Assembly: GCA_036507075.1 (NCBI GenBank) | Contig: DASXQR010000010.1 | Span: 26,485-90,484 of the forward strand | Reading direction: 5' to 3' | Source: Acidobacteriota bacterium | Lineage (GTDB): Bacteria > Acidobacteriota > UBA6911 > JACQSX01 | Length of the DNA: 64,000 bases | Notes under the pieces: generated by a model | Databases searched by the model: none | What the model was told of the DNA's origin: nothing | The model's input: the letters and a program-made list of their open reading frames with translations, nothing else | Program-made: the position numbers and the translations under genes | In this document: piece by piece, positions 1-64,000 of the stretch | Layout of the letters: each line of letters begins with the position of its first letter | Position numbering within the stretch: the first letter of the stretch is position 1

Positions 1-130
1 GTTAACGAATAAACGATACTGAACGGAAACCAGCATCACAAACCGGCGGGCACCGGCGCTGGTTTTTGGGAACAGTTCCGTGCCACACACTGCAGAACCG
101 CGCGCGACAACAATCCTTAATTCGTTAGGC
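1..130 (-). repeat. attC-like recombination site (full length, ~130 bp) at the 3' end of the ParE/antitoxin cassette. Read on the minus strand it runs GCCTAACGAATTAAGG ... internal inverted repeats (AAACCAGCGCCGGT/ACCGGCGCTGGTTT) ... GTTAAC.
   Basis: RYYYAAC-type core (GCCTAAC) at one end and a GTTRRRY-like core at the other, with internal imperfect palindromes. The first 16 nt are identical to the truncated site at 3790-3812. It lies immediately downstream of a cassette ORF in the minus orientation. Confidence 0.5.
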
Positions 131-424
131 GTCTCGTCTCCTTCTCTTCCAACTGCGCGGGTCCCGAGCACAATGATAAAGGCCATACACGACTAATTCA
201 TTCCTCTCTATTTCATAGAAAACTTCATACGGAAACCGTCGGACCAGAGACCGTCGCATATGTCGGTGAACCATCGGGTATGCCTGGGGATATCGTTCAA
301 TACCCGCGATGCAGGTATCAACACAACGCAGGAATTCATCACCAAGTCCTCGGCCTCTCCGGTCGTACCAGTCGACGGCTCGGTCGAGGTCCTTTTCAGC
401 CTCAGGTGTAAGTCGCGCCTTCAC
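125..424 (-). CDS. Type II toxin, RelE/ParE family (ParE-like)
   Basis: 99-aa ORF with a typical ParE/RelE C-terminus (..RRFPYEVFYEIERNELVVYGLYHCARDP..). It overlaps the upstream antitoxin by 4 nt (ATGA). Confidence 0.85.
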   Translation of the reverse strand: MKARLTPEAEKDLDRAVDWYDRRGRGLGDEFLRCVDTCIAGIERYPQAYPMVHRHMRRSLVRRFPYEVFYEIERNELVVYGLYHCARDPRSWKRRRRDA

Positions 425-639
425 CTTCGGCGTTCAAGCCGCGCACGCACTTCTGACCAGGGCTTTGCTGCAGATGGGTCACGGCGATGTGCCCGCTTGC
501 GTCGATCCAGTTCTTTGCGCTGAGCTGCAGTTACAGGAATTAACTCGGGTTCGGCCAATATGCTGTCCCAAATCTCTTCAATCAACTGAATCCGCTCAGA
601 AACGCTCAATGCCAGGATGTCCTTGACCGATACACTCAT
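421..639 (-). CDS. Putative addiction-module antitoxin (TIGR02574-like component)
   Basis: ..LSVSERIQLIEEIWDSILAEPELIPVTAAQRKELDRRKRAHRRDP..PWSEVRARL matches the 'putative addiction module component' family. The start was trimmed to the internal Met (MSVSVKD); the ORF extends to 678. Confidence 0.7.
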   Translation of the reverse strand: MSVSVKDILALSVSERIQLIEEIWDSILAEPELIPVTAAQRKELDRRKRAHRRDPSAAKPWSEVRARLERRR

Positions 640-691
640 ATCGCCATTGTCCATCAGGAAACAAGATTCGACAAGCACGCTCTCTCGGTGC

Positions 692-780
692 GCCTAACGC
701 TTGGCATCAGCCGCGCGCCCCATTCAATGTTGCGATCCAATGCACCGGCGGTGGCGCGTCGGCATGCCGTTGGTCAGGCC
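692..780 (-). repeat. attC-like site, long class. On the plus strand: GCCTAAC ... GGCATCAGCCGCGCG ... GCGGTGGCGCGTCGGCATGCC ... GTTGGTCAGGC.
   Basis: Shares the conserved L''/L' arms GGCATCAGCCGCGCG / GCGGTGGCGCGTCGGCATGCC with the sites at 1498-1590, 6403-6493 and 7165-7249. Has RYYYAAC/GTTRRRY-like ends. Confidence 0.6.
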
Positions 781-859
781 TTTTTTTCCACCAAGCGTCC
801 CGAGACATACTTGTGCAGAAGGCTAGCGACAATGCCGCTCCCTGGAAAGGAGATACTGT

Positions 860-1306
860 ATGACACCGTTACGGCAACGGATGATTGAGGATATGCAGTG
901 CATCGACAACGACCAGGTCACCTTTCGTTATCGCGATAATCGCTGCCAACAGATGCGCTCAGTCAAGCTGCCGGCTGTCGAGTTTATTGGCCGCTTCCTG
1001 CAGCATGTACTGCCGCGCGGTTGTGCCAAGGTGCGCTACTACGGAATCTGCAGTCCTTCCTGCCGCAAGCAACTGGATCAGGCGCGCACTCTGCTAACGG
1101 TACCCATCGACCACTCCCAGTCCACTCCCATCGCGCCCTCCCCCGAGCCACCCGGAACCGCTCCACCGCTGTCCCCATTGCCACATCGGACAGTTCATCA
1201 TCATCGAGATGATCCGTCCGCAACGTATCTACCCTCCATGACATCGCCATTGAACCCATGCGCTCTATCCTGTTGGGTCTGCCATCCTGGGCCGCCATGC
1301 GAGTGA
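860..1306 (+). pseudogene. IS91-family (Y2/HUH rolling-circle) transposase C-terminal remnant. Homology is confined to roughly 860-1090.
   Basis: ..[47 protein letters not shown].. resembles the conserved C-terminal region of IS91/IS801 transposases (..[21 protein letters not shown]..). There is no N-terminal HUH domain, and the gene is in opposite orientation to the cassettes. Confidence 0.55.
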
Positions 1307-1467
1307 AGTACTCGATAAATGCTTCTTTTCCGTCAGCCACTGCTGGGTTGTGTTGAATGTAGACGCGCCCGACGTACTTCTCGATCGCCTCTGCAGGCTT
1401 CGGACTGGTTAAATATCAAGTCATAGAAGGCTTGCACGGCCTTTTTGTTTTGATCGAGGCTCCGCAT
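984..1467 (-). pseudogene. SnoaL/NTF2-like (ester-cyclase-like) cassette gene, frameshifted and 3'-truncated by the IS91 remnant
   Basis: The N-terminal piece ..[16 protein letters not shown].. (ORF 1333..1521) continues in another frame as ..[45 protein letters not shown].. (ORF 984..1340). The frameshift lies near 1390, and homology ends near 1210 where the IS91 fragment begins. Confidence 0.4.
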
Positions 1468-1497
1468 TGAGATTCTCCCAGATCCAGAGGGTGGCTC

Positions 1498-1590
1498 GTT
1501 AGGCGGCCTAACGGCAGGCATCAGCCGCGCGTCAGGAACTGTAGCAATCCAAGGAAACCGCGGTGGCGCGTCGGCATGCCGGGGTTAGCC
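1498..1590 (-). repeat. attC-like site, long class (GTTAGGC GG GCCTAAC ... GGCATCAGCCGCGCG ... GCGGTGGCGCGTCGGCATGCC ... GGTTAGCC)
   Basis: Same conserved arms as the sites at 692-780, 6403-6493 and 7165-7249. Both GCCTAAC and GTTAGCC cores are present. Confidence 0.6.
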
Positions 1591-1602
1591 TGCGTCGCCG
1601 AT

Positions 1603-1914
1603 TTATTCTCCTTGCCGCCACTTTGCGAAGTCACGAGCTCCGTGCACGAAAGCTAAGATCCGCACTTCGGTAGATGTAACTTCATAGATTAGTCGATAGC
1701 GCTGGATAAAAAGTTCACGAGTGTCGGAATTTCCAATTTCGGGAACCACCCTACCGCGTTCGCTGAAAGACGCTAGAGTAGCCGCCGTTGCCAGAGTCTG
1801 ATCGAGAAACTGCTCGGCAGCGATGGGAGAGTTCTGGGAGATATAACTGAGTACTTCGTCAAGCGCCGAGCGTGCCTCTCTTGACCAGATTACTTGGCGC
1901 TGCCGACTATCCAT
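1603..1914 (-). CDS. Type II toxin, RelE/ParE family (ParE-like)
   Basis: ..RQVIWSREARSALDEVLSYISQNSPIAAEQF..ERGRVVPEIGNSDTRELFIQRYRLIYEVTSTEVRILAFVHGARD.. shows the canonical ParE fold signature. It is overlapped by the upstream small antitoxin ORF. Confidence 0.85.
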   Translation of the reverse strand: MDSRQRQVIWSREARSALDEVLSYISQNSPIAAEQFLDQTLATAATLASFSERGRVVPEIGNSDTRELFIQRYRLIYEVTSTEVRILAFVHGARDFAKWRQGE

Positions 1915-2126
1915 TTCTTGCGCAGCTCTTCGACTACCTGCTCGTGTGGGATCGTGCGGCCGGCAGCTACGTCCTCTTGGCCCCGGTTCACAGCTTGAAT
2001 TACATAGAGGTGGTACAAAACGTCGTCTATGCTGCAGTCGTCAGGGAGTCGGTCCAGCAGGGCCTTGACAGTCTGTTTCGTTCGCAAGTTGTCCTCCGGT
2101 TCGTTCAAGTCGTTGGAGCTTATCAA
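1890..2126 (-). CDS. Putative antitoxin partner of the ParE-like toxin
   Basis: 78-aa ORF directly upstream of and overlapping the toxin, which is the typical antitoxin-toxin operon arrangement. Family not identified by eye. Confidence 0.55.
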   Translation of the reverse strand: MISSNDLNEPEDNLRTKQTVKALLDRLPDDCSIDDVLYHLYVIQAVNRGQEDVAAGRTIPHEQVVEELRKKWIVGSAK

Positions 2127-2170
2127 AATTATGACCCCATTATAAGCACTCGACCATGATCGCCCAAGCA

Positions 2171-2230
2171 GGCTAACGATTCTGGGTTTGAGCCGCGCGT
2201 TCTTTACGTCGGTTCCAAACCCGTGTTAAC
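2171..2230 (-). repeat. attC-like site, short class (~60 bp): GCTAACGATTCTGGGTTTGAGCCGCGCGTTCTTTACGTCGGTTCCAAACCCGTGTTAAC
   Basis: RYYYAAC / GTTRRRY-type ends (GCTAAC ... GTTAAC) with an internal inverted repeat GGGTTTG...CAAACCC. It sits between two cassettes. Confidence 0.45.
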
Positions 2231-2265
2231 CCGTCCAAGTCCACATTTCTGACCAGTACTGCATC

Positions 2266-2619
2266 TCACCCGCTGAACTCCGAAGCAGAGAGATAGGCTT
2301 CAGCAGTTTGTGACGCATGACGACGCACTCGATCAACCACGTCCGCGAGGCCCATCATGCCGCCGAGAACAAGATAGATATGCTCGTGATCCAACAGGAG
2401 AAGCGGGGTTCTTTCACCTGACGCCTCTTGTCGAGCTACCGCAGAGTATCCGGATATCGAAACCATGACGCCCATAGTATTGTCTGCTTTGGTGGTGACC
2501 TTTTTGTGGAATGTGTCAATATCGGTGGCGGCCGCTTGTTTCGCCGTGAACATCCATTCGATCAAATAAGTAGTACCGGACACAGTGAGAGAACCATCTA
2601 TCTGCGTTCCATTATGCAC
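2266..2619 (-). CDS. Stand-alone Mrr-cat-like (PD-(D/E)xK) restriction-endonuclease domain protein, probable fragment
   Basis: ..IDGSLTVSGTTYLIEWMFTAKQ...GVMVSISGYSAVARQEA.. resembles the Mrr/restriction-endonuclease catalytic domain (D...E.K). Only 117 aa with no N-terminal recognition domain. Confidence 0.4.
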   Translation of the reverse strand: MHNGTQIDGSLTVSGTTYLIEWMFTAKQAAATDIDTFHKKVTTKADNTMGVMVSISGYSAVARQEASGERTPLLLLDHEHIYLVLGGMMGLADVVDRVRRHASQTAEAYLSASEFSG

Positions 2620-2717
2620 ATAGGGTTTTCTGTTCGAATTTCGGAGAAATCGAGCAGATTACATTGATTTCACAATCCCGAATTGTGACAGGCATCTATC
2701 ATCCTATCCCATGGACC

Positions 2718-3763
2718 TCATCTCCGCGTCGCTGCCACCACGTCCCGAATCGCAGTAACCACGATGTCAGGCTGCGAGATCAGAATCTCATGGCCGCTGT
2801 GCCGGGCGATGACCTGCTTGCCGGCGCTCGATAGAGCCACCAACGCCGCCTGGTTTCTCTTGTGCTCATCTTCACTCACGCGGCCCTCCGGACCTTCATT
2901 TTCGGGAATCCCTCGCGACAGCACGATAAGCGGCATGTCGCCCAAGGGATGTTCCTTCTTGCCTTGCTGGGCGAGCATGGCCGCCAGCTCTTCACCTTCG
3001 AACGGGTTGTCATTGGTTGCCCAGTGCTTGATTTGCGAGAACGCCCATGCGCGCATGCGCTGGGCTTCGGCTGGAAGCTTGTTGCGTGGCGTGTCGTTCG
3101 CGTGCGGAGCCATCTGCCGGACAGCCGCTTCAATCTGACTTCGGATGTTCCCGGTAAGGTCGCTTTCGCGCAGTGGATCCGAGGTCTTGACCGCCGGGAT
3201 GGGTCTTCCAGTTGCGGTCTCCACCAAGCGGACCATGCGGCTATCTCTGAAGACCGCCACACCACTTTCATGGCCACTCTCCTCGAGTACCATGCCACCG
3301 ACCTCCGATGGATATGTGAAAGCGTAGAGGCGAGCCAATATGCCACCGTACGAGTGCCCCACAAGCACATAAGGAGGCCGAACGCCAGTCTTCTCGAGGA
3401 CGGCATGCACTCCCACACGACCTGGCGCAACGTTCGTGGGCGTGGACCCAGGTCGCTCCAACCGAGCCCGGCGCGATCGTACGAACACACGCGCGCGAAG
3501 CGGGCGACTTCTGGCTGGACGAGACTCCAATCCACCGAGAAACCACCGGCCCCGGCTTCGAGGATGACAGTCGGCTGTGACGCGCTGACCTGGCCCGTGC
3601 AATTGAGGTGGACTCGCCACCCGCCGAGATCTACTAGCTGGCCGGGCGCAGAAATGGGTGGCGAACTGGGTGGTGTCTGGGCTGTCGCCGGCATCGAAAC
3701 CCAGATGAGCAGAACGGCTGATATCGGCACCAGCAATCGACACCAAGCGAGCGTTTGTTGCAT
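2718..3763 (-). pseudogene. Secreted alpha/beta hydrolase, frameshifted
   Basis: The signal peptide and N-terminus (MQQTLAWCRLLVPISAVLLIWVSMPATAQ..GWRVHLNCTG..VILEAGAGGFSVDWS..) are in the frame of ORF 2876..3763. The catalytic part (..PYVLVGHSYGGILARLYA..) is in the frame of ORF 2718..3746. The shift is near 3430. Confidence 0.65.
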
Positions 3764-3785
3764 CTCACTCCCCTCTATCGAAACG

Positions 3786-3812
3786 ATGTCGCGGCCTTAA
3801 TTCGTTAGGCGT
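3786..3812 (-). repeat. Truncated attC-like site (GCCTAACGAATTAAGG...). It shares its first 16 nt with the full site at 1-130 but lacks the distal half.
   Basis: Exact 16-20 nt identity with the 114-133 region. It directly abuts the start codon of the hydrolase pseudogene. Confidence 0.4.
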
Positions 3813-4044
3813 CTCCACCGAACAGCTCTACAAGGAGACGTTCAGCTTCTTGAAGACCCTGTTCGGTGAACACAACTGATTTTGCCTTGCCGACAGGGTC
3901 TGAGATATATCCCTTTTCGTGAAGGCGCCTCATTGCATCCCAATCAAAGCCTTTCCACGCTCGATTATCTTCATGCAGCCCAAGAACGAGCAGCGCTAGA
4001 ACTGCACGATCGATCTTGTCTGTATTGAGTTTCATTTCTTTCAA
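3805..4044 (-). CDS. DUF6429-family small protein
   Basis: ..DKIDRAVLALLVLGLHEDNRAWKGFDWDAMRRLHEKGYISDPVGKAKSVVFTEQGLQEAERL.. matches the conserved pattern of DUF6429 proteins. Single-gene cassette. Confidence 0.65.
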   Translation of the reverse strand: MKEMKLNTDKIDRAVLALLVLGLHEDNRAWKGFDWDAMRRLHEKGYISDPVGKAKSVVFTEQGLQEAERLLVELFGGDA

Positions 4045-4056
4045 TAAATGCCAGAT

Positions 4057-4120
4057 GCCTAACGCTCGCGGTCAGCCGCGGTGGGTGCGCTCGAGTGCGA
4101 CTTCGCTGCTATCCCCCCGT
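4057..4120 (-). repeat. Degenerate attC-like site (GCCTAACGCTCGCGGTCAGCCGCGGTGGGTGCGCTCGAG...)
   Basis: RYYYAAC core followed by imperfect palindromic arms related to the long class. No clear GTTRRRY end. Confidence 0.3.
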
Positions 4121-4507
4121 CCCACTGGCGGCTGCACCGCGTCCTTGGGCGGCAGCCAAGCCTTGCTGCGGAACCAATCGCCTATTGACCACATATTGCA
4201 AGTAGAAGATTCCAAAGAAGAACACCGCCATTACAGATAGGGGGGTCTGAGCCTGAATGCTCCTCAGCGGGCTCTGGGGATCCTGAATCCTCCTCAAATG
4301 GGACAAGTGAGACTCCAGAATACGGCTCACCTTGAAGCATTGTACGATCAAGGTGATCCCTGCAGTGAGTTGCAACAGTTTTGTTACAAGGTTGACGGAT
4401 TGAGAGGCGTCAACCTCGCCAGCGCCCTCAAGAGCGCCTAAAAGCCAGTAAAGAATAAGGTTAATGCTGAGTATAACTATCGCGAACACGAATGGCCCAA
4501 CTCCCAC
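4109..4507 (-). CDS. Hypothetical small membrane protein (2-3 predicted TM helices)
   Basis: ORF with hydrophobic N- and C-terminal segments. It is co-cassetted downstream of the zinc-ribbon protein, and its 3' end runs into the attC-like site. Confidence 0.4.
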   Translation of the reverse strand: MGVGPFVFAIVILSINLILYWLLGALEGAGEVDASQSVNLVTKLLQLTAGITLIVQCFKVSRILESHLSHLRRIQDPQSPLRSIQAQTPLSVMAVFFFGIFYLQYVVNRRLVPQQGLAAAQGRGAAASGTGG

Positions 4508-4567
4508 CTTCTCCTTCGCTTGGAGACTGTTGAATGCCCCACGTCGCGACAGGAACCAACAGGGATA

Positions 4568-4771
4568 CTAAATGCTGGCCGTGATGATGACGAGCAAAAT
4601 GGTCAACAGGATACTCTGTCTCCTTAGCGTCGGCGATTCCGTGTCAGTATTTGGGCCGGCGTGTGGTGCAAGTGGAGTGCTGTTATGAAGGGCTGTACCG
4701 CACTGCCCACAGTATTTCGTGCCGTCCTGGAGGCTGGCTCCGCAATGTGTGCAGTACATAGGTTCCTCCAA
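4568..4771 (-). CDS. Zinc-ribbon domain protein with C-terminal transmembrane anchor
   Basis: CTHCG..(x10)..CGQCG double CxxC zinc-ribbon at the N-terminus and a hydrophobic tail (ILLTILLVIITASI). Confidence 0.55.
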   Translation of the reverse strand: MEEPMYCTHCGASLQDGTKYCGQCGTALHNSTPLAPHAGPNTDTESPTLRRQSILLTILLVIITASI

Positions 4772-4835
4772 CGATAGATTTCAGGCGTCCGATCGGCATC
4801 AGCGGCGCGGTTTGCCGTCTGCTGCATGCGTCAGG
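4768..4835 (-). repeat. Short hairpin repeat (GGCATCAGCGGCGCGGTTTGCCGTC). Second copy of the attC-related short class also seen at 7690-7735.
   Basis: ~30 nt near-identical to 7699-7730. The palindromic core resembles the GGCATCAGCCGCGCG arm of the long attC class. Confidence 0.3.
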
Positions 4836-4869
4836 CAGCACCCGATCGTGTGGTCGGAGGGTAGTATAT

Positions 4870-5459
4870 CTCAACATTCTGACTGGCAATGTCGAGCGGC
4901 CCGAACAGGTTCTCAGCTACCGCTTTCGAAGTGTGAATGAGTTCGTCATAGGTGAGAATGCGCAGCCTTGGAATCTGACCCTGGAGCGTGACGGCTTCCA
5001 GCGATCATCGGCCGAAAGAGCCGCAGACCTGCCGATTACTATTAGTTAGCGATCTGGGATTGGCGGAGATGCCGGCCAGCCCGAGTTCTTGTTGCACGCT
5101 GGGAAGGTTGTCCTCAATGAAAATGCGCCAGTCGATAATCTGATTGATTGCGTGAGTCAATTCCTCCCGGCTAGAAGGTCGGTTTCGGCCCACAGTGGGG
5201 CGAATTCAAGCTTCCAGTAGTCGCTTTGGAATTTGGGGTACACTTCGAGGGCTTGCCAGCCAACCTGCAGCTTGATAGCGCCTTTCGCGAGAAACTCGCG
5301 AGTTCGGTCAATGTTCCCGGCGGGGTCTGCAGGCACGATGATTCCCGACATGACGAGTTGCAGCTCGTTAGTGCAAGACACCAAGCAGGGAGGCCGAATC
5401 GGAGGAGGTGGAATGGAAATGCTTGGATCAAAATCGAGACTGGCCATGATTACCAGCAT
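4870..5459 (-). pseudogene. Decayed cassette ORF of unknown function, split over three frames
   Basis: Consecutive minus-strand ORF pieces 5157..5459, 5005..5193 and ~4870..5000 each have plausible protein-like composition but are interrupted by frameshifts and stops. Confidence 0.25.
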
Positions 5460-5844
5460 AATTGTCCGCTACGACCTCGGCACCGAGGGCGCTACCAAGA
5501 TTCGAGCGGCGGCGATCGACTCCGGCTTGACAGAACTGGCTCCGAAGTTCTCGAGCCTCTACATACATCGCCGTTTTGCGTGCTCTAAGTTCTTGCGGCA
5601 GACGTTTCACGAACATGCAGAACAATCCATCAGCCAGTCCACTTGGGCACGAGCCTTCTATCAACTGCAAAAAGCAGAGGCAAGGGCTATCATGCAGCCG
5701 TTCGGGCGTTCGCTTTTAAATGGATCCGGATTATTTTTCACTGCTGGAAAGACAGCACCCTTTACAACGAGGAGCAGTACCTGCAGGCACTGCGTCGCAG
5801 AAACTCACCGCTGGTCCCGCTGCGGCAGGCGAGTGCTTAACTAA
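5440..5844 (+). pseudogene. IS110-family transposase C-terminal remnant, frameshifted
   Basis: The C-terminal ORF 5643..5840 (..KGYHAAVRAFAFKWIRIIFHCWKDSTLYNEEQYLQALRRRNSPL..) matches the conserved IS110-family transposase C-terminus. The upstream piece (..KIRAAAIDSGLTELAP..) is in another frame. No DEDD N-terminal domain. Confidence 0.55.
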
Positions 5845-5893
5845 AAAAACTATTGACTAAAACACCTCAGATGTCTGGATGCAATTGTTAGGC
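5834..5893 (-). repeat. attC-like site, short AT-rich class (GCTTAAC ... GTTAGGC)
   Basis: RYYYAAC and GTTRRRY cores spaced ~60 bp apart, at a cassette boundary. Confidence 0.35.
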
Positions 5894-6334
5894 GCGTCGT
5901 GAATATAGCATCCGGCCCCGTTCGCTGAACGTGAACCAGGTCAAATAGATCCCCAATAGCAAGCCACCAGGAAGATAGTAAACCTGTGCAGAACAAATAT
6001 AGAACAGGAGCGATGATTGCCATTCTAGATCGGCAATTGGGACTCGGCTGCTGTAAGTTTTAAGCTGCTTAAGTAGAGCAAGCGTCTGTAAGAATGGCAG
6101 CGCGATTCCAGCCCACCTAACCCAGCCCTTGCGGCGCAGCAAGCCGCTGCCAATGACCAGCATGGGAAGAGGCGATGTAAACGCAATGACAAAGATCAGT
6201 AGTAAGGGTGTCTCGCCGCTTGCACCCTGGGAGTTCACCAATACCACAAAGAAGAGAAATAACCCAGCCAACAGACTGTAAACAAGGTAGCACTTGGCCA
6301 GTAGATTGTTATGCCAAATAGTATTACGGTTCAT
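5888..6334 (-). CDS. Hypothetical integral membrane protein (~4 TM helices), low GC
   Basis: 148-aa ORF with hydrophobic helices. Its GC (~45%) is well below the window average, as expected for a cassette gene. Confidence 0.5.
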   Translation of the reverse strand: MNRNTIWHNNLLAKCYLVYSLLAGLFLFFVVLVNSQGASGETPLLLIFVIAFTSPLPMLVIGSGLLRRKGWVRWAGIALPFLQTLALLKQLKTYSSRVPIADLEWQSSLLFYICSAQVYYLPGGLLLGIYLTWFTFSERGRMLYSRRA

Positions 6335-6402
6335 TTCAACACCGCCTCTTTTCCAGATCTCAGGATTAACTACTGTGCGTCAGGATATTGGTTAACAGAA
6401 GC

Positions 6403-6493
6403 GTCTAACGCCGAGGCATCAGCCGCGCGCCAGGAAAATCTGTCAGTCCAAGGGAATCGCGGTGGCGCGTCGGCTGCATGCCCGTGGTTAGCT
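6403..6493 (-). repeat. attC-like site, long class (GTCTAAC ... GGCATCAGCCGCGCGCC ... GCGGTGGCGCGTCGGCTGCATGCC ... GTTAGCT). Read on the minus strand, R' = GTTAGAC.
   Basis: Conserved arms shared with 692-780, 1498-1590 and 7165-7249. On the cassette coding strand it is a canonical R''(xGCTAAC)...R'(GTTAGAC) arrangement downstream of the DUF2442 gene. Confidence 0.6.
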
Positions 6494-6513
6494 GGCGTCT
6501 CACTAGGCACGTC

Positions 6514-6810
6514 TCATGCCTGTACTAAATCCCATCTTCGAGCACGGGCGGTCAACGCTTCGACAAATTGCGGCCAGTCGTGTAACGTGGCTGGATCAAA
6601 GTCGGCGCCACTGGGCCAAACCAATGTGTGAACCTCAGGATCAATCCGAACCTGATTGAAGAGCGACAAGTCACGCAACGGTTTGTATAGCTCGCCTGCC
6701 AAAACCGGCTCCAAGTTGATCGTCTGCTCGGTATTGTCATCGAATTGGACACGCACCGTGTAGGGCGCCACGATTTCAAACGACTCGACACGATAGATTG
6801 GGTGAATCAT
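6514..6810 (-). CDS. DUF2442 domain protein
   Basis: ..YRVESFEIVAPYTVRVQFDDNTEQTINLEPVL..LRDLSLFNQVRIDPEVHTLVWPSGADFDPATLHDW.. is the typical DUF2442 pattern. Paired with DUF4160. Confidence 0.8.
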   Translation of the reverse strand: MIHPIYRVESFEIVAPYTVRVQFDDNTEQTINLEPVLAGELYKPLRDLSLFNQVRIDPEVHTLVWPSGADFDPATLHDWPQFVEALTARARRWDLVQA

Positions 6811-6820
6811 TGCTTATCCG

Positions 6821-7090
6821 TTATTTGAGCGGGTCGATCGGTAAGGGCTTCCGGCCCACTTGCAACCTTTGCCAATCGGTGACTAATTCCGATTGGTGTA
6901 ACTCCGCCCAAGCCTCAACTAAGCGTTGTTGCCGTTTGGGCAGTGAACCAGCGATCAACTCGATTGGATCAATGCTATAGATCCCCACACCCTCCTGATA
7001 GTACGCGTGAAAATGTGGTCTATGGTGTGGCGTCTCTGCCTCCGCATACATGCGAATAATGATACCGAAAAACCGGCTGATTTCTGGCAT
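6821..7090 (-). CDS. DUF4160 domain protein
   Basis: MPEISRFFGIIIRMYAEAETPHHRPHFHAYYQE.. is the canonical DUF4160 N-terminus. It lies immediately upstream of the DUF2442 gene, a known two-gene module. Confidence 0.8.
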   Translation of the reverse strand: MPEISRFFGIIIRMYAEAETPHHRPHFHAYYQEGVGIYSIDPIELIAGSLPKRQQRLVEAWAELHQSELVTDWQRLQVGRKPLPIDPLK

Positions 7091-7164
7091 GCACGCATCT
7101 TATTGTTCAATGAAACGGCGAGAAACGCACTGGAAATCAATTGCCCGCCCAGGGACCGTGAGCC

Positions 7165-7249
7165 AGCTAACGCTCAGGCCCGCGCGCCAGGAAATCTATC
7201 AATCCCAGGGAATCGCGGTGGCGCGGCGGCTGCATGCCGGGGGTTAGGC
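7165..7249 (-). repeat. attC-like site, long class (AGCTAAC ... GCGGTGGCGCGGCGGCTGCATGCC ... GTTAGGC)
   Basis: The conserved right arm and both core motifs are present. The left arm is degenerate (CTCAGGCCCGCGCGCC instead of GGCATCAGCCGCGCG). Confidence 0.6.
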
Positions 7250-7313
7250 GGTACAGCTGTCGAACAATCCCGGGCGTGATCAGCACGACATAAGAGCCAA
7301 TCCGCCGTTCTGG

Positions 7314-7613
7314 TTAGGGTGTGTTAGTCCTTTGAATCCGAGTCAATCTCATGGACTTTGAAAACTCCAACATATAAATGGGCTCTCCGGTCTTCAGATT
7401 GCTTGTTTCAACGCCAGCTGGGGAAAAGACGACGAAGAGACCGTCACTATCGGGCGTGCTACTGTAGGCATCGTGTGGAACTGTTTCCTGGAAACTCTTG
7501 AAAGTCATACCCAACTGCAATGTCCTCCCGACCCATCGCTGTACGCGCCGGCGATGCTTGTAGAGAACGTAGATGCCCCGCATCCCACGCGGAAGAGCGT
7601 TAACGTTCTCCAT
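7314..7613 (-). CDS. Hypothetical cassette protein with a weak GIY-YIG-like N-terminal motif
   Basis: 99-aa ORF. ..RGIYVLYKHRRRVQRWVGRT.. is reminiscent of the GIY..(x9-11)..YIG motif. No further confirmation is possible by eye. Confidence 0.3.
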   Translation of the reverse strand: MENVNALPRGMRGIYVLYKHRRRVQRWVGRTLQLGMTFKSFQETVPHDAYSSTPDSDGLFVVFSPAGVETSNLKTGEPIYMLEFSKSMRLTRIQRTNTP

Positions 7614-7689
7614 TGGAACGAATTCTTCACGGCGCTTGAGCCGAAGTGGACTTATGATCGCTTTGATTTTCTCAGCAACCTCTCAGAGC

Positions 7690-7735
7690 CGCCCAACGCC
7701 CGGCATCAGCGGCGGCGCGGTTTGCCGTCCGGGAT
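7690..7735 (-). repeat. Short hairpin repeat (GCCCAACGCCCGGCATCAGCGGCGGCGCGGTTTGCCGTCCGGG), attC-related short class
   Basis: RYYYAAC core plus a palindrome CCCGG...CCGGG. ~30 nt shared with 4775-4810. Confidence 0.3.
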
Positions 7736-7885
7736 TGAAGAGCTGCACAGATATCGGGCAAGCACACGGTGACGTGGAGAAGGCACCAGTACGCTTTGCC
7801 AGCACGACATCGGTTCATGTCTTCCCAGTAGATAGTAAAGGCGGAAGACAGCGTTCCTTTCTGCAACATCTAGTTCCTCAGCGCC

Positions 7886-8035
7886 GCCTAACTTTAAGTA
7901 AATGTCGCAAATTATAAGGCTATTACGCCGTGTAATCAACGTGGGACCCACAGTTCCAGTTGCAATCTATGAACGGATGCGGATAGATATACGGCGTGTG
8001 AAATTTTTTGGTGCCAGGCCTGGCGACGAAGTTTC
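7886..8035 (-). promoter_or_regulatory. Putative attI / integron promoter region. Core GTTAGGC (minus strand, 7892-7886) sits at the first cassette boundary, and the AT-rich segment contains candidate -35/-10 hexamers (TTGCAA ...18 nt... TAGATA) facing the intI remnant.
   Basis: Position between the intI remnant and the first attC-bounded cassette. The GTTRRRY core is oriented as expected for attI. Confidence 0.35.
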
Positions 8036-8038
8036 TCT

Positions 8039-8254
8039 GTGCCTGAACTGCTGGAGCAGGCGCGCGATTTGATCCGCGTCAAACATTACAGTGTCGGGAC
8101 CGATCAGGCGTACCTGCGATGGATCAGAGAATTCATAACGGTGCAGGAATTACTGGGGCACAAAGACGTCAGCACGACGATGATTTACACCCATGTTCTA
8201 AATAGAGGAGGGCATGGGGTTCGCAGTCCAATCGACTTAATTTCAAAGCTGTGA
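8039..8254 (+). pseudogene. intI: Integron integrase (IntI, tyrosine recombinase) remnant. An in-frame internal deletion leaves N-terminal ~33 aa fused to C-terminal ~38 aa.
   Basis: [30 protein letters not shown] aligns with the IntI1 N-terminus ([33 protein letters not shown]). [35 protein letters not shown] aligns with the IntI1 C-terminus ([35 protein letters not shown]). The RHR/box I-II region and the integron-specific insertion are missing. Confidence 0.85.
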
Positions 8255-8264
8255 TCCAAACATC

Positions 8265-9980
8265 ATGTCCGGGGAGATTTCAATGAAGAAGTATTACCGC
8301 CTGCTTGGCTTCCTGCTTGCATTTCCTGCCGTATTGGGCTTTCTTGGCGCGCCGGAGAAGAAGGTTTATCCCTATCGCTGGGTGCGCGTCAGCAGCGGGC
8401 TGAGAGACGATGCGGAAGTCGAGCGCGTCCGCAAGATTGTCCAGGCGGCCTCCGGGCACGGGCTGAACGGGATCGCGCTTTCGGCGGGCCTGGATCAGCT
8501 CGATATGAAGCAGCCCGAATATTTTCGACGACTGGAGCAAGTGCGGCAGATATGCGCCGAGGCCAAAGTCGACGTCATTCCGTCGTTCATGTCGGCCGGA
8601 TACGGCGGAGCCGTCCTGGCACACGACAAGAACCTGGCCGCCGGGCTTCCGGTGCGCGACGCGCTGTTCGTTGTTCATGAAGGCAAGGCCGATTTTGCCG
8701 CCGATCCGGCGGTGAATCTTGAAAACGGCGGTTTTGAAGGGACAAAAGAGGGGCTGCCCATGTCATGGCGTGTGGCCCAGCCCGGGACCGCCTCGATTGA
8801 TACGGCTGTTTTTCATGAAGGCAAATCCTCACTGCGATTCCACAATCTGGAAGATCCAAGACAGCCGGCGCGCGTCAGCCAGACGGCGCGGGTCCGCCCC
8901 CACCGCTGCTACCGGGTCAGCTTCTGGATCCGCACCGAAAGCCTCGGCGCGTCGGATCCTTTCGGCTCGGGCAACGTCCAGCTCGATGTGCTGGGAGGCG
9001 AGGAGAAACGCCCGCTTCAGTACGAAAATCCGCGTTTTCCCAACGACGATCAGTGGCACCGCGTCGCAGTCGGATTCAACAGTTGGGGATATGACAGGGC
9101 CGACATCTCGCCGAAAGTCCGGGGCAGCAAAGGCGGCACAGTCTGGATAGACGATTTGCGAGTCGAAGAAGCCGGCCTGGTTAATCTGCTGCGCCGCGCA
9201 GGGACTCCGCTCGTGGTCCGCGGCGAATCGAACAGCACCGTGTATGAAGAGGGGCGCGATTTTGCGCCGGTGTCTGACCAACGGCTGAATTTCCGATACG
9301 ACCATGACGGGCCATCCATTCAGATTCTCCCGGGCAGCCGCATCGTGGAAGGAGAGCGCCTGCGCGTCAGTTTTTTCCACGGAACAAACATTTACAACGG
9401 CCAGACTCCGGTATGCATGTCCGAGCCCAGGCTGTACGAAATCTGGCGCACCCAGGCGCGCCTGGTACATCAGGCGCTCGCGCCGGGAAAGTACCTTCTC
9501 AATATGGATGAGATCCGTACCGGAGGATCGTGCGAGGCGTGCAAAAAGCGAGGCGCGACGATGGGCCAGATCCTGGGCGACTGCCTCACAAAACAGGTCA
9601 ATCTGCTGCGGGAAGTGAATCCGAAAGCGGAGATTTTTGTCTGGTCGGACATGCTCGATCCCAATCACAACGCCAATCCAAACAAGAAGTACTATTACCT
9701 GGCGGAAGGGATTTTCACCGATTCATGGAAGCATGTCCCCAAAGACTTGAACATCGTCTGCTGGTATTACGAGAAACGGGCCGAGAGCCTGCGACATTTC
9801 TCGAACCTCGGCTTTCGCACCGTTGCGGGCGCGTATTACGACGCCGATAATCTCGACAACCCGCGCGGCTGGCTCGAATCGCTCGACGCGACTCCCGGAG
9901 CGGCGGGAATCATGTATACCACCTGGTTGAACAAATACGATCTGCTGCCCGGGTTTGGCGATCTTGTTTCGGGCCGCTGA
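8265..9980 (+). CDS. Secreted hypothetical protein with a central CBM4/9-like carbohydrate-binding module, possibly a glycoside-hydrolase-like protein
   Basis: Signal peptide (KKYYRLLGFLLAFPAVLG). The central ..NLENGGFEG...WIDDLRVEE.. block resembles CBM4_9. Coding-like codon usage over 571 aa. Confidence 0.55.
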   Translation: MSGEISMKKYYRLLGFLLAFPAVLGFLGAPEKKVYPYRWVRVSSGLRDDAEVERVRKIVQAASGHGLNGIALSAGLDQLDMKQPEYFRRLEQVRQICAEAKVDVIPSFMSAGYGGAVLAHDKNLAAGLPVRDALFVVHEGKADFAADPAVNLENGGFEGTKEGLPMSWRVAQPGTASIDTAVFHEGKSSLRFHNLEDPRQPARVSQTARVRPHRCYRVSFWIRTESLGASDPFGSGNVQLDVLGGEEKRPLQYENPRFPNDDQWHRVAVGFNSWGYDRADISPKVRGSKGGTVWIDDLRVEEAGLVNLLRRAGTPLVVRGESNSTVYEEGRDFAPVSDQRLNFRYDHDGPSIQILPGSRIVEGERLRVSFFHGTNIYNGQTPVCMSEPRLYEIWRTQARLVHQALAPGKYLLNMDEIRTGGSCEACKKRGATMGQILGDCLTKQVNLLREVNPKAEIFVWSDMLDPNHNANPNKKYYYLAEGIFTDSWKHVPKDLNIVCWYYEKRAESLRHFSNLGFRTVAGAYYDADNLDNPRGWLESLDATPGAAGIMYTTWLNKYDLLPGFGDLVSGR

Positions 9981-10270
9981 TTTGCGCGGAATTGCGCGGA
10001 TTGATATCGGCCGCCGATTTACGCGGAATTGCGCGGATTGATATCGGCCGCCGATTTGCGCGGACTGCGCGGATTGATATCGGCCGCCGATTTACGCGGA
10101 ATTGCGCGGATTGATATTGGCCGCCGATTTGCGCGGACTGCGCGGATTGATATCGGCCGCTGATTTGCGCGGACTGCGCGGATTGATATCGGCCGCCGAT
10201 TTACGCGGAATTGCGCGGATTGATATCGGCCGCGGATTTGCGCGAAATGCGCGGATTGACATCAGGCCGC
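9979..10270. repeat. Tandem repeat, about 8 units of 36-37 bp (GATTTRCGCGGAMTTGCGCGGATTGATATCGGCCGCC), each unit containing the palindrome ATCGGCCGCCGAT
   Basis: Strict head-to-tail periodicity between the stop of the upstream gene and glyA. Alternating unit variants (TACGCGGAATTG / TGCGCGGACTG). Confidence 0.9.
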
Positions 10271-10313
10271 TGCGCCTTGAAAACCACCGTCGCCTGCGGT
10301 AACCTCGACCCAC

Positions 10314-11600
10314 TTGGAGAATTTGATGACGCATCTAAAGCGGACTTTAGAACAGATTGACCCGCAAGTGGCCGAGGCCATTGCCAATGAAGCGCGCCGG
10401 CAACACACGCATCTGGAATTGATCGCCTCAGAGAATTTCGTCTCCGAGGCGGTGCTGCAGGCGATGGGCTCTGTGTTCACAAACAAGTACGCCGAAGGAT
10501 TGCCGGGTAAGCGTTATTACGGAGGATGCGAATTCACCGACATTGTCGAGTCGCTGGCGATCGAGCGCGCAAAGCGGCTCTTCGGCGCCGATCACGCCAA
10601 CGTTCAGGCGCATGCGGGAAGCCAGGCCAATATGGCGGTATATCTTGCGGCCCTGCAGCCGGGCGACAAGGTGCTGGGAATGAATTTGTCGCACGGCGGC
10701 CACCTCACTCACGGCCACCCCCTGAACTTCTCCGGAAAAATGTTCCAGATTGTTCCCTACGGCGTCAGCCGCGAGACCGAAACGATTGATTACGAAGCGC
10801 TGCAGCTTCTGGCCGAACGGGAAAAACCTAAGATGATCATCACCGGCGCCAGCGCTTACTCAAGGACCATCGATTTCAAAAGAGTGGGCGAGATCGCCCG
10901 CTCGGCAGGCGCCGTTCACATGTCCGATATCGCTCATATCGCGGGACTGGTAGCAACCGGCCTGCATCCCAGTCCGATACCGCACGCCGAGTTTGTCACC
11001 ACCACCACGCATAAGACGCTGCGCGGTCCCCGCGGAGGCCTGGTCCTGTGCCAGGCATCTCGCGCCAAGGAACTCGATAAAGTAGTATTTCCCGGAATTC
11101 AAGGCGGCCCGCTGGTTCACATTATTGCCGCCAAGGCGGTCTGCCTTCAGGAAGCTCTGCAGCCTGAGTTCAAGACCTATCAGCAGCAAGTGATGCGAAA
11201 CGCGGCTACCCTGGCCCGCGTCGTCGCTTCCCGGGGATTCCGGATTGTTTCCGGAGGCACGGACAATCACCTGCTGTTGGTGGATGTGTTCGCGCGTGGA
11301 ATCACGGGCAAACAGGCGGAAGAAACTTTGGAGCACGCCAATATTACGGTCAACAAGAACACCATTCCTTTTGAAACAAATTCGCCTTTTGTGGCCAGCG
11401 GGATTCGAATCGGATCACCGGCGCTCACGACCCGAGGAATGAAGGAAGCTGAGATGGAGCTGATCGGCGAGTGGATCGCCTATGTGCTGGAGGATATTCA
11501 GGACGAGGCGCGGCAGCGAAGGGTGAAGGAAAAAGTACTGCAGCTTACCGACCGTTTTCCGCTGTATCTCTCGCGCCAGCAGGTGGTCGGTAAGATATAG
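10314..11600 (+). CDS. glyA: Serine hydroxymethyltransferase
   Basis: ..[61 protein letters not shown].. are diagnostic SHMT motifs, including the PLP-binding lysine region. Confidence 0.97.
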
Positions 11601-11616
11601 CTTTTCCTTTGTGTTC

Positions 11617-11662
11617 TTTGTGTCTTTGTGGTGAATCAATTTCTCACCACAAAGACACAAAG
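11617..11662. repeat. Perfect 19-bp stem hairpin (CTTTGTGTCTTTGTGGTGA ...9 nt... TCACCACAAAGACACAAAG). Member of the 'CACAAAG' palindromic repeat family and a possible terminator of glyA.
   Basis: Exact inverted repeat in the glyA-dinG intergenic region. Related motifs recur at 24225-24379, 28407-28527, 45690-45725 and 63130-63270. Confidence 0.55.
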
Positions 11663-11681
11663 GGCACAAAAGATATTACAC

Positions 11682-13580
11682 ATGGATTTCAAATCAATCT
11701 TCGGCCCGCGGGGGACTCTGGCCCGCCACCACCCGCATTACGAATACCGCCCCAGCCAGGCGACCATGGCCGAAGCCGTCGACGCCGCGATTCACGGCCC
11801 GCATCATCTTTGCGTGGAAGCCGGCACCGGCATCGGAAAAAGCATTGCCTATCTGCTCCCTGCCATTGGCACGCACAAGCGCACCATCATCAGCACCGCC
11901 ACCCGGGCGCTCCAGGAACAGCTCTTCTTCAAAGACATCCCCCTGCTGCGGCAGATTGCGGGCGCCGAGATTAAAGCAATATATATGAAGGGGCGGAACA
12001 ACTATCTGTGCCTCAAAAAGCTGGAGACACATCTACAAAACCCGGAACTCCTGCCTGGAGATCGCGGCGAACAGATCGACGCGATCGGCGACTGGGCGCA
12101 GAAGACCGCCACAGGGGACCGGGCCGAGCTTGACTTTCTGCGCGACGACGATCCGGTATGGCGGCAACTGGACGCCCGGCGCGAGACCTGCCTGGGGCAG
12201 AAGTGCTCGCACTTTGAAGCGTGCTATATCACCCGGCTTCGCCAGGACGCGCTCGCCTCGGATCTGATTGTTGTCAACCACGCGCTTTTCTTTGCCGATC
12301 TGGCTTTGCGGCGCCAGGGTACGGCCGGCGTTCTGCCTGATTATGCAACCGTGATATTTGACGAGGCCCATGAGATTGAAGACGTGGCGACTTCGTTCTT
12401 CGGCCGGCAGGTGAGCAGCTACCGATTTGAAGATTTCGAGCGAGACGTGATTCGCTCCTTTCAGAAGCATCCCGCGATCCTGCGTTATAGCCCCAAGCTG
12501 TTTGAAGCTGCGCGCTGGTTTTTTGACCTCTTCGCGGTATTTCACAACGATCAGCGCCAAAGCATCGGGCTTCTGGCGCGCCGGCCTGACTTCATCCGGC
12601 TGGCTGCGGCCGTGGATGAATTGCTGCAGCTTTTCATTTCAATGGCTGGAAAACTGGGAAGCCGCGACGATGAGCAGGACGCGCTGCTGGACCGCGCCCA
12701 GGAACTGCGGTCCGATTTTTCTTTCATCAGCTCGGCCGCCGATCCGGCTTACGTCTACTGGATTGATAAAAGGCACCGTGGGGTTTTCCTCAATGCTTCA
12801 CCCATCGACCTGGCTCCCATCCTTACCGAATGTCTTTTCAGCAAGACTCACAGCGTGATTTTGACATCGGCCACTCTCACCGCCGGCGGCAGTTTCCGCT
12901 ATCTGCGGGAGCGACTGGGCATTACCCAGTCAGAAGAACTGGTTTTGGAATCCGAATATGATCTGAACGCGCAGGCGGTGCTTTACATTCCGCCTCTGCC
13001 CGATCCACGCCAGGTGCAATTTGTCGAGACGGCTTGCGAAGCAATCGAGCAATTGCTCGAAATCTCGGAAGGACGCGCCTTCCTCCTCTTCACCAGCTTT
13101 GCCCAGATGGAGAAATGCTACGACAGACTGGCTCCGCTGCTGAGGTTCCCGTTGTTGAAGCAGGGGGACTTCCCGAAAAAAGTGCTGCTGGAGAGATTCC
13201 GACAAACGCCCTCTTCGGTGCTCTTTGCCACGGCCAGCTTCTGGCAGGGAGTCGACGTGCAGGGCGATGCTCTCAGTTGTGTTGTGATTGACAAGCTGCC
13301 TTTTGCCGTTCCCACCGATCCCATCGTTTCGGCCAGGTACCGTCTTCTTGAGCAGCAGGGGAGAAACGCATTCGAGGAATACAGCGTGCCCCAGGCCGTA
13401 ATCCTGCTAAAGCAGGGCCTTGGACGGCTGATCCGCAGCAAACAGGACCGCGGAATCTTGTCAATTCTGGACAACAGGATTCTCACCAAAAGTTACGGCC
13501 GCCACTTCCTCGAGAGCTTGCCAAAGTGCCCTCTTACCGATAACATTGAAAACTTGAGAAACTTTTTCGACATCAAGTAA
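11682..13580 (+). CDS. dinG: ATP-dependent DNA helicase, DinG/Rad3 (XPD-like) family
   Basis: ..YEYRPSQATMAEAVDAAIHGPHHLCVEAGTGIGKSIAYLLPA.. (Walker A), a 4-Cys cluster region (..CLGQKCSHFEACY..), a DEAH box (VIFDEAHEIED), and the C-terminal helicase motifs (..TSATL.. / ..GQGLGRLIRS..). Confidence 0.88.
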   Translation: MDFKSIFGPRGTLARHHPHYEYRPSQATMAEAVDAAIHGPHHLCVEAGTGIGKSIAYLLPAIGTHKRTIISTATRALQEQLFFKDIPLLRQIAGAEIKAIYMKGRNNYLCLKKLETHLQNPELLPGDRGEQIDAIGDWAQKTATGDRAELDFLRDDDPVWRQLDARRETCLGQKCSHFEACYITRLRQDALASDLIVVNHALFFADLALRRQGTAGVLPDYATVIFDEAHEIEDVATSFFGRQVSSYRFEDFERDVIRSFQKHPAILRYSPKLFEAARWFFDLFAVFHNDQRQSIGLLARRPDFIRLAAAVDELLQLFISMAGKLGSRDDEQDALLDRAQELRSDFSFISSAADPAYVYWIDKRHRGVFLNASPIDLAPILTECLFSKTHSVILTSATLTAGGSFRYLRERLGITQSEELVLESEYDLNAQAVLYIPPLPDPRQVQFVETACEAIEQLLEISEGRAFLLFTSFAQMEKCYDRLAPLLRFPLLKQGDFPKKVLLERFRQTPSSVLFATASFWQGVDVQGDALSCVVIDKLPFAVPTDPIVSARYRLLEQQGRNAFEEYSVPQAVILLKQGLGRLIRSKQDRGILSILDNRILTKSYGRHFLESLPKCPLTDNIENLRNFFDIK

Positions 13581-13673
13581 TCATTGCAATTGGCGGAGTG
13601 TGTGTCTGCCCTTCCGCGCCCCGGTTTGACGCGTGAAAACACAATCTTCGGATTAGCTTCAGAGGGAAATAAC

Positions 13674-14702
13674 ATGAATACATTATCCAGAAAGATCTCC
13701 TTTTTGGTGTCAGCGGCGCTGTTCCTGGCCATTTCGGTTCCGGCGTTCGGACAGGTTCGCGGCATCAAAGGGAAAGTAGTGGACGAAGAGGGTAAGCCGA
13801 TTGTCGGCGCCAAAGTGACGATCGAAGGCATCGATATCAAGCGCAATTACTCGACCAAGACGGACAAAAAGGGCGAGTACATTCACATGGGCCTGACCTT
13901 CGGGAAATACAGAGTGGGCATCGAGGCGGAGGGATTCCAACCCGACATGGTTTCCGGCATCACTCCGGCGGTGGGCGAGCCTACGGTCGCCGATTTTCAG
14001 TTAAAGAAGGGGAGCGGCAAACTCGCGCTCGGAATGACAGACGAGCAAAAGAAAAAAATGGCGGCCGAACAGGAAGAGGCCAAAAAGCAGGCCGCAGCGG
14101 CGGAAGCAGTAAAGACCGATTTCCAGGCCGGTATTGCCGCCTCCCAGGCGGGCAAGCTGGATGAAGCGGTTGATCTCTTCAAGAAGGCGATCGAGAAAGA
14201 TCCAAGCCAGCCTTATGTTTGGGCCAATCTGGCAGACACTTATGGAAAACAAAAGAAGTATCCCGAAGCCATCGAAGCCTTCAACAAGGCAATCAGTCTG
14301 AAGCCGGATGACTCTGCGCTGATCCAGAATCTTGGCAACATCTATGCCGCCAGCGGTGACACCGCGAAAGCTCAGGAGCAATACAACAAGGCGGCCAGCA
14401 TGGCTACCGCTTCGGCAGCCGCAGGAGGGAGCGGGAACGCGGCGGTCAGCTATTACAACCTGGGAGTCACCATGGTGAATGCCGGCAAGTCTCAGGAAGC
14501 AATCGACGCCTTTACCAAGTCGATCTCCGCCGATCCCACGTACGCCGAAGCTCACTACCAACTGGGCATCGCCTACATCAGTATCAGTAAGAACGATGAT
14601 GGCGTGAAAGCGCTCAAGGAATACATAAAGCTGGTATCCACCGGCCAGAATGCCGACACGGCCAAATTGCTGATTCAGGAACTGGGTAAAACGAAGAAGT
14701 AG
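13674..14702 (+). CDS. Secreted protein with N-terminal carboxypeptidase-regulatory-like (Ig-like) domain and C-terminal TPR repeats
   Basis: Signal peptide. GKVVDEEGKPIVGAKVTIEG is the CarboxypepD_reg-like motif. Multiple TPR-like AxxxFxKAIxxDP repeats follow. RBS GAGGG is upstream of the chosen ATG. Confidence 0.75.
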   Translation: MNTLSRKISFLVSAALFLAISVPAFGQVRGIKGKVVDEEGKPIVGAKVTIEGIDIKRNYSTKTDKKGEYIHMGLTFGKYRVGIEAEGFQPDMVSGITPAVGEPTVADFQLKKGSGKLALGMTDEQKKKMAAEQEEAKKQAAAAEAVKTDFQAGIAASQAGKLDEAVDLFKKAIEKDPSQPYVWANLADTYGKQKKYPEAIEAFNKAISLKPDDSALIQNLGNIYAASGDTAKAQEQYNKAASMATASAAAGGSGNAAVSYYNLGVTMVNAGKSQEAIDAFTKSISADPTYAEAHYQLGIAYISISKNDDGVKALKEYIKLVSTGQNADTAKLLIQELGKTKK

Positions 14703-14824
14703 CGGGTGATCCGTTGTCCGTGGTCAGTTGTCCGTGGCCAGAGGGTTTGAGTCAGTTGAGACTCGAAGGGTCAGCAGGGAATAGGTCCCGCGGTCAGGGT
14801 ACAAGGCATCATCATTCCTTCACC

Positions 14825-15541
14825 CTACTCCTTGCCAGCAGCGTCAAAGTAGTGCTCGGCCTTCTTGCATCCCAGGTCGGCCAGATTCGCCAGGGAGGCG
14901 ACCGCTGCGGATCGAACCTCGCTGTATTTGTCACGCGTCAGCTTGAGGAAGGACTCGAGCACGTCATCAGGGATCTGATTGGGCCGGTGCCAGTAAGCCA
15001 CAGACAGTTCGGTGACAGCATGGGCGCGCATCGCGGGATCATCGCAGAACAGGTATTCATTCAGAAATTCCACGGCCTCCTGGCCTCCCTGCTGCGCGAT
15101 TGACGCGGCAGCCGAGAGAATCATCTTTTGGCGCTTCTTAAGAAAGTTGTCGCGTTTGAAAGTGAAGTCCATCGCCTTACGCAGATAAGGGATGGCGCGA
15201 TCCTCTCCCACTTCACCCATGGCCACAATCAAGGCCGCCTGCAAAGACTGCGTCCCTGTCCCCGCGTGCGTTTTGTCTTCAAGCAGCGCCTGGAAGAGCG
15301 GGTCTAGAGTCTCTGTTCTTTCAAGGGTTCCAAGGGCGAGAGCGGCGAATTCCTTCTCTTTGCGCGAACCTTGTTTGAGTATTCTTAGTAAAGGCTGCAG
15401 AAACTTCCTGTTCCGGAGAACACTGATCTCAGGGAGGATATTGTATTTTTCGGCGGTAGTCCCAGTTTCGATAACTCCAACGCAGCGATCAACTGCATCA
15501 TCCTGCCTTTCATCGGGAGCAGCGGTTGTATCGAAACTCAT
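14825..15541 (-). CDS. HEAT-repeat (PBS-lyase-like) protein
   Basis: Repeated ..AVxALGxIGDxRAIPxL.. type HEAT units, e.g. RSAAVASLANLAD, RAHAVTELS, AALALGTL. Confidence 0.7.
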   Translation of the reverse strand: MSFDTTAAPDERQDDAVDRCVGVIETGTTAEKYNILPEISVLRNRKFLQPLLRILKQGSRKEKEFAALALGTLERTETLDPLFQALLEDKTHAGTGTQSLQAALIVAMGEVGEDRAIPYLRKAMDFTFKRDNFLKKRQKMILSAAASIAQQGGQEAVEFLNEYLFCDDPAMRAHAVTELSVAYWHRPNQIPDDVLESFLKLTRDKYSEVRSAAVASLANLADLGCKKAEHYFDAAGKE

Positions 15542-15649
15542 TACAAGCCTTAAGTCGCGGCCCATTATAGTGCTGCAAGGGTTTCCTGCAAAAGAAAAAA
15601 CCGGTTTGAGGCTGTTCGAGGTAGTGAACGTATCATGCCAATGTTGATC

Positions 15650-15760
15650 GTGAGCGTGAACGTAGTCGTTAACGTCTAACGTTGACGTGCACGTGGCCGT
15701 CCTCGGCTTTTTTTCTTTAGTTGCGGCTCTGCCGGGCTGTGCCTCCGTTGCGTGTTAGAA
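15650..15760. repeat. Dispersed palindromic repeat family B copy (..GACGTGCACGTGGCCGTCCTCGGCTTTTTTTCTTTAGTTGCGGC..CGGGCTGTGCCTC..)
   Basis: ~80-90% identical to the segments at 28440-28527 and 47555-47635. It forms a long stem-loop. Confidence 0.6.
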
Positions 15761-15767
15761 TAGTCGG

Positions 15768-16388
15768 ATGCAGAACAGAACACTGCCGGCAGTCATTGTC
15801 AGCCTGGTTGCCGGGTTGATCATCGGCTTTTTCGGCGGAGTGGCTTACGACTCGCAGAAGGCCGTATCAGCGCAAACGACAGCCGACCGTTCTGCTCCTG
15901 CCGACGCGACCCAGCCGGATAATTCCAAGCTTCCGGAAAACCATCCTTCCAAGGAAGTGATGGAAAAGGTCACCCATCTGCTGGAGCACGCCCAGAAGGA
16001 TCCCAATGACAAGGATTCGCGCATCGAACTGGGCAATATCTTTTATAACCTCGGCCAGTTCGAGCAGGCGATCAACTATTATGGCCAGGTCCTGGAGCTC
16101 GATCCCCGCAACGTAAACGTGCGCACGGATATGGGAACGTCATATCACTTTCTAGGCGATCATGACCGTGCTCTGAAAGAGTTTGCCATCTCGCTGAACC
16201 TGGATCCGACACATGCGGAAACCCTGCAGAACATGGGATGGGTGAAGTACAACGGAAAAAAGGACTACAAAGGCGCGCTCGAGGCCTGGAATAAGCTGCT
16301 TGCCACGCATCCGGACTATCGGCATGCCGATCAAATCCGCAAGCAGATCGAATTGGTGAAGAAAGAAATGGCGGGTGGAAAGAGTTAA
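15768..16388 (+). CDS. Membrane-anchored TPR-repeat protein
   Basis: N-terminal TM helix followed by 3-4 TPR units (..GNIFYNLGQFEQAINYYGQVLELDP.. etc.). Confidence 0.75.
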   Translation: MQNRTLPAVIVSLVAGLIIGFFGGVAYDSQKAVSAQTTADRSAPADATQPDNSKLPENHPSKEVMEKVTHLLEHAQKDPNDKDSRIELGNIFYNLGQFEQAINYYGQVLELDPRNVNVRTDMGTSYHFLGDHDRALKEFAISLNLDPTHAETLQNMGWVKYNGKKDYKGALEAWNKLLATHPDYRHADQIRKQIELVKKEMAGGKS

Positions 16389-16648
16389 TGCTCGGGCTGC
16401 TGATTCGACTAATCCTGATCCTTTTTATTCTTTACTTCATCCGCAAGGCGCTGCGAAGCCTGATGGGCGCGAGCACCGGGTCGCGCATGCCGCGCCAGAA
16501 TCGGGCTCGCGAGATCCGGGGAACGATGATGAAAGACCCGGTCTGCGGCACATACGTTGATACTCAAGCCTCGATTCGCGTCAACAGGAACGGTAAAGAT
16601 TTTTATTTTTGCTCGGAAGCCTGCAGGCGTCAGTTCGCGGCCAATTGA
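16388..16648 (+). CDS. YHS/TRASH-domain membrane protein
   Basis: N-terminal TM helix and a C-terminal DPVCGTYVD...GKDFYFCSEACRRQF metal-binding YHS motif. Start overlaps the upstream stop (ATGA). Confidence 0.7.
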   Translation: MLGLLIRLILILFILYFIRKALRSLMGASTGSRMPRQNRAREIRGTMMKDPVCGTYVDTQASIRVNRNGKDFYFCSEACRRQFAAN

Positions 16649-16665
16649 TTACCGGCAAGCTGGCC

Positions 16666-16714
16666 GGGAAAAAGGGGACAGTCCCCAATTGGAAAAAGGG
16701 GACAGTCCCCAATT
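16666..16714. repeat. Two tandem copies of a 24-bp palindromic unit (GAAAAAGGGGACAGTCCCCAATT)
   Basis: Exact duplication. The core GGGGAC-A-GTCCCC is a perfect palindrome. Confidence 0.6.
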
Positions 16715-16784
16715 AGTCTGCTCTTGTGCGTTCCTGGCGGCCTTGGCGGTTAAGGTTTTTGAATAATCCGCGCAAAAACCATTC

Positions 16785-17651
16785 GTGGCCAAAAAGAAAA
16801 TCCGCACCATAGGCATTGTCGCGAAGCTGAAACCCGAAATCGGCGATATCGTCGCCGCTGTCGTCCAATGGTGCCGCGAAAAAGGAATCAAGTTTTTTGT
16901 TGATTCCGAGTCGGCTGCGTTCCTTCCTTTCGAAGTCCCTGCCCTGCCCCGCGACCGACTTCCCTTCCGAACCGAGGTCATCGTGGTCCTGGGCGGCGAT
17001 GGCACGATCCTAGCGGCGGCGCGATCGCTCAAGAACAGCGGCACTCCCATGCTGGCAGTCAATGTCGGATCCCTCGGCTTCCTGACCGAAGTGAAACTGC
17101 AGGAGCTTTATCCGACGCTGGAGCGAGTGATCGAGAACAAGTTTTTTGTCGATGTTCGCTACATGATCGACGCACTGGTGAAACGGAAGCGAAAAGTTGT
17201 GGCAAAGTACACTGCCTTGAATGACGCAGTAATCAACAAAGGAGCGCTGGCGCGAATTATCCAGTTTGAGGCCTTCAGCAACCAGGACCAGATCGGCACC
17301 TTTCTGGCGGACGGTCTGATCATCGCCACACCAACGGGATCGACGGCATACTCGCTCTCGGCGGGTGGGCCTGTGGTGTTCCCCAACATGGAATGCCTGG
17401 TTCTTACTCCGATCTGCCCGCACACGCTGACCAACCGCCCGCTGGTGATTCCGCTCGACACAACAGTTCGCGTTGTCCTGACGCAGGGAGAAGAAGTCAT
17501 GCTGACTGTTGACGGCCAGGTCGGAACCCGTCTCCAGTTGCACGATGAAGTGGTTGTTTCCCGTTCTCGCAGCACGGTGAAACTGATTCATCCCGCCAAC
17601 AAAAACTACTTCGACGTGCTGCGCGAAAAGCTCAAATGGGGAGAGCGGTAG
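16785..17651 (+). CDS. nadK: NAD(+) kinase
   Basis: ..VVLGGDGTIL.. (GGDG motif), ..NVGSLGFLTE.., and ..GLIIATPTGSTAYSLSAGGP.. are conserved NadK motifs. Confidence 0.93.
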   Translation: MAKKKIRTIGIVAKLKPEIGDIVAAVVQWCREKGIKFFVDSESAAFLPFEVPALPRDRLPFRTEVIVVLGGDGTILAAARSLKNSGTPMLAVNVGSLGFLTEVKLQELYPTLERVIENKFFVDVRYMIDALVKRKRKVVAKYTALNDAVINKGALARIIQFEAFSNQDQIGTFLADGLIIATPTGSTAYSLSAGGPVVFPNMECLVLTPICPHTLTNRPLVIPLDTTVRVVLTQGEEVMLTVDGQVGTRLQLHDEVVVSRSRSTVKLIHPANKNYFDVLREKLKWGER

Positions 17652-17679
17652 GTAGCAAGCCGGAACATCCAAGAAAACT

Positions 17680-17853
17680 TTAACCGCCAAGATCGCCAAG
17701 AACGCTAAGAATGGCGCAAAGGACGGGGGCTGAAACTTGAAGGATGAAGGCCATAAAAGCCGTGTCACGCAGCGGTACTGTGCCTTCATCCTTCAAGTTT
17801 CAGCCCCCGTCCTTTGCGCTCTCTTGGCGCTCTTGGCGATCTTGGCGGTTAAG
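17680..17853. repeat. Palindromic MITE-like element family C (TTAACCGCCAAGATCGCCAAGAACGCTAAGA..GGACGGGGGCTGAAACTTGAAGGATGAAGGC ... mirror image)
   Basis: ~65-bp arms form a near-perfect inverted repeat around a ~40-bp loop. A second copy lies at 25745-25914 and a partial arm at 16725-16760. It sits between convergent nadK and the DHS-like gene. Confidence 0.7.
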
Positions 17854-18940
17854 TTTTCTTGGCCGCATTCTCATACTCCTGTTGCAACTGCTCCATCAGA
17901 CTGTCGAGTTTCTCCAGGAGTCGTTTCGGCTGCCTTGGTTTCCGTTTGTTGAGGGCGTAGGCGGCCATCAGCGGGAGCGCGATGGTGCAGTCCAGATAAC
18001 AGACGACCGCGTCGGGCAGCCGATCGGGATCAATCTTCCCCCAGCTCACCGCTTCTCCCGGGGTCGCTCCCGACAGACCTCCCGTGTCCGCGCGGGCGTC
18101 GGTCACCTGTAGGAAGTAATCATGTCCCTTCTCTTCAATTCCAAGAACCTCCTGAATCTGAGGCTCAGTTTGCAATACGAAATTCTTGGGCGAACCACCG
18201 CCCAGAATGACTACGGCGCTTTTTCCACCGGAACGCTTCGCTCCCAGCACGATCGCCGCCGTCTGATTTACGTCGCGGTTGACATCGAACACGAGCTTGT
18301 TACCGCTGAGAGCTTTCGCAGCCACGTTCATGCCGATTGAGCTGTCACCCGGCGATGAGGTAAAGATCGGAACCGCGTGCGTGTAAGCTGCAGACAAAAG
18401 GGAGCGGCGGTCCAGTTTGAGCATCCGCTCGCGTTCCGCCATGTAGCGGCCGATCCGATGATGAAATTCAGCCGTGCTCATGGAAGACTGAAACTCCGGG
18501 GCTGAAATCACTTCACGGTAGAAGGCGTCGGTGGACAGCAGCACGTCATATTCGAAAAAGATGTCATAAATTCGGACTACCCCTTCTTCACGCAGCACCA
18601 CGTCGCTCACGTTAGGAGTTCCGCGATGCATTTTCAGCCCGATGCCGAAGTGCGTGTCATGGTACAGATTGGCGCCCGTGCTTACAATCCAGTCTATGAA
18701 GCCCGCCTCAATCATCGGAATCAACGCGCTCCGCCCCAAGCCTGCGGGAGTAAGGGCCCCTGTGATGCCGACACCTACGGTCACGTCCGCCTCCAGCATC
18801 TTTTCGGCAAACAGATGGCATGCCTCGCGGAGCCGTGCCGCGTTGTAAGCCAGAAATGTCTGATCAATGAGCTCGACCAGAGACGTATCACCGCGGATGA
18901 TCAGCGGATCAATGGGCTTGCCTGTCAGGTATTTGCTCAT
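17849..18940 (-). CDS. Deoxyhypusine synthase family protein (homospermidine-synthase-like)
   Basis: ..[14 protein letters not shown].. / ..VFDVNRD.. / ..[10 protein letters not shown].. / ..[13 protein letters not shown].. are conserved DHS-like motifs, including the active-site Lys region. RBS GGAGGA is upstream of the trimmed start (MSKYLTG). Confidence 0.88.
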
Positions 18941-19748
18941 GATAAGGGAGTCCTCCAAGTTCCGAGCCGCCGGCGCTGCGGTGCAATCATATCTTGAACA
19001 GCTCGAATGTGGTGATCCCACCGGCAACGCATAAAAAATCCGAAAAAGCCGGGACCACGAAGGCGCGAAAGCGCGAAATGAGTCAGATCCCTTGGCTACC
19101 AAAAGGGACTGAGTATCGAAATGTTTGCGGTTCGGGTCATGCAGGAAGACTGGAACAATTTTCGATTTCGCGGCTTCGCGCCTTCGCGGTGGGTTTCTTC
19201 ATACCTTTCAAGCCCAATGGAGCTTGAGACACTGCTTGCATGTATACTGTCCTTCTGAGGGCCTCATTCAGGCCGCCTTGAATGAAAAGAATACGGTTCT
19301 GGGAACCGACAGGAAGATTGCGGCGCAAGCTGCTGGTGCTTGTGTTGACATCTTTCTTTGTGTCGGTTTTGACTGCAGAGTGTGTCCATCTCATCGACGA
19401 AACGATCGATCACGCCAGAGGTCACGCTTCAAGCGGCAGGCAGGGACCTGGCGGAGACTGGTCGCACCGCTGCCACAGTTGCCCCACCTCTCAGCCCCAG
19501 AGTCAGGGTCCGACACTGGATTTTCACATCGGGCTCAGCCCGACGCCTCTCGAACGCCCCACAAACAATGGGGGTCGTGGCTCCCTCTCTCTTGTAAGGC
19601 TTCCCGCCAAGCGCGCACCGCCCGTTTCAGTCTGACGTATCCTGAGTGCAGGACAACGACAACGCGTCCTGCTTAATCCATGCCGACTCTTCGGGCCATA
19701 CCAGGCGCCGGATGAAGTCGGCTCCTGAGTTTTCATTGGAGAAGCCGT

Positions 19749-21149
19749 ATGTATCGTGTCAGACAGAAATTGGCATTTGCCATCATTTTCTTCTCTTCTC
19801 AGATGGTGTGGAGTCCAGCGGCGCCAGCCGGTCAGCAGCCGGCCGAGCCGCGGAAGAATGAAGCACGACAAGATTTGACCCCTTCAGACGCCGCCGCTTT
19901 GAATGTGATACGCACCCAGATAGAGGCAATGAAGGCGGATTACGAAAAACGCATCAAGGACCTGGAGGACCAACTCGCACAGCTCCAATCCCGCCTGTCA
20001 CAGCAACCGGCAAGCGGCGAAATGGTGCAGGAGCCGCAGGCCCCGCAACCCGTGGTGCAGTCGATTCCCGGCGCGCTCAATCCCGCCATTTCTGTGATCG
20101 GGAATTTCGTGGGGAGAGGCGACACTCAAAAAGTGTTCAACGAAGACGGGGACCGCCTCGACAATAAAATGAACCTGCGGGAAGGCGAAATCGACATGAG
20201 AGTGCCGATCGATCCTTACGCGGATGGAGTATTGATCACGTCTTTGGAATCGGAAACTCCCGGAGCCTTTTCCGTCGACGCTGAAGAAGCCTACGTGAAC
20301 ATAAAAAAGCTCCCGTTCCTGGACCGCACACCACTGGGGCTGAGATTGAAGGTGGGCCGTTTTCGACCTGCGTTCGGCAAGATAAACATCCTGCACACGC
20401 ACGATCTTCCGCAGAGCTTTCGCCCGTTGCCGGTTGAAGAATTCATGGGTCCCAAAGGATTCAATCAGAACGGCATCTCGGCGAGTTTCTTCATTCCAAC
20501 GCCATGGGACGCCAATTCCACGTTGGATGCAACAGTAGAATTCCTGGGCGGCGGCGACGTGGCCATCTCTCCGCAAAAGCAAGCGCGAAATGCCTACCTG
20601 GCGCACCTGCGATGGTTCCGGACCGCCCGCGACACACACAATTTTGAGCTCGGCCTTTCCAGCTACTATCACCCCCGAGGCAATGACATCCGTTCCGCCA
20701 ATTTTAATGGCGTCGATTTTCTCTATCGCTGGAAGCCTTTGCGCCAGGGCGAATGGAAGTCATTCCTGCTGGGCGGTGAAATGATGTTTGCCGGTCGCGC
20801 TTACCCCGATGCGGGAGAACCGCCGGAGGTTGCCCGACTTTCCGATGAGATCCAGCCCGGATCCGGCAAGCCGTTCGGCTACACGGCATTCACTCAGTAT
20901 CAGTTCGACCGACGGAAATACGCCGGTATTCGGTGGGACCAGACCACCGCGCTTGTGAACCCCGGCTTGCGTCGCCGTGGGTTAACGCCGTACTTCTCAT
21001 ATTATTTCAGCGAGTTCCTGCGTTTCCGGCTGAACTACGAGCACCGCTGGAGCGATTTCTCGACCGAGGACCGCCGAAACTCGGTATTTCTTGAGTTGAA
21101 CTGGGTTTTCGGCGCCCATCCGCCCGAGCCGTTTTGGGTAAACAAATGA
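19749..21149 (+). CDS. Outer-membrane protein: signal peptide, N-terminal coiled coil, probable C-terminal beta-barrel (porin-like). First gene of a metal-uptake locus.
   Basis: Signal peptide, then a heptad-like IEAMKADYEKRIKDLEDQLAQLQSRL. The C-terminus has alternating hydrophobic beta-strand patterns ending ..NWVF. Confidence 0.55.
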   Translation: MYRVRQKLAFAIIFFSSQMVWSPAAPAGQQPAEPRKNEARQDLTPSDAAALNVIRTQIEAMKADYEKRIKDLEDQLAQLQSRLSQQPASGEMVQEPQAPQPVVQSIPGALNPAISVIGNFVGRGDTQKVFNEDGDRLDNKMNLREGEIDMRVPIDPYADGVLITSLESETPGAFSVDAEEAYVNIKKLPFLDRTPLGLRLKVGRFRPAFGKINILHTHDLPQSFRPLPVEEFMGPKGFNQNGISASFFIPTPWDANSTLDATVEFLGGGDVAISPQKQARNAYLAHLRWFRTARDTHNFELGLSSYYHPRGNDIRSANFNGVDFLYRWKPLRQGEWKSFLLGGEMMFAGRAYPDAGEPPEVARLSDEIQPGSGKPFGYTAFTQYQFDRRKYAGIRWDQTTALVNPGLRRRGLTPYFSYYFSEFLRFRLNYEHRWSDFSTEDRRNSVFLELNWVFGAHPPEPFWVNK

Positions 21150-21194
21150 TCCCAAACAACATTTTTCGTTTGTAAACATCGGAACGCTTATCAG

Positions 21195-22223
21195 GTGGTG
21201 CATATGAAATTTTTTAGATACGGCTTGGTTTTGTTCCTTTCTGTTCTCAATTCAGGACCGGCATTCGGGGCGGCGCAAAAAGTGCGTGTGGTATGTACTC
21301 TTCCAACCCTGCGGGCACTGACCGAGGAAGTAGGGGGTAATCGCGTCGATGTGATCAGCCTTGCAAAGGGAGATCAGGATCCGCACTTTGTCACTCCTAC
21401 CCCGGTTTTGATGAAAAAGACCCGGGAAGCGGATCTGTTCCTTGAAAACGGATTCTCGCTCGAATTATGGGCCGATGAGGTGGTCAACGGTTCCGGAAAT
21501 TCGAAGATCTTTCGGGGTACGCCGGGTCGGATTATCGCCGGAAGGAGGATTTCGGCACTCGAAATTCCGTCCGTCATCTCCCGCGAGCTGGGTGACATCC
21601 ATCCGCAGGGAAATCCACATGTCTGGCTCGATCCATTGCTGGCGAAAGTGGAAGCGGAAAACATCGCCGAGGCTCTCAAGTCAGCCGATCCGGCAGGGGC
21701 GAGCTATTATGACTCGCGGCTCGCCGATTTTGAAAGACGGATTGACCTGGCTCTATTTGGGTCGGAGCTTCTCAAGTCGGTGGGAATACAAAAACTCACT
21801 CGACTGGCGATGAGCGGCGAGCTGCATCGTTTCCTGGAGTCCAACAAGCTTACCGGCCAGGCCGGGGGCTGGCTGAAAGCTGCCGAACCTCTTCGAGGAA
21901 AGAAAGCGTACGAGTTCCACAAGGTATGGGTCTATTTCGCCCGTACTTTTGGCCTGCAGTTGGCCGGCACGATCGAAGAGCGGCCGGGGATCCCTCCGGG
22001 ACCGCAACACGTTCGGCAAGTGACCGAAAGAATAAAAGCGGAAAAGATCCCGCTTATTCTGGTGGATAATTTTTACGACGCCGCGCTGCCGCGAAACATC
22101 GCACGGCAAACAGGAGCAAGCGTTGTGGTGCTTCCCAATCAGGTGGATGGCGAGCCGGGGATCAAGACCTACTTTGATCTGATCGACCATATAATTCAGA
22201 AGATCGCGGCGGCGGTTAAGTAG
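21195..22223 (+). CDS. Metal (Zn/Mn) ABC transporter substrate-binding protein, ZnuA/TroA family
   Basis: Signal peptide. ..VVCTLPTLRALTEEVGG..VDVISLAKGDQDPHFV.P.. and ..DPHVWLDP.. are hallmark cluster-9 SBP motifs. Confidence 0.85.
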   Translation: MVHMKFFRYGLVLFLSVLNSGPAFGAAQKVRVVCTLPTLRALTEEVGGNRVDVISLAKGDQDPHFVTPTPVLMKKTREADLFLENGFSLELWADEVVNGSGNSKIFRGTPGRIIAGRRISALEIPSVISRELGDIHPQGNPHVWLDPLLAKVEAENIAEALKSADPAGASYYDSRLADFERRIDLALFGSELLKSVGIQKLTRLAMSGELHRFLESNKLTGQAGGWLKAAEPLRGKKAYEFHKVWVYFARTFGLQLAGTIEERPGIPPGPQHVRQVTERIKAEKIPLILVDNFYDAALPRNIARQTGASVVVLPNQVDGEPGIKTYFDLIDHIIQKIAAAVK

Positions 22224-22229
22224 AAAGTT

Positions 22230-22722
22230 TGCGAGTTGCGGGTTTGCGGGTTGCGGGTTTGCGCGTTGCGGGTTTGCGCGTTTGCGGGTTTGCGCGTTGC
22301 GGGTTTGCGCGTTTGCGCGTTTGCGGGTTTGCGGGTTGCGGGTTGCGGGTTTGCGGGTTACCGGGTTGCGGGTTTGCGCGTTTGCGGATTTGCGGGTTTG
22401 CGGGTTACCGGGTTGCGGGTTTGCGCGTTGCGGGTTTGCGCGTTGCGGGTTTACGGGTTGCGAGTTTGTGGGTTGCGGGGTTTGCGGGCTCAAACGATTC
22501 AGAGCCAGTCGCCGGTTGAAAAGCAGAGATTAAAAATTATTAAAAATTAAAAATTCCGAAAATTTCGAATTTTCAATTTTGAACCCGAACCTAAAGCGAA
22601 ACCCGAAACCTCATAATCCGGAAACCCACAACGTGGAACCCGTAACCCGTAAACTCGTAACCCGGAAACCCATAACCCGTAGACCTGGAACCCGTAACCC
22701 GGAAACCCGTAACTTGTAACTC
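22230..22722. repeat. ~490-bp inverted microsatellite: (GCGGGTT/GCGCGTT)n over ~270 bp, an AT-rich loop, then the complementary (AACCCGY/AACCCGTA)n array
   Basis: Heptamer periodicity is directly visible. The second half is the reverse complement of the first, giving a giant potential hairpin between the metal-binding-protein gene and the permease gene. Confidence 0.9.
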
Positions 22723-22742
22723 AAGCTGTAGCGCGAGGGCGC

Positions 22743-24194
22743 ATGCTCAGTTTTTCAGAACTAGCCTGGATGGTGACGCCGTTTCTGGCGTGTCTGGTGC
22801 TGTCCATCAACCATGTATATCTCGGTATTCACGTAATTGCCAGGAAGGTAATCTTCGTCGATCTGGCGCTGGCTCAAATCGCGGCTCTGGGCGCCACCTA
22901 CGCCATTACGCTTGGATATGATGCCCGCGAAGACGCGCTTAGAGTTTCGCTCTTTTCCCTTGCCTTCACGTTTGCGGGGGCGGGCGCATTCGCCATCGCC
23001 CGCATGCGCAAGGAAAGAGTTCCACAGGAAGCATTCATCGGAATCATTTATGCCGCAGCCTCCGCAGCAGCGATACTGATCCTTTCCAAATCCACCACCG
23101 GCGGTGAAGAACTCAAGCACATGCTGGTCGGCGATGTCCTGCTGGTGACAAACAAAGAAGTGCTTGAGATGGCTCTGCTGTACGCGGCTATCGGACTGTT
23201 TCACGTGATCTTCCGCCGGCAGTTCCTCACTATTTCTCTCGACCCCGAGACTGCGGAGAGGAAGCTCAATATTCGATTCTGGGACATCCTGTTCTATATG
23301 TCCTTTGGCGTGGTGATTACCAAGTCGGTAGCGATCGTCGGCGTGCTTCTGGTGTTCTCTTACCTGGTGGTGCCGGCCGTCATAGCCCAGATGTGGAGCA
23401 ATACGGTTCGCGGAAGACTTTTCCTGGGGTGGCTTGTGGCCATCGTTGCCAGCACCTTCGGCATTCTCTGGTCGTTCCGGGCTGATTATCCGACCGGCCC
23501 AGCCGTGGTTGTAATGCTCTTCCTGTTTCTGGTGCTTTCCGGCGTTATCTATTATCTGCAGCATGCGCCGTCGAAGCTGCGCGCCGCCGGCAACGTTGCC
23601 GCGATTTCACTGGCTGCCGTGCTCTTCTTTGCGGTTCTCTCTCATTTCCGCAAAACCGCTCCAGCGGAAGCCGGTCCGCGCCCGGGGGCGGTGGAGCTGT
23701 TGTTAAACGAGCTCAAGCACGATGATGAAGCGCGCCAACTGGACGGCATTCGCCATTTGGCGGAAATGCGCGATCCCCGCATTGTCCCGGCTCTGGAAAA
23801 TCTGTTAAAGCGCGCGCAGTCCGAGCAGGTCATCGAAGCCGCGGTGGATGCGCTGGCAAAGCAGGAAGATCCCCATGCCGCTCCGGCGCTGCGAGCGGCG
23901 GCACAAACTACTCATGACGATTTTCTGCAGCTTTCCATCGCAAGAGCCCAACTGGCGGTCGGGGACAAAGCGGGCTTTGAGACATTGATGCGGATTCTCA
24001 GCGGCCAGGGAGTAACCGTGGCGCGCCGGCAGGCCAACGAGTTAATCGAACGGTATGCCGGACGCTCATTCGGCTACAATGCCGACTATCCGGCGGCCCA
24101 GAATCGCGCAGCGCTGCAGCGAATCGAAGAATGGTGGAAAAGAGAAGGCAGCCGGCTGCGCTGGGACGCGAAAGCGAAGCGCTTCGTCGGCTAG
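22743..24194 (+). CDS. Metal ABC transporter permease (ZnuB/TroCD family) fused to a C-terminal HEAT-repeat domain
   Basis: N-terminal ~300 aa with 8-9 TM helices typical of ABC-3 permeases. The C-terminal ~170 aa carries PBS-lyase HEAT repeats (..RQLDGIRHLAEMRDPRIVPALENLL.. / ..AAVDALAKQEDPHAAPALRAA..). Confidence 0.8.
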   Translation: MLSFSELAWMVTPFLACLVLSINHVYLGIHVIARKVIFVDLALAQIAALGATYAITLGYDAREDALRVSLFSLAFTFAGAGAFAIARMRKERVPQEAFIGIIYAAASAAAILILSKSTTGGEELKHMLVGDVLLVTNKEVLEMALLYAAIGLFHVIFRRQFLTISLDPETAERKLNIRFWDILFYMSFGVVITKSVAIVGVLLVFSYLVVPAVIAQMWSNTVRGRLFLGWLVAIVASTFGILWSFRADYPTGPAVVVMLFLFLVLSGVIYYLQHAPSKLRAAGNVAAISLAAVLFFAVLSHFRKTAPAEAGPRPGAVELLLNELKHDDEARQLDGIRHLAEMRDPRIVPALENLLKRAQSEQVIEAAVDALAKQEDPHAAPALRAAAQTTHDDFLQLSIARAQLAVGDKAGFETLMRILSGQGVTVARRQANELIERYAGRSFGYNADYPAAQNRAALQRIEEWWKREGSRLRWDAKAKRFVG

Positions 24195-24224
24195 CGCTTG
24201 ATTCTGCAGGTTCGGCAAGGATTG

Positions 24225-24379
24225 TTCACCACAAAGGCACACAGAACACGAAGCAAGAGGCGGGGCGGGCAGAGACCGGTCAGCTTTAAAAACTCGTCGC
24301 TACGGGTCACCTTATTTTCGCTGACCGGTCTCTGCCCGCCCCGCGTCTTACTTTGTGCCCTTTGTGCCTTTGTGGTGAA
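24225..24379. repeat. 155-bp near-perfect palindrome (TTCACCACAAAGGCACA...GGGCGGGCAGAGACCGGTCAGC ... GCTGACCGGTCTCTGCCCGCCCC...TGTGCCTTTGTGGTGAA), a bidirectional-terminator-like hairpin
   Basis: Long inverted repeat between convergent genes (permease-HEAT on + and HAD hydrolase on -). Its arms carry the CACAAAG family motif. Confidence 0.65.
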
Positions 24380-24396
24380 AAGGCTTTTCCGAATTT

Positions 24397-25005
24397 TCAA
24401 ATGAGCACGCCACGCCTTCTAAACTCCGCAAGCAACTGTTCCTCGTTCTCGAAGCGGATGCTGAAAATCCCCATGCTGCGCGCCGCAACTAGGTTCTCCT
24501 CCAAATCATCCACGTAAACTGTCTCATCCGGTCTGGACGCGGCGCGCGCCATGGCTGCCTGGAAGATTTCCGGTTCCGGTTTCATCGCTCCCACTTCGAA
24601 AGAAAGAATGGCATCGTCAAATTCTCCCAGAACTGGATATCTTGTCCGCATAAAACCAAAATGCAGCGGGTTGGTATTGGACAACAGCATCAGTCGATAA
24701 CGTTCCTTCAGCGACCGCAGTGTCTCGGGTCTTACCAGCATTTCTTCATGGAAAATCGCGCTCCAGATATCCGCAAACTGCTGCGCCGTGATATCGCACA
24801 GTTTCAGGCGCGCGCAGATCTCATCAAAGAAATCCTCATTTTTCACTCTGCCGCTTTCAAAATCATTGATTCGCGGCCAGCCTCGAAGCAGGTCCACCAT
24901 TTCAGCAGTGGAGTACGAGGTTCTTCCCTGCAGGCCCTGCAGCGCTAAGCGGGGATCGAACTTGATCAGGACATTCCCGATGTCGAACAAAATCGTGCGG
25001 ATCAT
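24397..25005 (-). CDS. HAD-superfamily hydrolase (subfamily IA-like)
   Basis: ..ILFDIGNVL.. is the DxG/D-type motif I. ..LLSNTN.. and ..VDDLEEN.. resemble HAD motifs II and IV. Confidence 0.8.
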   Translation of the reverse strand: MIRTILFDIGNVLIKFDPRLALQGLQGRTSYSTAEMVDLLRGWPRINDFESGRVKNEDFFDEICARLKLCDITAQQFADIWSAIFHEEMLVRPETLRSLKERYRLMLLSNTNPLHFGFMRTRYPVLGEFDDAILSFEVGAMKPEPEIFQAAMARAASRPDETVYVDDLEENLVAARSMGIFSIRFENEEQLLAEFRRRGVLI

Positions 25006-25013
25006 GGAAGGTG

Positions 25014-25694
25014 TTATACCTGACCTTCGCGTGACGGAGCTGCGTTGCCGGTGAGTGAAAACTGAATGAAGGGGATGGCCAGGCCCGACAAAAGGCGCTG
25101 CAGGGCATCAAGCTGGGATTCGAAAAAATGGTCCGCGGGCAAAGTCACTTTCAAATTTGGAGCGCCCACCCATCCTCCCAGTTCCGATCGCTGAGCCGCG
25201 CTGCTGAAAGCGTCATTCTCGGCAAAAACCAAAACCGTCGGAAGCCGCAACTGCCGCAGAAAATCAAACGCATAATGCTCGGCCGGCGGGGCGATCAGCA
25301 CCAGGGCGGCGACAGCCTCGGAGCGGGCCACACTTGCTGCCACGAAGGAGCCAAAGGAGTAGCCGCACAGTACGATCTCGGTTTGCAGCGATCGCTTCCG
25401 GGCTTCGTGCAGCACGATTTTGAGGTCATCCTGCTCGCCCCTTCCCTCGTCAAATGAGCCGCTGCTCTGTCCTACACCCCGGAAATTGAAACGGATCACA
25501 TCAAAGCCGTTTTCAAAGAAAGCCTTTGAGGCGTGAAATACGACTTTGTTGTGCATTGTGCCGCCGTGCGTCGAGAGCGGATGGCAAATGACGACCATGC
25601 GACCCGCGGGCACAGGTTGATGCTTCCATTGCACCTCGAGCTTTCCGGAAGGCGAAGGTAAGAGCAAGCTCTCAATTTTTCCGAGATGAGACAT
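25014..25694 (-). CDS. Alpha/beta hydrolase
   Basis: ..VLCGYSFGS.. is a GxSxG nucleophile elbow. 226 aa with compact alpha/beta-fold pattern. Confidence 0.8.
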   Translation of the reverse strand: MSHLGKIESLLLPSPSGKLEVQWKHQPVPAGRMVVICHPLSTHGGTMHNKVVFHASKAFFENGFDVIRFNFRGVGQSSGSFDEGRGEQDDLKIVLHEARKRSLQTEIVLCGYSFGSFVAASVARSEAVAALVLIAPPAEHYAFDFLRQLRLPTVLVFAENDAFSSAAQRSELGGWVGAPNLKVTLPADHFFESQLDALQRLLSGLAIPFIQFSLTGNAAPSREGQV

Positions 25695-25744
25695 GTCACG
25701 TTACCGGTTTCCGGGCGCGCAAGCCTGGATTATTCACAAATCTC

Positions 25745-25914
25745 AACCGCCAAGAACGCTAACAGCGCTAAGAAAAGCGCCAAGGACGGGGGCTGAAACT
25801 TGAAGTATGAAGGCACCACGCATAGGCTTGACGCGGTTGATAACTTTCATACTTCAAGTTTCAGCCCCCGTCCTTGGCGCTCTCTTGGCGTTCTTGGTGT
25901 TCTTCGCGGTTAAG
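25745..25914. repeat. Palindromic MITE-like element family C, second copy
   Basis: Arms ..CCGCCAAGAACGCTAACAGCGCTAAGAAAAGCGCCAAGGACGGGGGCTGAAACTTGAAGTATGAAGGC.. and their mirror image. ~80% identical to 17680-17853. Confidence 0.7.
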
Positions 25915-25954
25915 ATTTGTGAATAATCCAGGTTTACGCGCCTGGCAGCCAATG

Positions 25955-27478
25955 TTATCGTGCCGCGCTTCTGCCGGCGGCGGCCCGGTCCCTGTTTGAA
26001 CGGGCCAGGTGGCTGTGCTTCCTCCCATAACCGAAGTAAATCAGAAACCCGAGTCCCAGCCAAACTATCAGCCGCAGCCAGTTTTCCGCCGGCAGCGAGA
26101 ACATCAGCAGCATGCAGGTCGCCATTCCCATGATCGGAACAAAGGGAACCAGCGGGGCCCGGAAAGGCCGCTCCGCTTCGGGATGCTTGCGACGCATGAT
26201 CAAAACCGCGGCGCAGACCATGACAAAGGCCAGCAGCGTGCCGATATTTACAAGCTGCGCCAGTATCCGCAGCGGCAGAAATGCGGCCATGATGGCGACA
26301 AATATTCCGGTCAGGATGGTTGATTTCCATGGTGTTCGGAAACGCTCATGGACCGCGCCGAAGAAACTTTCCGGTAGCAGGCCGTCTCTTGCCATCGCCA
26401 GAAAGACTCGGGGCTGGCTGAGCATCATCACCAGCAGCACGGATGTGATGCCCGTGAGCGCTCCCAGGGCAACCAGGTACTGTGCCCAAGGCAGACCGAC
26501 CTGCTTGAACGCGTCCACCACCGGGGCATTGATATCTATCTTGTTGTAGGGGACCATTCCCGTCAGGACAGCCGCGACGGCGATGTACAGCACCGTGCAG
26601 ATCAGCAGAGAGGAAATCAAGCCGATTGGAACGTCGCGTTGCGGCCGGCGTGCTTCTTCCGCGTGCGTAGAAACCGAGTCAAAACCAATGTAGGCAAAAA
26701 AGATGATGGCGGCACCGGCAAGCATGCCCAGCGGCTCACCCCCCGCATCCGCCTTCCCGAACAGGGTCTTCCCAAAGAAACTGATCCCGGTAAGGCCATA
26801 GGGAGCGAAGGGATGCCAGTTTGCCGGGTTCACGTACCGGATGCCTACCACGATCACAAAGATAACGATCGCCAGTTTCGTGATCACCATTCCGGCATTG
26901 ATGCTGGCGCTCTCTTTGATGCCAATGACCAGAATCATGGTCACCAGGCCCGCGATGATGATGGCGGGCAGATCAAAGTACGTCCCCGTTGCCACCAGCT
27001 TACCCTGCACCGGATCGTAGTCGAAGGGCGCGGTAGAGAAGACGTGAGGCACCTTCCAGCCGAATACCTGGATGAACTCCTGAAAGTGGGCCGACCAGCC
27101 ATGCGCCACCGTCCCTGACGCCACCGCGTACTCGAGAATCAAGTCCCAGCCGATGATCCATGCGAAGAGTTCTCCCATGGTGGCGTAGGAGTAGGTGTAG
27201 GCGGAGCCCGCGACCGGCACCATCGAGGCGAACTCGGCGTAACAGAGGGCCGCAAACACGCAGGCTACTCCGGCGGACACAAACGACAACATCAGAGCCG
27301 GACCCGTTTTGTCATGCGCGGCCTGCCCTGTCAGTACGAATATGCCCGTACCGATGATCGCGCCCACCCCCAGGCCCGTCAGTTGCACCGGACCCAGTAC
27401 TCTCCTGAGGCGGTTCTCTCCTCTCATCTCCTCCAGCAGCAGAGCCAGTGGCTTCCTGCTAAAATATTGGTTGGCCAT
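25955..27478 (-). CDS. Amino acid permease (APC superfamily)
   Basis: 12-TM pattern. The N-terminal ..GLGVGAIIGTGIFVLTGQAA.. is the APC signature. Confidence 0.9.
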   Translation of the reverse strand: MANQYFSRKPLALLLEEMRGENRLRRVLGPVQLTGLGVGAIIGTGIFVLTGQAAHDKTGPALMLSFVSAGVACVFAALCYAEFASMVPVAGSAYTYSYATMGELFAWIIGWDLILEYAVASGTVAHGWSAHFQEFIQVFGWKVPHVFSTAPFDYDPVQGKLVATGTYFDLPAIIIAGLVTMILVIGIKESASINAGMVITKLAIVIFVIVVGIRYVNPANWHPFAPYGLTGISFFGKTLFGKADAGGEPLGMLAGAAIIFFAYIGFDSVSTHAEEARRPQRDVPIGLISSLLICTVLYIAVAAVLTGMVPYNKIDINAPVVDAFKQVGLPWAQYLVALGALTGITSVLLVMMLSQPRVFLAMARDGLLPESFFGAVHERFRTPWKSTILTGIFVAIMAAFLPLRILAQLVNIGTLLAFVMVCAAVLIMRRKHPEAERPFRAPLVPFVPIMGMATCMLLMFSLPAENWLRLIVWLGLGFLIYFGYGRKHSHLARSNRDRAAAGRSAAR

Positions 27479-27553
27479 CCGTTAACCTCCGCGTCATTGA
27501 CAGCGCCCAAGAATATCAGTGGGATATCGCGCTAGCAAGCGCGGATCATCGCC

Positions 27554-28393
27554 ATGAAAATCATTGACACGCATCGGCACCTGTGGGATCTGGATCTGTT
27601 CTCGTACTCCTGGTGCAGGAACATCCCCGCTCTGAATCGCAGCTTTCGAATGAACGATTATAGGGAAGCGATTCAGCACCTGAACGTAACCAAGTCCGTT
27701 CATCTGGAAGCCGATGTGGATGAACCCTGGATGCTTCAGGAGACACGGCACATTCTCGCGCTTGCCGCACAGGACAACCTCTTGCAGGGAGTGGTGGCCT
27801 GCTGCCGTCCCGAGAAAAAAAGTTTCCGGGCATACCTGGATCAAATCGCAGGCGAGCCGGCATTAAAAGGAGTTCGCCGCGTACTGCACACCCAACCCGA
27901 CGAGCTATCGCAGAGCAGTCTATTTATCGAGAATATTCGCTCTCTCGCCGATTATGGCCTCTGTTTCGACATTTGTGTGTTGGCCCGCCAGCTTCCATTG
28001 GCTTTCCAGTTGGTCCGGGCATGCCCGGACGTTTCTTTTATCCTGGACCATTGCGGCAATCCACTGATCAGGGAAGGATTGGCGAAACCGTGGCGCGCTC
28101 AGATGGGCGAGATGGCTTTGCTGCCCAACCTGGTTTGCAAGATTTCGGGAATTGTGACGAACGCGGATCTAGACCACTGGTCTACCGAAAATCTGCGTCC
28201 CTATGTAGAGCACGTGCTGGAGCGCTTTGGTTGGGACCGCGTGATATTTGGCAGCGATTGGCCTGTGTGCACCCTTGCCGCAAGCTTGACGGAATGGGTC
28301 GAGGCTTTGATGAAAATCACCGGAACGGCTTCTCTGCAGGATCAGGAAAAACTCTTCTGGCGCAATGCGGAGAGAATTTACCGGCTTGGCTAG
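27554..28393 (+). CDS. Amidohydrolase-2 family metal-dependent hydrolase
   Basis: MKIIDTHRHLWD... HxH start. ..ILDHCGNP.. and ..FGSDWP.. are amidohydrolase_2 metal-ligand motifs. Confidence 0.85.
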   Translation: MKIIDTHRHLWDLDLFSYSWCRNIPALNRSFRMNDYREAIQHLNVTKSVHLEADVDEPWMLQETRHILALAAQDNLLQGVVACCRPEKKSFRAYLDQIAGEPALKGVRRVLHTQPDELSQSSLFIENIRSLADYGLCFDICVLARQLPLAFQLVRACPDVSFILDHCGNPLIREGLAKPWRAQMGEMALLPNLVCKISGIVTNADLDHWSTENLRPYVEHVLERFGWDRVIFGSDWPVCTLAASLTEWVEALMKITGTASLQDQEKLFWRNAERIYRLG

Positions 28394-28406
28394 GAGAACC
28401 CAAAGA

Positions 28407-28527
28407 ATCACCACAAAGACACAGCCCGGCCGCTGGCTGCAACCAAAAAGCCGTCGACGTGCACGTGAGCCTCCTCGGCTTTTTCTTTGGTTGCGGCCTA
28501 CGGCCGGGCTGTGCCTCTGTGGTGAAA
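28407..28527. repeat. Dispersed palindromic repeat family B, complete hairpin copy (CACCACAAAGACACAGCCCGGCCG..GCAACCAAAAAGCCGTCGACGTGCACGTGAGCCTCCTCGGCTTTTTCTTTGGTTGCGGC..CGGGCTGTGCCTCTGTGGTGA)
   Basis: Left and right halves are reverse complements. The right half is ~85-90% identical to 15680-15750 and 47560-47635. Confidence 0.7.
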
Positions 28528-28534
28528 GAGTCAA

Positions 28535-29596
28535 TCACTCGCGCCAGGCAAAGGCGACTTGCTCAGGCATTTCCGCATTTTTGTCTTGCAGCAGCTCCTC
28601 GCTGCCGCCTCTTTTACCGGCGGCGCCCCGCGGAGGCATGCCGTGACGCTGCTGCAGCATTCGCACAATGGATTGCACTTGGGCAATGTAGCCCTTTGGC
28701 GCGTATTTCTTTGCGTATAAAGTTTTGTACTTTGGCAATAACTGGGGAAACTCCGTATTCAGAAAGCGGAGAAAGTGATCGCGCGTGCCGCCTTCCAGAT
28801 AAAGCACATTGGCGCCGACAAAACGAGCCCCGTGCCGCGCGATCTCGCAAATGGTGCGCTCCAGTTTGGAGCGGTTAGAAGTGATGCCGGGCACGATTGG
28901 CGCCATCAGAACGCCGGCATTCACTCCCGCATTCACCAACTCGCGCACCGCTCTCAAGCGCTGCAAGGGATGTGCTGTTCCCGGCTCCAGCCTCCGCCAG
29001 GCTTCTTCGTCTACCGTGGGGACGCTGAAGTAGACGGTGCACCCGGCTGCCCGGGTAAGGTCGGCCAGCACATCACAGTCACGTACAATCATCGGCCCTT
29101 TGGTAACCAGACCGACGGGAGTATGAAAATCGCGCAGAGCTTCCAGCGACCGCCGGCTCAGTTTGTAGTGACCTTCGATGGGTTGGTAAGGGTCTGTGGC
29201 CGTCCCGAACGCTACCAACTCCCGGTTCCATGAGGATTTCCGGAGCTCGCGCCGCAGGACGTCTGTAAAATTCGTTTTTACCAGAATCAACGAGGAGAAC
29301 TCATCTCCCGGGTTTAATTCGAACTGAGTCTGATATCGCCGGGCGAAACAGTAATGACAACCGTGCGTGCACCCCCGGTAAGGGTTGAGCGTCCAGCCAA
29401 AGGGCATTCCTTCGACCCGGTTAAGAGCCGAACGACAGACCACTTCCTGGTAAGAAGCATCGTCGGATCGGTGGACGGCACCCGTCAGGGCGGCAACTCC
29501 ACCTTCTTTTACCAGCCGCGCAATAGTGCGCGTGGTTGGCTTTTCGGAAGCCAGGTCAAAGAGAAACGGGGTTTTTTGGGTCCGGTCCGGCGGCAT
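28535..29596 (-). CDS. Radical SAM protein (Rv2578c / SPL-like family)
   Basis: ..LNPYRGCTHGCHYCFAR.. is the CxxxCxxC radical-SAM cluster motif in the family-typical context. The start was trimmed to Met52 (MPPDRTQ) and is preceded by an AGGTGG RBS. Confidence 0.85.
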   Translation of the reverse strand: MPPDRTQKTPFLFDLASEKPTTRTIARLVKEGGVAALTGAVHRSDDASYQEVVCRSALNRVEGMPFGWTLNPYRGCTHGCHYCFARRYQTQFELNPGDEFSSLILVKTNFTDVLRRELRKSSWNRELVAFGTATDPYQPIEGHYKLSRRSLEALRDFHTPVGLVTKGPMIVRDCDVLADLTRAAGCTVYFSVPTVDEEAWRRLEPGTAHPLQRLRAVRELVNAGVNAGVLMAPIVPGITSNRSKLERTICEIARHGARFVGANVLYLEGGTRDHFLRFLNTEFPQLLPKYKTLYAKKYAPKGYIAQVQSIVRMLQQRHGMPPRGAAGKRGGSEELLQDKNAEMPEQVAFAWRE

Positions 29597-29923
29597 TACC
29601 ACCTTTTTTTCACCTCTCTGGTCATTGTCCTCCCAGACGCACATTCGAGTCAAGCTGTCTCTGGCGCAGGTAGTGATCTGGCTTGTGCCCGTCGAGAAAA
29701 AGACTTCACCACAGAGGTTTAGCGCGGCAGAGCCGCAACCAAAAGTCAAGGAGAGACGGCCTGAGGGCCGTCTCTCTGCGGTGCCCTGCCAAGCTGAGAC
29801 GGCCGTCAGGCCGTCTCTCCGCTCCCGAATGATTTGCGCAGGCCCCGAAAATTCTCAATGGTGCACGCCAGGAGAAACTGATAGAGACGGGCGGGAGAAC
29901 AAAGTAGCCGATAGGAGGTCCGA

Positions 29924-31294
29924 ATGAAATACGACGCGATCGTGATAGGGTCCGGTCAGGGCGGCAATCCTCTTTCCCACAAGCTGGCCGACCTTGGCTG
30001 GACGGTGGCTTTGATCGAGAAAGAACATCTGGGCGGCACCTGCATCAACACCGGATGCACCCCCACCAAGACCATGGTGGCCAGCGCTCAGGTAGCCCAC
30101 TACGCGCGCAACGCGTCTCGCTGGGGCGTACACACGGGCGACGTCAAGGTCGATCTGCCTGCCGTTGTGGCCCGCAAGAACAAGATCGTGCAGTCATTCC
30201 GCTCCGGGCAGCAGCGCCAGGTGGACGCGCGCAAAAAACTGCACCTTCACCACGGGCAGGCCCGATTCACGGGTCCCCATCAGATCCAGGTCGGAGAAGA
30301 AAGGCTGGACAGCGAGCGAATCTTTATTAATACCGGCACCCGTCCTGACATTCCCCGCCTTGCCGGGCTCGATACGGTCGATTACCTCACAAACGCGAGC
30401 GTCATGGAATTAAGCGAGATTCCGGAGCATCTCCTTGTAATCGGCGGTGGTTACATAGGCCTGGAATTCGGCCAGATGTTCCGGCGCTTCGGAAGCCGCG
30501 TCACGGTCGTCCACCGTGGTGATGTCCTTCTCGGACGCGAAGATGCCGATGTCGCACAGGAACTGCAGAAGGCGCTCGAGAGCGAAGGGATGCACTTTGT
30601 GCTCAACTGCCGGACGACTCGCGTCGAGCGCAAGAACGGGCGCGTCAACTTGGCTGTGGAGACCAGCCAGGGATCGGAAGAAATCACAAGCTCGCATCTG
30701 CTCATCGCCACGGGACGCCGTCCCAATACCGACGATCTCGGACTGGACCAGGCTGGAATCGCGACCGATGAGCGCGGTTTCATTCATGTCAACAATCGAC
30801 TAGAGACCAATGTGCCGGGTGTCTGGGCGCTGGGGGATGTCAAAGGCGGACCGGCCTTCACCCACATCTCCTACAATGACTTCCAGATAATTTACGGGAA
30901 TTTGATCGAGGGCAAAAACCTGAGCATCAAAGATCGATATGTGCCGTACTCCGTCTTCACGGACCCGCAACTGGGTCGCGTCGGCCTCACGGAAAAAGAG
31001 GCGCGAGCCTCAGGCCGCAAGCTCAAGATGGGAACCAACCGAATGGAGCGCGTCGCTCGCGCCATTGAGCGCGATGAAACAGCGGGCATGATGAAGCTCC
31101 TCGTTGACGCGGAAACCGACAAGATCCTGGGCGCCGCCATACTCTCCACAGAAGGCGGCGAGCTGGTTCAGATTCTTGGCGCCCTCATGCTTGCCGGCGC
31201 GCCGTACACGGTGCTGAAAGGGGCGGTTTACATACACCCGACATTGGTCGAAGGATTCTTTGGACTGATGGATAGCGTAAAGCCGGCGAACTGA
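29924..31294 (+). CDS. FAD-dependent pyridine nucleotide-disulfide oxidoreductase (class I, mercuric-reductase/dihydrolipoamide-dehydrogenase-like, no NmerA domain)
   Basis: ..YDAIVIGSGQGG.. (FAD GxGxxG), ..GGTCINTGCTPTK.. (redox-active CxxxxC), ..LLVIGGGYIGLEFG.. (NAD GxGxxG), and a C-terminal dimerisation domain with ..HPTL.E.. Confidence 0.85.
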   Translation: MKYDAIVIGSGQGGNPLSHKLADLGWTVALIEKEHLGGTCINTGCTPTKTMVASAQVAHYARNASRWGVHTGDVKVDLPAVVARKNKIVQSFRSGQQRQVDARKKLHLHHGQARFTGPHQIQVGEERLDSERIFINTGTRPDIPRLAGLDTVDYLTNASVMELSEIPEHLLVIGGGYIGLEFGQMFRRFGSRVTVVHRGDVLLGREDADVAQELQKALESEGMHFVLNCRTTRVERKNGRVNLAVETSQGSEEITSSHLLIATGRRPNTDDLGLDQAGIATDERGFIHVNNRLETNVPGVWALGDVKGGPAFTHISYNDFQIIYGNLIEGKNLSIKDRYVPYSVFTDPQLGRVGLTEKEARASGRKLKMGTNRMERVARAIERDETAGMMKLLVDAETDKILGAAILSTEGGELVQILGALMLAGAPYTVLKGAVYIHPTLVEGFFGLMDSVKPAN

Positions 31295-31309
31295 AAGGGC
31301 AGGGCCGGC

Positions 31310-32125
31310 TCAGCTTCTTGGTTGCGGCCAAGCCGTGTGGCTCTGCAGTGAATTTTTCGCGCGTTGTGCCGCTCGCGGCTCTGTGAGTGCCGGCGATGAA
31401 AGTGCGGCGAATTCTCTCATCGCTTTCCATGCCTCGCGGCGAACCACCAGCGACGGGCGTGCCAGGCGCAGCCGATCTACAGCCGCTTCTACGGTCGTGG
31501 CGAAGCCATTTGCCAGCAGATAAGCGCCCAACACTGCCGCACTGCGTGAATACCCGACCTTGCAGTGCACATAGACCGTGCCTCGATTCGATTGTTCGGC
31601 AATGAAGGCCACCGCTTCCCGTAACTGGTTCTGCGTCGGACCCGTCAAGTCGAGAATCGGAATGTGTCGGCGCGTGATCTCCAGGAATGGCGACGACTCC
31701 GAAAACTCCGCGGTCAGATCCAACACAGACGTTACTCCGTGGCGGAGAGCTTCGGCGGCCTCCTTATCCGTCAGCTTGCGCCCCATCCACACTCCCGGGA
31801 TAACGACATCCCAAGGACGACATTGACGCCGGTAGTACGCGAGGGAGAGCTGCTGGCCAAAAAGATAGGGTGCGAGCAGGATTCGTCCGCTGAGCGGCAG
31901 GTACCCTTCCTTCTTCCGGAAGACTTTCGCGCCTGCTCCACAGTAGGCCACCGTCACCACAGCCAGCGAGAGAGCCGGCCAGAGAAAGATCGCCGTCCAG
32001 GGTCGCCCGAGAAAGGCCAATCCACACATTGCCAAAGTTCCGATCGCATAACAGGCTGCCACCGTGACGCTGCCAGGCAGCAGCGACAGAAACATCGACG
32101 CCCTGGCCGCTGATAAGGCCTTCAT
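31310..32125 (-). CDS. Membrane-anchored dual-specificity (PTP-family) phosphatase, PTPMT1-like, a candidate lipid-phosphate (PGP) phosphatase
   Basis: Two N-terminal TM helices. The catalytic P-loop VYVHCKVGYSRSAAVLGAYLL is HCxxGxxRS, resembling PTPMT1 HCKAGRSRSAT. Confidence 0.7.
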   Translation of the reverse strand: MKALSAARASMFLSLLPGSVTVAACYAIGTLAMCGLAFLGRPWTAIFLWPALSLAVVTVAYCGAGAKVFRKKEGYLPLSGRILLAPYLFGQQLSLAYYRRQCRPWDVVIPGVWMGRKLTDKEAAEALRHGVTSVLDLTAEFSESSPFLEITRRHIPILDLTGPTQNQLREAVAFIAEQSNRGTVYVHCKVGYSRSAAVLGAYLLANGFATTVEAAVDRLRLARPSLVVRREAWKAMREFAALSSPALTEPRAAQRAKNSLQSHTAWPQPRS

Positions 32126-33882
32126 GTCCGAATTCGCCGAGCAGCGGATACAGTGAATATTCCCCACCGATCAATTTCCTGCGAACTTTTCACGAACCCT
32201 GCGGCCCGGACCAGTTCATCCATCTCTGCCTGCGTGCGGCGACGCATTCGCCAGGGCTTCCCTTCACGATTGGTCAGGACACCCGCGATGAAGTTCAACT
32301 GCGGATGCCAGGGTTGATTGGTGTAGATAAGATGCCCTTCGGGTTCGATCGCGTCCGTGAGCCCATAAAGCGATTCGAGCACCTGCCGGTTGCCCGGAAA
32401 CAGCTCGTACAGTCCCGACACGATGCCGATCGTGGATCGAGGCACGGCAGCCGCCAGAGAGGCGCGGTCGAAGGCGTCGCCCTGAAGTGTGATTACGTTT
32501 TCCAGACCCAGTTCGCGAGCCAGCCGGCGCGCCGCGTCAAGGTTTTCCGTCTTATAATCGCACAGTACTGCCGTAATCGGAATGTGCCTGAGCTCCTGCA
32601 TGGTCTGCAAGATGTAACGCCCCGGGCCTGAAGCGACGTCGAATATGCGGACCGGCCGGCCGGCAGCGTGCGTAGCCAGGATGGCATTACGCAGCGTCTT
32701 TTGAAGATGATTGCGGCGCTGACGGATGCCTCGCCATCCGACGCTGTTCAAGTACGCGCGATCGATGGAACAGCCGAGCGGCGTCACCCCCTGCGGCCTG
32801 TTGTCATAGACGTAGTCGAGTGTCATCCCCGAGTCGAATCCCGTCCGCCATCCGAGTCGAATTCCGGCGCTCAACCGGCCGACGGTCTTCAGGGCAAAGC
32901 GCATCGCAGCGTACGAGACGCGCCTCTCGCGCCGAAGACAGTCGTACTCGGCTCTGGTGTAGCCATGTTCATCGGCATCGAGAAGCGACGCGTGTCCGTT
33001 AGGTCTCTGGAATTGTTTGAGCATGAATTCACGGAGAACCGCGATCAGGCGACGGCGATCCTTCTCGTGGAAGACCGCATGATGAAAGCCGCGAAAGATC
33101 AGCAACTGTTTGCTATGCGATGAGAGCCCTTCCAGGAACTTCTGCTGGGCCCCAAGCTTCACAATCCAGTCCGAGCCGGCGCTCACCATAAGAGTCGGCA
33201 CCGTGATCGCGCCTGCATCCGACAGCAGGCGCGTGGAAGTATCGTGCAGGTCCAGCAGGACATTGACGGCGATCTGGCGAAAGATAAATTCGTCGTCCTG
33301 GTACCGCCTGGCTTCCTCCAGATCGTGCGTCAGCATTCTCGCTTTTACGTAACTCTTTACGTAACCCGGCCCCAGCAGCTTCTGCCGCAAACGTAAGAGC
33401 GTCACCGCGAAGGGGAAGTACAATTTGACGCGAAACGCCGGCGTCGCCAGGATCAGGGCGCGAATCGGCGGCGCATAGTCATGCACCCACGCGGCGACTA
33501 TCACCGCGCCGACGCTATGCGCCATCACAATCATGTCTTCCGTTGCGATTCCATACCGCTCTGAGACATGACGCACAAAATCATCCACGTCCTTGACCAG
33601 CATGGACAGGTTCACGGCCGAGCCTCTTTCACCTGATGAACGCCCGTGCCCGCGGGCATCCCAGGCGAAAACAGCCACATCGTCGAGTGCAAGCGCTTCC
33701 ACTGTCTGCTGCCAGCGGGCAGAGTGCTCGTGCCCGCGATGGAACAGCAGAAGCGCTTTCTTTGCGCGCATTGACGGAAGCCAGACACGATAAAACAATT
33801 CCCCACCATCGGGAAGCGCCAGGGTGTGCTCTGTTTGTCGGAAGGACGTTGCCCTGTTCGGGCTTGTTTCAACTTCGATCAT
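32122..33882 (-). CDS. Bifunctional alpha/beta hydrolase (lysophospholipase-like) / class I SAM-dependent methyltransferase fusion
   Basis: N-terminal ..VMAHSVGA.. GxSxG hydrolase region. C-terminal ..IFDVASGPGRY.. is methyltransferase motif I. Start trimmed to MIEVETSP. Confidence 0.7.
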   Translation of the reverse strand: MIEVETSPNRATSFRQTEHTLALPDGGELFYRVWLPSMRAKKALLLFHRGHEHSARWQQTVEALALDDVAVFAWDARGHGRSSGERGSAVNLSMLVKDVDDFVRHVSERYGIATEDMIVMAHSVGAVIVAAWVHDYAPPIRALILATPAFRVKLYFPFAVTLLRLRQKLLGPGYVKSYVKARMLTHDLEEARRYQDDEFIFRQIAVNVLLDLHDTSTRLLSDAGAITVPTLMVSAGSDWIVKLGAQQKFLEGLSSHSKQLLIFRGFHHAVFHEKDRRRLIAVLREFMLKQFQRPNGHASLLDADEHGYTRAEYDCLRRERRVSYAAMRFALKTVGRLSAGIRLGWRTGFDSGMTLDYVYDNRPQGVTPLGCSIDRAYLNSVGWRGIRQRRNHLQKTLRNAILATHAAGRPVRIFDVASGPGRYILQTMQELRHIPITAVLCDYKTENLDAARRLARELGLENVITLQGDAFDRASLAAAVPRSTIGIVSGLYELFPGNRQVLESLYGLTDAIEPEGHLIYTNQPWHPQLNFIAGVLTNREGKPWRMRRRTQAEMDELVRAAGFVKSSQEIDRWGIFTVSAARRIRT

Positions 33883-33910
33883 GACAATACTCCTCGCCTG
33901 CGACGCGCGA

Positions 33911-34639
33911 TCATTGTGAGTCGCCGGCCAGCGCGAGCACTTCATTGCGAAGTTCCGCGCAAATGTGACGTGCCGAATCGATTCCGCCCTCGCGGTCGGA
34001 GTAAGTGCGCGGCTCTCCGATTGTCAACCGGATTTGACCCGGCCTTGGAAACCATCGGTGCCTCGACCATGATTCGTAGGCGCCTGCCAGGTAACAAGGG
34101 ACTACCGGGTACCGCGTTCCTGCCAGCAGCAGCCCTACACCCGACTTGAATTCAGCGATTTCTCCCGCCGCCGATCGCGTCCCTTCAGGAAAGAAGATCA
34201 GGACGTTACCGGGGGCCGCGAGCAACTGCCGGCAAAGATTCAGGCTCTCGCAGGCGCGCGCCTGCCGGTCGAACGGCAGGGCGTTTACCGCAACCACAGC
34301 GGCGATCAGGCGCGAACTTCTAACAAAGAAGTAGTCCTGCGCAGCGGCCGGAAAAGCGTGGTGCACTCTTCTTAACTGCAGCGCCGCCAGCAGGCAGAGC
34401 GCATCAAGATGGCTCGAGTGATTGGCGACCATCACGAACGATTCGCTTTTTGGAAGTTTTCCTTGACCCGTAATCGACAGACGATGGTACGTGCGAAGCC
34501 ACAAACGCATCAGGAGTGCGGAGATCAGTCTTGCCCCATATACCAGCATGTCCGGCTCGCGCGGAAAAATTCGGAGCCGCTCAAGCGGCGTCACATCCAA
34601 ATCTCGCGCCGAATCATATTGCCATGCGCTCATAATCAA
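33911..34639 (-). CDS. plsC: 1-acyl-sn-glycerol-3-phosphate acyltransferase (lysophospholipid acyltransferase)
   Basis: ..FVMVANHSSHLDAL.. (HxxxxD) and ..IFFPEGTRS.. (FPEGTR) are canonical PlsC motifs. Confidence 0.85.
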   Translation of the reverse strand: MIMSAWQYDSARDLDVTPLERLRIFPREPDMLVYGARLISALLMRLWLRTYHRLSITGQGKLPKSESFVMVANHSSHLDALCLLAALQLRRVHHAFPAAAQDYFFVRSSRLIAAVVAVNALPFDRQARACESLNLCRQLLAAPGNVLIFFPEGTRSAAGEIAEFKSGVGLLLAGTRYPVVPCYLAGAYESWSRHRWFPRPGQIRLTIGEPRTYSDREGGIDSARHICAELRNEVLALAGDSQ

Positions 34640-34731
34640 TCTCGCTCGCTTCCGCGAATAATCGCCCGGCCAAGAGCAGTCAAAGATTTATCCACAATGA
34701 TGCGACCCATACCCACCGATCCACGACACTC

Positions 34732-35679
34732 TCAATAGAGATCATGAAAATATCGGATCATATGGAGGAACAATGGCGCCGTATAAACGAGGCTGTCCAC
34801 GCGATCCAGGATGCCTCCGTGTCCGGGAATGCAGGCGCCCATGTCTTTGATTCCCAGATCACGCTTAATCACACTCACAGCCAGGTCTCCCAACTGCCCT
34901 CCCACGCCGATGATCAAACCGGCCAGCAGGCAGTCGCGTGGTTGAAAATCAGGAAGCGTAAACCGCAGCAGCCACGGCAGGGTCATGGAGACCGCCAGCG
35001 CGGCCAGCGATCCTTCCCAGGTTTTGTTGGGACTGATGTTGCTCCTGAGCGGATGAACGCCAAAGAACTTCCCGCAGACGTACCCAGCCACGTCATTCAG
35101 CTCCACCGCGAACAGAACGAAGAGTAGATAGCTGTACGCGTGAACGGCATTCGTTAGAAAAGCCAGGTGGCCGAACATCCAGCCGAAGTAAATGAATCCC
35201 ACGATCGACAGAGCCAGCGACTGCAACTGTCCGCGCACCCGGTTCCGCGCGATGGGGATGATCAGAATTGCAGCAATCACATAAACAGGCAGCGCCATAA
35301 AGAGTCCGTACCAGCCGGGCACGTGTGCGTGGGGGTCAGAGACAAATGAAATCACGCCGGCAGCGACGATTCCGAGGTAAACGACCGCGGTCATCAACCA
35401 GTCGCGGTAAAGCCCGGTAGCGCGGGCGAACTCTTTAAAGGCGATCATCGCGACAATGGTAAAGAACAGGATGGACGTGCCCCGGCCCAATAAAATCGAG
35501 AAAACCAGCACGGGCATCATCATCAGCCAGCCGCGGTACGCCCTTAGAGCCTGGTCCACCTTTGCGCCGAATCCCCATTTCAACAGCGCAATCACTCCCC
35601 CGGCCAATACCAGAGCCTCCAACGTGATAACCAAATAAAATCTGAAGACGTCACTCTGCAGCGCTGCATGCACCGACAT
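34732..35679 (-). CDS. cdsA: Phosphatidate cytidylyltransferase (CDP-diacylglycerol synthase)
   Basis: Multi-TM protein with the C-terminal signature ..SVIKRDLGIKDMGACIPGHGGILDRVDSL... Confidence 0.88.
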   Translation of the reverse strand: MSVHAALQSDVFRFYLVITLEALVLAGGVIALLKWGFGAKVDQALRAYRGWLMMMPVLVFSILLGRGTSILFFTIVAMIAFKEFARATGLYRDWLMTAVVYLGIVAAGVISFVSDPHAHVPGWYGLFMALPVYVIAAILIIPIARNRVRGQLQSLALSIVGFIYFGWMFGHLAFLTNAVHAYSYLLFVLFAVELNDVAGYVCGKFFGVHPLRSNISPNKTWEGSLAALAVSMTLPWLLRFTLPDFQPRDCLLAGLIIGVGGQLGDLAVSVIKRDLGIKDMGACIPGHGGILDRVDSLVYTAPLFLHMIRYFHDLY

Positions 35680-35682
35680 GAC

Positions 35683-36431
35683 TCATGCCTCCCGCCACGC
35701 AGCGGACGAAGCCGGCTTTTTCGGGCTTCCAGCCAGCACACGCCTGATTCGGATCAACCTGACGCCGATGGTTTCAACACACCCGAAAATAATGGAGAGA
35801 TTCGTCCAGTCCAGGACCGACAGGCCTGCATAAATGATTTGCCCGCTTCCCCACCAGAGCAGCCCCAACGTGAGCCACCCCCCCAGATGCAGCGCAACAA
35901 TTCGCCAAGGTTTGGACATAACACCGCTGAACTCACGCTGCGCGCCCACGGCCTGGCCGAGTGTTCCGACGTAGGCAACCAGCAGCGCGAAAATTGCGGA
36001 CCAGTAACCGCCGAGCGGCCGGCAAAGACCGCTGTGCGCCACACCTGCAAAAGTGATGACGTCAGAAAGGCGATCCGGCAATTCGTTGACAATTTCGCCG
36101 GCGGGGCTCCCCGTGCCGGAGGCCAGGGCCACCATCCCGTCGAGCATATTCAGCCAAAGCCGCAAGTAGCAAAACACAACCGCCGCGATCAGCAGTGAAG
36201 GCATGGCCTGTGACTGCCAGAAGCACACTCCGGCCGCCGACGCAGCCAGGATTGAGGTGTAAGAGATCAAGTCCGGATGGATGCCGACAGCCACACAGAA
36301 ACGAACCGCGCCGCGCGCAGTGCGACGAACCAGGTCCGATATCGGCCGTCGAGAACGGGGCCGGTAAGATCCGGACTCCCAGTCCCCGGACTTCCGTGGC
36401 GGCGCGACTATCTTCACTGTTCCATAGCGCA
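35683..36431 (-). CDS. CDP-alcohol phosphatidyltransferase family protein (PgsA / PIP-synthase-like)
   Basis: Multi-TM. ..NMLDGMVALASGTGSPAGEIVNELPDRLSD.. fits D-G-x2-A-x8-G-x3-D-x3-D. The start was trimmed to MRYGTVK; the upstream 124 codons of ORF 35683..36804 have no protein-like features and overlap the neighbouring gene. Confidence 0.7.
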
Positions 36432-36646
36432 TGTTGAAACACCCCTGTCCTCCGAAGGCAAATCTGGGACCATTCGCCAACCGGCGACTGTCTTCTGGCA
36501 GCAGGCGAATCGAGACGGGCAAATGAGTTTCTAAAGCCTTGCAGCCGTGCCTATTCGAACTTTCTCTCCAACCTGAAGGGATACCGTCGGCGGGGGGACT
36601 GCTGGTTGTGACTCCCGCGGTCACAGATGTGAACTCAAATTCGGTC

Positions 36647-39600
36647 TCAACTGATGCTGCCGGTACTGAGCTCGATTGCCTGGCGCCGGACAGCAGAAAG
36701 ATCCAACTTGCCGGTTCCCAATAACGGGATGTTTTCAATGCGAAAAAATGCGTTCGGGCGGGGTATCCAAAGGTTTGGAAGGCCTGACTTGTCCAGGTTG
36801 GCAAGAAGCCGCTCCAGCACCTGGTCGGGCAAGGTATGCAGAACGACGAGCTTTTCTCCTTTGCGATCGTCTGGAACGCCCACCACAGCCAAAACCTGCT
36901 CGCCGATTCCCGTCAACTCCTGCAGCGCTTCCTCGATGCGTAAATGCGGGACCATCTCACCTCCAATCTTGCTGAAGCGCGAAAGCCGGTCTGTAACGTG
37001 AATGAAGCCATCCTCGTCAACCATGGCGATGTCACCGGTTACGTACCATCCGTCGCGAATCACCTCGGCGGTTTTATCCGGCCTGTTCAGATAACCGATC
37101 ATCACATTGCCCCCCTTGACCAGAAGCAAACCGGGCTGTCCGCTGAGAACCGGCTGCAGGGTCGCAGGATCGACAATTTGTACGCTCACGCCCGGAAGAG
37201 GTTGTCCGATGGTTCCGCTCCTGTGACCTGCCTGGTAAAAGCCGGCGCTTCGAAAATCGGGCACGTTTACCGAGACGACAGGCGAGCACTCCGTGCAGCC
37301 ATAACCCTCCATGACGTGAATACCGAATCTCTCTTCAAACGACCGGGCAACGGCGGCGCTCAACTTTTCGGCCCCCGCGATGACATATTGAAGACCCCCC
37401 AGCAACTCGGGCTCGCAGCGGCGGATCAGGCTCTGGAGCATTGTGGGCGTGGCAAGAAGCATGGTGGCGCGGCAACGCGCCGCCAGCACTCCCACAGCGC
37501 GTGAATCAAAAGGATTCGGATGGTAAATCGCAGCCATCCCGTTCAGCAGCGGAAACCATATGGTTGCGGTAAACCCGAACGAGTGGAAAAAGGGAAGAAT
37601 CCCCATGATCCGATCGTGACGGGTCGGGGCAAAGACTTGCGCCAGCCCTTCCAGATTTGAGCGGATATTGCGATGCGAAAGCATCACTCCCTTGGGCTCG
37701 CCCGTACTCCCGCTGGAGAAAATGATGGTGGCCAGAGTGTCCACACCCTTTGATTCAGCGGCGCTCAGACGGCGGGCAAGGAAACCAGCAGGCAGCAATA
37801 TGGCGGAGAGCAGAGCGAACGCGAACCGGAAGACCGTCTTCTCGCCCGCCAGGTCTTCCATCAGGAGGGAGGACGCGGGAACAGCCAGCCGCACTTTTTC
37901 AAGGAACTGACGAGAGGTGATGATCGTTCGTATTTCGCATTGGCGGACGCACGAGTCAAAGATCGGCTGAGATACGGTGTAATTGAGATTTACCGGCACC
38001 TTGCCGCACAGCAGAGCGGCGATATTGGCGACGGCGCCCGCCACGGAAGGCGGCAACAGCAACCCGATTTTTTCGTCCGCCGCAAACCGGCTCCGCAGCA
38101 GGCGCGCCAGAAAGACCGAACGCACCAGCAGCCCAAGGTAGCTCACGCGCGGGTTGAGTCCGTCGGCGACCGCCAGGCGGAAAGGATGGCGTCGTGCCTG
38201 TCGCGCAAAATCGACGTGAAGCGGTTTCAGATACTGTTGGCGAAGGCTGAATGCCTCGGCGGCAAGCCTCTGTACTTCCTGGCGTACTTCCGCCGCGCCG
38301 GAAGCTGCCCGCATGGGAGCTCCAAACGTGACAGTGACCGGATACGGAATGCGGCGGGGCCGCTTCCACAAGAACCGCCCCCGCTGAAAGCTGAAAATGC
38401 TGCCCCAGACGCCGTCCAGATGGACAGGGATAATCGGCGCATCGACACTTTTCATGATGCGCTCGAATCCTCGGCGAAACGGCAGGAGCTGGCCGGTGCG
38501 CGTGATTTGTCCTTCGGCAAAAATGCATACCACGCGGCCTTCCTGAATGGCGCGCGAAGCCTGACGCAACGATCGGATGACTTCGCGAGGGCCTCCGGTC
38601 GACGAAATCGGGATCGATTTCATCATGCGCGCAAATGGCCGAATCAATTTCTGGTCATAAAAGCCCTTGAACATCACAAAACGGATGCGCCGGTCGGTGG
38701 AGGCGAGCAGCAGCAGCGCATCCACAAATGAGAGATGGTTGCAGACAAACAGCGCGCCGCCGCGCTCCGGAATGTTGTCGCGGCCGATCACCCGGATCCT
38801 GTAAACCGTGTGGACCAGTACCCACAAACAAAACCGCAGCAGCGCTTCGGGCAAAAGCACGCAAAGATACGCGGTGACGGCAGCCGTGATGCAGCCGGTA
38901 AGGAGAAAAATCTGGGAGGGCGACCATCGCAGATGCACCGTCACGATCCAGTAAACTCCGGCCGAGACGAGCATCCCCACAAAGGTCATCAGATTGGCGG
39001 CCGCGATCATGGCGCCCTTGCTTTCAGGCTGGGGCCGATGCTGAATCAGCGCGTTGACGGGAACGGCAAAAAAACCCGCCGAGAATCCAACCGCCGCCAG
39101 CAACACGCCGGTCTGAAGGAAGGTGGTGGCGTAAAACGCCAGCGCGGTCGCGAACAGCGCCAATCCCGCGGACCCGAGCGGCACCAGGCCATATTCAATT
39201 TTGCTGTGCGAAAGATAACCGGCGACGTAGCTTCCCAGCCCGATGCCGACGGCCAGGATGGCCAGCAAATATCCGATGCGGGTTTCCGGAAGGTGAAGCT
39301 GGTCCTTTCCCAGCAGAATAATGTTCAACTGGAAAAGAAAACCCAGGAACCAGAAATAGATATTCCCCAGAATGGCCAGCCATAGGACGCGGTCCCGGCG
39401 CGCCAGCGACAAATTGCGCCAAACGTCTTTTAGAAAGTTCCATTGGAACGCGGCCTTCGGGTTAGCCGCAGGAACAGCGGTAATCGCCAGGCTGGTTATA
39501 ACTCCCGCCAAAGCTAGGATCGTGAGGGCGATTCCCGACAGGTAAAGCCTCGACCGCAGGTGTTCCACCGGGAATGCGCCTGCAACCGTGCCGAGTATGA

Positions 39601-40120
39601 TCGCCACGAAGGTGGTCAGTTCCAAAACGCCGTTGCCCCAGGAGAGCTCCTTTTCAGGAAGGAGTTCCGGGAGGATCCCGTATTTGCTGGGGCTGAAAAA
39701 GGCGGCCTGCGCTCCGGTCAGGAACAACAACGCCATGGAAAAGTACAGGTTTCCGTACCAGAAAGCGATGGTTGCAAAGATCATGATGACCACCTCGACC
39801 AGCTTGGTCCAGATGGTCACAGAGCGTTTGCTGTATCGATCGGCCAGAAATCCGCCATACATGGAGAAAAACAGAAAAGGCAGAATAAACAGCGCTCCGA
39901 TGGCGGAGACTCTTTGATTCCCCTGAATCTCGGACGAAGCGGTCAGCAGTGCCAGCAGCGTGATCACGTTCTTGTAGGCGTTATCGCTGAAAGCACCCTG
40001 AAACTGCGTCGCTATCAAAAACCAAAAGCCCCGCTTCGATTGAGCGGAAGGGATTTCAGACCGGCCCACAGAGTTAACGACCTGCTGATTTGGAGTCGGC
40101 GGAGTTGTATTGCTGTTCAT
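36647..40120 (-). CDS. Triple-domain fusion: LplT-like MFS lysophospholipid transporter, then PlsC-type acyltransferase, then Aas-type AMP-binding acyl-ACP synthetase
   Basis: N-terminal ~430 aa with 12 TM helices (MFS). Middle: ..LFVCNHLSFVDALLL.. (HxxxxD) and FAEGQITRTG. C-terminal: ..TIIFSSGSTGEPKGVMLSHRNI.. AMP-binding motif and ..GYGCTE.. / ..TGDIA...DGF..TDR.. adenylation motifs. Confidence 0.85.
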   Translation of the reverse strand: MNSNTTPPTPNQQVVNSVGRSEIPSAQSKRGFWFLIATQFQGAFSDNAYKNVITLLALLTASSEIQGNQRVSAIGALFILPFLFFSMYGGFLADRYSKRSVTIWTKLVEVVIMIFATIAFWYGNLYFSMALLFLTGAQAAFFSPSKYGILPELLPEKELSWGNGVLELTTFVAIILGTVAGAFPVEHLRSRLYLSGIALTILALAGVITSLAITAVPAANPKAAFQWNFLKDVWRNLSLARRDRVLWLAILGNIYFWFLGFLFQLNIILLGKDQLHLPETRIGYLLAILAVGIGLGSYVAGYLSHSKIEYGLVPLGSAGLALFATALAFYATTFLQTGVLLAAVGFSAGFFAVPVNALIQHRPQPESKGAMIAAANLMTFVGMLVSAGVYWIVTVHLRWSPSQIFLLTGCITAAVTAYLCVLLPEALLRFCLWVLVHTVYRIRVIGRDNIPERGGALFVCNHLSFVDALLLLASTDRRIRFVMFKGFYDQKLIRPFARMMKSIPISSTGGPREVIRSLRQASRAIQEGRVVCIFAEGQITRTGQLLPFRRGFERIMKSVDAPIIPVHLDGVWGSIFSFQRGRFLWKRPRRIPYPVTVTFGAPMRAASGAAEVRQEVQRLAAEAFSLRQQYLKPLHVDFARQARRHPFRLAVADGLNPRVSYLGLLVRSVFLARLLRSRFAADEKIGLLLPPSVAGAVANIAALLCGKVPVNLNYTVSQPIFDSCVRQCEIRTIITSRQFLEKVRLAVPASSLLMEDLAGEKTVFRFAFALLSAILLPAGFLARRLSAAESKGVDTLATIIFSSGSTGEPKGVMLSHRNIRSNLEGLAQVFAPTRHDRIMGILPFFHSFGFTATIWFPLLNGMAAIYHPNPFDSRAVGVLAARCRATMLLATPTMLQSLIRRCEPELLGGLQYVIAGAEKLSAAVARSFEERFGIHVMEGYGCTECSPVVSVNVPDFRSAGFYQAGHRSGTIGQPLPGVSVQIVDPATLQPVLSGQPGLLLVKGGNVMIGYLNRPDKTAEVIRDGWYVTGDIAMVDEDGFIHVTDRLSRFSKIGGEMVPHLRIEEALQELTGIGEQVLAVVGVPDDRKGEKLVVLHTLPDQVLERLLANLDKSGLPNLWIPRPNAFFRIENIPLLGTGKLDLSAVRRQAIELSTGSIS

Positions 40121-40227
40121 CGCACACGAAGCGGCCCAACTCGGCGAGCGAGGCTTGAGACAATATCGGAAATACAAGACGGCGAGTTGATCACGAATTT
40201 CACGAATGCGCGAATTTCGTGCTCAAC

Positions 40228-41769
40228 CTACGGTTCCGAGAACGAATAACTGACGAACGCAAAGCGCCGGCTGTCCGGTGACCACGACGCCACGTTGATC
40301 GTCCCCTGCCCGCCGAAGAGCTTTCCCAACTCCAGGGTTTTTGCGCCGGCCGGCCTGTCCATCTTGTCCCCAGGCAACGGCATGATGCGCAGCAGCACGT
40401 TTTGATTGGCGGGATGGCCCTGCGTACCTTTGCGATAAGAGAGAAAGAGCAGCCATTTGCCGTCCGGCGAGGGGTGCGGGAACCAATCGACATAGTCGTC
40501 GCTGGTAACCTGCTCGGCTTTGCTGTCGCCCTCTCCCGCGCCCTGCGCCGGGATGCGCCAGATGTCTCCGCCTCCGGCCCGGTCCGAGTTGTAGTAAATC
40601 CATTTCCCATCCGGGGAAAAATCGGGGCCGTCTTCATGGGCCGGGTTGATAGTAAGCCGCTTCGCTGTGCCGCCTTCCAACGGGATACTGAAAATGTCGT
40701 AGCTCTCATGCTGCCTGGCTACGTATGCAAGCTCTCTGCCGTCGGGAGACCATCCATGGAAGTAGCTCGGTTTGTGCTCGGTAACCTGACGTGCCTGACC
40801 GCCCGAAACGGGTAAGACAAAAATAGGACCGCTGTTCACCGACACGGCCAGCAGTTTCCCGTCCGGAGAAATCCCGTGATCGTTGTTAATCGCCCCGATC
40901 GATCCCAGGGAAATGTTTTGTGGCTCACCTCCCGCAACGGGAATGCGCCACAGTTTGCCTTCGGAGTTCACGAGCAGATACTCGCCGTCATGCGACCAAT
41001 TCGGCGCTTCAAAGCGTCTCGCGGCCGAGAAGACCACTCGCTTATCTTTCCCGTCGACGCTCATGATGGTGACATGACTGTTGAGAACAGAGGTCCCGGC
41101 CGGATTGGGCGCGAGCTTCACCTGATCCAGAGTTGAAGTGCTTAACACATCTTTCCGATGTGATGAAGCGACGAGACCGACCAAGATGCTGCGTCCCATA
41201 GTGATTGTGTCCGAACCTGTGAACTCCCAGCTCATCCCGTCCGTGGATTCGTAGCCGGTGAATTGATCTCCGCGCCGAACCAGTTTGACCCAGTAAGGCA
41301 ACCTGCCTTTGTTGATGCGGGGATTATTCGGATAGGTGATATCTCCCGGAGCGAGGCGGCGCAGAAACTGCACGCCATCGGTTGGAGTAACGACAACAGT
41401 GGCGTGCCTGGCGCCAGGGGCGAGATCCTCGCGAAACATGACGCCCGCCTTGGCGTGATCATTCGTGTTTTCCACCTGTGTGATTCGAGCAATGATCTGG
41501 CCATCGCCGGTGAAGGGCTGGTGCACGAAATGAAAACCATCGCTGTTTCCCCAGATATCCAGCGTTCCCTGCAGCGTAAATCTTTCATCTGCGCAGGAGG
41601 CGCGCCCTGCTACTTGCACACTCCCGACGTCCTGGCTGGCCCAGGGCCGGGGAAGCGAACTCTCCGGGCGGACTCGCGCTTCAGGATGGGACAGGTGCAG
41701 CGAAACAATGAATATCAGGCAACCCGCGAAGATCCACGTTGTTCGAGGAATTGTCAGTCTGATTTTCAT
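40228..41769 (-). CDS. Secreted protein: N-terminal jelly-roll (DUF1349/LamG-like) domain plus C-terminal TolB-like PD40 beta-propeller
   Basis: Signal peptide. Repeated ..SPDGK.. / ..SWSPDG.. / ..FSPDGKWIYY.. WD40-like-beta-propeller (PD40) motifs. Confidence 0.7.
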   Translation of the reverse strand: MKIRLTIPRTTWIFAGCLIFIVSLHLSHPEARVRPESSLPRPWASQDVGSVQVAGRASCADERFTLQGTLDIWGNSDGFHFVHQPFTGDGQIIARITQVENTNDHAKAGVMFREDLAPGARHATVVVTPTDGVQFLRRLAPGDITYPNNPRINKGRLPYWVKLVRRGDQFTGYESTDGMSWEFTGSDTITMGRSILVGLVASSHRKDVLSTSTLDQVKLAPNPAGTSVLNSHVTIMSVDGKDKRVVFSAARRFEAPNWSHDGEYLLVNSEGKLWRIPVAGGEPQNISLGSIGAINNDHGISPDGKLLAVSVNSGPIFVLPVSGGQARQVTEHKPSYFHGWSPDGRELAYVARQHESYDIFSIPLEGGTAKRLTINPAHEDGPDFSPDGKWIYYNSDRAGGGDIWRIPAQGAGEGDSKAEQVTSDDYVDWFPHPSPDGKWLLFLSYRKGTQGHPANQNVLLRIMPLPGDKMDRPAGAKTLELGKLFGGQGTINVASWSPDSRRFAFVSYSFSEP

Positions 41770-41774
41770 GGTTA

Positions 41775-42860
41775 TCAGGTTCTCACACCCAAGCCAAGTA
41801 TCTCTTTGCAGTACCGGATGCTCTTCTCCAGCTCTGATTTCTGGAATTCCCTTTCCGCCGACGCCCGATCCTGACCTGTGGGAATCGCAAAAGCAGTCAT
41901 CGGCCTGCCTCTTTTGGCCAAAGCAAGGAATTTCGCGAAGTCACTTGCCTTCGCTTTGGGGTAAGGCTTCCAGAATTCTGGTTTCAAATACGGAAAGCGT
42001 CTTTGAGATCCCGAAATGATTTCCAACACGAAGGCAACTCCCGGGCAAAGCTGCGCAAATCTGTCGACGTAGGCATGGAAATCCACCGAGCCTTCGCCGA
42101 TTCCTGTCCACTGAACCGCAGCTCCTTCATCGGTTTCCCACACCACAGAATTACGCAGGCCGGTGGTAACGGCATACGCGCCCAGAACCTCCAGGTTTGC
42201 CAGCGGATCCTCCAGCGTCCAGACCGCATTTCCGGAGTCCATCGTTGCGCCTACGTAATCTCGGCCTGCCTCTTCAATCAGGGTGACAAGTTCCCAGGCC
42301 TGCATATCTCCGGCATGATTTTCAACAGCGATCTTGATCCCTGCGTCGAGCGCCAGACTGCGCGCGCTCCGGCAAACCTTGACAGTGTTCTTAATGTGGG
42401 TTTCGATTCCTCCCTCTGACTTTCGGTCTTCACTGTTTCCCAGATAACAACGTGCCACGGGCGAGCCGACCACTTTGGCCACGCGAATAGTCAGCGCCAG
42501 GTGCTCTTCGGCAGTGCCGAAACGATTGCTGAACGTCCTGGAAGAAGGACAGATGCTGCCGGTGCCGGCATGAATTTCAAGACCCAGATGGTCGGCCTTC
42601 GCTTTAACCTCTTTGAGGTAATTGTCTGAATGACTTTCGTACACATCGAGGTCGGACAGAAGCAGAGTATCGACCTTTAACCCAGCAGCATAATCGAGCA
42701 ATTGCGGAGCTTTCCATCCAAAGGCGCGAATGGAGAAATTGTCGAAGCCGAGCTTGATATTTCTGCGCGAGGATTGTGCCCGACTCGAAGTAGTGACAGC
42801 CAATGATGCACCGCCAACAACCGCCTTTTTCAGGAAATCACGACGCGGTTGGGAATTCAT
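41775..42860 (-). CDS. Tat-secreted sugar phosphate isomerase/epimerase (xylose-isomerase-like TIM barrel)
   Basis: Tat-type signal ([21 protein letters not shown]). ..IAVENHAGD.. / ..EIHAGTGS.. are TIM-barrel metal-site motifs. Confidence 0.8.
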
Positions 42861-43022
42861 CTGTTTCTATTCTTCTTCTTATGTCCGGAAAATTCCAGCG
42901 CATTCATTACTTCAAAGAGCAATCCAAGCTACAAATAAAATTAGGTTCGTAAAAACACCCTGGCAAGTACTCCGCTCGTAGATACCGGACATTATAAGCG
43001 GAAGTGGAAGAAAGGGGACAAT

Positions 43023-44273
43023 TTGAAGATCAAAGTCATTGTACTCCTGCTATTTGCGATGATCATGCTCGCTATAGTAGGTGAGGCGCAGGTACCTAAA
43101 CCAAAATTTAGACGCGTGGCTCAGCGAATGCCCGACAACTATATTGTTGTCTTTAAGGACACTGTATCGACTGCTGATGTTCCCTCAATTGCCCGGCAGA
43201 TCGCTAGCGCACACAATTCTGTGGCCCGCTTTATCTATCAATACGCCCTTAAGGGTTTTGCAGTTCAGGTGTCTGAAGCTGACGCTATTGAGATCAGCAA
43301 CGACTCTCGCGTTGAATGGGTAGAGGAAGATGCCGTCGGATCCATTGTTGAGCAGTGGGGCCTGGATAGGATCGATCAGCGGTATCTACCATTGGACAAT
43401 GTCTATTCCTTTTGGCAACTTGCGGCAAACGTAAACATTTATGTCCTAGATACCGGCATTCGGGCCACTCACTCAGAGTTTGGGGGACGAGTAGTTTCTG
43501 CTTTCGATGCTGTTCAAGCAAACTGCTATTGTGGTTTCACATGTGACAATGCATTCGCTGCTACCCGAGGGCATGGGACGGCTGTTGCTAGTGTTGCTTC
43601 AGGGGCAACATACGGCGTGATTAGAAACGCGACCCTTTATGACGTCAGAGTGGTTAATTGTGACGGCGGTGTGGATTCTGCAAAACTCATCAGCGGAATC
43701 AATTGGGTTACTCAGAATTTCGTCGGTCCTGCGGTTGCGAATATTAGTAGCGCTATCGCTGCGAATGACTCGGTCGATACCGCGGTGCGAAATTCGGCAG
43801 CGGCAGGGGTTCTCTATGTTGTTGGTGCGGGCAATGACAGTACAGACGCAATAGGTTATTCCCCTGCCCGCATGGCCGACATTGAGGTTCTCACCGTTGG
43901 CGCAACCGACATTGTCGATCGACGCGGCCATGACTGGGATCCCCAGAATCCGATAAAAGGTTCGAATTGGGGCTCCGTAGTGGATATCTTTGCGCCAGGT
44001 ACGAATATTAATGTCGCATGGTCAGATAGCGACTCTGATACGCGGACGGGTATAAATGGCACCTCCTTGGCAAGCCCGTACGTTGCAGGAGTTGCGGCGC
44101 ATTACAAGCAGCAGCACCCCGGGGCGAGCCCGACTACGGTTGCTAATTGGATCATCGGTATCGCAACTTCAGGTGTTGTAACTGATCAGCGTCCAGACGG
44201 ATGGATTCTCGGAATTGACCAAGTTCATCCGGGCACGCCCAATCGGCTGCTGTTTCAACCGTTCTCGTTCTGA
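43023..44273 (+). CDS. Secreted subtilisin-like serine protease (S8 family, proteinase-K-like) with N-terminal I9 inhibitor propeptide
   Basis: Signal peptide. Propeptide ..YIVVFKD.. Catalytic triad in context: ..VYVLDTGI.. (D), ..HGTAVASVASG.. (H), ..GTSLASPYVAGVAA.. (S). GC ~48%. Confidence 0.9.
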   Translation: MKIKVIVLLLFAMIMLAIVGEAQVPKPKFRRVAQRMPDNYIVVFKDTVSTADVPSIARQIASAHNSVARFIYQYALKGFAVQVSEADAIEISNDSRVEWVEEDAVGSIVEQWGLDRIDQRYLPLDNVYSFWQLAANVNIYVLDTGIRATHSEFGGRVVSAFDAVQANCYCGFTCDNAFAATRGHGTAVASVASGATYGVIRNATLYDVRVVNCDGGVDSAKLISGINWVTQNFVGPAVANISSAIAANDSVDTAVRNSAAAGVLYVVGAGNDSTDAIGYSPARMADIEVLTVGATDIVDRRGHDWDPQNPIKGSNWGSVVDIFAPGTNINVAWSDSDSDTRTGINGTSLASPYVAGVAAHYKQQHPGASPTTVANWIIGIATSGVVTDQRPDGWILGIDQVHPGTPNRLLFQPFSF

Positions 44274-44336
44274 GGAGCGAAGTGATCGAAGAAAAAAGGC
44301 ACTTGGCGACTTTTTTCCTGCTCTCGCATCTTTTGT

Positions 44337-45563
44337 TTGCGAATCGGCGAAAGCAAATGGTGGGGGGAGATCTTGAGGCGGAAAATATTTCAAATTAAGG
44401 CCTTCTTGCTGTTTTCAGTCTTTTTGTGGCCTAGCTATGGCCAGAATCTTGGTGGAACTGCCTATCAGCAGACCGTCGAGAACACGCTCGCTGGATCGCT
44501 TCTTTATCATTTCGTCGCTCACACCGGCACAATTGACACAGCTTTGAGCCTTTCAAACGTGCGAATAGACCCTTTGACCGCCCCGACTCCTGGTACATTC
44601 GAAATTCTCATGTTTGGCGATGATGGCACTTTTGTAAGAGCTCATTCTAATCAACTGAAGGGTGGAGTATTCAACTTGGTGGGCTCGACCGATCGGGGAT
44701 TGCAAGCAACGGCTGCCTTCTTTCTGGGAGACGTTTTCGCCGATCTCGGTTTGCCTCCAACAACCAGGTTCGTTGGATATGTCAGGATTAATCACAGTTT
44801 CACGAAGGCTGCAGGAACGGCTCAGGTCATGGATCTCGGTGCCGGCCGTGGATTCCGAATAGGCTACACGGCTTCAGAGATTTCGACAGCCCCTGTCATC
44901 AAAAGCATTTCTCCTTCACCTGTTGACGCTGGGGTTGTTGTGACACTGTCCGTGTCGGGTGAGAATTTTTTTTCCGGGCTGACTGCCTCAATTACCACTG
45001 ACGATGGCACAATCGTCGTTCCCCCAAATGATCTGTTGGTTGATTCTTCCAGCCAGATCCGTATACGCGCAATCTTTGCAGAAAAGACAGCAGCATACGC
45101 GGCGACGATTACAGTTAAGAATCCGGACGGCCAAAACAGCTCTGGAATAGTTCAAGTACGAGCATCGAAGAAACCGTTTAGTCAACTGCAAGCACAGCGA
45201 CTCCTCGGGACCTGGGTGTTCACCTACTCGAACAATCGCCCTGCTGAAACATACCGTTTCACAGAGGTCAAGGAAGGCGGGCCGGGCCAGCATCAGGCTA
45301 TTGGTGAACGCCTTCCCACTGGGTTCCCGGGATCTGCGACTACACCCCTGCCAGCCAGCGGTTATTACGATTTCAACCTGAAGAAGTTCGTAATCAATAC
45401 GTTGTATGGTGCTGTCTCCACATCTCACGTGTTTGAATTTAACTCGCCAGGAATGATTTCAGGCTGCTTTTCGAGTGCTTTCATAAAACGTTCAGACACT
45501 GCTGATAGAAACGCAGACGCTTGCGAGGTGACTTTTACCGGAAGACTTGTTTCTCTGCCCTGA
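44337..45563 (+). CDS. Hypothetical secreted protein with a possible IPT/TIG-like domain, low GC
   Basis: Signal-peptide-like LRRKIFQIKAFLLFSVFLWPSYGQ. ..ISPSPVDAGVVVTLSVSGENFFSGLTASIT.. resembles an IPT/TIG Ig-like fold. The true start codon is uncertain. Confidence 0.45.
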   Translation: MRIGESKWWGEILRRKIFQIKAFLLFSVFLWPSYGQNLGGTAYQQTVENTLAGSLLYHFVAHTGTIDTALSLSNVRIDPLTAPTPGTFEILMFGDDGTFVRAHSNQLKGGVFNLVGSTDRGLQATAAFFLGDVFADLGLPPTTRFVGYVRINHSFTKAAGTAQVMDLGAGRGFRIGYTASEISTAPVIKSISPSPVDAGVVVTLSVSGENFFSGLTASITTDDGTIVVPPNDLLVDSSSQIRIRAIFAEKTAAYAATITVKNPDGQNSSGIVQVRASKKPFSQLQAQRLLGTWVFTYSNNRPAETYRFTEVKEGGPGQHQAIGERLPTGFPGSATTPLPASGYYDFNLKKFVINTLYGAVSTSHVFEFNSPGMISGCFSSAFIKRSDTADRNADACEVTFTGRLVSLP

Positions 45564-45735
45564 CGAAAGCCCAACTCCTTCACCAAACAGAAATTTTCTC
45601 TCAATCGGATTGACTCCGGGCCCGTGCATCGCTGACTGCATTTCGCTGAAAATTCACCATTTGCATCTCCGGCTGACTCCTAAAAGCTAAAAGATTCTTT
45701 GTGCCCTTCGTATCTTTGTGGTGATATTGGGAGTG

Positions 45736-47292
45736 ATGAACTCAAACTTTTCAACTATCGCCACGCGCCTTTCAGGCAAACGCGGCATCTGGCCGGTGCT
45801 GGTACTTCTTGCCATCCTGCACAGCACAGTGCCGCTGGCGCCGCAAAGCTTCGATGCCCGCTCCATCGATGACATGGTTCAAGACGGGCTCAGGATTTGG
45901 GAGGTGCCGGGCGCTTCACTGGCGATCGTCCGGGATGACAGGCTGATTCACTTAAAAGGATACGGCGTCAAGCGGCTGGGTACCGCCGACCCGGTCACCA
46001 CGGAAACCTTATTTGCGATTGCGTCCACAACCAAAGCCTTTACAACAACCGCTATGGCGATGCTTGTCGATGAACGCAAGATGGAATGGGACGAGCCGGT
46101 TCGCAAACACCTCGAGTATTTTCATTTGTCCGATCCGCTGGCCGATCAAAATGTGACATCGCGTGATTTGGTTACTCATCGCACCGGCTTGAGCCGTAAC
46201 GATGCGCTCTGGGACCGGTCTCCCTGGTCGCGCGAGGAAATCATTCGGCGGATTGCTTTCGTCAAACCGGCGCGACCGTTCCGCACGACCTATCAATATA
46301 ACAACATCATGTTTGTCGCCGCCGGGGAAGCAGTGGGAAAAGCTGCGGGCATGACCTGGGACAATTTTGTACGCCGCCGGATTTTCATTCCACTGGGAAT
46401 GAGCAGTGCCAATTTCAGCGTTTCGGTCGCGGAAAAAGCCGCCGATCATGCCACGCCCCATCGAAAGAACAAACAGGGCAGGATCGAAGTTACGTCCTGG
46501 CACAACGTGGACAATATCGGCGGGGCGGGCTGCATCAATGCCGGCGCCAGAGATATGAGCCAGTGGCTCCGCTTTCAGCTTTCAGACGGAGTTTTCAACG
46601 GAAAGCGCCTGGTATCGAGCGAGAACCTTGCAGAAAGCCACACTCCTCAAATTGTGATCCGTATGGACACACCCACTCGTGCACTTAATCCTTACACTAC
46701 GCAGATGAGTTATGGCATGGGATGGATCGTTCACGATTACCACGGACGTCGGTTGCTTTCGCATACGGGGGGATTGAATGGCTTTCGGGCTCGCATCGTG
46801 CTCGTTCCGGATGAAAAACTGGGAATCGTGATCCTGACAAATTCCAGTGTCGGGACCAGTAGCGCTTCCATGCATGTCGCGGTCACAAACAACCTGCTCG
46901 ATCTGCTGCTGGGCTTCACCCGGACGGACTGGAACGTCCTGCTGATGCAGCAGGCCGGCAAGTTTCTTTCAGAAGAGCGGGCCAGGATTGAAGAAAGGCA
47001 GGAGAAAAGACAGAAGGACACCCGGCCGTCTCACCCGCTTGCCGATTATGCGGGAAGCTACGAAGAACCTGCCTACGGCAAAGCGACCATCAAGATGCAG
47101 AATGGAAACCTTGAGCTGCATTGGAGCAGTTTTACGACACGACTGGAACATTTCCACTACGATACGTTCGTGGCTGCCGAGACAGATGAACTTCAGGACG
47201 AGCAGGTGCAGTTTGGTTTGGACATGAGCGGAGAGGTTGCCCGGATTAATTTTCTGGGAATGGATTTTGCCAGGATTAAAGCAAAGCAGTAG
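45736..47292 (+). CDS. Serine hydrolase of the beta-lactamase/transpeptidase-like superfamily (class-C-like) with C-terminal DUF3471-like domain
   Basis: Signal peptide. ..FAIASTTKAFTTTAM.. is the SxxK active site. ..YQYNNIM.. (Y-x-N) and ..HTGG.. (KTG-like) are present. Start trimmed to MNSNFS (RBS GGGAG). Confidence 0.85.
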   Translation: MNSNFSTIATRLSGKRGIWPVLVLLAILHSTVPLAPQSFDARSIDDMVQDGLRIWEVPGASLAIVRDDRLIHLKGYGVKRLGTADPVTTETLFAIASTTKAFTTTAMAMLVDERKMEWDEPVRKHLEYFHLSDPLADQNVTSRDLVTHRTGLSRNDALWDRSPWSREEIIRRIAFVKPARPFRTTYQYNNIMFVAAGEAVGKAAGMTWDNFVRRRIFIPLGMSSANFSVSVAEKAADHATPHRKNKQGRIEVTSWHNVDNIGGAGCINAGARDMSQWLRFQLSDGVFNGKRLVSSENLAESHTPQIVIRMDTPTRALNPYTTQMSYGMGWIVHDYHGRRLLSHTGGLNGFRARIVLVPDEKLGIVILTNSSVGTSSASMHVAVTNNLLDLLLGFTRTDWNVLLMQQAGKFLSEERARIEERQEKRQKDTRPSHPLADYAGSYEEPAYGKATIKMQNGNLELHWSSFTTRLEHFHYDTFVAAETDELQDEQVQFGLDMSGEVARINFLGMDFARIKAKQ

Positions 47293-47534
47293 TGGCATAC
47301 GCCTGGGAGGACTCGGTGTGAAACTTTCGGGCTGACCACTGTAAGCTAAAAGAAAACATCCGATCACGTCAACGTCGACGTTTATCGTCTACGGCCACGT
47401 GCACGTCAATGTCCACGGAACACGTCCAAGCTGATTGACAGATTACGAGCTTAATCATTTTGGCAACATGGACATGATGCGTTGTCTTGTGGCACACCTG
47501 ACCGGCTGGCAGGCAAACTCGCGATTTTTTCTTC

Positions 47535-47635
47535 GTGACCGTTGACGTAGTCGTTAACGCGCACGTGCACGTGGCCGTCCTCGGCTTTTTCTTTGGTTGC
47601 AACCTACAGCCCGGGCTGTGCCTCTATTGGAAAGC
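47535..47635. repeat. Dispersed palindromic repeat family B copy, preceded (47380-47530) by ACGT-rich degenerate direct repeats
   Basis: ..GTTGACGTAGTCGTTAACGCGCACGTGCACGTGGCCGTCCTCGGCTTTTTCTTTGGTTGCAACCTACAGCCCGGGCTGTGCCTC.. is ~90% identical to 15660-15750. Confidence 0.6.
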
Positions 47636-47687
47636 CTTTTCTTGGGTAGCACCAAACTGGATCACTACACGGACCAGGACCAGACCC

Positions 47688-48491
47688 TTACTTCCCGAGC
47701 CGCTTTGACAATATCCAGGGAATCAAGCGTGACTCTGCGTAGGCCCGATCCCAGGAATTATGACCCACTCTTTCATACTCGGTGTAGGTGACCTCTCCGC
47801 CGGCGTCCTTCAAAGCCTGGGCCATCCTGCGGGATTCGGAAACTGGAACAGTGTTGTCCGCGCCGCCGTGAAAGATCCACACCGGTGTTTTACCGACCTT
47901 TTGCGCGACCAGTTTGTAGGGGTTGGGCGCTTCAGAGAGCCGAACGCTCTCCCGGTTCAGCTTCAGGGTTGTCAGGGTTGATGGAAGGCGAACCCCTCCG
48001 CAGACTGGTGCAAGCGCAGCAAAACGACCGGGATAGTCTGCAGCAATGCCCCACGTCCCGTAACCACCCATTGAAATCCCGGTCAGGTAGGTGCGTTGTG
48101 GATCGCCTTTGAATTCCTTGATCGCCTGTGCGAGAGCCTTTAACGCCATCGCCTCCATTTGGGGGTCGGTCCACCAGAGCCCTGTTCGGCACTGCGGAAA
48201 AACCACCACACAGGGAAATCGCCCCGTATACCTGCGGACAGCGGTACCGATGCCCACTTCCGTTTGAATGATGCCGTCGTCTCCGCGCTCTCCGGCTGCG
48301 TGCAGGAAGAGAATCACGGGCCAGCGCTGACGCTTGTTCCAATTGGAAGGGACGTAAACCTGGTATTTGAAGACCTTTTTTTCAATGGTGATCGTGCGGT
48401 TCAGAAAACCGGTTTCCTGCCGGGCGCCAAAAGTTGGGAACTGGGGCATGGTTGCCAAGATCAGCAGCGAGACTATCCCTAAACTAAACAT
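47688..48491 (-). CDS. Secreted esterase / alpha/beta hydrolase (phospholipase/carboxylesterase / PHB-depolymerase-like)
   Basis: Signal peptide MFSLGIVSLLILA. ..YLTGISMGGYGTW.. is a GxSxG elbow. ..IFHGGADNTVP.. and ..GHNSW.. are catalytic D/H motifs. The GGAGGA RBS is 7 nt upstream. Only the last 267 codons of the 671-codon ORF are coding-like. Confidence 0.8.
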   Translation of the reverse strand: MFSLGIVSLLILATMPQFPTFGARQETGFLNRTITIEKKVFKYQVYVPSNWNKRQRWPVILFLHAAGERGDDGIIQTEVGIGTAVRRYTGRFPCVVVFPQCRTGLWWTDPQMEAMALKALAQAIKEFKGDPQRTYLTGISMGGYGTWGIAADYPGRFAALAPVCGGVRLPSTLTTLKLNRESVRLSEAPNPYKLVAQKVGKTPVWIFHGGADNTVPVSESRRMAQALKDAGGEVTYTEYERVGHNSWDRAYAESRLIPWILSKRLGK

Positions 48492-48575
48492 GCAGCATTC
48501 CTCCGAAAGCCGTCCAGGAAATGCTATATTTTCACATCTGCGTCCCCTTTCCGATGCAAAAGTTGCGGAGGTCCC

Positions 48576-50303
48576 ATGACAGTTAAGAACAAACCCGGAA
48601 TAATCTTTTGTGCAGTGACGCTCTTTGCCGTTGCGGCCGCCATCGGTTTCTTGCTGCCAGTCGGATCCGCGGCGGCCGGGGAGGCGTCGCTGGGCAAGAT
48701 CGATTTTCCCACATCCGGCTCGCCTGAAGCTCAGGCGCACTTCCTGCGAGGCGTGGCCGCTCTTCATTCCTTCTGGTTTGAGGAAGCGCTGGAAGAGTTT
48801 CAGAAAGCCACGCAAGTCCAGCCTGATTTCATGATGGGGTACTGGGGCGAGGCAATGGCCCACAACCATCCACTTTGGGCCGAACAGGATACCGAAGCTG
48901 CACGCAAGGTTGTGCAGAAAATCCGGGACAATGAAAAGTTGACGGCCAAAGAGCGCGCTTATCTGGGCGCAGTGAAGGCGCTCTACGGAGAAGGGGACAA
49001 ACTGACGCGCGACAAGGCGTACTCGGCAGCGATGGAGAAGATGTATCGTGACCATCCCGACGACCTGGAAGTAGCCACTTTCTACGCGCTTTCTCTGCTG
49101 GGAACAGTCCGTCCCGACGACAAGGGTTTCCGCCGCCAGATGCAGGCGGGCGCCATTGCAATGGACGTGTCTGCAAAGAATCCAAACCATCCCGGGGCGG
49201 CGCATTTCATCATCCATTCCTTTGATGATCCCGAGCACGCGATTCTGGCGCTTCCGGCGGCGCGTCGCTATGCTCAGATCGCGCCCGAGGCGCATCATGC
49301 GCGCCATATGCCCGCGCATATTTTCCTTCAGCTCGGAATGTGGCCGGACGCGGCTGCTTCCAACGAGTCGGCCTGGTCGGCGTCCGACGCGTGGGTCAAG
49401 AGCAAGTCCCTTCCGCTCATCCGGCGGGATTATCACAGCCTTCACTGGCTGACCTATGTTTACCTGCAGCAGGGCCGCTACGCCAAAGCCGACCAGCTTC
49501 TGAACCTGATGCGAAAAACCATGACCGAATCGACCGATGATTCCAAGTTTCGGCCTAATTACTACGCCAACAACTTCGCCGACATGGCATCCATTTTCGT
49601 GGTGGAAACGGAGAAGTGGAACCTGGCCGAGACGATCTTCCAGTCCGCGAACAAGGCCTCCGAACCTGAAGCCGCCGGCGCTTCCGGCGGGCATGCCGGC
49701 CACGGCGGGAATCCAACCGACGCGACGGCCGCAGTGACGCGGCGATCCAACGCCAGCCAGGTGCTGCCCGTTTTTGTGCGCGGCCTGGCGGCGGCCAGAA
49801 CCTCGCCCGCGCAGGCGGAAAAGGCGATCGCGGAATTGAAGTCGTTAATGGCAAAAGGCAGCAGCGCGGACAACGCGAGCAATCGGAATGCCGGCGTGGG
49901 GGAGATCAGAGTGCTGGAAGTGGGCGCGCTGGCCAGTGCCTACAACGGGGATTATGCGGCGGCGATTGAAGCGATGAAAAAAGCAACCGCGCTGGAAGAA
50001 AGTTTGTCGCCCCCTTCAGGACCGCCACCGCTGATCAAGCCGTCACATGAACTCTTCGGTGAAATCCTGCTGCGCGCGGGGCAGCCAAAGGAAGCTTCCA
50101 GGCAGTTTGCCGTTTCCCTTCTCCGCCAGCCCAATCGCGCGCGGTCGCTGCTCGGAGCGGCGCGCGCCGCAGCCATGGCCGACGACCGGCCGGCGGCCGC
50201 CGGCGCTTACTCCAGTTTCCTGGCTAACTGGAAGCAGGCCGATGCCGGCTTGCCGGAGATTGCCGAGGCGCGTAATTACGTGGCCCAGGCCAACAGGCCG
50301 TGA
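48576..50303 (+). CDS. Secreted TPR-like repeat protein, function unknown
   Basis: Signal peptide/TM anchor. Alpha-helical repeat composition throughout. Coding-like, with good RBS (GGAGG). Confidence 0.65.
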   Translation: MTVKNKPGIIFCAVTLFAVAAAIGFLLPVGSAAAGEASLGKIDFPTSGSPEAQAHFLRGVAALHSFWFEEALEEFQKATQVQPDFMMGYWGEAMAHNHPLWAEQDTEAARKVVQKIRDNEKLTAKERAYLGAVKALYGEGDKLTRDKAYSAAMEKMYRDHPDDLEVATFYALSLLGTVRPDDKGFRRQMQAGAIAMDVSAKNPNHPGAAHFIIHSFDDPEHAILALPAARRYAQIAPEAHHARHMPAHIFLQLGMWPDAAASNESAWSASDAWVKSKSLPLIRRDYHSLHWLTYVYLQQGRYAKADQLLNLMRKTMTESTDDSKFRPNYYANNFADMASIFVVETEKWNLAETIFQSANKASEPEAAGASGGHAGHGGNPTDATAAVTRRSNASQVLPVFVRGLAAARTSPAQAEKAIAELKSLMAKGSSADNASNRNAGVGEIRVLEVGALASAYNGDYAAAIEAMKKATALEESLSPPSGPPPLIKPSHELFGEILLRAGQPKEASRQFAVSLLRQPNRARSLLGAARAAAMADDRPAAAGAYSSFLANWKQADAGLPEIAEARNYVAQANRP

Positions 50304-50452
50304 CGAATGGGGAATGCGGAATGCGGAATGGGGAATGCGGAATGTGGAATGAGGAATGAGGAATGAGAAGTGGTTTGCTCCAAGTTGTGAAGAGATAACT
50401 TGAAGTTATTCCGTATTCCGCATTCCCAATTCCGCATTTCGCATCCCCATTT
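50304..50452. repeat. Inverted microsatellite: (GAATGSG)n x ~9, loop, (CSCATTC)n
   Basis: GAATGGGGAATGCGGAATGCGGAATGGGGAATGCGGAATGTGGAATGAGGAATGAGGAATGAG ... TTCCGTATTCCGCATTCCCAATTCCGCATTTCGCATCCCCATT. The halves are reverse complements. Confidence 0.85.
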
Positions 50453-50455
50453 GAT

Positions 50456-50746
50456 TCACCCCAGGTAGTCGAGCCTTTTGATCTCTTCTGCCAGCGGTTT
50501 TACGATCTCCTCAACGAAGCGCAGGTGGTCGGGATGGACTCGATACCGGTCCAGCGCCGCTTCATCCTCAAAGTACATCACCAGCGCGCACTGGTAAGGA
50601 TCGTCTTTGTAGATGGAAACCCCCGCCGTCAGGTTTCTCACACCCGGCACTGCAGGCAAGCGCGTGCGAGCCTGGCGCAACAGATTCTCTCGCTGGGACG
50701 CCGTGGTCGATGACTTCAATTTATACAGTACGATGTGGGTCAGCAT
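50456..50746 (-). CDS. Dabb-family stress-responsive protein (dimeric alpha/beta barrel)
   Basis: MLTHIVLYKLK...L..VPGV......YDCALVMYFEDEAALDRYRVHPDH..FV is the typical Dabb pattern. Confidence 0.75.
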   Translation of the reverse strand: MLTHIVLYKLKSSTTASQRENLLRQARTRLPAVPGVRNLTAGVSIYKDDPYQCALVMYFEDEAALDRYRVHPDHLRFVEEIVKPLAEEIKRLDYLG

Positions 50747-50756
50747 TTGTCCGTGT

Positions 50757-51045
50757 CCGTGGTCGGTTGTCAGTTGTTACAGGTTTTCCGGTTGCGGGTT
50801 TTCGGGTTACGAGTTTTCACGTAGGGCGCGTTCGATGGTTACGTGATGTTTGTGGGTTTCAAATCCTGCCAAAGCATCGAATCTGACATCTTTGGATCCG
50901 CCATTTTCAATCGAACCGAATCCGCAACCGGTGACCCGAAAACCCGTAACCTGAACACTCGTAACTCGAAATCTCGTAACCCGAAAACCCGCAACTCGAA
51001 AACCCGCAACCCGAAAACCTGTAACAACTGACCACGGACAACGGA
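50757..51045. repeat. Inverted microsatellite related to 22230-22722: (GGTTTTCGG/GGGTTACGA)n, unique ~130-bp loop, (CGAAAACCCGYAAC)n, flanked by GTTGTCCGTGG-family motifs
   Basis: The repeat arms are reverse complements. The flanks (CCGTGGTCGGTTGTCAGTTGTTACAG / CTGTAACAACTGACCACGGACAACGGAC) are also inverted copies. Confidence 0.85.
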
Positions 51046-52839
51046 CTACTTAGGAATCATCCAGGGGAAAACGTAGGCCTGCAGCAGCACAATCAATCCC
51101 ATGATGCAGGCCAGGGCGACTGAGTGCCAGAATACAAAACGCAGGATTGCTCCCTCATGACCGCTCTGGTTGGTAGCCGCCGTGCTCACCACGATACTTT
51201 GCGCGTCCACCATCTTGCCCATTACCCCGCCGGTGCTGTTGGCGACAGTGATCAGGACCGGATCCAGAGAAAGCTGCTGGGCCGTGATCTTCTGCAGGCT
51301 TCCGAACAGAACGTTGCTGGAGGTATCCGAGCCGGTCAGCGCCACGCCCAGCCATCCGAGCAGCGCGGCAAAAAACGGGTACGCCACTCCGGTGTGAGTG
51401 AATGCCAGACCCAGCGTCGCATCCGTCCCGCTGTAGCGCGTGACATACCCGAGCGCCAGCATGCAGGCGATGGTCAGCAGCGGCCACTTCATGCGGACCA
51501 GCGTTCTTCCGGCCACGCGCGCCAGAATGCGCAGCCGGATTCTCAAATATAGGGCGGTGGCCAACGCAGCCACGAGAATTCCCGTGCCTGAGGCGCTCAG
51601 CCAATTGAAGCTGTACACGGCAGCTTCGGCGTTTTTCTGGCGATAAGGGCCGCTTCCGATTTGACCTCGATCAATCTGAACCGGAACTACGGGAAAGTCC
51701 CGGTACACCATTTTATGCAGCAGCGGCACCTGGATCTGCGGACTGAGCGCCGGGTTCGGCGGACTTGGTTTTCCGGTGGCGCGATAAGCGCGCAAACTGG
51801 CCGGACCGCCATTCAGAAAGGCCTTCACCGGAGGCAGGCCCCAGCAGAAGACGAAAACGCTCAGAAACACCCAGGGCATCCACGCTTTTACAACCTGCCC
51901 CCGCGAATAGGTTGCCGTCTCAGAGGATCGGCTCGCCGGCATCGCCCGGGCCGGAACCGGGACATTCGGCGCCGCTGCATTTGCGTCCGGCATCTTATTA
52001 AGATTCTCCGGAAATTCCCAATTGTCTTTTGGCTTCCACCAGGCTGCAAATCCCGCCGTGATAAAGAGACTCACCAGCCCCCCCAGGATGTCCACCAGCT
52101 CCGGACCAACGTAATTACTCCAGAAAAACTGAACCACAGCGAAGCTTCCACCGCTGACAAGCACCACCGGCCAGACGCCCTTGAAGCCTTTCCAACCGCT
52201 CATGGTCACGACCAGCCAGATCGTCACCAGCAAAGAAACAAACGGCAACTGCCGGCCTGCCATCTGTCCCAGAATGAAGGGGTCCTGCTGGGTCACGGCG
52301 GCCAGCGTGAGAATTGGAGTTCCGAGGGCGCCAAACGCCACGGGCGCCGTGTTGGCGATCAGGCAAAGACCGGCGGCATAGAGCGGCGGGAATCCCAGGC
52401 CCATCAACAGCGCCGCGCAAATGGCAACAGGTGTTCCAAAGCCGGCGGCGCCTTCGATAAACGCGCCAAAGCTGTAGCCGATCAGCAGCGCCTGCACGCG
52501 GCGATCCGCCGACAGCGATGCCACCGAATGCTTGATGATTTCAAACTGGCCGGTTTCCACCGTCAGGTTGTACAGGAAGACGGCCGTGATAATGATCCAG
52601 CCGATCGGAACCAGGCCAAATGCCGCTCCATAACCGGCCGAGGCCAAAGCCGTGGCAGCAGGCATTCGATAGAACACAATCGCGATCAGCAATGCAGCAG
52701 CCAGGCCACTCATCGCCGCCCACTGCGCCGGCACTTCAAAAGCAGCGAGCAGGACGAGCAAAACCACGATTGGCAGCGCCGCCAGCAGCGTGGAAATTAC
52801 AGCGTTACCTGCCGGATTATAAATCTGGATCCATTCCAT
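51046..52839 (-). CDS. lctP: L-lactate/glycolate permease (LctP family)
   Basis: MEWIQIYNPAGNAVISTLLAALPIVVLL.. / ..GYSFGAFIEGAAGFGTPVAICAALLMGLGF.. are hallmark LctP motifs. ~14 TM helices. Confidence 0.92.
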   Translation of the reverse strand: MEWIQIYNPAGNAVISTLLAALPIVVLLVLLAAFEVPAQWAAMSGLAAALLIAIVFYRMPAATALASAGYGAAFGLVPIGWIIITAVFLYNLTVETGQFEIIKHSVASLSADRRVQALLIGYSFGAFIEGAAGFGTPVAICAALLMGLGFPPLYAAGLCLIANTAPVAFGALGTPILTLAAVTQQDPFILGQMAGRQLPFVSLLVTIWLVVTMSGWKGFKGVWPVVLVSGGSFAVVQFFWSNYVGPELVDILGGLVSLFITAGFAAWWKPKDNWEFPENLNKMPDANAAAPNVPVPARAMPASRSSETATYSRGQVVKAWMPWVFLSVFVFCWGLPPVKAFLNGGPASLRAYRATGKPSPPNPALSPQIQVPLLHKMVYRDFPVVPVQIDRGQIGSGPYRQKNAEAAVYSFNWLSASGTGILVAALATALYLRIRLRILARVAGRTLVRMKWPLLTIACMLALGYVTRYSGTDATLGLAFTHTGVAYPFFAALLGWLGVALTGSDTSSNVLFGSLQKITAQQLSLDPVLITVANSTGGVMGKMVDAQSIVVSTAATNQSGHEGAILRFVFWHSVALACIMGLIVLLQAYVFPWMIPK

Positions 52840-53049
52840 CGTATTCGAAGGGGAACGAAGCCGGACTATACCAGTGGAATTTCGAATTCAAAATTGAAAA
52901 ATTATCAAAGTTAAAGTTTCGTACTTTGGTGGTCAAAGAATTTGAAACCGGCTGAGAGCGATAGGGTAGGGAGAGCCGCTAGGCTCCCCCACCCCTTCGA
53001 ACCGGACGAGCGGATTTCCCGCATCCGACTCTCCAGTTGATAGGTCACC

Positions 53050-54186
53050 TCATAGAGGATTGACAGGCTGCGTGATGGGCTGCTTCCAGCGAAAGCAGTC
53101 CTTCAGCAGCAAAGAAAGCGTTGGTCCAGCGTTGATGATCCTGCCAGCCGCGTGAAACTCCTTTCCTGCCACTCCAAGCCCATTACGGCCCCTTCCTAGC
53201 TCGTTCGGAAGTGTAAACATTCTGACTCCCCCGCCTATTAGTGGGTCATTAGGATTCAAAAAAGTTCCGCTTGCCACTGTTTCTGGGGGTGACCAATGAA
53301 CTCCGTGATCCAGGGATGTGGCCATTCTAATGGAATTGGTAGTGAAATCAGTCCACAAAAGATAGACATCACCGGTTGTTGAATTTACGACAATATCAGG
53401 GCCTTGAACCCAGCCAGTCGTTGCGGTATATGAGCCGAGAAAGCTGTTTCCACCATCTAAACTAACTGCCACGAACAGTGTGTTTTGGTTTGCATCCAGG
53501 TTATCAACTCGGTTCCACGTGACATAAACATACCCGAGACTCCCTGGATCCCAAGAGACAGCGCAGAACGGCTTGTCTAAAACGTAGCGGTTGCTTCCAT
53601 TGGATACGATAACAGAAGCCGAAAGCCATGAAACTCCTCCGTCATCCGATCGCCAAAGCACGATCGCGTTAGGTGGGTCGTGAGCCGGACCATTACTGAC
53701 AAGCCCAGAGCAATACATCCGAAGTGGCGCTATGCCTGTTGTGTATGGATTGATATCCAGCCAAGGATCCGCTGACACCCAGTAGAATGGAGGCATTTGA
53801 AGCTGACCGCGGCTGAAATTCAGAAAGTCGGTCGTAGTCGAGTACCACACGGTCGGGATACCTTGCGCGTCATACTTAATGTGGCTCACGGTTGTGAAGT
53901 CAATTGAATTACGTCTCAAAGAGCAAATCGATGGTTCGACATCTTGAAGACTGTCCGATGTAGCGTTAATCGTATAGAGTGACGACGTTGACGGAGTCGT
54001 TGGGCCCCGAGGTTGTACTGATGTCGGTGGAAATTGTGGCGACCGTCCCAAGGCTCTAAGAGTGATGAAGTAAAGTGTCCCGCTGAGGGTATTCAGGCTC
54101 TTCTCGCTTATTTGAAAAGCCTGGCCATGGATACCTAGAATTAGTATGATTATTGACAATAAAATAAGAATAGGAAGTCTTTTCAT
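53050..54186 (-). CDS. Secreted BNR/Asp-box repeat protein (sialidase/glycosyl-hydrolase-like beta-propeller), low-GC island
   Basis: Signal peptide. Asp-box-like motifs SDDGGVSW, SLDGGNSF and SLDHGVHW (S-x-D-x-G-x-T/S-W/F). GC ~45%. Confidence 0.6.
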   Translation of the reverse strand: MKRLPILILLSIIILILGIHGQAFQISEKSLNTLSGTLYFITLRALGRSPQFPPTSVQPRGPTTPSTSSLYTINATSDSLQDVEPSICSLRRNSIDFTTVSHIKYDAQGIPTVWYSTTTDFLNFSRGQLQMPPFYWVSADPWLDINPYTTGIAPLRMYCSGLVSNGPAHDPPNAIVLWRSDDGGVSWLSASVIVSNGSNRYVLDKPFCAVSWDPGSLGYVYVTWNRVDNLDANQNTLFVAVSLDGGNSFLGSYTATTGWVQGPDIVVNSTTGDVYLLWTDFTTNSIRMATSLDHGVHWSPPETVASGTFLNPNDPLIGGGVRMFTLPNELGRGRNGLGVAGKEFHAAGRIINAGPTLSLLLKDCFRWKQPITQPVNPL

Positions 54187-54225
54187 AAGAGCTCTCCAAG
54201 ATTCAGAATATTAGAACCTATAGCC

Positions 54226-55056
54226 TTACTGGCTAATTAAACCAGAATTGGCCTCCTGAAAATGTTCTCCAGCACTGCTGGTCGAAACGTCAACCGCGGT
54301 AACTCCGATATCGCGGTTGGCACGTATTTCGAGCGTCCCTCCAAAGAACAATGTCACTTGGGGGAATAAGTCAGTTAGAGTCTTAAGCGTGTTGCCACCC
54401 GCCGGAATGGATACCGCTGCTTGACCTACCTGATTACCAGATCCGTCTCGAAGAACCAAAATTACGTCTGCCTGACCGTCAGAGCCCAGGGGAAGCGCAA
54501 GCCCAATGCCCAGACTCTCGAAGATATTTGGGTCAGCTTGCTGGCCGAGAGGCACGAATCTAGCATCCATAAAAAACCGCTTGCCTAGACTGCCTGGCCG
54601 TAAGAGCAATCGAGCACTTACGATAATAGAGGGAGGATTAAAAAGAGTATCGGAGCTATGAGTGATTTCTTCTTGGACAATGACTGGCACATTCGAGGTT
54701 ACGAGCATGCACCCCGCAATGATAGAGTCTCGAAAGTCAAAGTCTATGTTGCGCCTAAATGAGAACGGAGCAATCTGGAAGGTCGTTACGAACACAGGAA
54801 GTGGTTTGATTTCCTTCCCTAACGGATCAAGAATCATAAAAGAAATCGTCGCCGTCGATGAGTTTGGGTTAACTACATTAAAATACGAGTGATAGGCATC
54901 ATAAACAGAGAAAGCGGGATTGCTTGGATTCCGCGCTATTGAGACACGTACATAAAGTGGAAAGAAGGCTGTGGTGGCTGCCCCTGATTGAGCCATCATC
55001 AGACTAGGGCAAAGGCTTAGGATTCCGAGTAGGCAAAATACTGGCTTCATGGTCAA
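54226..55056 (-). CDS. Hypothetical secreted protein (low-GC island)
   Basis: Signal peptide (MTMKPVFCLLGILSLCPSLMMAQS). Protein-like composition, no recognisable motifs. Confidence 0.45.
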   Translation of the reverse strand: MTMKPVFCLLGILSLCPSLMMAQSGAATTAFFPLYVRVSIARNPSNPAFSVYDAYHSYFNVVNPNSSTATISFMILDPLGKEIKPLPVFVTTFQIAPFSFRRNIDFDFRDSIIAGCMLVTSNVPVIVQEEITHSSDTLFNPPSIIVSARLLLRPGSLGKRFFMDARFVPLGQQADPNIFESLGIGLALPLGSDGQADVILVLRDGSGNQVGQAAVSIPAGGNTLKTLTDLFPQVTLFFGGTLEIRANRDIGVTAVDVSTSSAGEHFQEANSGLISQ

Positions 55057-55129
55057 GGTCTCCTTTTGACCTTTAGATTGGTCTTTGAGTGGTGGGCATG
55101 CCGGTAACGCAAATGAGGAAGGTCACCTG

Positions 55130-55228
55130 CACCAAAATACCGGCAGATATGTCTTGATAACATCCAGACCTGCAAAAGCTCGGCGGATGATATATACTAA
55201 GGATGCCGCGGCATTAAAAATGTCTAAA
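55130..55228. repeat. Direct repeat copy 1 (~100 bp, ..CCAAAATACCGGCAGATATGTCTTGATAACATCCAGAC..TAAGGATGCCGCGGCATTAAAAATGTCT..)
   Basis: ~80% identical to 55659-55760. Together they flank a ~430-bp segment carrying the lctP 5' fragment. Confidence 0.55.
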
Positions 55229-55519
55229 GAAAACTTTATCTTAGATCCTACGTGGGCCCCCCCACGACCCAGCGGAAGGCCTCCAAACGGCCTCGCCCTA
55301 ATATTTAAGTAGCATGATTTCTGTTCCTAAACCATGTCAACTCTCTTTTTTGTGAAAATCATTAAAATTGGCCACGGCCTGCCCAAAACAGTACCGAACT
55401 GATTAGATATCTAGATCGTAGAACCTCATGATGGCATAGCTTTGGGGACAGTATTTGGGGTCAAGGGGTTCCAGCCTGAATCTACGTTGACCGAGTGCCG
55501 ACGGCCGGAAACGGTGCTT

Positions 55520-55640
55520 CTCACGACCATGTTCACCAGCAGCGTGGAAATTACGGCGTTACCTGCAAAATTGTAGATTTGAACCCACTCCATGGTGAGC
55601 GAAGGGAAACGAAGTCGGACAAAAGAATTGGAACCAGCGC
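55520..55640 (-). pseudogene. Diverged duplicate of the lctP 5' end (first ~19 codons MEWVQIYNFAGNAVISTLL plus ~40 bp of leader)
   Basis: ~80% nucleotide identity to 52780-52880 over ~100 bp. The reading frame is preserved for 19 codons, then unrelated sequence follows. Confidence 0.6.
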
Positions 55641-55658
55641 ATCCAGCGGTAGGATCTG

Positions 55659-55760
55659 CACCAAAATTACGGCAGATATCTGCTGATAACATCCAAACGC
55701 CCAAAAAAGCCTAAGGATGCCCTACTTCGCTAAGGATCCTGCGGCGTAGGAAATGTCTGC
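55659..55760. repeat. Direct repeat copy 2 (see 55130-55228)
   Basis: Sequence similarity to copy 1. Confidence 0.55.
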
Positions 55761-55845
55761 TCGGCGGCAACTCGGGTGGCCATGTTAGACCGCCCTACGA
55801 GCGCTTTTCAAAGCTCAGTCACGCGACTTGAGTCATCACACCAAT

Positions 55846-56258
55846 AGTGCCGCGTGGCGTAAGCCCGCGTCCAGCGAATCGACCCGCCTTCTCCACGTCA
55901 GTGGTCGCGTGGCGTGAGCCTGCGGCGCGCGCATCGAGCGGCCTGAGGCTAAAGTGCGACACTAATGGATCAGAGATGACGGTCGTAAGAGCGCCGCGGG
56001 TTGAAGAACCTGTAAAAAAATTGGACGCCACCGGGCTTGTCCCGCTGGTGAACGCGATTCTTCACTAGGATACAAACCCCTACGGAGCTCCCGGAACACT
56101 GGCGAAGTATTTGTGGGCACGCGTTCTAGTGAAGAATCATACTCACCAGCGGGACGAGCCCGGAGGCGTCGATTTTTTCGCAGGTTCGACGTCACGTGGT
56201 ACTGACGGGGAGGAAGTGGGTCGATTCGCCACACGCGGGCTGACGCCACGCGGTACTG
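55846..56258. repeat. MITE-like element: ~70-bp terminal inverted repeats (AGTGCCGCGTGGCGTAAGCCCGCGT..GAATCGACCCGCCTTCTCCACGTCAGTGG.. and its reverse complement) flanking a ~260-bp core, with an internal GCGTGGCGT subrepeat
   Basis: 55846-55915 is ~80% identical to the reverse complement of 56175-56245. No ORF of significance lies inside. Confidence 0.5.
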
Positions 56259-56285
56259 CAAGAGGCAGAGCCGGCTCAGCGCCTG

Positions 56286-59200
56286 TCACCGTACGGTCGC
56301 TTCCGAGGGGCGCTTTGTTTCCTTCAGGCTGCTCAGGAATTCGAGCAGGTCGGCCAACTGCTGTTCCGTCATGGTGGAGACGAGATCTTCGGGCATTAGA
56401 GAGAGCTTGCTGCGGCGCCGCGATGTGATCTCGGACGGCTTGAACCGCAGGATTTCGTTTGCGTCCGTCCGCACAGCGACGCGCTGCGGCGTGTCTTCCA
56501 TGATGATCCCGATGACATCGCCTTGCGTTTTGGTTTCCAGTATCCACACGTAGTACTCCGGCGCGATGCCGGCGCTCGGATTTAGAATGGAGTCGAGCAG
56601 GGCGTCCTTGCCCAATTTGCTGCCGATTACCGACAGATCCGGACCAACCAGCCTCTTGCCTCCGATGCTGTGGCAGGAACTGCATTTCGGACCTGTGGCG
56701 GACAAAAAGACCCTGCGTCCCCTTTCCCGGTCGGCAGGACGCGAGAACAACGCCCACGAAGGCGGAAGCGGGGTTTTGCCTCTGGTAGTGGCAAGCGGCA
56801 ACAGCTTTTCCGCCCGCGACTTGATCGCAGGATTGCGGCTGGCGTTGGTGACCACGCTTGCCGCGCGTTTCAACTCCGGCGGTAATTGGCCGTTCTGTTC
56901 CAGGTTCAGCAGCAGGGTCATTCCCTGTTCGGATCGACCCAGCACCTTTACCGCTTCAGTGCGGATCTCGTTGGGCGCGTCGCTGCGAATCAGGCGTCCA
57001 AAACGCGTCTCCAGATCTTTGGGCCGGGAAAAACCGATGGCACGTATCGCCGCCAGCCTGATGGGCATCGGTCCGGTATGGGAAAAGCGCTCCAATTCCG
57101 GCAGATAAACGGGGTCGCGCGTCTTCCCCAACGCGTGAATCGCGGTGATGCGGACTTCATCGGCGGTGGACGCGGCCTGGATAATGGCGATCAGCTCCGG
57201 TCCGTAAGATGTATCCTCCATGTCATCGGCCAGTTCCAGGGCGCGGGCCTGCAACTCCGGAGTGTGCAAGGCTTTTTTAATTACCGCTGCGGTGGCGGGA
57301 TGCTTGCGAAGCGGAATCCACAGGCTGAAAAGCTGGCGGGAAAAAACGTCGAAGGCATGCTGCGACAACTCGGGCGGGTTCCCTTCGATGTTGAGAAATT
57401 CGGCGACCGCCTTTCCCGCTTCGACATCGGGCATCACGGCCAGCGCGTCGAGCGCCTCTGTCCTTTGGGCGATGGAGAGCTCGGGACTCTGGAAGCTGGC
57501 AATCAGGTAAGGCACGGCATCGGAGGGCCTGAATTCCCAGATAAAGCGAGCCAGCGTGGAATCCCACTTTCCCGGATACAGATCTCGCAGCCGGCCATAC
57601 AGCAGATTCTCTTTGCCGCGCGCGCTGATTCCCAAAGCTTCAAGGTACCAGCGGTCCTTTCCGTCATACCGCCGACAGAGCTCAATTAAGGGACCGACAG
57701 CCATCTGAGGTTCCGCGTGCTGCAAAGCGATGGCGACCTCACGGCGAACCTGGGGCGAAGGATCCTTCGCAAGGGAACTGATCAGCCGGTTCGCGTCATT
57801 CTCTTTGCAGGCGCGCAGTATCCGGGTCGCCAGGATGCGAAAATCAGGATCCGGATCCTGCAACGTCTCCAGCACCTTCTTTTCTCCTTCACCGGGAATC
57901 CCACCCAGCAACCAGAGAGCGCGAGCCCTGAGAATTCTGTCTCCGCTTCCCAGCATGGATTGAAGCATGCCTGCGGCGGCCGGGCCCCGCTTTTTGAATT
58001 CCATGTAGGCGAGATAACGAACCGACTGCGCCGGAGAGCTCAACGCGGCCGCCAATCCTTCACTCGACTTGAGATCGACCACGGGATTGCGGCTTCTGAA
58101 GCCTGCGGGGGCGAGCCTGTAAATCCTACCCTGGCTGATGTCCACCATCTGATGGCCGCCTACACCCGGATCGTACCAATCGCTGATATAGACGGCGCCA
58201 TCCGGTCCGACGCAAACATCCGAAGGACGGAACCATGTGTCCTGGGACTCTACGGTGTTTTCGATGTCAATCGCGTACCCTGCTCCGTCCCGGGAAAGGG
58301 AATAAGTATTGATCAGCCGCTTCCCTGCTTCGGCGTGAATCAGCTGGCCCCGGTGCTTCTCCGGCAGAAGCCTTCCTTCGTAAACCAGGAGACCGCAGGG
58401 AGCGCCCGCGCCGGTTCTCTTGATATTGGGAACAACTCCGGGATTCTCAGAATGAAAATGAGTTCCCTTGTCTTCCCGCCAGCTCCTGCCGCCGGGTCCC
58501 CAGTAACCAAAATTTCCGCCTTCCATCACGTAATTCACCCGCACCCAGGCGTTCCCATCGTCGTCATTGTCGGTCTGCCAGATATTGCCGAATGAATCCA
58601 GTGCCAGCTCATAAGGATTGCGGAAGTTATGCGCCAGGACAGTGAGCCCCGTGCCGTCCGGGTTCACTCTTAAAGCACAACCGGCAAAGTACGGACCTGA
58701 TTTGGAACTGACCAAGCGGGTTCCGGACCGGTCTGTGATGTCAAACCCCTGGTCTCCGTTGTTCAGGTAGTAACGTCCGTCATGACCAAACACTACGGCA
58801 TGCACGCCATGGTCGTGATCGATTCCGCGCCACCCGGTCAGCAATACCTCTTTCTTTACAATGTTGTCCTGATCGTCCTTGGTAAAGATGATCAGGTCCG
58901 GTGATTGTGAAACGATTACCTGGTTACCGAGAACGGCGATGCCCAACGGCGAGCGAAGACTGGGATCCTGGGCGAAAACTTTGGTCTTATCCGCTTTTCC
59001 GTCACCGTCGGTGTCTTCCAATATCAGGATGCGATCACCCTTGGCGCGATAGTCCGGCTTGCCAAAAAGAGTGCGCCGATAATTGACAGCCTCCAGGACC
59101 CAGATTCTGCCGCGCGCATCAACATCAATGTTTGTGGGATTGACCATGCTCGGCTCGGAAGCCCACAGCGTGATTTCCAGGCCATCGGCAGTCTTCAATC

Positions 59201-59303
59201 CGGCAAGGGTCTGCTGCGGCGACTTCTGAGGAAGCAGGACTGCGGTGAGCGAGATGGAAAAACAAAGGAAAAGGATGAATGGATAAGTGGAAGGTCTTTG
59301 CAT
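56286..59303 (-). CDS. PVC-type 'putative membrane-bound dehydrogenase' domain protein with HEAT repeats and a C-terminal cytochrome c domain (Pirellula/Verrucomicrobium-type heme-binding domain)
   Basis: Signal peptide. The N-terminal beta-propeller-like dehydrogenase domain (..GLEITLWASEP..NPTNIDVDARGRIWV..) is characteristic of the TIGR02604-like family. A central HEAT region follows. The C-terminal CSSCH heme-binding motif (..GPKCSSCHSIGGK..) is followed by ..SLMPEDL.. Start trimmed to Met53 (MQRPSTYP). Confidence 0.85.
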   Translation of the reverse strand: MQRPSTYPFILFLCFSISLTAVLLPQKSPQQTLAGLKTADGLEITLWASEPSMVNPTNIDVDARGRIWVLEAVNYRRTLFGKPDYRAKGDRILILEDTDGDGKADKTKVFAQDPSLRSPLGIAVLGNQVIVSQSPDLIIFTKDDQDNIVKKEVLLTGWRGIDHDHGVHAVVFGHDGRYYLNNGDQGFDITDRSGTRLVSSKSGPYFAGCALRVNPDGTGLTVLAHNFRNPYELALDSFGNIWQTDNDDDGNAWVRVNYVMEGGNFGYWGPGGRSWREDKGTHFHSENPGVVPNIKRTGAGAPCGLLVYEGRLLPEKHRGQLIHAEAGKRLINTYSLSRDGAGYAIDIENTVESQDTWFRPSDVCVGPDGAVYISDWYDPGVGGHQMVDISQGRIYRLAPAGFRSRNPVVDLKSSEGLAAALSSPAQSVRYLAYMEFKKRGPAAAGMLQSMLGSGDRILRARALWLLGGIPGEGEKKVLETLQDPDPDFRILATRILRACKENDANRLISSLAKDPSPQVRREVAIALQHAEPQMAVGPLIELCRRYDGKDRWYLEALGISARGKENLLYGRLRDLYPGKWDSTLARFIWEFRPSDAVPYLIASFQSPELSIAQRTEALDALAVMPDVEAGKAVAEFLNIEGNPPELSQHAFDVFSRQLFSLWIPLRKHPATAAVIKKALHTPELQARALELADDMEDTSYGPELIAIIQAASTADEVRITAIHALGKTRDPVYLPELERFSHTGPMPIRLAAIRAIGFSRPKDLETRFGRLIRSDAPNEIRTEAVKVLGRSEQGMTLLLNLEQNGQLPPELKRAASVVTNASRNPAIKSRAEKLLPLATTRGKTPLPPSWALFSRPADRERGRRVFLSATGPKCSSCHSIGGKRLVGPDLSVIGSKLGKDALLDSILNPSAGIAPEYYVWILETKTQGDVIGIIMEDTPQRVAVRTDANEILRFKPSEITSRRRSKLSLMPEDLVSTMTEQQLADLLEFLSSLKETKRPSEATVR

Positions 59304-59356
59304 TTGGTTGTTGTGTTTGCCGGTAGAGCATAACAAAAGAAAATGTGGAAAGTCAC

Positions 59357-59460
59357 ATTGCTTCACCGCAGAGGCGCAGAGAACGCAGAGGTTGCGCAGA
59401 GACATGCAAGCGAAACACTGCGCATTCTCTGCGTCCTCTGCGCCTCTGCGGTGAAGCAAT
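59357..59460. promoter_or_regulatory. ~100-bp hairpin (arms TTGCTTCACCGCAGAGGCGCAGAG / CTCTGCGCCTCTGCGGTGAAGCAA with nested GCAGAG/CTCTGC sub-repeats) between the response-regulator gene and the dehydrogenase gene. Terminator/operator candidate.
   Basis: 24-bp perfect inverted arms separated by ~50 bp that itself contains inverted copies of GCGCAGAG. Confidence 0.4.
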
Positions 59461-59623
59461 GCAGGCGCCAGACAAAACTTTGTTAAAAAAGCGAGAAGTT
59501 GTCAACAGGTTACAGAGAGGACACAGAGTTTTGTCCGTTGTCTGTGGTCAGTGGTTCTTGCATGCTAGTCGTCAGGAGCGACAACTGACAACGGGCCACG
59601 GACAACGAACAAAACGCTTTCGT

Positions 59624-60088
59624 TTACGCCACGGCAGTGGGATCGTTTCTTTTCAGGAAGGGATCAAAGGACAGAAGATATTCCAGCTCTTTCACCTGTT
59701 CCGACAGACGCTGCTGCAATTCAACCACGCGCTCGCCCACCCTCACCCGGGCCAATAACTCCTCGCGATCGAAGGGCTTTGTGATGTAATCATCTGCTCC
59801 GGCCTGCAAGCCGGTGATGATATTTTCCTTTCCGGTCTTGGTAGTCAGCAGAAGAAGGTACGTCGGACTCTTTTTGTTATGTTCACGTACATACCGGCAA
59901 ATCTCAACGCCGCTGAATTCCGGCATGTCCCAATCAAGAATGGCAAGCGGCGCCGGGTCATCTCTCTGGAGAGCCTCCATGGCCTCCCTGCCATTGCAGG
60001 CGATCTCGACCTGGTATCCTCGTTTTACCAGTGTTGTCTCGAGAAGGCGGCGTGAAACCAAATCATCTTCAGCAATTAAGATTCTCAA
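59624..60088 (-). CDS. Stand-alone response regulator receiver protein (CheY-like)
   Basis: MRILIAEDD (D-D), ..LAILDWDMP.. (phospho-acceptor D), ..LLLTTK.. (T), ..ADDYITKPF.. (K). Confidence 0.85.
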
Positions 60089-62850
60089 ACTACACCTTCC
60101 TGTATGAAAGCGCTCAGCTCGGGTTTGAGCCGCGCTATTTCAGCTTCCAGTCCCTGGCAGGCTTCATGTATACGCGCCAGGTCCTGCCCGAAAGCCATCT
60201 TCTCGAGCACGAGCGCCGCGTTAAACGCCGCGTCGGCTGAGAAATTTCCCACCGAACCCTTTAGTTTGTGCGCGGCGCGTTCCAGCGACTGCACATCGCG
60301 CCTGCTGATCGCCTCACGGATGTCAGACAACAGCCTCGGGCAATCCTCAAAGAACAAACCGACCACTTCCTTCATCAGCGCCATGTCTCCCTCGAATCGA
60401 TCCAGCGCAGCGGTTGGGTTGAAGGCAGCAATTTGTGCCATTACCTGGCGCGGACGCGCTCCGGATTCAGCGGCAGATGCTGCATTTGTCGTCAGCTTGT
60501 CGATGGCGGCAAAGAAGGCTTTTGTCTGGATCGGCTTGGCTAAATAATCATCCATTCCCGCTTCAAGGCACCTCTCGCGATCGCCCTTCATGGCATGGGC
60601 CGTCATTGCCACGATCGGCACATGCGCGCCGGTTGCCGCCTCTCTCCTTCTGATTTCCGCCGTGGCTTCGAACCCTCCCATTTCGGGCATCTGCACATCC
60701 ATCAGCACCAGATCAAAAGCCTCTCTGGCAAGCGCTGCCAGCGCTTCGCGGCCGTTGTTTGCCACCACCACGCTATAGGCCCGCTTGTGAAGCAGGCCCA
60801 GCACCAGTTTTTGATTAACCTCGTTATCCTCGGCAAGAAGGATGTGAAGGCTGCGCCGGTTCTCGCGCAGCGTATGACGAGTAACCAGTGCCTGCTCGCC
60901 CTGCAGGGTTTCGGCTTTGTTGATCACGGTCATGATGGCGTCAAACAGATCCATTTGCCTGAAAGGCTTGGTCAGGTAAGCCGAAATGCCAAGCTCGCGG
61001 CAGCGCGACGCGTCGCCATGCTGGCCGACTGAGGACAGCATCATGATGGTCGGGCCTGTAAGCTCGGGTTGAGTTCGAATCTTCTCTGCCAATGCGAACC
61101 CATCCATGCCGGGCATGTGGGCGTCGACAAGAACCAGGTCATAGAGCTTGCCCGAGCGACGGGCCTCCTGCAGCACAGCAATGGCGGCCGGGCCTCCATC
61201 AGCCAAGTCGGGAACCATCTGCCAGTTCATGAGTGACTCCTGCAGCACGCGGCGATTGGTTTCATTGTCGTCAACCACCAGCACCCGCAGGCCTTTGAGA
61301 TTAACCGGTTGCGTGCGGGGTGGAGCCGCTGCATTCTGCTTTGGTAACCCAAAACGGGCAGTGAAATGGAAGGTGCTGCCCTTTCCCGGTTCGCTTTCCA
61401 GCCAGATGGCGCCTCCCATCATCTCCACCAGACGCGCGGAAATCGTCAATCCCAAGCCGGTCCCGCCGTACTTGCGCGTGGTGGAGCCATCCACCTGTGT
61501 AAATGCTTCGAAAATGGCAACCTGCTTTTCGGGCGGTATTCCAATTCCTGTGTCGCTGACATCGAAACGAAGAACCACCTCATTCTTCGCGCGGGACTCC
61601 TCTGTTACGCGAAGAGCCACTTCGCCTCGCTCGGTAAACTTGATGGCGTTGCCTACCAGGTTCACGATCACCTGGCGCAGGCGCCCGGGATCCGCGCTTA
61701 GCATTTCCGGTATCTCGGAAGGAACCTCATAGATCAGTTCCAGACCCTTCTGATGCGCGCGCAAAGAGAGAACTTTCATGGCATCATGAAGACCATCGCG
61801 CAGGTTGAAGTCCAGCGGATCCAGGTCGAGCCGGCCCGCCTCAATCTTCGAAAAGTCCAGGATATCGTCCACCAAAGCAAGCAGGGCGTCCGCCGACGCT
61901 TTCACCAGACCGAGGTATTCTCGCTGTTCGGACTTCAATTCTGTGTCGAGCGTCAGTTCCGTCATGCCCAGAATTCCATTCATGGGCGTGCGAATTTCGT
62001 GGCTCATGTTCGCCAGAAATTCACTCTTGGCGCGGCTCGCTTCCTCGGCCCTGTCTTTGGCCGCGATTAATTGCGCGTTGACTGTGAGCACTTCCGCCGT
62101 GCGGGCAGCCACCTGCTCTTCCAAATGGTTCCGGTGTTGTTGTAATTCTTCGTCCCTGTTCTGGATTTGTTCGAGCATCCCGTTGAAGCCGTCAATCAGC
62201 AAACCGACTTCATCTTCGCTTCGCTTGGGCACTCGAATGGAGTAATTCTTTTCCGCGGAGACGCTGCGGGCGGTCCTGGCCAGCTCCAGAATCGGCTCGG
62301 AGATCACCTTCTGCAATCGGGAAGACATCACGAAAGCCACAAACGAAGATGACAGCATGAACAAAAGCACGATCCCCGCGTAGCGGATCAGACGCTCGTG
62401 AAACTCGCCCAGGTCGGACTCGATGTACACGGTCCCGATTATGTTGCGGTTGACCGGGATAGTGCGAAAGAGAGCCAGCCGGTTTGAGCCGAAATAACTG
62501 CCGTCCTTCAATGGCAGCGACGGGGTGAAGTCTGCCTTCGCGTCGCTCTTTACGTATTTGGCAAAGGGCTCGCCTTCCCGCGTGTAGATACACGCCGATA
62601 TGACGTGTTCTTTCGCTTCCAGTGACTGGAGCAGATCCTGGGCAGAACGCGATTCATTGAATGTAAGTGCCGAGGCGCAGTTGGTGCCTATGATCTCGGC
62701 CAGGATCGATAGATCGCGCACCATTGACTGGCGGAAAGTGACCGCGTCGTAAACAACAAAGGCCGCGCATGCCAGCAGCAGCGCCACACTGCTTGTCAGC
62801 ATGATGATGTTTCTGAGCTTTTTCTTGATGGAAAGATCCTGGAATTTCAT
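60085..62850 (-). CDS. Hybrid sensor histidine kinase/response regulator: TM sensor, HAMP, HisKA, HATPase_c, two receiver domains, C-terminal HPt
   Basis: H-box ..[15 protein letters not shown].. N/G boxes ..VGNAIKFT.. / ..DTGIGI.. / ..GGTGLGL.. Two receiver domains (..[23 protein letters not shown].. and ..[24 protein letters not shown]..). HPt ..HKLKGS.. is at the C-terminus. It overlaps the downstream RR by 4 nt. Confidence 0.9.
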
Positions 62851-63327
62851 CTCAGCGTTTCATCGAAACGAGTGGACCTGCAAACAAATATCCGGCCTTT
62901 TTCATCAGCCTTCCCCGTCCGGTCATCTCCTCAATTGCGAAAATCAATTTTCAGTTCCCCGAGTGTCCTGAGAATATTACGGTATGGATGGGATCTTCAG
63001 GAGTGCTATCAGTCACCAAACTTGACTGTAAATAACTGAATAATAAGTAGATTGAGTCATATTATTGACGGTGAACCGTCACAATCTTGACAGAAGGCTG
63101 ACCCCGCCAGAAAATCCAGATTATTCACAAACTGATTGCCACGAAGACACGAAAACACAAAGGGTCATCATTTAACCCGAAGTGGCACTTCTGAATTAAT
63201 CTCTTTGGCTGTTGCCAGAGTATTACTTCTAATTGAAGGTTAAGAACTTCGTGTCTTTGTGGCAAGTCATGTTTGTGGATAAGTCCAAGAAAAAACGGCG
63301 GGCTCCTCTTAACTTTGGATGAACAGA

Positions 63328-64000
63328 TCAGCCGAGGCCGACTTTTTCTCTTACCGCGACGAGAGTTTCTTCGGCCACAGGCCGAACTCGATCGGCACCC
63401 TGCTTGAGGAGTGAATCGATGTGGCCCGGATCGGACTTAAGTTGCAGGTAGCGCGTCTGTAATGGTCTTAAACCTTCGATCACCGCGTCGGCAAGCTCTC
63501 TCTTCAAGTCGGCGTATCCTTTGCCTTCGAATTGAGCTTCGATTCCCGCTCGTTCCTTACCGGTGAAAAGCTCGTAAATCGTAAGCAGGTTAAAGATCTC
63601 GGGACGGTGTTTGTCGAACCGGATTTCGCGGCCTGAGTCGGTGGTGGCGCTCATTACCGACGCGCGGATATCCTCGGGCGAATCCAGCAGGTCGATAGCA
63701 TGCCCCACCCGTCGCTCGCTCTTGCTCATCTTCTTGGAAGCGTTGTCCAATCCCATGATCCGGGCCCCTTTAACCGGGATTGAGGGTTCGGGCACTTTGA
63801 AGGTCTGTCCGTAAATAGAATTGAAACGCTGCGCCACCTCCCGCGTCAACTCCAGATGCTGCTTCTGGTCCTCGCCCACTGGAACCTCGTCGGTTTTGTA
63901 AAGGAGTATGTCGGCGGCCATCAGCGATGGATAATCGAAAAGACCCACGTTGACCTGGTCTCTTCGGTTTTGCGACTTCTCCTTGAACTGCGTCATGCGC
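63328..64000 (-). CDS. trpS: Tryptophan--tRNA ligase (C-terminal part; the N-terminus lies beyond the window end)
   Basis: ..LMAADILLYKTDEVPVGEDQKQHLELTREVAQRFN.. and ..KMSKSE.. (KMSKS motif) are class-I TrpRS signatures. The ORF is open at the window edge. Confidence 0.9.
   Translation of the reverse strand, partial: RMTQFKEKSQNRRDQVNVGLFDYPSLMAADILLYKTDEVPVGEDQKQHLELTREVAQRFNSIYGQTFKVPEPSIPVKGARIMGLDNASKKMSKSERRVGHAIDLLDSPEDIRASVMSATTDSGREIRFDKHRPEIFNLLTIYELFTGKERAGIEAQFEGKGYADLKRELADAVIEGLRPLQTRYLQLKSDPGHIDSLLKQGADRVRPVAEETLVAVREKVGLG

Follow-up and report, generated by a model that had tools for sequence, protein, structure and literature searches.

The intergenic gaps of an Acidobacteriota MAG chromosome, examined over a window of 64,000 nt (the whole stretch of DNA analysed), carry about 20 palindromic elements, and about half of these hairpins from a soil bacterium have arm sequences that bracket GxxExxY genes in many other bacteria and some archaea, so that they resemble copies of a so far undescribed miniature mobile element from which the gene is missing. 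On balance, with slightly more weight for this reading than against it, the hairpins can be placed in a miniature-element family as MITE/REPIN-like members that lack the gene, the full form consisting of a GxxExxY gene and inverted arms or hairpins.

The presence of palindromic repeats throughout the window is confirmed. The preliminary description had nearly every intergenic gap occupied, which agrees with our own count: from 8 to 64 kb, 21 gaps reach 100 nt and 18 of them hold an element, among them all five convergent gaps, while divergent gaps hold three elements. Individual elements are 70-500 nt long and lack ORFs, with arms of 25-85 nt that are 81-100% complementary and built from tandem 7-9-nt units, and each family has 2-5 copies within the 64 kb and more in related MAGs. 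Counting arms of 18 nt or longer, the window has 14 hairpins (13 of them intergenic) vs 0-4 in shuffles, and TCACCACAAAGNCACAAAG is matched seven times with up to three mismatches vs 0.05 expected. No tRNAs were found in the window. All four families described previously were recovered where they had been placed, including the GTTGTCCGTGG motif at each of its four sites (14714-14745, 50741-50775, 51020-51045 and 59525-59605), and the elements at 22227-22720, 50301-50452, 59356-59461 and 19047-19197, which had been overlooked, complete the following list, in which no strand is assigned.

E2, 11603-11675: arms of CACAAAG units in 'inside-out' order (…CTTTGTGGTGA, 9 nt, TCACCACAAAG…), 30-nt arms, 90% complementary
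E3, 14713-14745: solo arm of two 14-nt GTTGTCCGTGG(T/C)CA units
B1, 15650-15760: Family B right half and ACGT-heptamer array, with a terminator-like core of GGCCGTCCTCGGC and T-run
E5, 16667-16714: two units of 24 nt that each form a GGGGACAGTCCCC mini-palindrome and have a minus-strand T-run
E6, 16725-16760: solo Family C right-type arm (…CTTGGCGGTTAAGG), then the TTTGAATAATCC outer motif
C1, 17666-17865: full Family C hairpin in which TTAACCGCCAAGA units precede a perfect inner stem of 38 nt, dG -140
E22, 19047-19197: CGCGAAG hairpin with ACCACGAAGGCGCGAAAGCGCGAAA arms, in a divergent gap
E8, 22227-22720: giant hairpin of ~500 nt, left arm of ~34 GTTTGCGG/GTTGCGG units, right arm of ~16 complementary units, AT-rich loop
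E9, 24211-24393: hairpin whose outer arms are TTCACCACAAAG… and whose GC-rich inner stem is unique, 74-nt arms, 85% complementary
C2, 25706-25950: full Family C hairpin with an additional outer layer GGATTATTCACAAA / TTTGTGAATAATCC, dG -184
B2, 28408-28525: complete Family B palindrome, outer ends TCACCACAAAGACACAG / CTGTGCCTCTGTGGTGA, core stem and T-run on both strands
E12, 29750-29820: hairpin with 25-nt arms GGAGAGACGGCC… (96%), no tandem units, terminator-like on the minus strand, family membership uncertain
E14, 45694-45725: solo CACAAAG right-type arm, ~10 nt upstream of the start of a beta-lactamase-family gene
B3, 47360-47635: composite of an ACGT-heptamer hairpin (47360-47585) and a Family B right half (47563-47635)
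E16, 50301-50452: GAATGCG/GAATGGG heptamer hairpin between TPR and Dabb genes, 41-nt arms, 88% complementary
E17, 50751-51046: layered hairpin, outer GTCCGTGG/GTTGTC units, inner GTTGCGGGTTTTCGG units, 81-nt arms, 81% complementary
E18, 55846-56257: nested inverted repeats (arms of 57 nt separated by 298 nt, arms of 53 nt separated by 57 nt), no tandem units
E19, 59356-59461: CGCAGAG hairpin TTCACCGCAGAGG…, 44-nt arms, 93% complementary
E20, 59519-59611: GTCCGTTGTC / GACAACGG hairpin of the GGACAAC family
E21, 63120-63282: hairpin with ATTATTCACAAAC outer motif and CACGAAG/CACAAAG units

About ten of these elements share one arm grammar, in which an outer end T(T/A)(C/A)ACC(A/G)C is followed by N-RAG-N-C(A/G)C repeats with a tandem unit length of 8-9 nt, the units including CACAAAG, CGCAGAG, CGCCAAGA, CGCGAAG and CACGAAG. 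Family B fits it too at its outer ends. The families of the preliminary description cannot be treated as independent of one another, about half of the elements having this one grammar in common and about half lying outside it. Under a working definition of a cassette arm (inward-facing, with an ACC(A/G)C end and at least three tandem C(A/G)C-N-RAG units; a non-curated family), the window contains eight strict cassette-type arms, from E2, C1, E9, C2 and E19, and looser matches in E6, E14, E21, E22 and B2.

The heptamer families (GTTGCGG, GGAATGC, GGACAAC and ACGT-type) have the same design and are not tied to GxxExxY by these data. E17 and E8 belong to one unit family, and E16, with 8.7 copies of GAATGCG, gives 89-91% matches to non-orthologous arrays in loci L126 and L127. 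The relative of the GTTTGCGG hairpin at 50755-51046 and the shared ACC(A/G)C grammar had also been overlooked. E18 is of a different kind and its membership among the elements is doubtful. The array at 9972-10272 consists of a 37-nt unit repeated head-to-tail 8.2 times at 90% identity, and a CRISPR reading of it was dropped because it has no unique spacers.

Families B and C provide the evidence for copying. The three Family B copies have in common a right half of ~75 nt, running from ACGTGCACGTG via CCTCGGCTTTTTCTTTGGTTGC to GGGCTGTGCCTC; the palindrome is complete in 28408-28525 alone (arms of 40 nt, 88% complementary), the copies at 15650 and 47535 being half elements fused to an ACGT-rich heptamer array. 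The full Family C hairpins, at 17666-17865 and 25706-25950, have inner stems that pair perfectly over 38 and 36 nt, and every copy of this family shows the same three left/right asymmetries. The C1 hairpin, located between convergent NAD kinase and deoxyhypusine synthase (DHS) genes with GTTTTCTT tails, has an orthologous copy in L123 that differs by 6-7 mirrored changes and one unmirrored change, the inner stem being preserved through mirrored changes in both arms. The left half of B2 has homology in L044, a locus of a related MAG. The recurrence of both complex, non-repetitive cores, alike in left/right polarity and asymmetries, at sites that are unrelated and also in a related MAG calls for copying rather than independent growth.

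Orthologous gaps in related Acidobacteriota are empty or filled by different hairpins. The C1 site is empty in L120-L122, the C2 gap measures 52 nt in L120, E2, which is sited between SHMT and helicase genes and has its GGTGA ends at the loop, is absent from the orthologous 34-nt gap of L120, E5 is absent from the close relative L123, and L120 has 36 nt and L124 2 nt in the gap between znuA and ABC-3 where E8 sits inside an operon. Together with the B and C cores, this turnover bears out the MITE/REP-like proliferation proposed from the window. The motifs are also not unique to it, as CACAAAG, CGCAGAG, GGAATG, Family B and Family C were all found outside, and a GGACAAC/GTCCGTGG-type hairpin is present in L044.

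A candidate for the full-length element with matching termini, which the preliminary description suggested looking for, was found in other genomes, where such termini bracket GxxExxY genes; the partner protein is a PD-(D/E)XK protein and not a known transposase. The GxxExxY gene encodes ~120 aa (PF13366/TIGR04256) with a PD-(D/E)XK nuclease fold; the function of PF13366 is listed as 'unknown' (Steczkiewicz 2012, PMC3424549), and the gene frequently has several copies and a scattered phylogenetic distribution (PMC3424549). The exact 19-nt CACAAAG arm motif occurs in more than 119 genome loci among the matches listed, vs ~17 loci that we estimate by chance, spanning ~20 phyla including archaea (Methanotrichaceae), and many of these loci are inverted pairs 45-176 nt across. 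Among the matches listed, all five GxxExxY genes in such loci adjoin the arms, and the arms of E19 are 96-100% identical over 22-29 nt to GxxExxY-flanking arms in L150 and L208.

This association extends to a sample of 80 metagenomic GxxExxY genes chosen independently of the arm motif, in which inward-facing three-unit arms are present on both flanks of 46 genes and on one flank of 18, giving 64 of 80 with the arm grammar on at least one flank vs 3% of background windows. The PF13366 assignment held at E <= 1e-10 for all but 2 of the 8000 candidates scored. In the cassettes the last unit lies directly upstream of the GxxExxY start codon. Loci L188 and L203 have arms and gene in common and otherwise unrelated flanks, and in L226 (1660-1880) one hairpin is inserted within the loop of another. 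Two closed isolate replicons, from Bernardetia and Gemmatirosa, carry an arm-flanked GxxExxY gene; in Gemmatirosa the gene is flanked by two hairpins, with gene-less hairpins of the same arms at most 40 kb away. The 64-kb window itself contains no GxxExxY gene. A wider proposal, possible and held only tentatively, is that GxxExxY genes with tandem-unit inverted arms form a previously unrecognised pan-prokaryotic minimal mobile element with a 120-aa PD-(D/E)XK nuclease as its sole enzyme and gene-less hairpins in more than 20 phyla, including archaea; if so, the large PF13366 family would have its first role and RAYT/REPIN a second, mechanistically distinct counterpart.

Arm and protein co-vary weakly: the nearest protein neighbour has the same arm unit in 25 of 61 cases vs 24% expected, the observed difference being reached in 165 of 2000 permutations, and unit type does not follow GC content. 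Several cassettes are syntenic between related contigs and are therefore often vertically inherited. The GxxExxY gene was found in 8 of 72,556 plasmid records and gave 15 matches in IMG/VR, with no record in the phage collection, and this near-absence from plasmids and absence from phages therefore leaves no obvious vehicle for spread across phyla. A second cargo, the four-helix-bundle (23S IVS) protein, was not detected with a consensus seed in 1.33 Mb of loci, a weak negative. No account of repeats flanking the gene was found in the literature on GxxExxY, PDDEXK_3, PF13366, TIGR04256 and the arm strings.

Under the preferred reading, the full element would comprise a ~120-aa GxxExxY gene between inverted arms of 30-45 nt or whole hairpins. 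We infer that hairpins are mobilised by this nuclease, which, encoded elsewhere in the genome, would recognise folded or duplex arms and, acting in trans, copy or move hairpins without duplicating the target, with a preference for gaps at gene ends and for the loops of hairpins already present. Slippage would later lengthen and shorten the unit arrays, and copies would be kept on the view that stable hairpins at 3' ends are neutral or of slight benefit, possibly through protection of mRNA 3' ends and occasional termination. The best reading of the hairpins at gene ends is that they are tolerated there.

The main alternative is that host structural hairpins, serving as terminators or mRNA 3'-end protectors, grow in place through slippage of 7-9-nt units and palindrome-templated repair, are immobile, and have arms that are an insertion target of GxxExxY genes and other hairpins. 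Growth in place agrees with the homogeneity of units inside each element, with the NAD kinase/DHS gap holding different unit families by lineage, with the short degenerate arm of L123 at the site of a longer window arm, with the unequal arms of E8 (~34 vs 16 units) and with the weak co-variation of protein and arm. Nesting of hairpins within loops also fits, indicating that loops are insertion targets, as does the occupancy of every convergent gap. This alternative is nonetheless rather unlikely, as the Family B and C cores with their shared asymmetries need copying, L188 and L203 are alike in arms and gene and in nothing else, and one arm of 19-34 nt recurs across ~20 phyla among the matches listed. 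Gaps filled by different families in each lineage and the unequal arrays of E8 can be accommodated by growth in place as well.

The same alternative draws on the resemblance of the Family B core to a bidirectional intrinsic terminator, a role the preliminary description had thought probable for the repeats generally. The Family B core (on both strands), the E5 units and 29751-29776 (E12) are alone in having a short GC stem followed by a T-run, and terminator-like sites number 38 vs 24 ± 5 in shuffles of 10-30 kb. From sequence, the look of an intrinsic terminator appears limited to Family B, the E5 units, E12 and perhaps C1. The bidirectional reading suits the Family B core, but the large ACC(A/G)C-type hairpins have no T-runs, the giant hairpin lies inside the znuA/ABC-3 operon (genes 2-36 nt apart in relatives) and three elements are in divergent gaps, so that a bidirectional-terminator role appears weakly supported. 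The lack of T-runs in most large hairpins and the elements in divergent gaps and within an operon also count against growth in place.

Less probable again are RNA-level elements conserved for a role, whether in RNase III processing (comparable to the intervening sequences of 23S rRNA), as switches sequestering the RBS of an enclosed or downstream gene, or as sRNA precursors. The maintenance of the Family C stem via mirrored changes would be expected of such elements, but DNA cruciforms or single-stranded DNA hairpins predict perfect palindromy equally. A comparison of G:T with A:C mismatches in the stems, intended to distinguish selection on RNA from selection on DNA, gave no bias that follows the transcribed strand and did not separate the two. 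SD-like RAG/GGAG is present in the units, with CTCC in the opposite arm, the last cassette unit immediately precedes the GxxExxY start codon and solo arms lie 10-60 nt ahead of start codons, E6 being directly upstream of the NAD kinase gene. Against this, no hairpin matched Rfam at gathering thresholds (the sole window match being a group II intron domain), and cross-phylum identity and copy-number dynamics are left unexplained, making this alternative improbable. The chance that the palindromes are assembly or binning artefacts (chimeric joins or foreign reads in MAGs) is negligible: the majority of loci are MAG contigs and short-read contigs of the same organism stop within hairpins, but independent Logan contigs match the window at 100% across B1, E5, E6, the C1 left arm and E20, the same architecture is present in closed chromosomes and in isolates from culture, and orthologous copies come from separate studies.

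Among known systems, the elements resemble REP/REPIN-RAYT (Nunvar 2010; Bertels & Rainey 2011, PMC3116915, PMC3337134; Di Nocera 2013, PMC3733652) as extragenic hairpin-forming palindromes that are numerous between genes, convergent ones above all, form lineage-specific populations without evident target-site duplication, and flank a small nuclease-type gene in inverted orientation. Unlike REPs, which are imperfect palindromes of 20-40 nt with a GTAG/CGTC tag, they have tandem-repetitive arms of 30-85 nt starting T(T/A)(C/A)ACC(A/G)C, and the absence of the tag places them outside the REP/REPIN class. The flanked gene is the 120-aa PD-(D/E)XK GxxExxY (PF13366/TIGR04256) and not an HUH-Y1 RAYT, which sets them apart from RAYT-linked repeats; no Y1 transposase was present among the Pfam matches of the scanned window ORFs. 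RAYT genes are single-copy and vertically inherited, in contrast to the often multi-copy and scattered GxxExxY gene (PMC3424549).

Prokaryotic MITEs (reviewed in PMC10969869; Delihas 2011, PMC3184786), such as Chunjie, Correia and SPRITE/BOX/RUP, are likewise small intergenic elements without coding capacity that have terminal inverted repeats, fold stably, include truncated and solo copies and insert into each other; as in Chunjie one copy is inside an operon, and as in SPRITE some copies are terminator-like. The window elements have the terminal inverted repeats, size below ~600 bp, non-coding nature and several copies per family expected of MITEs. They differ in being whole palindromes rather than TIRs and a core, in their internally tandem-repetitive arms, in a putative full-length partner encoding no known transposase, and in target-site duplication, which was not visible in five aligned Gemmatirosa copies nor obvious in our reading of the alignment flanks of the window Family C copies, although a duplication of 1-2 nt may be present in either set. 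The 2024 MITE review (PMC10969869) does not mention tandem-repeat arms, nucleases or Acidobacteria.

Two further systems share parts of this design. The period-7/8 arrays, such as GAATGCG x 8.7 and GTTTGCGG x 34, appear similar to the STRR heptamer and small dispersed repeats of cyanobacteria (Mazel 1990; Elhai 2008), tandem heptanucleotide intergenic arrays that are often inverted and accompanied by nested small palindromic repeats, and for which no link to a flanked gene is known. The 7-nt STRR units of heterocystous cyanobacteria are CCCCAGT, TTGGTCA and CAACAGT. With different units and an acidobacterial host, the window arrays are not STRR members. A long inverted-repeat stem, a ~120-aa ORF in the loop and gene-less forms are also features of the 23S rRNA intervening sequences of Leptospira and Coxiella, which are thought to be mobile, but those lie within rRNA, are processed by RNase III and encode the four-helix-bundle protein PF05635 and not GxxExxY.

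Intergenic palindromic repeats are common, and a candidate enzyme is available for very few besides REPs (RAYT). The arms of ordinary-looking acidobacterial hairpins lead here to a testable rule, namely that these arms also lie on either side of a highly abundant PD-(D/E)XK gene. If the nuclease mobilises the hairpins, PF13366 would gain a function and the tandem-unit hairpins of many phyla, possibly including cyanobacterial STRR-type arrays, would be explained, while a minimal hairpin-recognising nuclease would become open to study and annotation pipelines could mask or label such elements. The hairpins also break short-read assemblies, because contigs end within them, and may influence operon expression, as in znuA/ABC-3.

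The gene content of the window is chromosomal and housekeeping (SHMT, NAD kinase, deoxyhypusine synthase (DHS), ABC transporters and permeases). The preliminary description had reported MITE/REP-like families in its intergenic gaps; all of the listed elements were recovered where they had been placed, and repeat and fold analyses added several more, giving about 20 palindromic or half-palindromic elements that span 9.9-63.3 kb of the window. The elements far exceed what chance would give: 0.05 matches to the CACAAAG arm pattern are expected in the window and 7 are seen, and hairpins whose arms reach 18 nt or more number 14 compared with 0-4 in shuffles, 13 of the 14 being intergenic. The claim that nearly every gap is occupied is borne out by our own count on the ORF map, in which 18 of the 21 gaps that are 100 nt or longer hold one or more elements; convergent gaps are occupied in five of five cases, and three divergent gaps hold B1, E22 and E12. 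Two short-read Logan contigs from the same organism (L223 and L224), identical to the window, stop inside or at hairpins (the C1 left arm, B1 and just past E20), indicating that these elements fragment short-read assemblies.

Rather than being arbitrary inverted repeats, the arms are built as tandem arrays of 7-9-nt units, which are uniform inside one element and differ among families. A single grammar is present in about ten elements, in which an outer end of the form T(T/A)(C/A)ACC(A/G)C is followed by repeated N-RAG-N(0-3)-C(A/G)C.

Arm units and outer ends of the numbered window elements (first six rows: elements with the single grammar; last four rows: families with other units)
CACAAAG units: E2, E9 and E14
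CGCCAAGA units: Family C and E6
CGCAGAG units: E19
CGCGAAG units: E22
CACGAAG units: E21
TCACCACAAAGACACAG … CTGTGCCTCTGTGGTGA: complete Family B copy, with outer ends fitting the grammar
GTTTGCGG/GTTGCGG units: E8 and E17
GAATGCG units: E16
GTTGTCCGTGG/GGACAAC units: E3, the outer layer of E17, and E20
ACGT-rich heptamer: Family B copies B1 and B3

Many elements are layered, passing from outside in through a lineage-specific palindrome (such as GGATTATTCACAAA), a unit array, a unique inner stem and a loop; ATTATTCACAAA is an example of the lineage-specific outer layer. Family B forms a full palindrome solely at 28408-28525, its remaining two copies being a right half fused to ACGT arrays, while E3, E6 and E14 are solo arms. 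In E2 the 'outer' ends abut at the loop. Such tail-to-tail junctions, in which a few nt separate a right-type arm end (…GGTGA) from a left-type end (TCACC…), were seen at window 11603-11675 (E2) and in comparison loci L005, L023, L033, L045, L090, L099 and L116, and resemble insertion-sequence circle junctions or tandem copies.

The G-rich arm of E8 (22227-22488, + strand; GGGTTTGCGGGTTGCGGG…) has G3 runs separated by 4-5 nt across 260 nt and matches the G-quadruplex motif many times over, the opposite arm being its C-rich complement. Between a CBM-domain gene and SHMT, at 9972-10272, a 37-nt unit (GGCCGCCGATTTGCGCGGAATTGCGCGGATTGATATC) is repeated 8.2 times, and its two TTGCGCGGA sub-repeats are similar to the GTTTGCGCG units seen in the giant hairpin at 22227; this head-to-tail array of 37-nt repeats was rejected as a CRISPR array. 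A 96-aa Dabb (stress-responsive A/B barrel) gene (50456-50746, - strand) lies between two unrelated complete hairpins, E16 and E17, and small genes can thus be boxed in without being cargo.

The exact 19-mer TCACCACAAAGNCACAAAG, an arm motif, occurs at 119 or more loci in a scan of 185,579 species genomes, with about 17 matches expected by chance on our own estimate. Among the viral contigs of IMG/VR there are only 15 loci. Among the matches listed, record titles point to about 20 phyla, with carriers in Planctomycetota, Chloroflexota, Bacteroidota, Acidobacteriota, Cyanobacteriota, Bacillota, several proteobacterial classes, Verrucomicrobiota, many candidate phyla and the archaeal Methanotrichaceae, and closed chromosomes are present. 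The typical arm among these matches is TTCACCACAAAG(G/A)CACAAAG(G/A)(A/G)CAC(A/G)AAG, usually with an inverted partner arm, the whole element being 45-176 nt across.

In a few of the listed loci the arm pair spans 367-503 nt as a whole element, and in L041, L076 and L108 a small ORF lies between the arms and is scored as TIGR04256 'GxxExxY protein' / PF13366 PDDEXK_3, a nuclease-fold protein. Within the 845 kb of loci listed, all five GxxExxY genes adjoin an arm and four of the five are precisely bracketed. To counter motif-selection bias, 80 metagenomic GxxExxY loci were picked by protein alone. Strong flanking inverted repeats (score of at least 40; null maximum 30) were present in 45 of the 80, and the strict three-unit pattern gave inward-facing arms on both flanks in 46/80 and on one flank in 18/80, compared with 3% of background windows. 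Units at these loci (CACAGAG, CGCAGAG, CACGGAG, CACGAAG, CGCCGAG, CACAAAG and CACCAAG) are of the same vocabulary as the window's, and the E19 arms are 96-100% identical over 22-29 nt to those around the GxxExxY genes of L150 and L208. We found no prior description of this gene-arm association in the open-access literature.

The cassette layout was also found on two replicons of cultured isolates. In Bernardetia, ade and a guanylyltransferase gene are the neighbours of the GxxExxY gene, which has inverted CACAGAG units on its flanks. In Gemmatirosa kalamazoonensis, two complete hairpins with arms TGAACCGCAGAGGACGCAGAGGGCCGCAGAGGA flank the gene, and gene-less hairpins of like design occupy three more sites within 40 kb, of which that at 28167-28234 has an arm identical to those of the gene-flanking hairpins and the others are CACAGAG/CACGGAG variants. 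The same arrangement is known from RAYT genes and REPINs.

The boundaries of the unit are shown by L188 and L203, which are 82% identical across exactly the arms and gene (TTTACCGCC … GCGGTAA) and unrelated beyond. Gemmatirosa also shows nesting, in which a CGCAGAG hairpin holds in its loop a CACAGAG hairpin that is complete to its own TTGAACC…GGTTCAA ends (DNA fold z = -12), and hairpin-in-loop insertion of this kind explains the layered window elements. No target-site duplication is visible in the Gemmatirosa copies or, on our own reading, in the flanks of the window's Family C copies. Synteny between contigs is seen for some cassettes, indicating that vertical inheritance also occurs.

Comparison with relatives whose NAD kinase is 73-89% identical shows that turnover of hairpins at syntenic gaps is fast. 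In L120-L122 the NAD kinase and DHS genes are separated by 6 nt; elsewhere this gap holds Family C (window and L123), a 330-nt CGAAGT-unit hairpin (L124/L125) or a GGAATG array (L126/L127), and the znuA/ABC-3 gap is 519 nt in the window versus 2-36 nt in relatives. E2, C2 and the E5 units are missing from relatives, and where the window has the E6 arm, L123 retains no more than a short, degenerate remnant. The preliminary description had named uniqueness of each motif to the window as what would refute its reading. This does not hold: related genomes contain a GGACAAC-type hairpin (L044) and parts of Family B (L044), of Family C (L123) and of the GGAATG family (L126/127), so none of these motifs is private to the window. 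In the xseB-ispA region of L044 (5950-8000; related Acidobacteriota MAG GCA_036006905), four families lie within 2 kb: a GTCCGTGG/GGACAAC hairpin, a GTCATCG heptamer hairpin of about 300 nt, a solo GACAAC arm, and an ATTATTCACAAG + TCACCACAAAG arm after ispA.

Left arms of the three Family C copies were aligned with the reverse-complemented right arms. In the inner stem, 6-7 element-specific differences are on both arms and one is on a single arm, and three left/right asymmetries (T·G, A·C and a 1-nt bulge) are common to all copies. The mirrored changes and common asymmetries indicate that the copies derive from one polar ancestor and that inner-stem pairing is maintained, the relevant molecule being RNA, ssDNA or a cruciform. 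In a wobble comparison, G:T versus A:C mismatches in the stems gave no bias in line with the transcribed strand. The proposed role as bidirectional terminators would suit the Family B core, which has a short GC stem and T-run on both strands; the only others with a short GC stem and T-run are the E5 units, 29751-29776 and perhaps C1. As a general account it fails, because operon-internal and divergent-gap copies exist.

Alongside the observed common arm grammar, gene bracketing, unit boundaries, nesting, turnover and compensatory stem maintenance, the most economical account, and a somewhat probable one, is that the window hairpins are gene-less derivatives of GxxExxY cassettes. For the same observations, the main rival, in which hairpins grow in place and merely attract insertions, appears rather unlikely. 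If the hairpins are cassette derivatives, we infer a mechanism in which a GxxExxY nuclease would spread them in trans without target duplication, preferring gene-end gaps and existing loops; unit slippage may then remodel them, and they could persist as 3'-end structures that do no harm or are mildly useful. The heptamer families may belong to the same group. Among known systems, REPIN/RAYT, prokaryotic MITEs, cyanobacterial STRR arrays and ORF-bearing rRNA intervening sequences come closest; from each of the first three, the window elements differ in at least one tested defining feature.

Other features of the window include six imperfect inverted repeats of about 100 nt at 1-8200 (GCCTAACG…GGCATCAGCCGCGCG … CGCGGTGGCGCGTCGGC…ATGCCGGGGGTTAGGC), with attC-like outer RYYYAAC / GTTRRRY ends. 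The cassettes between them are small and encode ParE toxins (125-424 and 1603-1914) and a DUF2442 protein (6514-6810). This region looks like an integron cassette array; no integrase lies within the 64-kb window. Rfam Intron_gpII (domain V/VI) matches 52961-53033 (- strand), within the 210 nt that precede the lactate permease gene, with 42.5 bits where the gathering score is 40; no reverse-transcriptase ORF is nearby, and this may be a fragment or borderline match. The long non-coding stretch upstream of 56286 (55057-55710) repeats the initial ~100 nt of the lactate permease gene (55536-55633 versus 52782-52879, 79% identity) and has a 51-nt direct repeat at 55127-55177 and 55656-55706, 529 nt apart; these features suggest 5' duplication or pseudogene debris.

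What the first reader, a model, noticed from the sequence alone, without database searches (positions are those of the whole stretch)
19749..24194. Metal-uptake locus with an OM porin-like protein, a ZnuA-type binding protein, and a permease fused to HEAT repeats, but no ATPase gene; a 490-bp inverted microsatellite sits where znuC would be
The binding protein and permease are separated only by the giant (GCGGGTT)n/(AACCCGY)n hairpin at 22230-22722. ABC-3 transporter operons normally carry the ATPase between or next to these genes.

The permease carries an unusual C-terminal cytoplasmic HEAT/PBS-lyase domain. Either the ATPase was lost when the repeat expanded, or it is encoded elsewhere and the HEAT domain mediates a novel interaction.
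Basis: partly seen in the sequence, partly recalled or inferred. Interest (0 to 1): 0.6.

Follow-up and report, generated by a model that had tools for sequence, protein, structure and literature searches.

The report
ATPase-less metal-uptake operon plus junk hairpin
The locus is one copy of a widespread four-gene metal-uptake module (a ribosome-stalling sensor peptide, a porin, a binding protein and a permease) that never carries its own ATPase gene, and the big repeat inside it is a recent insertion of a kind of intergenic hairpin that litters this genome, not the scar of a lost ATPase.

Summary
The genes and the repeat are real and sit at the stated coordinates.

In 84 related loci from more than 10 phyla, the same cassette always has the ZnuA-like gene directly next to the permease gene. 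The median gap is about 10 nt, and 19 loci show a 4-nt overlap. None has a linked ABC ATPase. So the missing ATPase is ancestral, and the 519-nt inverted heptamer array is specific to this lineage. Relatives at 85-87% identity lack it. It is one of at least 12 such hairpins in the 64-kb window.

Charge and topology counts place the HEAT tail in the periplasm, behind a tenth transmembrane helix, not in the cytoplasm. Short homologues without the HEAT tail also lack an ATPase.

It is a CruR/DUF2946-like leader peptide with an export anchor, a CxxC motif, a 43-aa spacer, and RAPP three residues before the stop codon. This points to metal-sensing control by translation arrest.

What powers the permease is unresolved. 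An unlinked ATPase is modestly favoured. A binding-protein-dependent transporter that needs no ATPase is the interesting alternative.

The parts
19282..19635 (+). Leader ORF (uORF) of 117 aa, CruR/DUF2946/CutF-like. It has an N-terminal hydrophobic anchor (residues ~16-32), an invariant His44, CxxC (CHSC, nt 19471-19482), a 43-aa spacer, RAPP (nt 19612-19623), three more residues (VSV), and a stop codon.
   Evidence: Translation. The same strict pattern (CxxC, 41-47 aa, [RK][AGS]PP, 1-6 aa, stop) occurs in 38 of 71 loci directly upstream of the porin gene. About 20 more loci match with relaxed Cys/His motifs. The pattern scored 37 hits in that position and 0 elsewhere among 8,673 six-frame ORFs. 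7 of 31 members hit Pfam DUF2946; the window's own member does not. Defining features come from PMC9426467.
19636..19748 (+). 113-nt leader-to-porin intergenic region, the presumed site of the regulatory decision (Rho termination or RBS masking).
   Evidence: In 32 loci this region has a median length of about 95 nt (range 18-154). Its fold is not significantly more stable than shuffles (z = -1.6). The role is inferred by analogy with CruR and CutF only.
19749..21149 (+). Outer-membrane porin-like protein of 466 aa: signal peptide, periplasmic coiled coil (~45-84), and a beta-barrel of about 16 strands.
   Evidence: No Pfam or NCBIfam hit. AF2 pTM 0.60. Foldseek hits DcaP (6eus), OmpF, OprO and AlgE. 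Conserved as the first structural gene in about 78 loci.
21195..22223 (+). Periplasmic cluster A-I metal-binding protein of the ZnuA/TroA family. The likely start is ATG 21204. Predicted ligands are His64, His142, His242 and Asp295.
   Evidence: PF01297 at 3e-48. Best NCBIfam matches are AztC and MntC, all below cutoff. Alignments to solved MntC, ZnuA and Lmb structures show the DPH, PHVW, EFH and D positions.
22227..22488 (+). Left arm of the inverted microsatellite: about 34 units of GCGGGTT(T), G-rich on the mRNA strand and prone to G-quadruplex formation.
   Evidence: TRF period 8/15/23 with 79% matches. 23 GGG runs and two canonical G4 windows. It starts 4 nt after the znuA-like stop codon.
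22489..22596 (+). AT-rich centre of the element (32% GC), itself made of degenerate AAAAATT/AATTTTC units.
   Evidence: A similar AT-rich core lies next to a different heptamer array in relative L087.
22597..22720 (+). Right arm: about 16 units of AACCCGN. It is C-rich and G-poor on the mRNA (C 0.35, G 0.17) and is the imperfect complement of the proximal half of the left arm.
   Evidence: The same unit family occurs at 50926-51025.
22743..23567 (+). Permease, ABC-3-fold transmembrane domain (residues 1-275, nine helices). TM2 carries an invariant D40...Q45 in place of the Asp-x3-His site. The coupling-helix loop lies at residues 164-181.
   Evidence: PF00950 at 1e-35. Distant from ZnuB (2e-9) and PsaC (4e-8). 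Conservation profile across 83 sequences.
23574..23642 (+). Extra tenth transmembrane helix (residues 278-300).
   Evidence: AF2 helix at 278-300. Mean Kyte-Doolittle hydropathy is 2.15 over 19 aa in 70 homologues, with a positively charged loop before it (+2.2) and net negative sequence after it.
23688..24143 (+). HEAT/alpha-solenoid domain (residues 316-467), predicted to be periplasmic.
   Evidence: HEAT_2 at 1e-9. pLDDT about 90. Resembles alphaRep/PBS-HEAT proteins. Net charge -8.7, and topology by loop counting.
24211..24393 (.). Hairpin with 74-nt arms (85% complementary) between the convergent permease and HAD-hydrolase genes. It marks the likely 3' end of the operon.
   Evidence: The only Rfam matches are sub-threshold miRNA-precursor hits, which simply reflect a long hairpin.

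Best explanation
**Operon layout.** The locus is a four-gene operon that runs from 19282 to 24194. It starts about 470 nt before the coordinates given in the finding.

**Leader peptide.** The operon is headed by a small exported leader peptide of the CruR/DUF2946/CutF type. By analogy with those systems, the ribosome stalls on the RAPP motif when the metal is scarce. This keeps the downstream genes expressed. When the CxxC/His motif of the nascent chain senses the metal, the stall is relieved and the operon shuts off.

**Structural genes.**
- A porin-like outer-membrane channel with a periplasmic coiled coil.
- A ZnuA/TroA-type periplasmic metal-binding protein with a His3-Asp site.
- An ABC-3-fold inner-membrane permease with an extra tenth helix and a periplasmic HEAT domain.

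**Missing ATPase.** The module is conserved as a unit in more than 10 phyla and never includes an ATPase gene. The absence is therefore ancestral, not a loss in this genome. I favour an unlinked nucleotide-binding subunit encoded elsewhere, because the coupling-helix loop is strongly conserved. This step is inferred, not shown.

**The repeat.** The 519-nt inverted heptamer array is a recent, lineage-specific insertion or expansion. It belongs to a class of intergenic SSR hairpins that is abundant in this genome. It landed in a junction that is normally 0-30 nt long. At most, it uncouples permease translation from the binding-protein gene and acts as an RNA hairpin, G-quadruplex or C-rich attenuator that lowers permease relative to binding protein. 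It may equally be neutral.
For: **Shown: cassette conservation and no ATPase.**
- The order and composition of the cassette hold in 84 loci.
- Only the cassette genes are shared across loci.
- No cassette-linked ABC ATPase was found by motif or by HMM, and the E. coli control worked. The 7 ATPase ORFs seen in 6 loci belong to complete modABC, MacAB-type or livFG systems.

**Shown: the repeat is recent.**
- The gap between the binding-protein and permease genes has a median of about 10 nt, and 19 loci have a 4-nt overlap.
- The only other large gaps hold a reverse-strand gene (L044) or non-repeat DNA (L026).
- The repeat is absent from relatives at 85% and 87% identity.
- There are 12 hairpin loci in this window, and different ones occur in relatives.

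**Shown: the uORF.**
- The motif set and spacing are conserved and specific to this position.
- Some members show weak DUF2946 hits.
- Published CruR features match: CXXC, a 45-aa spacing, RAPP three residues from the C-terminus, and an export signal (PMC9426467).
- RAPP/RGPP uORFs upstream of metal-homeostasis genes and porins have already been catalogued (PMC12992588).

**Inferred.**
- Periplasmic HEAT, from the nine-helix ZnuB/PsaC topology plus the charge pattern.
- An ATPase acting in trans, from conservation of the loop ISLDPExAEasGiNvRlWD across phyla. This loop corresponds to the ZnuB coupling helix at residues 154-162.
Against: - No candidate unlinked ATPase was identified, and whole genomes could not be searched.
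- In the papers found, multitask ATPases are described only for type I importers, not for type II/ABC-3 systems.
- A module that spreads across phyla as a unit yet always depends on a host-encoded partner is awkward to explain.
- In the window's own protein the coupling loop has lost the conserved Ser-Gly (AERK-LN), as has its 87% relative.
- The window's uORF does not reach the DUF2946 HMM.
- The leader intergenic region shows no significant structure or C>G skew.
- Nothing measured here shows that the repeat has any effect on expression.
Confidence: 0.6

Rival explanations
1. The module works without any ATPase. The ABC-3-fold membrane domain has become a binding-protein-dependent facilitator or secondary carrier. 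In this picture the His3-Asp binding protein delivers the cation, docking gates the channel, and the membrane potential drives uptake. This would parallel TRAP and TTT systems, but on a type II ABC scaffold.
For: - 0 of 84 loci from more than 10 phyla have a linked ATPase, in both HEAT-bearing and short forms.
- There is no other conserved neighbour.
- The cassette sits in unrelated flanks in each genome, as a self-contained mobile unit would.
- The clade is distant from ZnuB and PsaC (E about 1e-9).
- The canonical TM2 Asp-x3-His site, which is essential in PsaC and ZnuB, is replaced by an invariant D...Q.
- The coupling loop has decayed in the window's lineage.
- No paper describing such a system was found.
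Against: - The coupling-helix loop is one of the most conserved segments across phyla and keeps the canonical S/D...A...G pattern. That is unexpected if nothing docks there.
- No type II ABC membrane domain is known to transport without a nucleotide-binding subunit (own knowledge).
- Absence from an operon does not mean absence from the genome.
Confidence: 0.3
2. One reading: a znuC-type gene once lay between the binding-protein and permease genes and was deleted or overwritten when the microsatellite expanded.
For: The only support is position. The repeat fills the one long non-coding gap in the operon.
Against: - No orthologous locus has an ATPase there or anywhere nearby.
- The ancestral junction is 0-30 nt, often a 4-nt overlap.
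- Relatives at 85-87% identity that lack the repeat also lack an ATPase.
- There is no ATPase remnant in any frame of 22224-22742.
Confidence: 0.02
3. One reading: the HEAT domain is cytoplasmic and either replaces the ATPase or recruits an unlinked one.
For: - The fusion is conserved and under selection.
- HEAT repeats are typical protein-protein interaction modules (own knowledge).
- The AF2 model could not place the domain relative to the membrane.
Against: - A tenth hydrophobic helix follows the nine-helix ABC-3 core, whose C-terminus is cytosolic in ZnuB and PsaC.
- Loop charges alternate +/- in register and place the tail outside the cell membrane. The tail is net -8.7.
- 13 short-form loci have no HEAT tail and still have no ATPase.
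Confidence: 0.07
4. The repeat is a selected regulatory device rather than neutral clutter. One version is an intra-operon attenuator or mRNA-stability barrier that raises the ratio of binding protein to permease, as REP elements do between malE and malF. Another is a length-variable switch.
For: - The predicted RNA hairpin is very stable (z = -8.1).
- G4-prone and C-rich tracts lie on the transcript.
- 519 untranslated nucleotides sit inside an operon whose relatives are translationally coupled.
- Comparable G-rich heptamer pairs in Xanthomonas are transcribed and positionally conserved (PMC4692102).
Against: - The repeat is not conserved at this site even in the nearest relatives.
- At least 12 similar hairpins lie in all kinds of intergenic contexts in the window.
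- There is no terminator T-tract and no promoter-like site in it.
- Two independent assemblies show the same length, so no length variation has been observed.
Confidence: 0.3

Closest known systems
Cluster A-I (ABC-3, TC 3.A.1.15) metal importers: ZnuABC, AztABCD, PsaBCA/MntABC, TroABCD
   Same: - It has a ZnuA/TroA-family binding protein with His/His/His/Asp at the ligand positions.
- Its permease has the nine-helix ABC-3 fold.
- The coupling-helix loop follows the canonical pattern.
- The best NCBIfam matches are AztC and AztB.
   Different: - No ATPase gene is present in any of 84 loci.
- The permease is only about 20% identical to ZnuB and PsaC.
- The TM2 Asp-x3-His site is replaced by an invariant Asp...Gln.
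- There is an extra tenth helix plus a HEAT domain.
- A dedicated porin and a RAPP leader peptide are part of the operon.
- No Zur or Fur box was found.
CruR (Bordetella pertussis bp2923, DUF2946) and CutF (Rhodobacter capsulatus): metal-sensing arrest-peptide uORFs
   Same: - It is a small ORF heading the operon on the same strand.
- It has an N-terminal export anchor and a CxxC motif.
- The spacing to RAPP is 43 aa, against 45 +/- 2 in DUF2946.
- RAPP lies three residues before the stop codon.
- The intergenic region to an outer-membrane uptake gene is about 100 nt.
   Different: - The downstream genes are a porin, a ZnuA-type binding protein and an ABC-3 permease, not a TonB-dependent transporter, a multicopper oxidase or an RND pump.
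- The window's peptide does not score against PF11162.
- The metal is unknown, and the binding site looks like a Zn/Mn type rather than a Cu type.
- Stalling was not tested.
G-rich heptameric SSRs and their convergent inverted pairs in Xanthomonas (GGGAATC) and Nostoc (GGGGAYT), Rehm et al. 2015; cyanobacterial STRR heptamers (own knowledge)
   Same: - The units are 7 nt long with a G3 tract.
- The arrays are intergenic and start within a few nucleotides of the upstream gene's stop codon.
- Arrays occur in pairs on opposite strands that can form a stem-loop or G-quadruplex.
- Length and sequence turn over rapidly between relatives.
   Different: - The unit sequence differs (GCGGGTT/T).
- The arrays are much longer: about 34 and 16 units, against at most 14 in Xanthomonas.
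- Many different unit sequences coexist in this one genome.
- The host phylum is Acidobacteriota.
REP/BIME elements inside operons, e.g. malE-malF in E. coli (own knowledge)
   Same: It is a stable intercistronic hairpin placed between a binding-protein gene and the permease gene. In E. coli such a hairpin protects the upstream mRNA and raises the ratio of binding protein to permease.
   Different: It has no REP consensus and no GTAG/CGTC tag. It is microsatellite-built and ten times longer. Any effect on mRNA is untested.
DcaP of Acinetobacter baumannii (PDB 6eus) and the phosphate porins OprO/OprP
   Same: It has an N-terminal periplasmic coiled coil followed by a barrel of about 16 strands. 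DcaP is the best Foldseek hit.
   Different: Sequence identity is only about 10%, TM-score is 0.4-0.5, and the model is of moderate confidence. Substrate and oligomeric state are unknown.
Multitask ATPases MsiK/MsmX serving ATPase-less importer operons
   Same: These are operons with binding-protein and permease genes but no ATPase, powered by a shared subunit encoded elsewhere.
   Different: They are described only for type I carbohydrate importers. Nothing equivalent is known for type II/ABC-3 metal systems.

Membership tests
ABC-3 / cluster A-I metal ABC importer (ZnuABC-type) | Periplasmic binding protein of the ZnuA/TroA family (PF01297) | tested here: met
   E = 3.2e-48, 165 bits against a cutoff of 29. 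There are 50 solved relatives.
ABC-3 / cluster A-I metal ABC importer (ZnuABC-type) | Four metal ligands in the binding protein (His, His, His/Glu, Asp) | tested here: met
   His64 (DPH), His142 (NPHVW), His242 (EFHKVW) and Asp295 align with the ligand positions of MntC, ZnuA and Lmb. The identities of the reference ligands come from my own knowledge.
ABC-3 / cluster A-I metal ABC importer (ZnuABC-type) | Membrane subunit of the ABC-3 family (PF00950) | tested here: met
   E = 1.2e-35. All NCBIfam equivalogs (AztB, ZnuB) score far below cutoff.
ABC-3 / cluster A-I metal ABC importer (ZnuABC-type) | Conserved TM2 Asp-x3-His coordination site (PsaC D46/H50, ZnuB D36/H40) | tested here: not met
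   The family has an invariant VDLALAQ. Q45 aligns with the His, and the Asp is shifted by one position.
ABC-3 / cluster A-I metal ABC importer (ZnuABC-type) | Cognate ATP-binding subunit encoded with the system | tested here: not met
   None in the 64-kb window. None linked to the cassette in 84 loci.
ABC-3 / cluster A-I metal ABC importer (ZnuABC-type) | ATP-dependent transport | not testable with these tools
   This needs a whole-genome census of ATP-binding subunits or biochemistry.
CruR / DUF2946 / CutF-like RAPP arrest-peptide uORF | Small ORF (<150 aa) immediately upstream of the regulated genes on the same strand | tested here: met
   117 aa at 19282-19635, 113 nt before the porin gene. 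Found in the same place in about 58 of 71 loci.
CruR / DUF2946 / CutF-like RAPP arrest-peptide uORF | N-terminal export signal or N-in/C-out anchor | tested here: met
   RRKLLVLVLTSFFVSVLTA, with a maximum 17-aa hydropathy of 2.16. The range across the family is 1.6-3.0. No dedicated signal-peptide predictor was available.
CruR / DUF2946 / CutF-like RAPP arrest-peptide uORF | CXXC motif | tested here: met
   CHSC at residues 64-67. The first Cys (C64) is invariant and the second (C67) is conserved in at least 90% of the 31 aligned members.
CruR / DUF2946 / CutF-like RAPP arrest-peptide uORF | RAPP/RGPP motif within a few residues of the C-terminus | tested here: met
   RAPP + VSV + stop. In the family, 21 members have RAPP, 14 RGPP and 3 RSPP, all 1-6 residues from the stop codon.
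CruR / DUF2946 / CutF-like RAPP arrest-peptide uORF | Fixed CXXC-to-RAPP spacing (45 +/- 1-2 in DUF2946) | tested here: met
   43 in the window. The mode is 43-44 and the range 41-47 in 37 of 38 loci.
CruR / DUF2946 / CutF-like RAPP arrest-peptide uORF | Match to the Pfam model PF11162 | tested here: not met
   The window peptide has no hit at E<=1. 7 of 31 relatives hit weakly, best 2e-4.
CruR / DUF2946 / CutF-like RAPP arrest-peptide uORF | Metal-responsive ribosome stalling that controls downstream expression | not testable with these tools
   This requires toeprinting or reporter assays.
Paired G-rich heptameric SSRs (Rehm et al. 2015) | Tandem 7-nt units containing a G3 tract, at least 4 units | tested here: met
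   About 34 units of GCGGGTT(T) with 23 GGG runs. Units are a 7/8-nt mixture.
Paired G-rich heptameric SSRs (Rehm et al. 2015) | Intergenic, close to the 3' end of the upstream ORF, with a convergent partner array on the other strand | tested here: met
   It starts 4 nt after the stop codon. The partner array lies at 22597-22720.
Paired G-rich heptameric SSRs (Rehm et al. 2015) | G-quadruplex formation | not testable with these tools
   Only sequence motifs were found.
REP / BIME | 20-40-bp palindrome with a GTAG/CGTC tag, high copy number, associated RAYT transposase | tested here: not met
   The element is 494 bp and microsatellite-built, with no such tag. No RAYT-like gene was seen in the window, but it was not searched for exhaustively.

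The most novel reading that the evidence does not exclude
A cross-phylum metal-acquisition module consists of a RAPP arrest-peptide sensor, a coiled-coil porin, a ZnuA-type binding protein and an ABC-3-fold permease with a periplasmic HEAT domain. In this reading it imports a transition metal with no ATP-binding cassette at all. It would be a binding-protein-dependent facilitator or secondary transporter that evolved from a type II ABC membrane domain. Its expression would be set by a nascent-chain metal sensor rather than by a Zur/Fur repressor.
Probability: 0.3. Interest if true: 0.85.

Novelty: new variant of a known kind. Interest (0 to 1): 0.6.

Why it matters
ABC-3 metal importers are textbook ATP-driven machines and their operons carry the ATPase. 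Here a distinct clade of the permease travels through Acidobacteriota, Binatia, Myxococcota, Bacteroidota, Ignavibacteriota, Planctomycetota, KSB1, Omnitrophota and others. The clade has 419 clusters at 50% identity and thousands of sequences. It always travels with its own porin, binding protein and leader peptide, and never with an ATPase.

There are two possible outcomes, and both are new.
- Type II importers can share an unlinked ATPase. That would be new for this class.
- A type II ABC membrane domain can work without one. That would change how the fold is understood.

The leader peptide extends the recently recognised RAPP/CxxC metal-sensing arrest peptides to a binding-protein-dependent importer. 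It also gives a directly testable regulatory model.

The repeat itself matters mainly as a caution. In this genome, long inverted microsatellites are ordinary intergenic furniture and should not be read as gene scars.

Tried and rejected
1. **Riboswitch or known RNA in the leader or in the repeat.** Rfam at gathering threshold on the whole window, and an E-value search on 19000-24500, gave nothing relevant. The only hits were miRNA-precursor noise on the 24229-24375 hairpin and one group II intron domain elsewhere.
2. **Zur/Fur/MntR/Mur boxes.** I searched 19000-19800, 21100-21230 and the repeat centre. The best matches miss 7-10 of 18-23 positions, and there are no perfect AT-rich palindromes. 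Acidobacterial box consensus sequences are unknown, so this is a weak negative.
3. **A conserved upstream 'CGCGCNCC(TCC)' DNA motif.** I first took it for an RNA element. It turned out to be the codons of the RAPP motif.
4. **A fifth conserved partner gene** (an alternative energiser such as TonB/ExbB or a GTPase). All-against-all clustering of flank ORFs found nothing shared beyond lineage-specific synteny.
5. **ATPases seen in six loci.** All belong to other complete transporters.
6. **AF2 of the permease to see where HEAT docks.** The transmembrane part had pLDDT below 50 with a shallow alignment, so no inference was drawn from it. Foldseek only recovered PsaC and alphaRep.
7. **The afdb50 fold library** was unavailable.
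8. **Promoter or terminator consensus inside the repeat.** None was found on the + strand.
9. **SD-masking structure in the leader intergenic region.** It was not significant. No C>G skew across loci.
10. **Literature searches** for ATPase-less ABC-3 systems or ABC-3+HEAT architectures found nothing.

Full report
**Observation**

The three genes are as described.
- 19749-21149 encodes a 466-aa protein with no Pfam or NCBIfam match.
- 21195-22223 encodes a ZnuA-family binding protein (PF01297, 3e-48).
- 22743-24194 encodes a 483-aa protein with an ABC-3 domain (residues 9-266, 1e-35) and HEAT_2 repeats (318-402).

Between the last two genes lies a 519-nt non-coding stretch.
- It opens with about 34 units of GCGGGTT(T) at 22227-22488.
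- An AT-rich centre follows.
- It closes with about 16 units of AACCCGN at 22597-22720.

The arms are unequal and only 70-74% complementary. The transcript still folds at -262.5 kcal/mol, against -200 +/- 7.7 for shuffles (z = -8.1).

The repeat is not an assembly artefact. A JGI contig matches the window over 18,291 bp with 2 mismatches and the same repeat length. A Logan contig is identical from inside the left arm onward.

No ABC ATPase is encoded anywhere in the 64 kb. This holds by Walker-A/signature motifs and by a ZnuC-seeded HMM that recovers E. coli znuC.

**Is the repeat where an ATPase used to be? No.**

I collected 84 related loci from metagenome and genome contigs. They come from Acidobacteriota, Binatia, Myxococcota, Bacteroidota, Ignavibacteriota, Planctomycetota, KSB1, Omnitrophota, Gemmatimonadota, Methylomirabilota and others.

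Every locus has the same order: porin-like gene, ZnuA-like gene, permease.

The gap between the binding-protein and permease genes has a median of about 10 nt, and 19 loci have a 4-nt overlap. Apart from this organism, the only large gaps hold a reverse-strand 302-aa gene (L044) or non-repetitive DNA (L026).

The closest relatives lack the repeat.
- L025 (85% identical permease) has a gap of about 25 nt.
- L087 (87% identical) has a 162-nt non-repetitive gap.

Seven ATPase ORFs occur in six loci. All belong to other complete systems: modABC, HlyD/MacB-type and livFG.

The absence of an ATPase is therefore the ancestral state of the module, and the repeat is a recent, lineage-specific addition.

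**What the repeat is**

The window holds at least 12 intergenic long hairpins whose arms are built from short tandem units.
- (GGAATGC)n/(ATTCCGC)n at 50305-50449.
- (GGGTTTTCG)n/(AACCCGAAA)n at 50755-51046.
- A 'TCACCACAAAG' family of hairpins, among others.

They lie between co-directional, convergent and divergent genes.

Relatives carry other such arrays at other sites.
- L087 has (CATTCCC)n after the permease and (GCGGAAG)n/(CTTCCGC)n further on.
- L007 has a CACAGAG hairpin.

The closest described class is the intergenic G-rich heptameric SSRs of Xanthomonas and Nostoc. In Xanthomonas, 70-75 cases form convergent inverted pairs, start close to the upstream ORF, are transcribed, and vary in length between relatives (PMC4692102).

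The element has no terminator T-tract and no promoter consensus.

It puts several things into an operon junction that is otherwise translationally coupled:
- 519 untranslated nucleotides;
- a G4-prone tract;
- a C-rich, G-poor tract (C 0.35, G 0.17);
- a very stable hairpin.

A polar or mRNA-stability effect that lowers permease relative to binding protein is plausible, as with REP elements between malE and malF (own knowledge). It is untested, and neutrality is equally possible.

A DNA motif CGCGCNCC recurs about 90-150 nt upstream of the porin gene. It proved to be the codons for Arg-Ala-Pro-Pro at the end of a small ORF.

In the window this ORF is 19282-19635 (117 aa). It has:
- a hydrophobic N-terminal anchor;
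- an invariant His;
- CHSC;
- 43 residues of spacer;
- RAPP, then VSV and a stop codon.

The conservation is strong and specific to this position.
- The strict pattern (CxxC, 41-47 aa, [RK][AGS]PP, 1-6 aa, stop) is present in 38 of 71 loci with enough upstream sequence. The spacing mode is 43-44.
- About 20 more loci have RAPP/RGPP with CxC or His/Cys variants.
- Among 8,673 six-frame ORFs, the strict pattern occurs 37 times, all in this position and none elsewhere.

Apart from the motifs, the peptides are only 17% identical.

Seven of 31 hit Pfam DUF2946 weakly. The window's own peptide does not.

[quoted passage not shown] In CruR, stalling at RAPP prevents Rho termination before a TonB-dependent transporter gene, and copper sensing by CXXC relieves the stall (PMC9426467).

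Related examples have also been published.
- CutF (PMC9973294).
- RAPP/RGPP uORFs catalogued upstream of TonB-dependent receptors, porins, PCuAC, YcnI and PepSY genes (PMC12992588).

The terms ZnuA, metal ABC transporter and substrate-binding do not occur in that paper's supplements.

No Zur/Fur-type box was found, and there is no Rfam RNA.

**The proteins**

*Porin-like protein.* AF2 (pTM 0.60) gives a signal helix, a 40-residue helix and about 16 strands. Foldseek's best hits are DcaP, which is also a coiled coil plus barrel, then OmpF, OprO and AlgE. Some homologues carry an N-terminal carboxypeptidase-regulatory domain.

*Binding protein.* It has His64, His142, His242 and Asp295 at the ligand positions of solved relatives. 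Its nearest NCBIfam models are AztC and MntC, all below cutoff. This suggests Zn or Mn, whereas the CxxC sensor is typical of Cu systems. The metal is unresolved.

*Permease.* It is only distantly related to ZnuB (2e-9) and PsaC (4e-8).
- The Asp-x3-His site is essential in PsaC (D46/H50) and ZnuB (D36/H40). Here it is replaced by an invariant VDLALAQ.
- The loop corresponding to the ZnuB coupling helix (residues 154-162) is ISLDPExAEasGiNvRlWD. It is among the best conserved segments across phyla.
- The window's lineage has lost the Ser-Gly in that loop.

**Where the HEAT domain sits**

ZnuB and PsaC have nine transmembrane helices. The helix after TM4 is periplasmic and the coupling helix after TM5 is cytosolic, so the N-terminus is outside and the C-terminus is inside.

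This family adds a tenth helix at residues 278-300, with mean hydropathy 2.15.

In 70 long-form sequences the net loop charges alternate as follows: -0.5, +1.8, -1.6, +2.2, -1.0, +1.6, +0.2, -0.7, +2.2. After TM10 the value is -0.6, and the HEAT domain is -8.7.

By the positive-inside rule the HEAT domain is periplasmic. It cannot stand in for a cytoplasmic ATPase. Thirteen short-form loci without it still lack an ATPase.

A role in docking the binding protein or the porin's coiled coil is speculation.

**Energy coupling**

This is the open question.

*For an unlinked ATPase:*
- the coupling loop is conserved;
- multitask ATPases set a precedent, although only in type I importers.

*For ATPase independence:*
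- 0 of 84 loci have a linked ATPase;
- the cassette has no other conserved neighbour and sits in unrelated flanks;
- the translocation site is altered;
- the clade is large and distinct (419 clusters at 50% identity with E<=1e-30), with the HEAT fusion dominant.

I put about 0.55-0.6 on an ATPase acting in trans and about 0.3 on ATPase independence. No tool available here could search whole genomes.

**Verdict**

The proposed link between the repeat and the missing ATPase is refuted. The HEAT-as-cytoplasmic-adaptor idea is unlikely.

The locus is a new variant of known kinds:
- an ABC-3 metal-uptake module that is ancestrally without an ATPase gene;
- headed by a CruR-like RAPP leader peptide;
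- in this organism, interrupted by an ordinary, if unusually long, member of a genome-wide family of inverted microsatellite hairpins.

Noticed in passing
window 11605-11673, 17675-17857, 19054-19190, 24211-24393, 25706-25950, 28408-28525, 29750-29820, 50305-50449, 50755-51046, 55846-56257, 59356-59461: At least eleven further long intergenic hairpins, many with arms built from 7-9-nt tandem units. Examples are GGAATGC/ATTCCGC, GGGTTTTCG/AACCCGAAA, GCAGAGN and CTTTGTG. This genome is saturated with such elements.
   Followed up: partly
window 17714-17819 and 25776-25881: Two copies of the same perfect palindrome with 36-38-nt arms (core GGACGGGGGCTGAAACTTGAAG). Each is nested inside a larger imperfect hairpin. 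This is a dispersed REP/MITE-like family.
   Followed up: no
window 9972-10270: A tandem array of about 8 copies of a 37-bp unit (GGCCGCCGATTTGCGCGGAATTGCGCGGATTGATATC, 90% matches). It starts at the stop codon of the CBM-containing ORF 8265-9980 and ends before the SHMT gene.
   Followed up: no
window 52961-53033 (-): An Rfam group II intron (domain V/VI) match at 42.5 bits, just over the gathering score, with no reverse-transcriptase ORF beside it. It lies between the lactate permease gene 51046-52839 and unknown low-GC3 ORFs at 53050-55056.
   Followed up: no
window 43023-45563 and 53050-56261: Blocks of ORFs with GC3 of about 0.47-0.52, against about 0.65 elsewhere. They include a subtilase and several ORFs without Pfam hits, and may be horizontally acquired.
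   Followed up: no
window ~16388-16648 (L001 485-745): A small YHS-domain (metal-binding) gene lies about 3 kb upstream of the operon, next to the NAD kinase gene.
   Followed up: no
window 19137-19394 (-) / L001 3234-3491: The public gene call for this region is an 85-aa ORF on the minus strand. It overlaps and hides the conserved plus-strand RAPP leader ORF, so the leader is likely to be missed by automatic annotation in general.
   Followed up: yes
L010 767-2759: In a Binatia MAG, a NikR-like regulator, a cytochrome c and a Sco1/SenC copper chaperone (CPDVCP) sit directly upstream of the leader ORF. A second ZnuA-like gene fragment lies at the locus edge.
   Followed up: no
L087 2474-2680: In the 87% relative, a (CATTCCC/CATTCCG)n array follows the permease stop codon. 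It is preceded by an AT-rich 'ttcgaattaaaaattaaaaatt' core that resembles the centre of the window's repeat. This hints that AT-rich cores and heptamer arrays travel together.
   Followed up: partly
P0129, P0132, P0134, P0142, P0149 (homologues of window 19749-21149): Some porin-like homologues are about 600 aa and carry an N-terminal carboxypeptidase-regulatory-like domain (PF13715/PF13620). This domain is common at the front of TonB-dependent receptors.
   Followed up: no

Follow-up and report, generated by a model that had tools for sequence, protein, structure and literature searches.

The genes between positions 31310 and 36432 of the window, a stretch of 64,000 nucleotides from an Acidobacteriota bacterium, on balance probably constitute a horizontally spread accessory lipid cassette, a homologue of the ynbABCD operon of Escherichia coli with an added acyltransferase, that would act by the route proposed below. 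The five genes encode a CDP-alcohol transferase, a CdsA paralogue, a lysophospholipid acyltransferase, a hydrolase-methyltransferase fusion, and a phosphatase with a dual-specificity phosphatase (DSP) domain. Judged by sequence, the core of the cassette is a copy of a widespread, poorly understood ynbABCD-type operon, which makes the membrane phosphatase a known, uncharacterised kind of protein. An earlier note on this DNA had proposed a PTP-fold lipid-phosphate phosphatase acting downstream of CDP-diacylglycerol (CDP-DAG) in the synthesis of phosphatidylglycerol (PG) or phosphatidylinositol (PI). Such a phosphatase is plausible and is supported by its gene context, but bulk PG or PI is an unlikely product of the cassette.

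The analysis established directly which genes are present, that they are homologous to ynbABCD, how the cassette is conserved, which motifs vary, and that the phosphatase gene carries a deletion. The lipid gene cluster is confirmed. It consists of six tightly packed minus-strand genes between 31310 and 40069 (Table 1), as found alike by the open reading frame listing, Pfam, NCBIfam and independent gene calling on two Logan contigs that carry identical genes. The earlier note had counted seven over this interval; its domain calls and its reading of the HCKVGYSRS P-loop were all right. The next minus-strand gene beyond the cluster has no link to lipids. Because the same genes recur jointly in dozens of unrelated genomes, their association is far beyond chance.

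Table 1. Genes and sequence motifs of the lipid gene cluster, with positions in the window
Feature	Positions	Strand	Remarks
Membrane DSP phosphatase, YnbD-type	31310-32125	-	271 aa; DSPc 57.6 bits
P-loop HCKVGYSRS	31541-31567	-	Cys202 nucleophile, Arg208
General-acid loop PILDLTGPT	31634-31660	-	D173
Conserved segment YYRRQCRPWD	31808-31837		DSP phosphatase
PAP2_3 deletion junction, ...FLSL/LPGS...	32069-32092	-	protein and DNA alignments
Hydrolase_4 + Methyltransf_20 fusion, YnbC-type	32122-33882	-	204 + 390 bits
Methyltransf_20 class I SAM motif I FDVASGPGRY	32614-32643	-	YnbC-type protein
MGL/lysophospholipase-like alpha/beta hydrolase nucleophile elbow AHSVGA	33505-33522	-	YnbC-type protein
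Lysophospholipid acyltransferase, PlsC/Aas-type	33911-34633	-	PF01553 73 bits; HX4D motif
Acyltransferase HX4D motif NHSSHLD	34403-34423	-	
CdsA-type cytidylyltransferase, YnbB-type paralogue	34732-35679	-	CTP_transf_1 188 bits
CdsA paralogue signature	34795-34875	-	intact, canonical; CDP-diacylglycerol synthase type
CDP-alcohol phosphatidyltransferase-like, YnbA-type	35683-36432, or up to 36624	-	best NCBIfam AIPS 64.8 bits
KPWR motif	35902-35916	-	transferase
Motif NMLDGMVAL-x8-GEIVNELPDRLSD	36061-36150	-	transferase; non-canonical
MFS/LplT-acyltransferase-AMP-ligase (Aas) fusion	36647-40069	-	NF006386 1378 bits, cutoff 1221
PD40/TolB-like propeller	40228-41769	-	next gene beyond the cluster

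The cassette recurs as a unit across distant bacteria. Gene order was counted at 59 related loci that offer 5.3 kb or more of upstream sequence; at 41 of them all five genes are present and ordered as in the window, at identities of about 50-70%. The hydrolase-methyltransferase gene lies directly upstream of the DSP gene at 53 of the 59 loci, the CDP-alcohol transferase is present at 48 and CdsA at 44, and an acyltransferase (46-60% identical) stands between the CdsA and hydrolase-methyltransferase genes at 44. The adjacency of the phosphatase to lipid genes in relatives, by which the earlier note had proposed that its reading be judged, is thus kept. The intact order spans at least ten bacterial lineages, and the cassette is found in Planctomycetota, Verrucomicrobiota, Binatia, Rokubacteria/Methylomirabilota, Elusimicrobia, Nitrospirota, Limnocylindria, Acidobacteriota and Beta/Gammaproteobacteria; plasmids of Burkholderia and Rhizobium/Shinella carry these genes rearranged, and the set has also been listed for P. 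protegens (PMC13541209). The genes most closely linked across genomes are those for YnbC and YnbD rather than transferase and phosphatase, and several loci hold only these two, a pattern that may mean that the function does not revolve around a CDP-DAG product. In the flanks of 80 loci no conserved gene family was found beyond the cassette, the flanking open reading frames of the window being partly annotated.

Homology to the E. coli operon is seen in the individual proteins. The hydrolase-methyltransferase aligns with YnbC over its full length (47% over 576 aa, 2e-179). The CdsA paralogue matches YnbB from end to end (286 aa, 32%, 111 bits), whereas its alignment with E. coli CdsA is confined to the C-terminal 186 aa (98 bits). 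The window DSP protein is 33% identical to YnbD (1e-26), as is a full-length relative, P0002, over 414 aa (3e-62). Domain architectures are identical between the two systems, and the genes follow the order A-B-(acyltransferase)-C-D.

The DSP gene starts at an ATG that overlaps the stop codon of the upstream gene as ATGA, within a reading frame that itself extends to 32167. Its product consists of two transmembrane helices, the conserved YYRRQCRPWD segment and the DSP domain, in which C202, R208 and D173 are invariant across the family alignment (A1). Most of the 120 homologues listed are about 445 aa long and have at their N-terminus a PAP2_3 domain, in which PSLH and QHHxxD motifs occur; PAP2_3 is the AUR1/IPC-synthase Pfam family. 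NCBI names this two-domain type 'phosphatase PAP2/dual specificity phosphatase family protein'. In the window an in-frame deletion of some 180-190 codons (alignment gap 0.5-0.6 kb) has taken out the PAP2_3 domain. The relative P0002 (449 aa, 75-77% identical to the window DSP in the protein alignment) has a PAP2_3 domain scoring 26.8 bits against a Pfam threshold of 27, and its contig (L084) is collinear with the window on either side of a gap of ~0.6 kb. The short protein recurs in three independent assemblies and is 100% identical to a protein from an NCBI Acidobacteriota MAG; since the identical form occurs in this MAG and in two Logan assemblies, the deletion is real. All catalytic DSP residues are kept despite it, and the loss could signal decay of the cassette in the window's lineage. 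The earlier note called the phosphatase correctly; it had missed that a protein normally built of two domains, PAP2_3 and DSP, is truncated here.

The P-loop and acid loop of the phosphatase align with HCKAGRSRS and VDMTGVPT of PTPMT1. Among solved structures PTPMT1 scores best with the DSP family profile (60.4 bits), in an alignment that takes in YVHCKxGxSRSAxxVxAYL. The lead over generic DSPs is marginal, however (60 against 58 and 55 bits), and in a fold search PTPMT1 ranks 8th among near-equal small DSPs.

The conserved core of the CDP-alcohol transferase begins MRYGTV, with upstream starts possible at 36624 and 36804. The protein scores 20-21 bits in Pfam, under the gathering score of 22, and falls under every NCBIfam cutoff, the highest matches being the archaetidylinositol-phosphate synthase (AIPS) model (64.8 bits, cutoff 180), the phosphatidylinositol-phosphate synthase (PIPS) model (32) and the Bacteroides BT1523 type (27). 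Of the canonical motif DxxDGxxAR...G...D...D, D1 and D3 are uncharged in every one of ~145 relatives (Asn in almost all) and the motif Arg is hydrophobic; the altered motif is the same in 50 of 50 cassette homologues and in all 96 diverse representatives that span it. With two of the four Asp and the motif Arg missing, classical CDP-DAG-to-alcohol transfer may not occur. When aligned with the PIP synthase of Mycobacterium tuberculosis (MtPgsA1), the Arg residues corresponding to R94 and R155 of the acceptor-phosphate pocket are kept family-wide, as PDR and KPWR motifs, whereas S132, K135 and R137 of the pocket are not conserved. A dephosphorylation step in the cassette is plausible from these comparisons, because the nearest families (AIPS, PIPS) use phosphorylated acceptors and the phosphate-pocket Arg are kept. 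The profile of the cassette transferases scores 52.9 bits on E. coli YnbA and -1.6 bits on E. coli PgsA, and no PgsA model in NCBIfam matches the transferase at E<0.01; the transferase is not PgsA-like, and the complete PG-type pathway proposed earlier is not recognisable.

The four cassette genes other than the DSP gene are full length with motifs intact. The gene previously called plsC does encode an acyltransferase, but Aas-type lysophospholipid acyltransferase models outscore the PlsC model TIGR00530 (48 bits, cutoff 103), and in NCBIfam it is matched best by the acyltransferase portion of Aas-type proteins. The LplT-PlsC-Aas fusion, in which LplT NF008397 matches residues 48-439 at 149.7 bits, had been counted as a member of the cluster. 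It lies outside the conserved unit and is a lineage-specific neighbour, a comparable gene occurring near the cassette at one other locus only (L027; 6 kb downstream, 31% identical). It is probably co-transcribed with the cassette as an adjacent lysophospholipid recycling module.

From these features we infer a route with a candidate substrate for each enzyme, a phosphatase step and a topology. The YnbB-type CdsA paralogue would generate a dedicated pool of CDP-DAG, from which the YnbA-type transferase, with its inositol-phosphate-type phosphate-pocket Arg kept and its metal site altered and less acidic, would move the phosphatidyl group onto a phosphorylated acceptor. On the cytoplasmic side, the membrane-tethered DSP domain would strip a phosphate off that lipid intermediate, much as PTPMT1 dephosphorylates phosphatidylglycerol phosphate (PGP). 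The hydrolase-methyltransferase and acyltransferase may alter the head group and/or swap acyl chains, and the AUR1-like PAP2_3 domain of most genomes, deleted in the window's lineage, would act on the outer leaflet. The LplT-PlsC-Aas fusion, next to the cassette only here, would perform ordinary lysophospholipid re-import and re-acylation. The first step is favoured by the intact signature of the CdsA paralogue and by E. coli YnbB, which makes CDP-DAG in vitro (PMC6362211, PMC7018664). Against the route weigh the lack of a phospholipid defect in an E. coli ynbB knockout (PMC6362211), the Asp and Arg missing from the transferase motif, the slim lead of PTPMT1 over protein-directed DSPs, the absence of the P-loop Lys from E. 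coli YnbD, the possible decay of the cassette and the close linkage of YnbC with YnbD.

Other products can be envisaged. A rather unlikely one is a diacylglycerol-pyrophosphate-linked glycolipid resembling the anchor of MPIase, for which YnbB and YnbA would join CDP-DAG and a sugar-1-phosphate, and the phosphatases would process or recycle sugar-PP-DAG. The less acidic active site of the transferase would suit a phosphate nucleophile, for which no general base is required, and PAP2 enzymes commonly hydrolyse lipid pyrophosphates, which also favours this possibility. Overproduction of YnbB in E. coli raises MPIase, and membranes form GlcNAc-PP-DAG from CDP-DAG and GlcNAc-1-P (PMC6362211, PMC11413397), but published work assigns that step to CdsA and YnbB themselves, and MPIase is reported to be normal in a ynbB knockout. 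Moreover, neither glycosyltransferase nor sugar-nucleotide genes accompany the cassette as conserved neighbours at the 80 loci, the MPIase glycan is an enterobacterial ECA repeat not expected in the cassette phyla, and the methyltransferase is left unexplained.

The head-group pathway for PG (and cardiolipin), with CdsA, a PgsA-type PGP synthase and a PTPMT1-like phosphatase in place of PgpA/B/C, is unlikely. The rank of PTPMT1 among solved structures, the near-identical P-loop context and the adjacency of CdsA to a CDP-alcohol transferase speak for it, as does the PTPMT1-like PGP phosphatase of the bacterium Rhodopirellula baltica (PMC3576122). Against it stand the failure of the transferase profile on PgsA and the family-wide catalytic motif, and a cassette that is accessory, patchy and, in several Proteobacteria, plasmid-borne. 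The E. coli genome holds the operon in addition to pgsA, and its pgp genes, present alongside the ynb operon, remain essential. YnbB, moreover, cannot sustain bulk phospholipid synthesis (PMC7018664).

An inositol-lipid pathway, in which the transferase is a divergent PIP/AIP synthase, the DSP serves as PIP phosphatase and the usual PAP2_3 domain as an AUR1-like phosphoinositol transferase, is quite improbable. It would account for the best NCBIfam matches, the retained R94 and R155 counterparts and the fused PAP2_3 domain of the AUR1/IPC-synthase family with its PSLH and QHHxxD motifs, but every transferase score is far under the family cutoff and three residues of the PIPS pocket are not conserved. 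With no gene family beyond the cassette conserved in the flanks of the 80 related loci, there is no conserved inositol-phosphate synthase gene there, and E. coli, which is not known to have an inositol-phosphate synthase or inositol lipids, possesses the operon. Least likely is that the DSP gene, whether coding for a phosphatase of proteins or a regulatory one or non-functional after its truncation, merely travels with lipid genes. For this, the DSP is nearly equidistant in fold and sequence from protein-directed DSPs such as DUSP23, DUSP19 and DUSP12, and it has lost its PAP2_3 half in the window. Against it, the protein has a membrane anchor in every case, and its gene is translationally coupled to that of the hydrolase-methyltransferase. 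Besides transmembrane helices, the DSP domain of relatives is joined to lipid-enzyme domains, PAP2_3 in most and a diacylglycerol-kinase-like domain in the PRK12361 family. Its catalytic residues are all retained after the deletion, and the other four cassette genes are intact.

With regard to known systems, the accessory lipid cassette is closest to ynbABCD (b1408-b1411, E. coli K-12), whose four genes encode the corresponding kinds of protein, identically ordered, at 29-47% identity: a CDP-alcohol transferase with an N...N motif (YnbA), a CdsA paralogue (YnbB), a Hydrolase_4 + Methyltransf_20 protein (YnbC) and a membrane phosphatase with a DSP domain (YnbD). Between its B and C genes the window cassette, like most others, carries an additional lysophospholipid acyltransferase that E. 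coli lacks, and its YnbD homologue is without the PAP2_3 domain. YnbA keeps the motif Arg, which is a hydrophobic residue in the window transferase, and has Val after the fourth Asp where the latter has Arg; the P-loop of YnbD (HCALGLSRS) is without the Lys of HCKVGYSRS. Experimental data within the operon concern YnbB only (CDP-DAG synthesis and the link to MPIase).

Bacterial and archaeal PIP/AIP synthases, which work with their own phosphatases (M. tuberculosis PgsA1; Bacteroides BT_1523/BT_1525), are the closest characterised family to the window transferase, with an alignment that covers the catalytic motif and TM4-5 and includes the Arg of R94/R155. They have in common with the proposed route the scheme of a phosphatase acting on a phosphorylated intermediate, but in the window D1 and D3 are Asn, the scores are far under the family cutoffs, and the phosphatase is a DSP whereas known PIP phosphatases are PgpA-like. 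The AUR1/IPC-synthase-type PAP2_3 domain is carried by DSP relatives and missing from the window protein. The LplT-Aas gene matches E. coli LplT-Aas and the three-domain fusions (NF006386) over its full length with nothing unusual; only in the window's lineage does it stand immediately upstream of a ynb-type cassette. PTPMT1 and the R. baltica enzyme, like the window DSP, are small membrane-associated DSP-fold proteins with a HCKxGxSRS P-loop, and by analogy the proposed role is the same, dephosphorylation of a phosphatidyl-X-phosphate made from CDP-DAG. Identity to PTPMT1 is only about 26%, however, the N-terminus of the window DSP (two transmembrane helices, normally with PAP2_3) is unlike that of PTPMT1, and its gene sits in a ynb-type cassette whereas PTPMT1-type enzymes act with PgsA. 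The earlier note's view that a bacterial PTP-family lipid-phosphate phosphatase would be noteworthy in this context is weakened by the ynbABCD homology, by the existing NCBI name and by the bacterial PTP-fold PGP phosphatase shown in 2013 (PMC3576122); precedents exist in R. baltica PTPMT1 and E. coli YnbD.

Six closely spaced minus-strand genes lie in the interval according to the ORF listing, Pfam and NCBIfam, and the gene calls on two independent, sequence-identical Logan contigs concur. The earlier note had counted seven, but the next minus-strand gene encodes a PD40/TolB-like propeller. Successive genes from the LplT-acyltransferase-Aas fusion through to the hydrolase-methyltransferase are separated by 22, 3, 98 and 28 nt, and the start codon of the dual-specificity phosphatase (DSP) gene shares an ATGA with the preceding stop (a 4-nt overlap). 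The five genes that form the cassette are collinear and closely packed in the order A-B-acyltransferase-C-D, the letters being those of the E. coli ynb genes. The open reading frame of the transferase continues upstream for some 60-125 codons of low complexity that have no counterpart in homologues; conservation among homologues begins near MRYGTV, and the true start is therefore probably at 36432. If so, the Aas stop would be followed by ~215 nt ahead of the transferase gene, a space that could house an internal promoter; promoter, terminator and Rfam scans found no regulatory element of the cluster.

Features of the cassette and its surroundings, in window coordinates
Feature	Position	Strand	Remarks
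Membrane DSP phosphatase	31310-32125	-	DSPc 57.6 bits
P-loop HCKVGYSRS	31541-31567	-	within the DSP
Hydrolase_4 + Methyltransf_20 fusion	32122-33882	-	204 and 390 bits
Acyltransferase	33911-34633	-	HX4D motif
CdsA-type cytidylyltransferase	34732-35679	-	intact signature
CDP-alcohol transferase-like protein	35683-36432	-	motif variant; ORF open further upstream
Transferase motif	36061-36150	-	
N-terminal extension of transferase ORF	36433-36804	-	low complexity
LplT-acyltransferase-Aas fusion	36647-40069	-	NF006386 1378.3 bits vs cutoff 1221, residues 47-1170
PD40/TolB-like propeller	40228-41769	-	
AP_endonuc_2-type gene	41775-42860		
Lactate permease	51046-52839		
Group II intron (RF00029)	52961-53033	-	domain V/VI, 42.5 bits
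ORF without Pfam match	53050-54186		
ORF without Pfam match	54226-55056		

Two features of the surrounding DNA stand apart from the cassette. Rfam places a group II intron domain V/VI in the window as a full-model match (gathering score 40), flanked by the lactate permease gene and two ORFs and next to DNA of low GC content at 54-56 kb; neither a reverse transcriptase nor a maturase ORF was seen with it. In contig L084, the closest relative (~85% nucleotide identity), a gene for an AP_endonuc_2 protein (a xylose-isomerase-like TIM barrel) directly follows the phosphatase gene (1980-3062), whereas the gene of this type in the window sits on the other side of the cluster, past the PD40 gene. The differing positions suggest local rearrangement around the cassette.

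Direct comparison of the window proteins with those of E. coli K-12 b1408-b1411 identifies the cassette, at the level of sequence, as an operon of the ynbABCD type. Pfam architectures are identical between the two sets, including that of the hydrolase-methyltransferase, which is 47% identical to YnbC over 576 aa (2e-179). The alignment of the CdsA paralogue with YnbB extends over 286 aa (111 bits), that with E. coli CdsA over no more than the C-terminal 186 aa (98 bits), and a profile of the cassette transferase scores YnbA at 52.9 bits and E. coli PgsA at -1.6 bits. The window DSP is 33% identical to YnbD (1e-26), with the transmembrane linker and DSP domain present and the PAP2_3 domain deleted; P0002, a 449-aa full-length relative in which PAP2_3 is present, matches YnbD at 33% over 414 aa (3e-62). 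In the literature searched, YnbB is the only studied member of the operon, and no characterisation of YnbA, YnbC or YnbD was found. E. coli YnbB makes CDP-DAG in vitro and its overproduction raises the glycolipid MPIase; it is non-essential and cold-induced and does not substitute for CdsA in bulk phospholipid synthesis (PMC6362211, PMC7018664, PMC11413397). The ynbA promoter is activated by BglJ-RcsB (PMC3950696).

Gene order proved to be conserved well beyond the close relatives of the window. A scan at one genome per species gave 214 relatives, from which 80 loci were kept and searched by tblastn with the window proteins; gene counts refer to the 59 loci whose sequence reaches 5.3 kb or more upstream of the DSP hit. 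All five cassette genes occur in the window's order at 41 of these 59 loci. Upstream of the DSP, a PAP2 domain is found in 57/59, the transferase in 48/59, and the CdsA paralogue and the acyltransferase in 44/59 each, while the hydrolase-methyltransferase is directly upstream in 53/59. The LplT-PlsC-Aas fusion, which had been counted as a member of the cluster, falls outside the unit conserved in the 80 loci. These loci belong to Planctomycetota, Verrucomicrobiota, Binatia, Rokubacteria/Methylomirabilota, Elusimicrobia, Nitrospirota, Limnocylindria, Acidobacteriota, Alcaligenaceae and Pseudomonadales, and the ~50-70% identity to the window proteins across such lineages implies that the cassette has spread horizontally. 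With their order shuffled, the same genes occur on plasmids or secondary replicons in Burkholderia, Rhizobium, Shinella and Sinorhizobium; in Pseudomonas protegens they appear under the name 'membrane phospholipid remodelling module' (PMC13541209).

All-against-all clustering of ORFs around the 80 loci revealed no universally linked further gene, and neither an inositol-phosphate synthase nor a glycosyltransferase; additional neighbours (an ABC transporter, a CorA-like protein, a sigma-54 regulator, a small membrane protein) are lineage-specific only. The gene for the small membrane protein (~145 aa, 2-3 TM helices) lies directly 3′ of the PAP2-DSP gene in 34/80 loci, mostly of Verrucomicrobiota (for example, 10730-11167 of locus L017), and is present neither in the window nor in E. 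coli. Small hypothetical genes hold this 3′ position in Burkholderia/Rhizobium cassettes (L087, 9200-9652; L088, 9094-9534); they were considered as homologues of the verrucomicrobial gene and rejected, as homology was not detectable.

The transferase of the cassette has an unusual active-site motif. In alignment with MtPgsA1, the phosphatidylinositol phosphate synthase of M. tuberculosis, the canonical motif D1xxD2GxxAR-x8-G-x3-D3-x3-D4 corresponds to NMLDGMVAL-x8-GEIVNELPDRLSD, such that D1 and D3 are Asn and the motif Arg is Leu. This pattern is common to 50/50 cassette homologues, and E. coli YnbA (NALDGMLAR...GAILNETGDVISD) has the same two Asn, giving the form NxxDG...G...N...D...D. The wider family comprises 744 members at E<=1e-10; when the library was clustered at 50% identity, 96 of 150 representatives (P0241-P0390) spanned the motif, and Asp is absent from both D1 and D3 in all 96. 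Asn occupies D1 in 95/96, and D3 is taken by Asn, Gln, Ser or Thr. The papers searched contained no description of uncharged first and third Asp positions in the YnbA family. An Arg directly after the fourth Asp is invariant in the family, E. coli YnbA (Val) aside.

In MtPgsA1, the two Mg ions are bound by D68 and D89, and the phosphate group of inositol phosphate by R94 and R155 (PMC6506517). The positions aligned with R94 and R155 are kept in the YnbA family as PDR and KPWR motifs. Elsewhere in the aligned pocket Lys stands in place of R152 and Ala in place of S132, R195 lies beyond the aligned region, and neither K135 nor R137 of the second sulfate site is kept. The nearest curated NCBIfam families all score below cutoff (AIPS, 64.8 vs 180; PIPS, 32.2 vs 170; BT1523 type, 26.7 vs 350 bits), and no PgsA model matches the window transferase at E<0.01. 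From these alignments we infer a phosphorylated acceptor and an altered metal site, and the chemistry of the enzyme may differ from classical CDP-alcohol transfer.

The membrane phosphatase carries the HCKVGYSRS P-loop that had been noticed in it. Both this CX5R loop and the general-acid Asp (PILD) are invariant across its family, and the fold resembles small DSPs (TM ~0.8, Foldseek). Its designation as PTPMT1-like is reasonable for the active site, as PTPMT1 is the first match of a 40-sequence profile (60.4 bits) in an alignment that spans the P-loop and subsequent helices; orthology is not established, since a bacterial DSP (57.9 bits) and DUSP19 (54.8 bits) come close behind and PTPMT1 ranks only eighth among Foldseek matches to an AlphaFold model of a full-length PAP2-DSP relative (pLDDT 86), which many small DSPs fit equally. 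Generic DSPs were the only fold matches to that model, with no PAP2 structure among them. In a single-sequence search PTPMT1, DUSP23 and DUSP12 tie at ~32 bits, all below a bacterial DSP. A bacterial PGP phosphatase of the PTPMT1 type is already known (PMC3576122). The window protein also matches, with its transmembrane and DSP part, positions 1-230 of PRK12361 (NCBIfam NF009025). PRK12361 is a 546-aa proteobacterial protein type in which this same module would be fused to a diacylglycerol-kinase-like catalytic domain, a fusion that would be a further tie of the DSP module to lipid enzymes.

The best 120 homologues of the window DSP are mostly ~445 aa long and consist of an N-terminal PAP2_3/PAP2 domain, a two-TM linker and the DSP domain. 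Against P0002 (75-77% identical), the first ~15 residues of the window protein align, ~190 are skipped and the alignment restarts at the linker, and the DNA is collinear with the P0002 contig on either side of a ~0.6 kb gap. An NCBI Acidobacteriota MAG encodes a protein 100% identical to that of the window, and the presence of the short phosphatase in three assemblies shows the in-frame deletion to be real. Searches by tblastn for PAP2 sequence elsewhere in the window, and for the small downstream protein, gave nothing better than E ~1. The catalytic Cys202, Arg208 and Asp173 are kept, and the cassette of the window lacks the PAP2_3 step and is otherwise intact. The homologue P0033 was considered as a second natural PAP2 deletion and rejected, because a frameshift artefact in its long-read contig had moved the PAP2 part to a neighbouring ORF. 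In the variant cassette of locus L090 (1139-4680) the DSP genuinely lacks PAP2, and a sulfotransferase gene takes the corresponding position: a Sulfotransfer_3 gene sits between the hydrolase-methyltransferase gene and the DSP gene, and the latter is followed by genes for an FAD oxidoreductase and another methyltransferase. This gene content hints at head-group tailoring chemistry.

The hydrolase half of the fusion resembles monoacylglycerol lipases and lysophospholipases. The model of its methyltransferase (pLDDT 91) is nearest to an uncharacterised protein and then to small-molecule methyltransferases, and a literature search found no papers on Methyltransf_20 (PF12147). The acyltransferase is Aas/LPLAT-like by NCBIfam.

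Best supported is a reading of the cassette as a dedicated CDP-DAG branch, in which the YnbB-type synthase would supply CDP-DAG to the YnbA-type transferase, which would yield a phosphatidyl-X-phosphate or related phosphorylated lipid; the membrane DSP would trim this lipid on the cytoplasmic side, and the hydrolase-methyltransferase and acyltransferase would tailor it. The earlier note had placed the phosphatase in a phosphatidylglycerol- or phosphatidylinositol-type head-group pathway, and of that idea the CDP-DAG branch with a phosphorylated intermediate is plausible. Bulk phosphatidylglycerol synthesis is unlikely given the PgsA score and the motif variant, and phosphatidylinositol is unlikely as the general function given the lack of an inositol-phosphate synthase in the 80 loci. 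An MPIase-like pyrophosphate glycolipid is a possible product. More speculatively, and on balance doubtfully, YnbA-type enzymes might carry out a non-canonical phosphatidyl transfer, and ynb-type cassettes with their PTP-fold and PAP2 phosphatase might make an undescribed lipid class. Such transfer is conceivable because two of the four Asp are uncharged in all ~145 diverse members and the acceptor-phosphate arginines are kept. The phosphatidyl acceptor could be a phosphate monoester, in which case the head group would be linked through diacylglycerol pyrophosphate, as in the MPIase anchor, or it could be an undescribed phosphorylated alcohol that would then be methylated. If true, the lipid would occur widely among soil Verrucomicrobiota, Planctomycetota, Acidobacteriota and Proteobacteria, and the window would represent a natural variant without the outer-leaflet PAP2 step.

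Maintenance of the cassette as a unit at high identity across phyla and plasmids speaks for a lipid function that is specific and transferable. Handles toward that function are the diagnostic non-canonical transferase motif, the membrane DSP with its intact catalytic residues, and the natural variants in which the PAP2 domain is missing or a sulfotransferase gene takes its place. The observation that drew attention to this DNA was correct, and the idea attached to it reasonable and partly supported; the operon type is known, widespread and uncharacterised, and the window itself is an ordinary instance of the cassette with a standard LplT-Aas module. In E. coli the operon is ynbABCD, a conserved 'y-gene' operon, and the same set, usually with an added acyltransferase, spans many phyla and plasmids.
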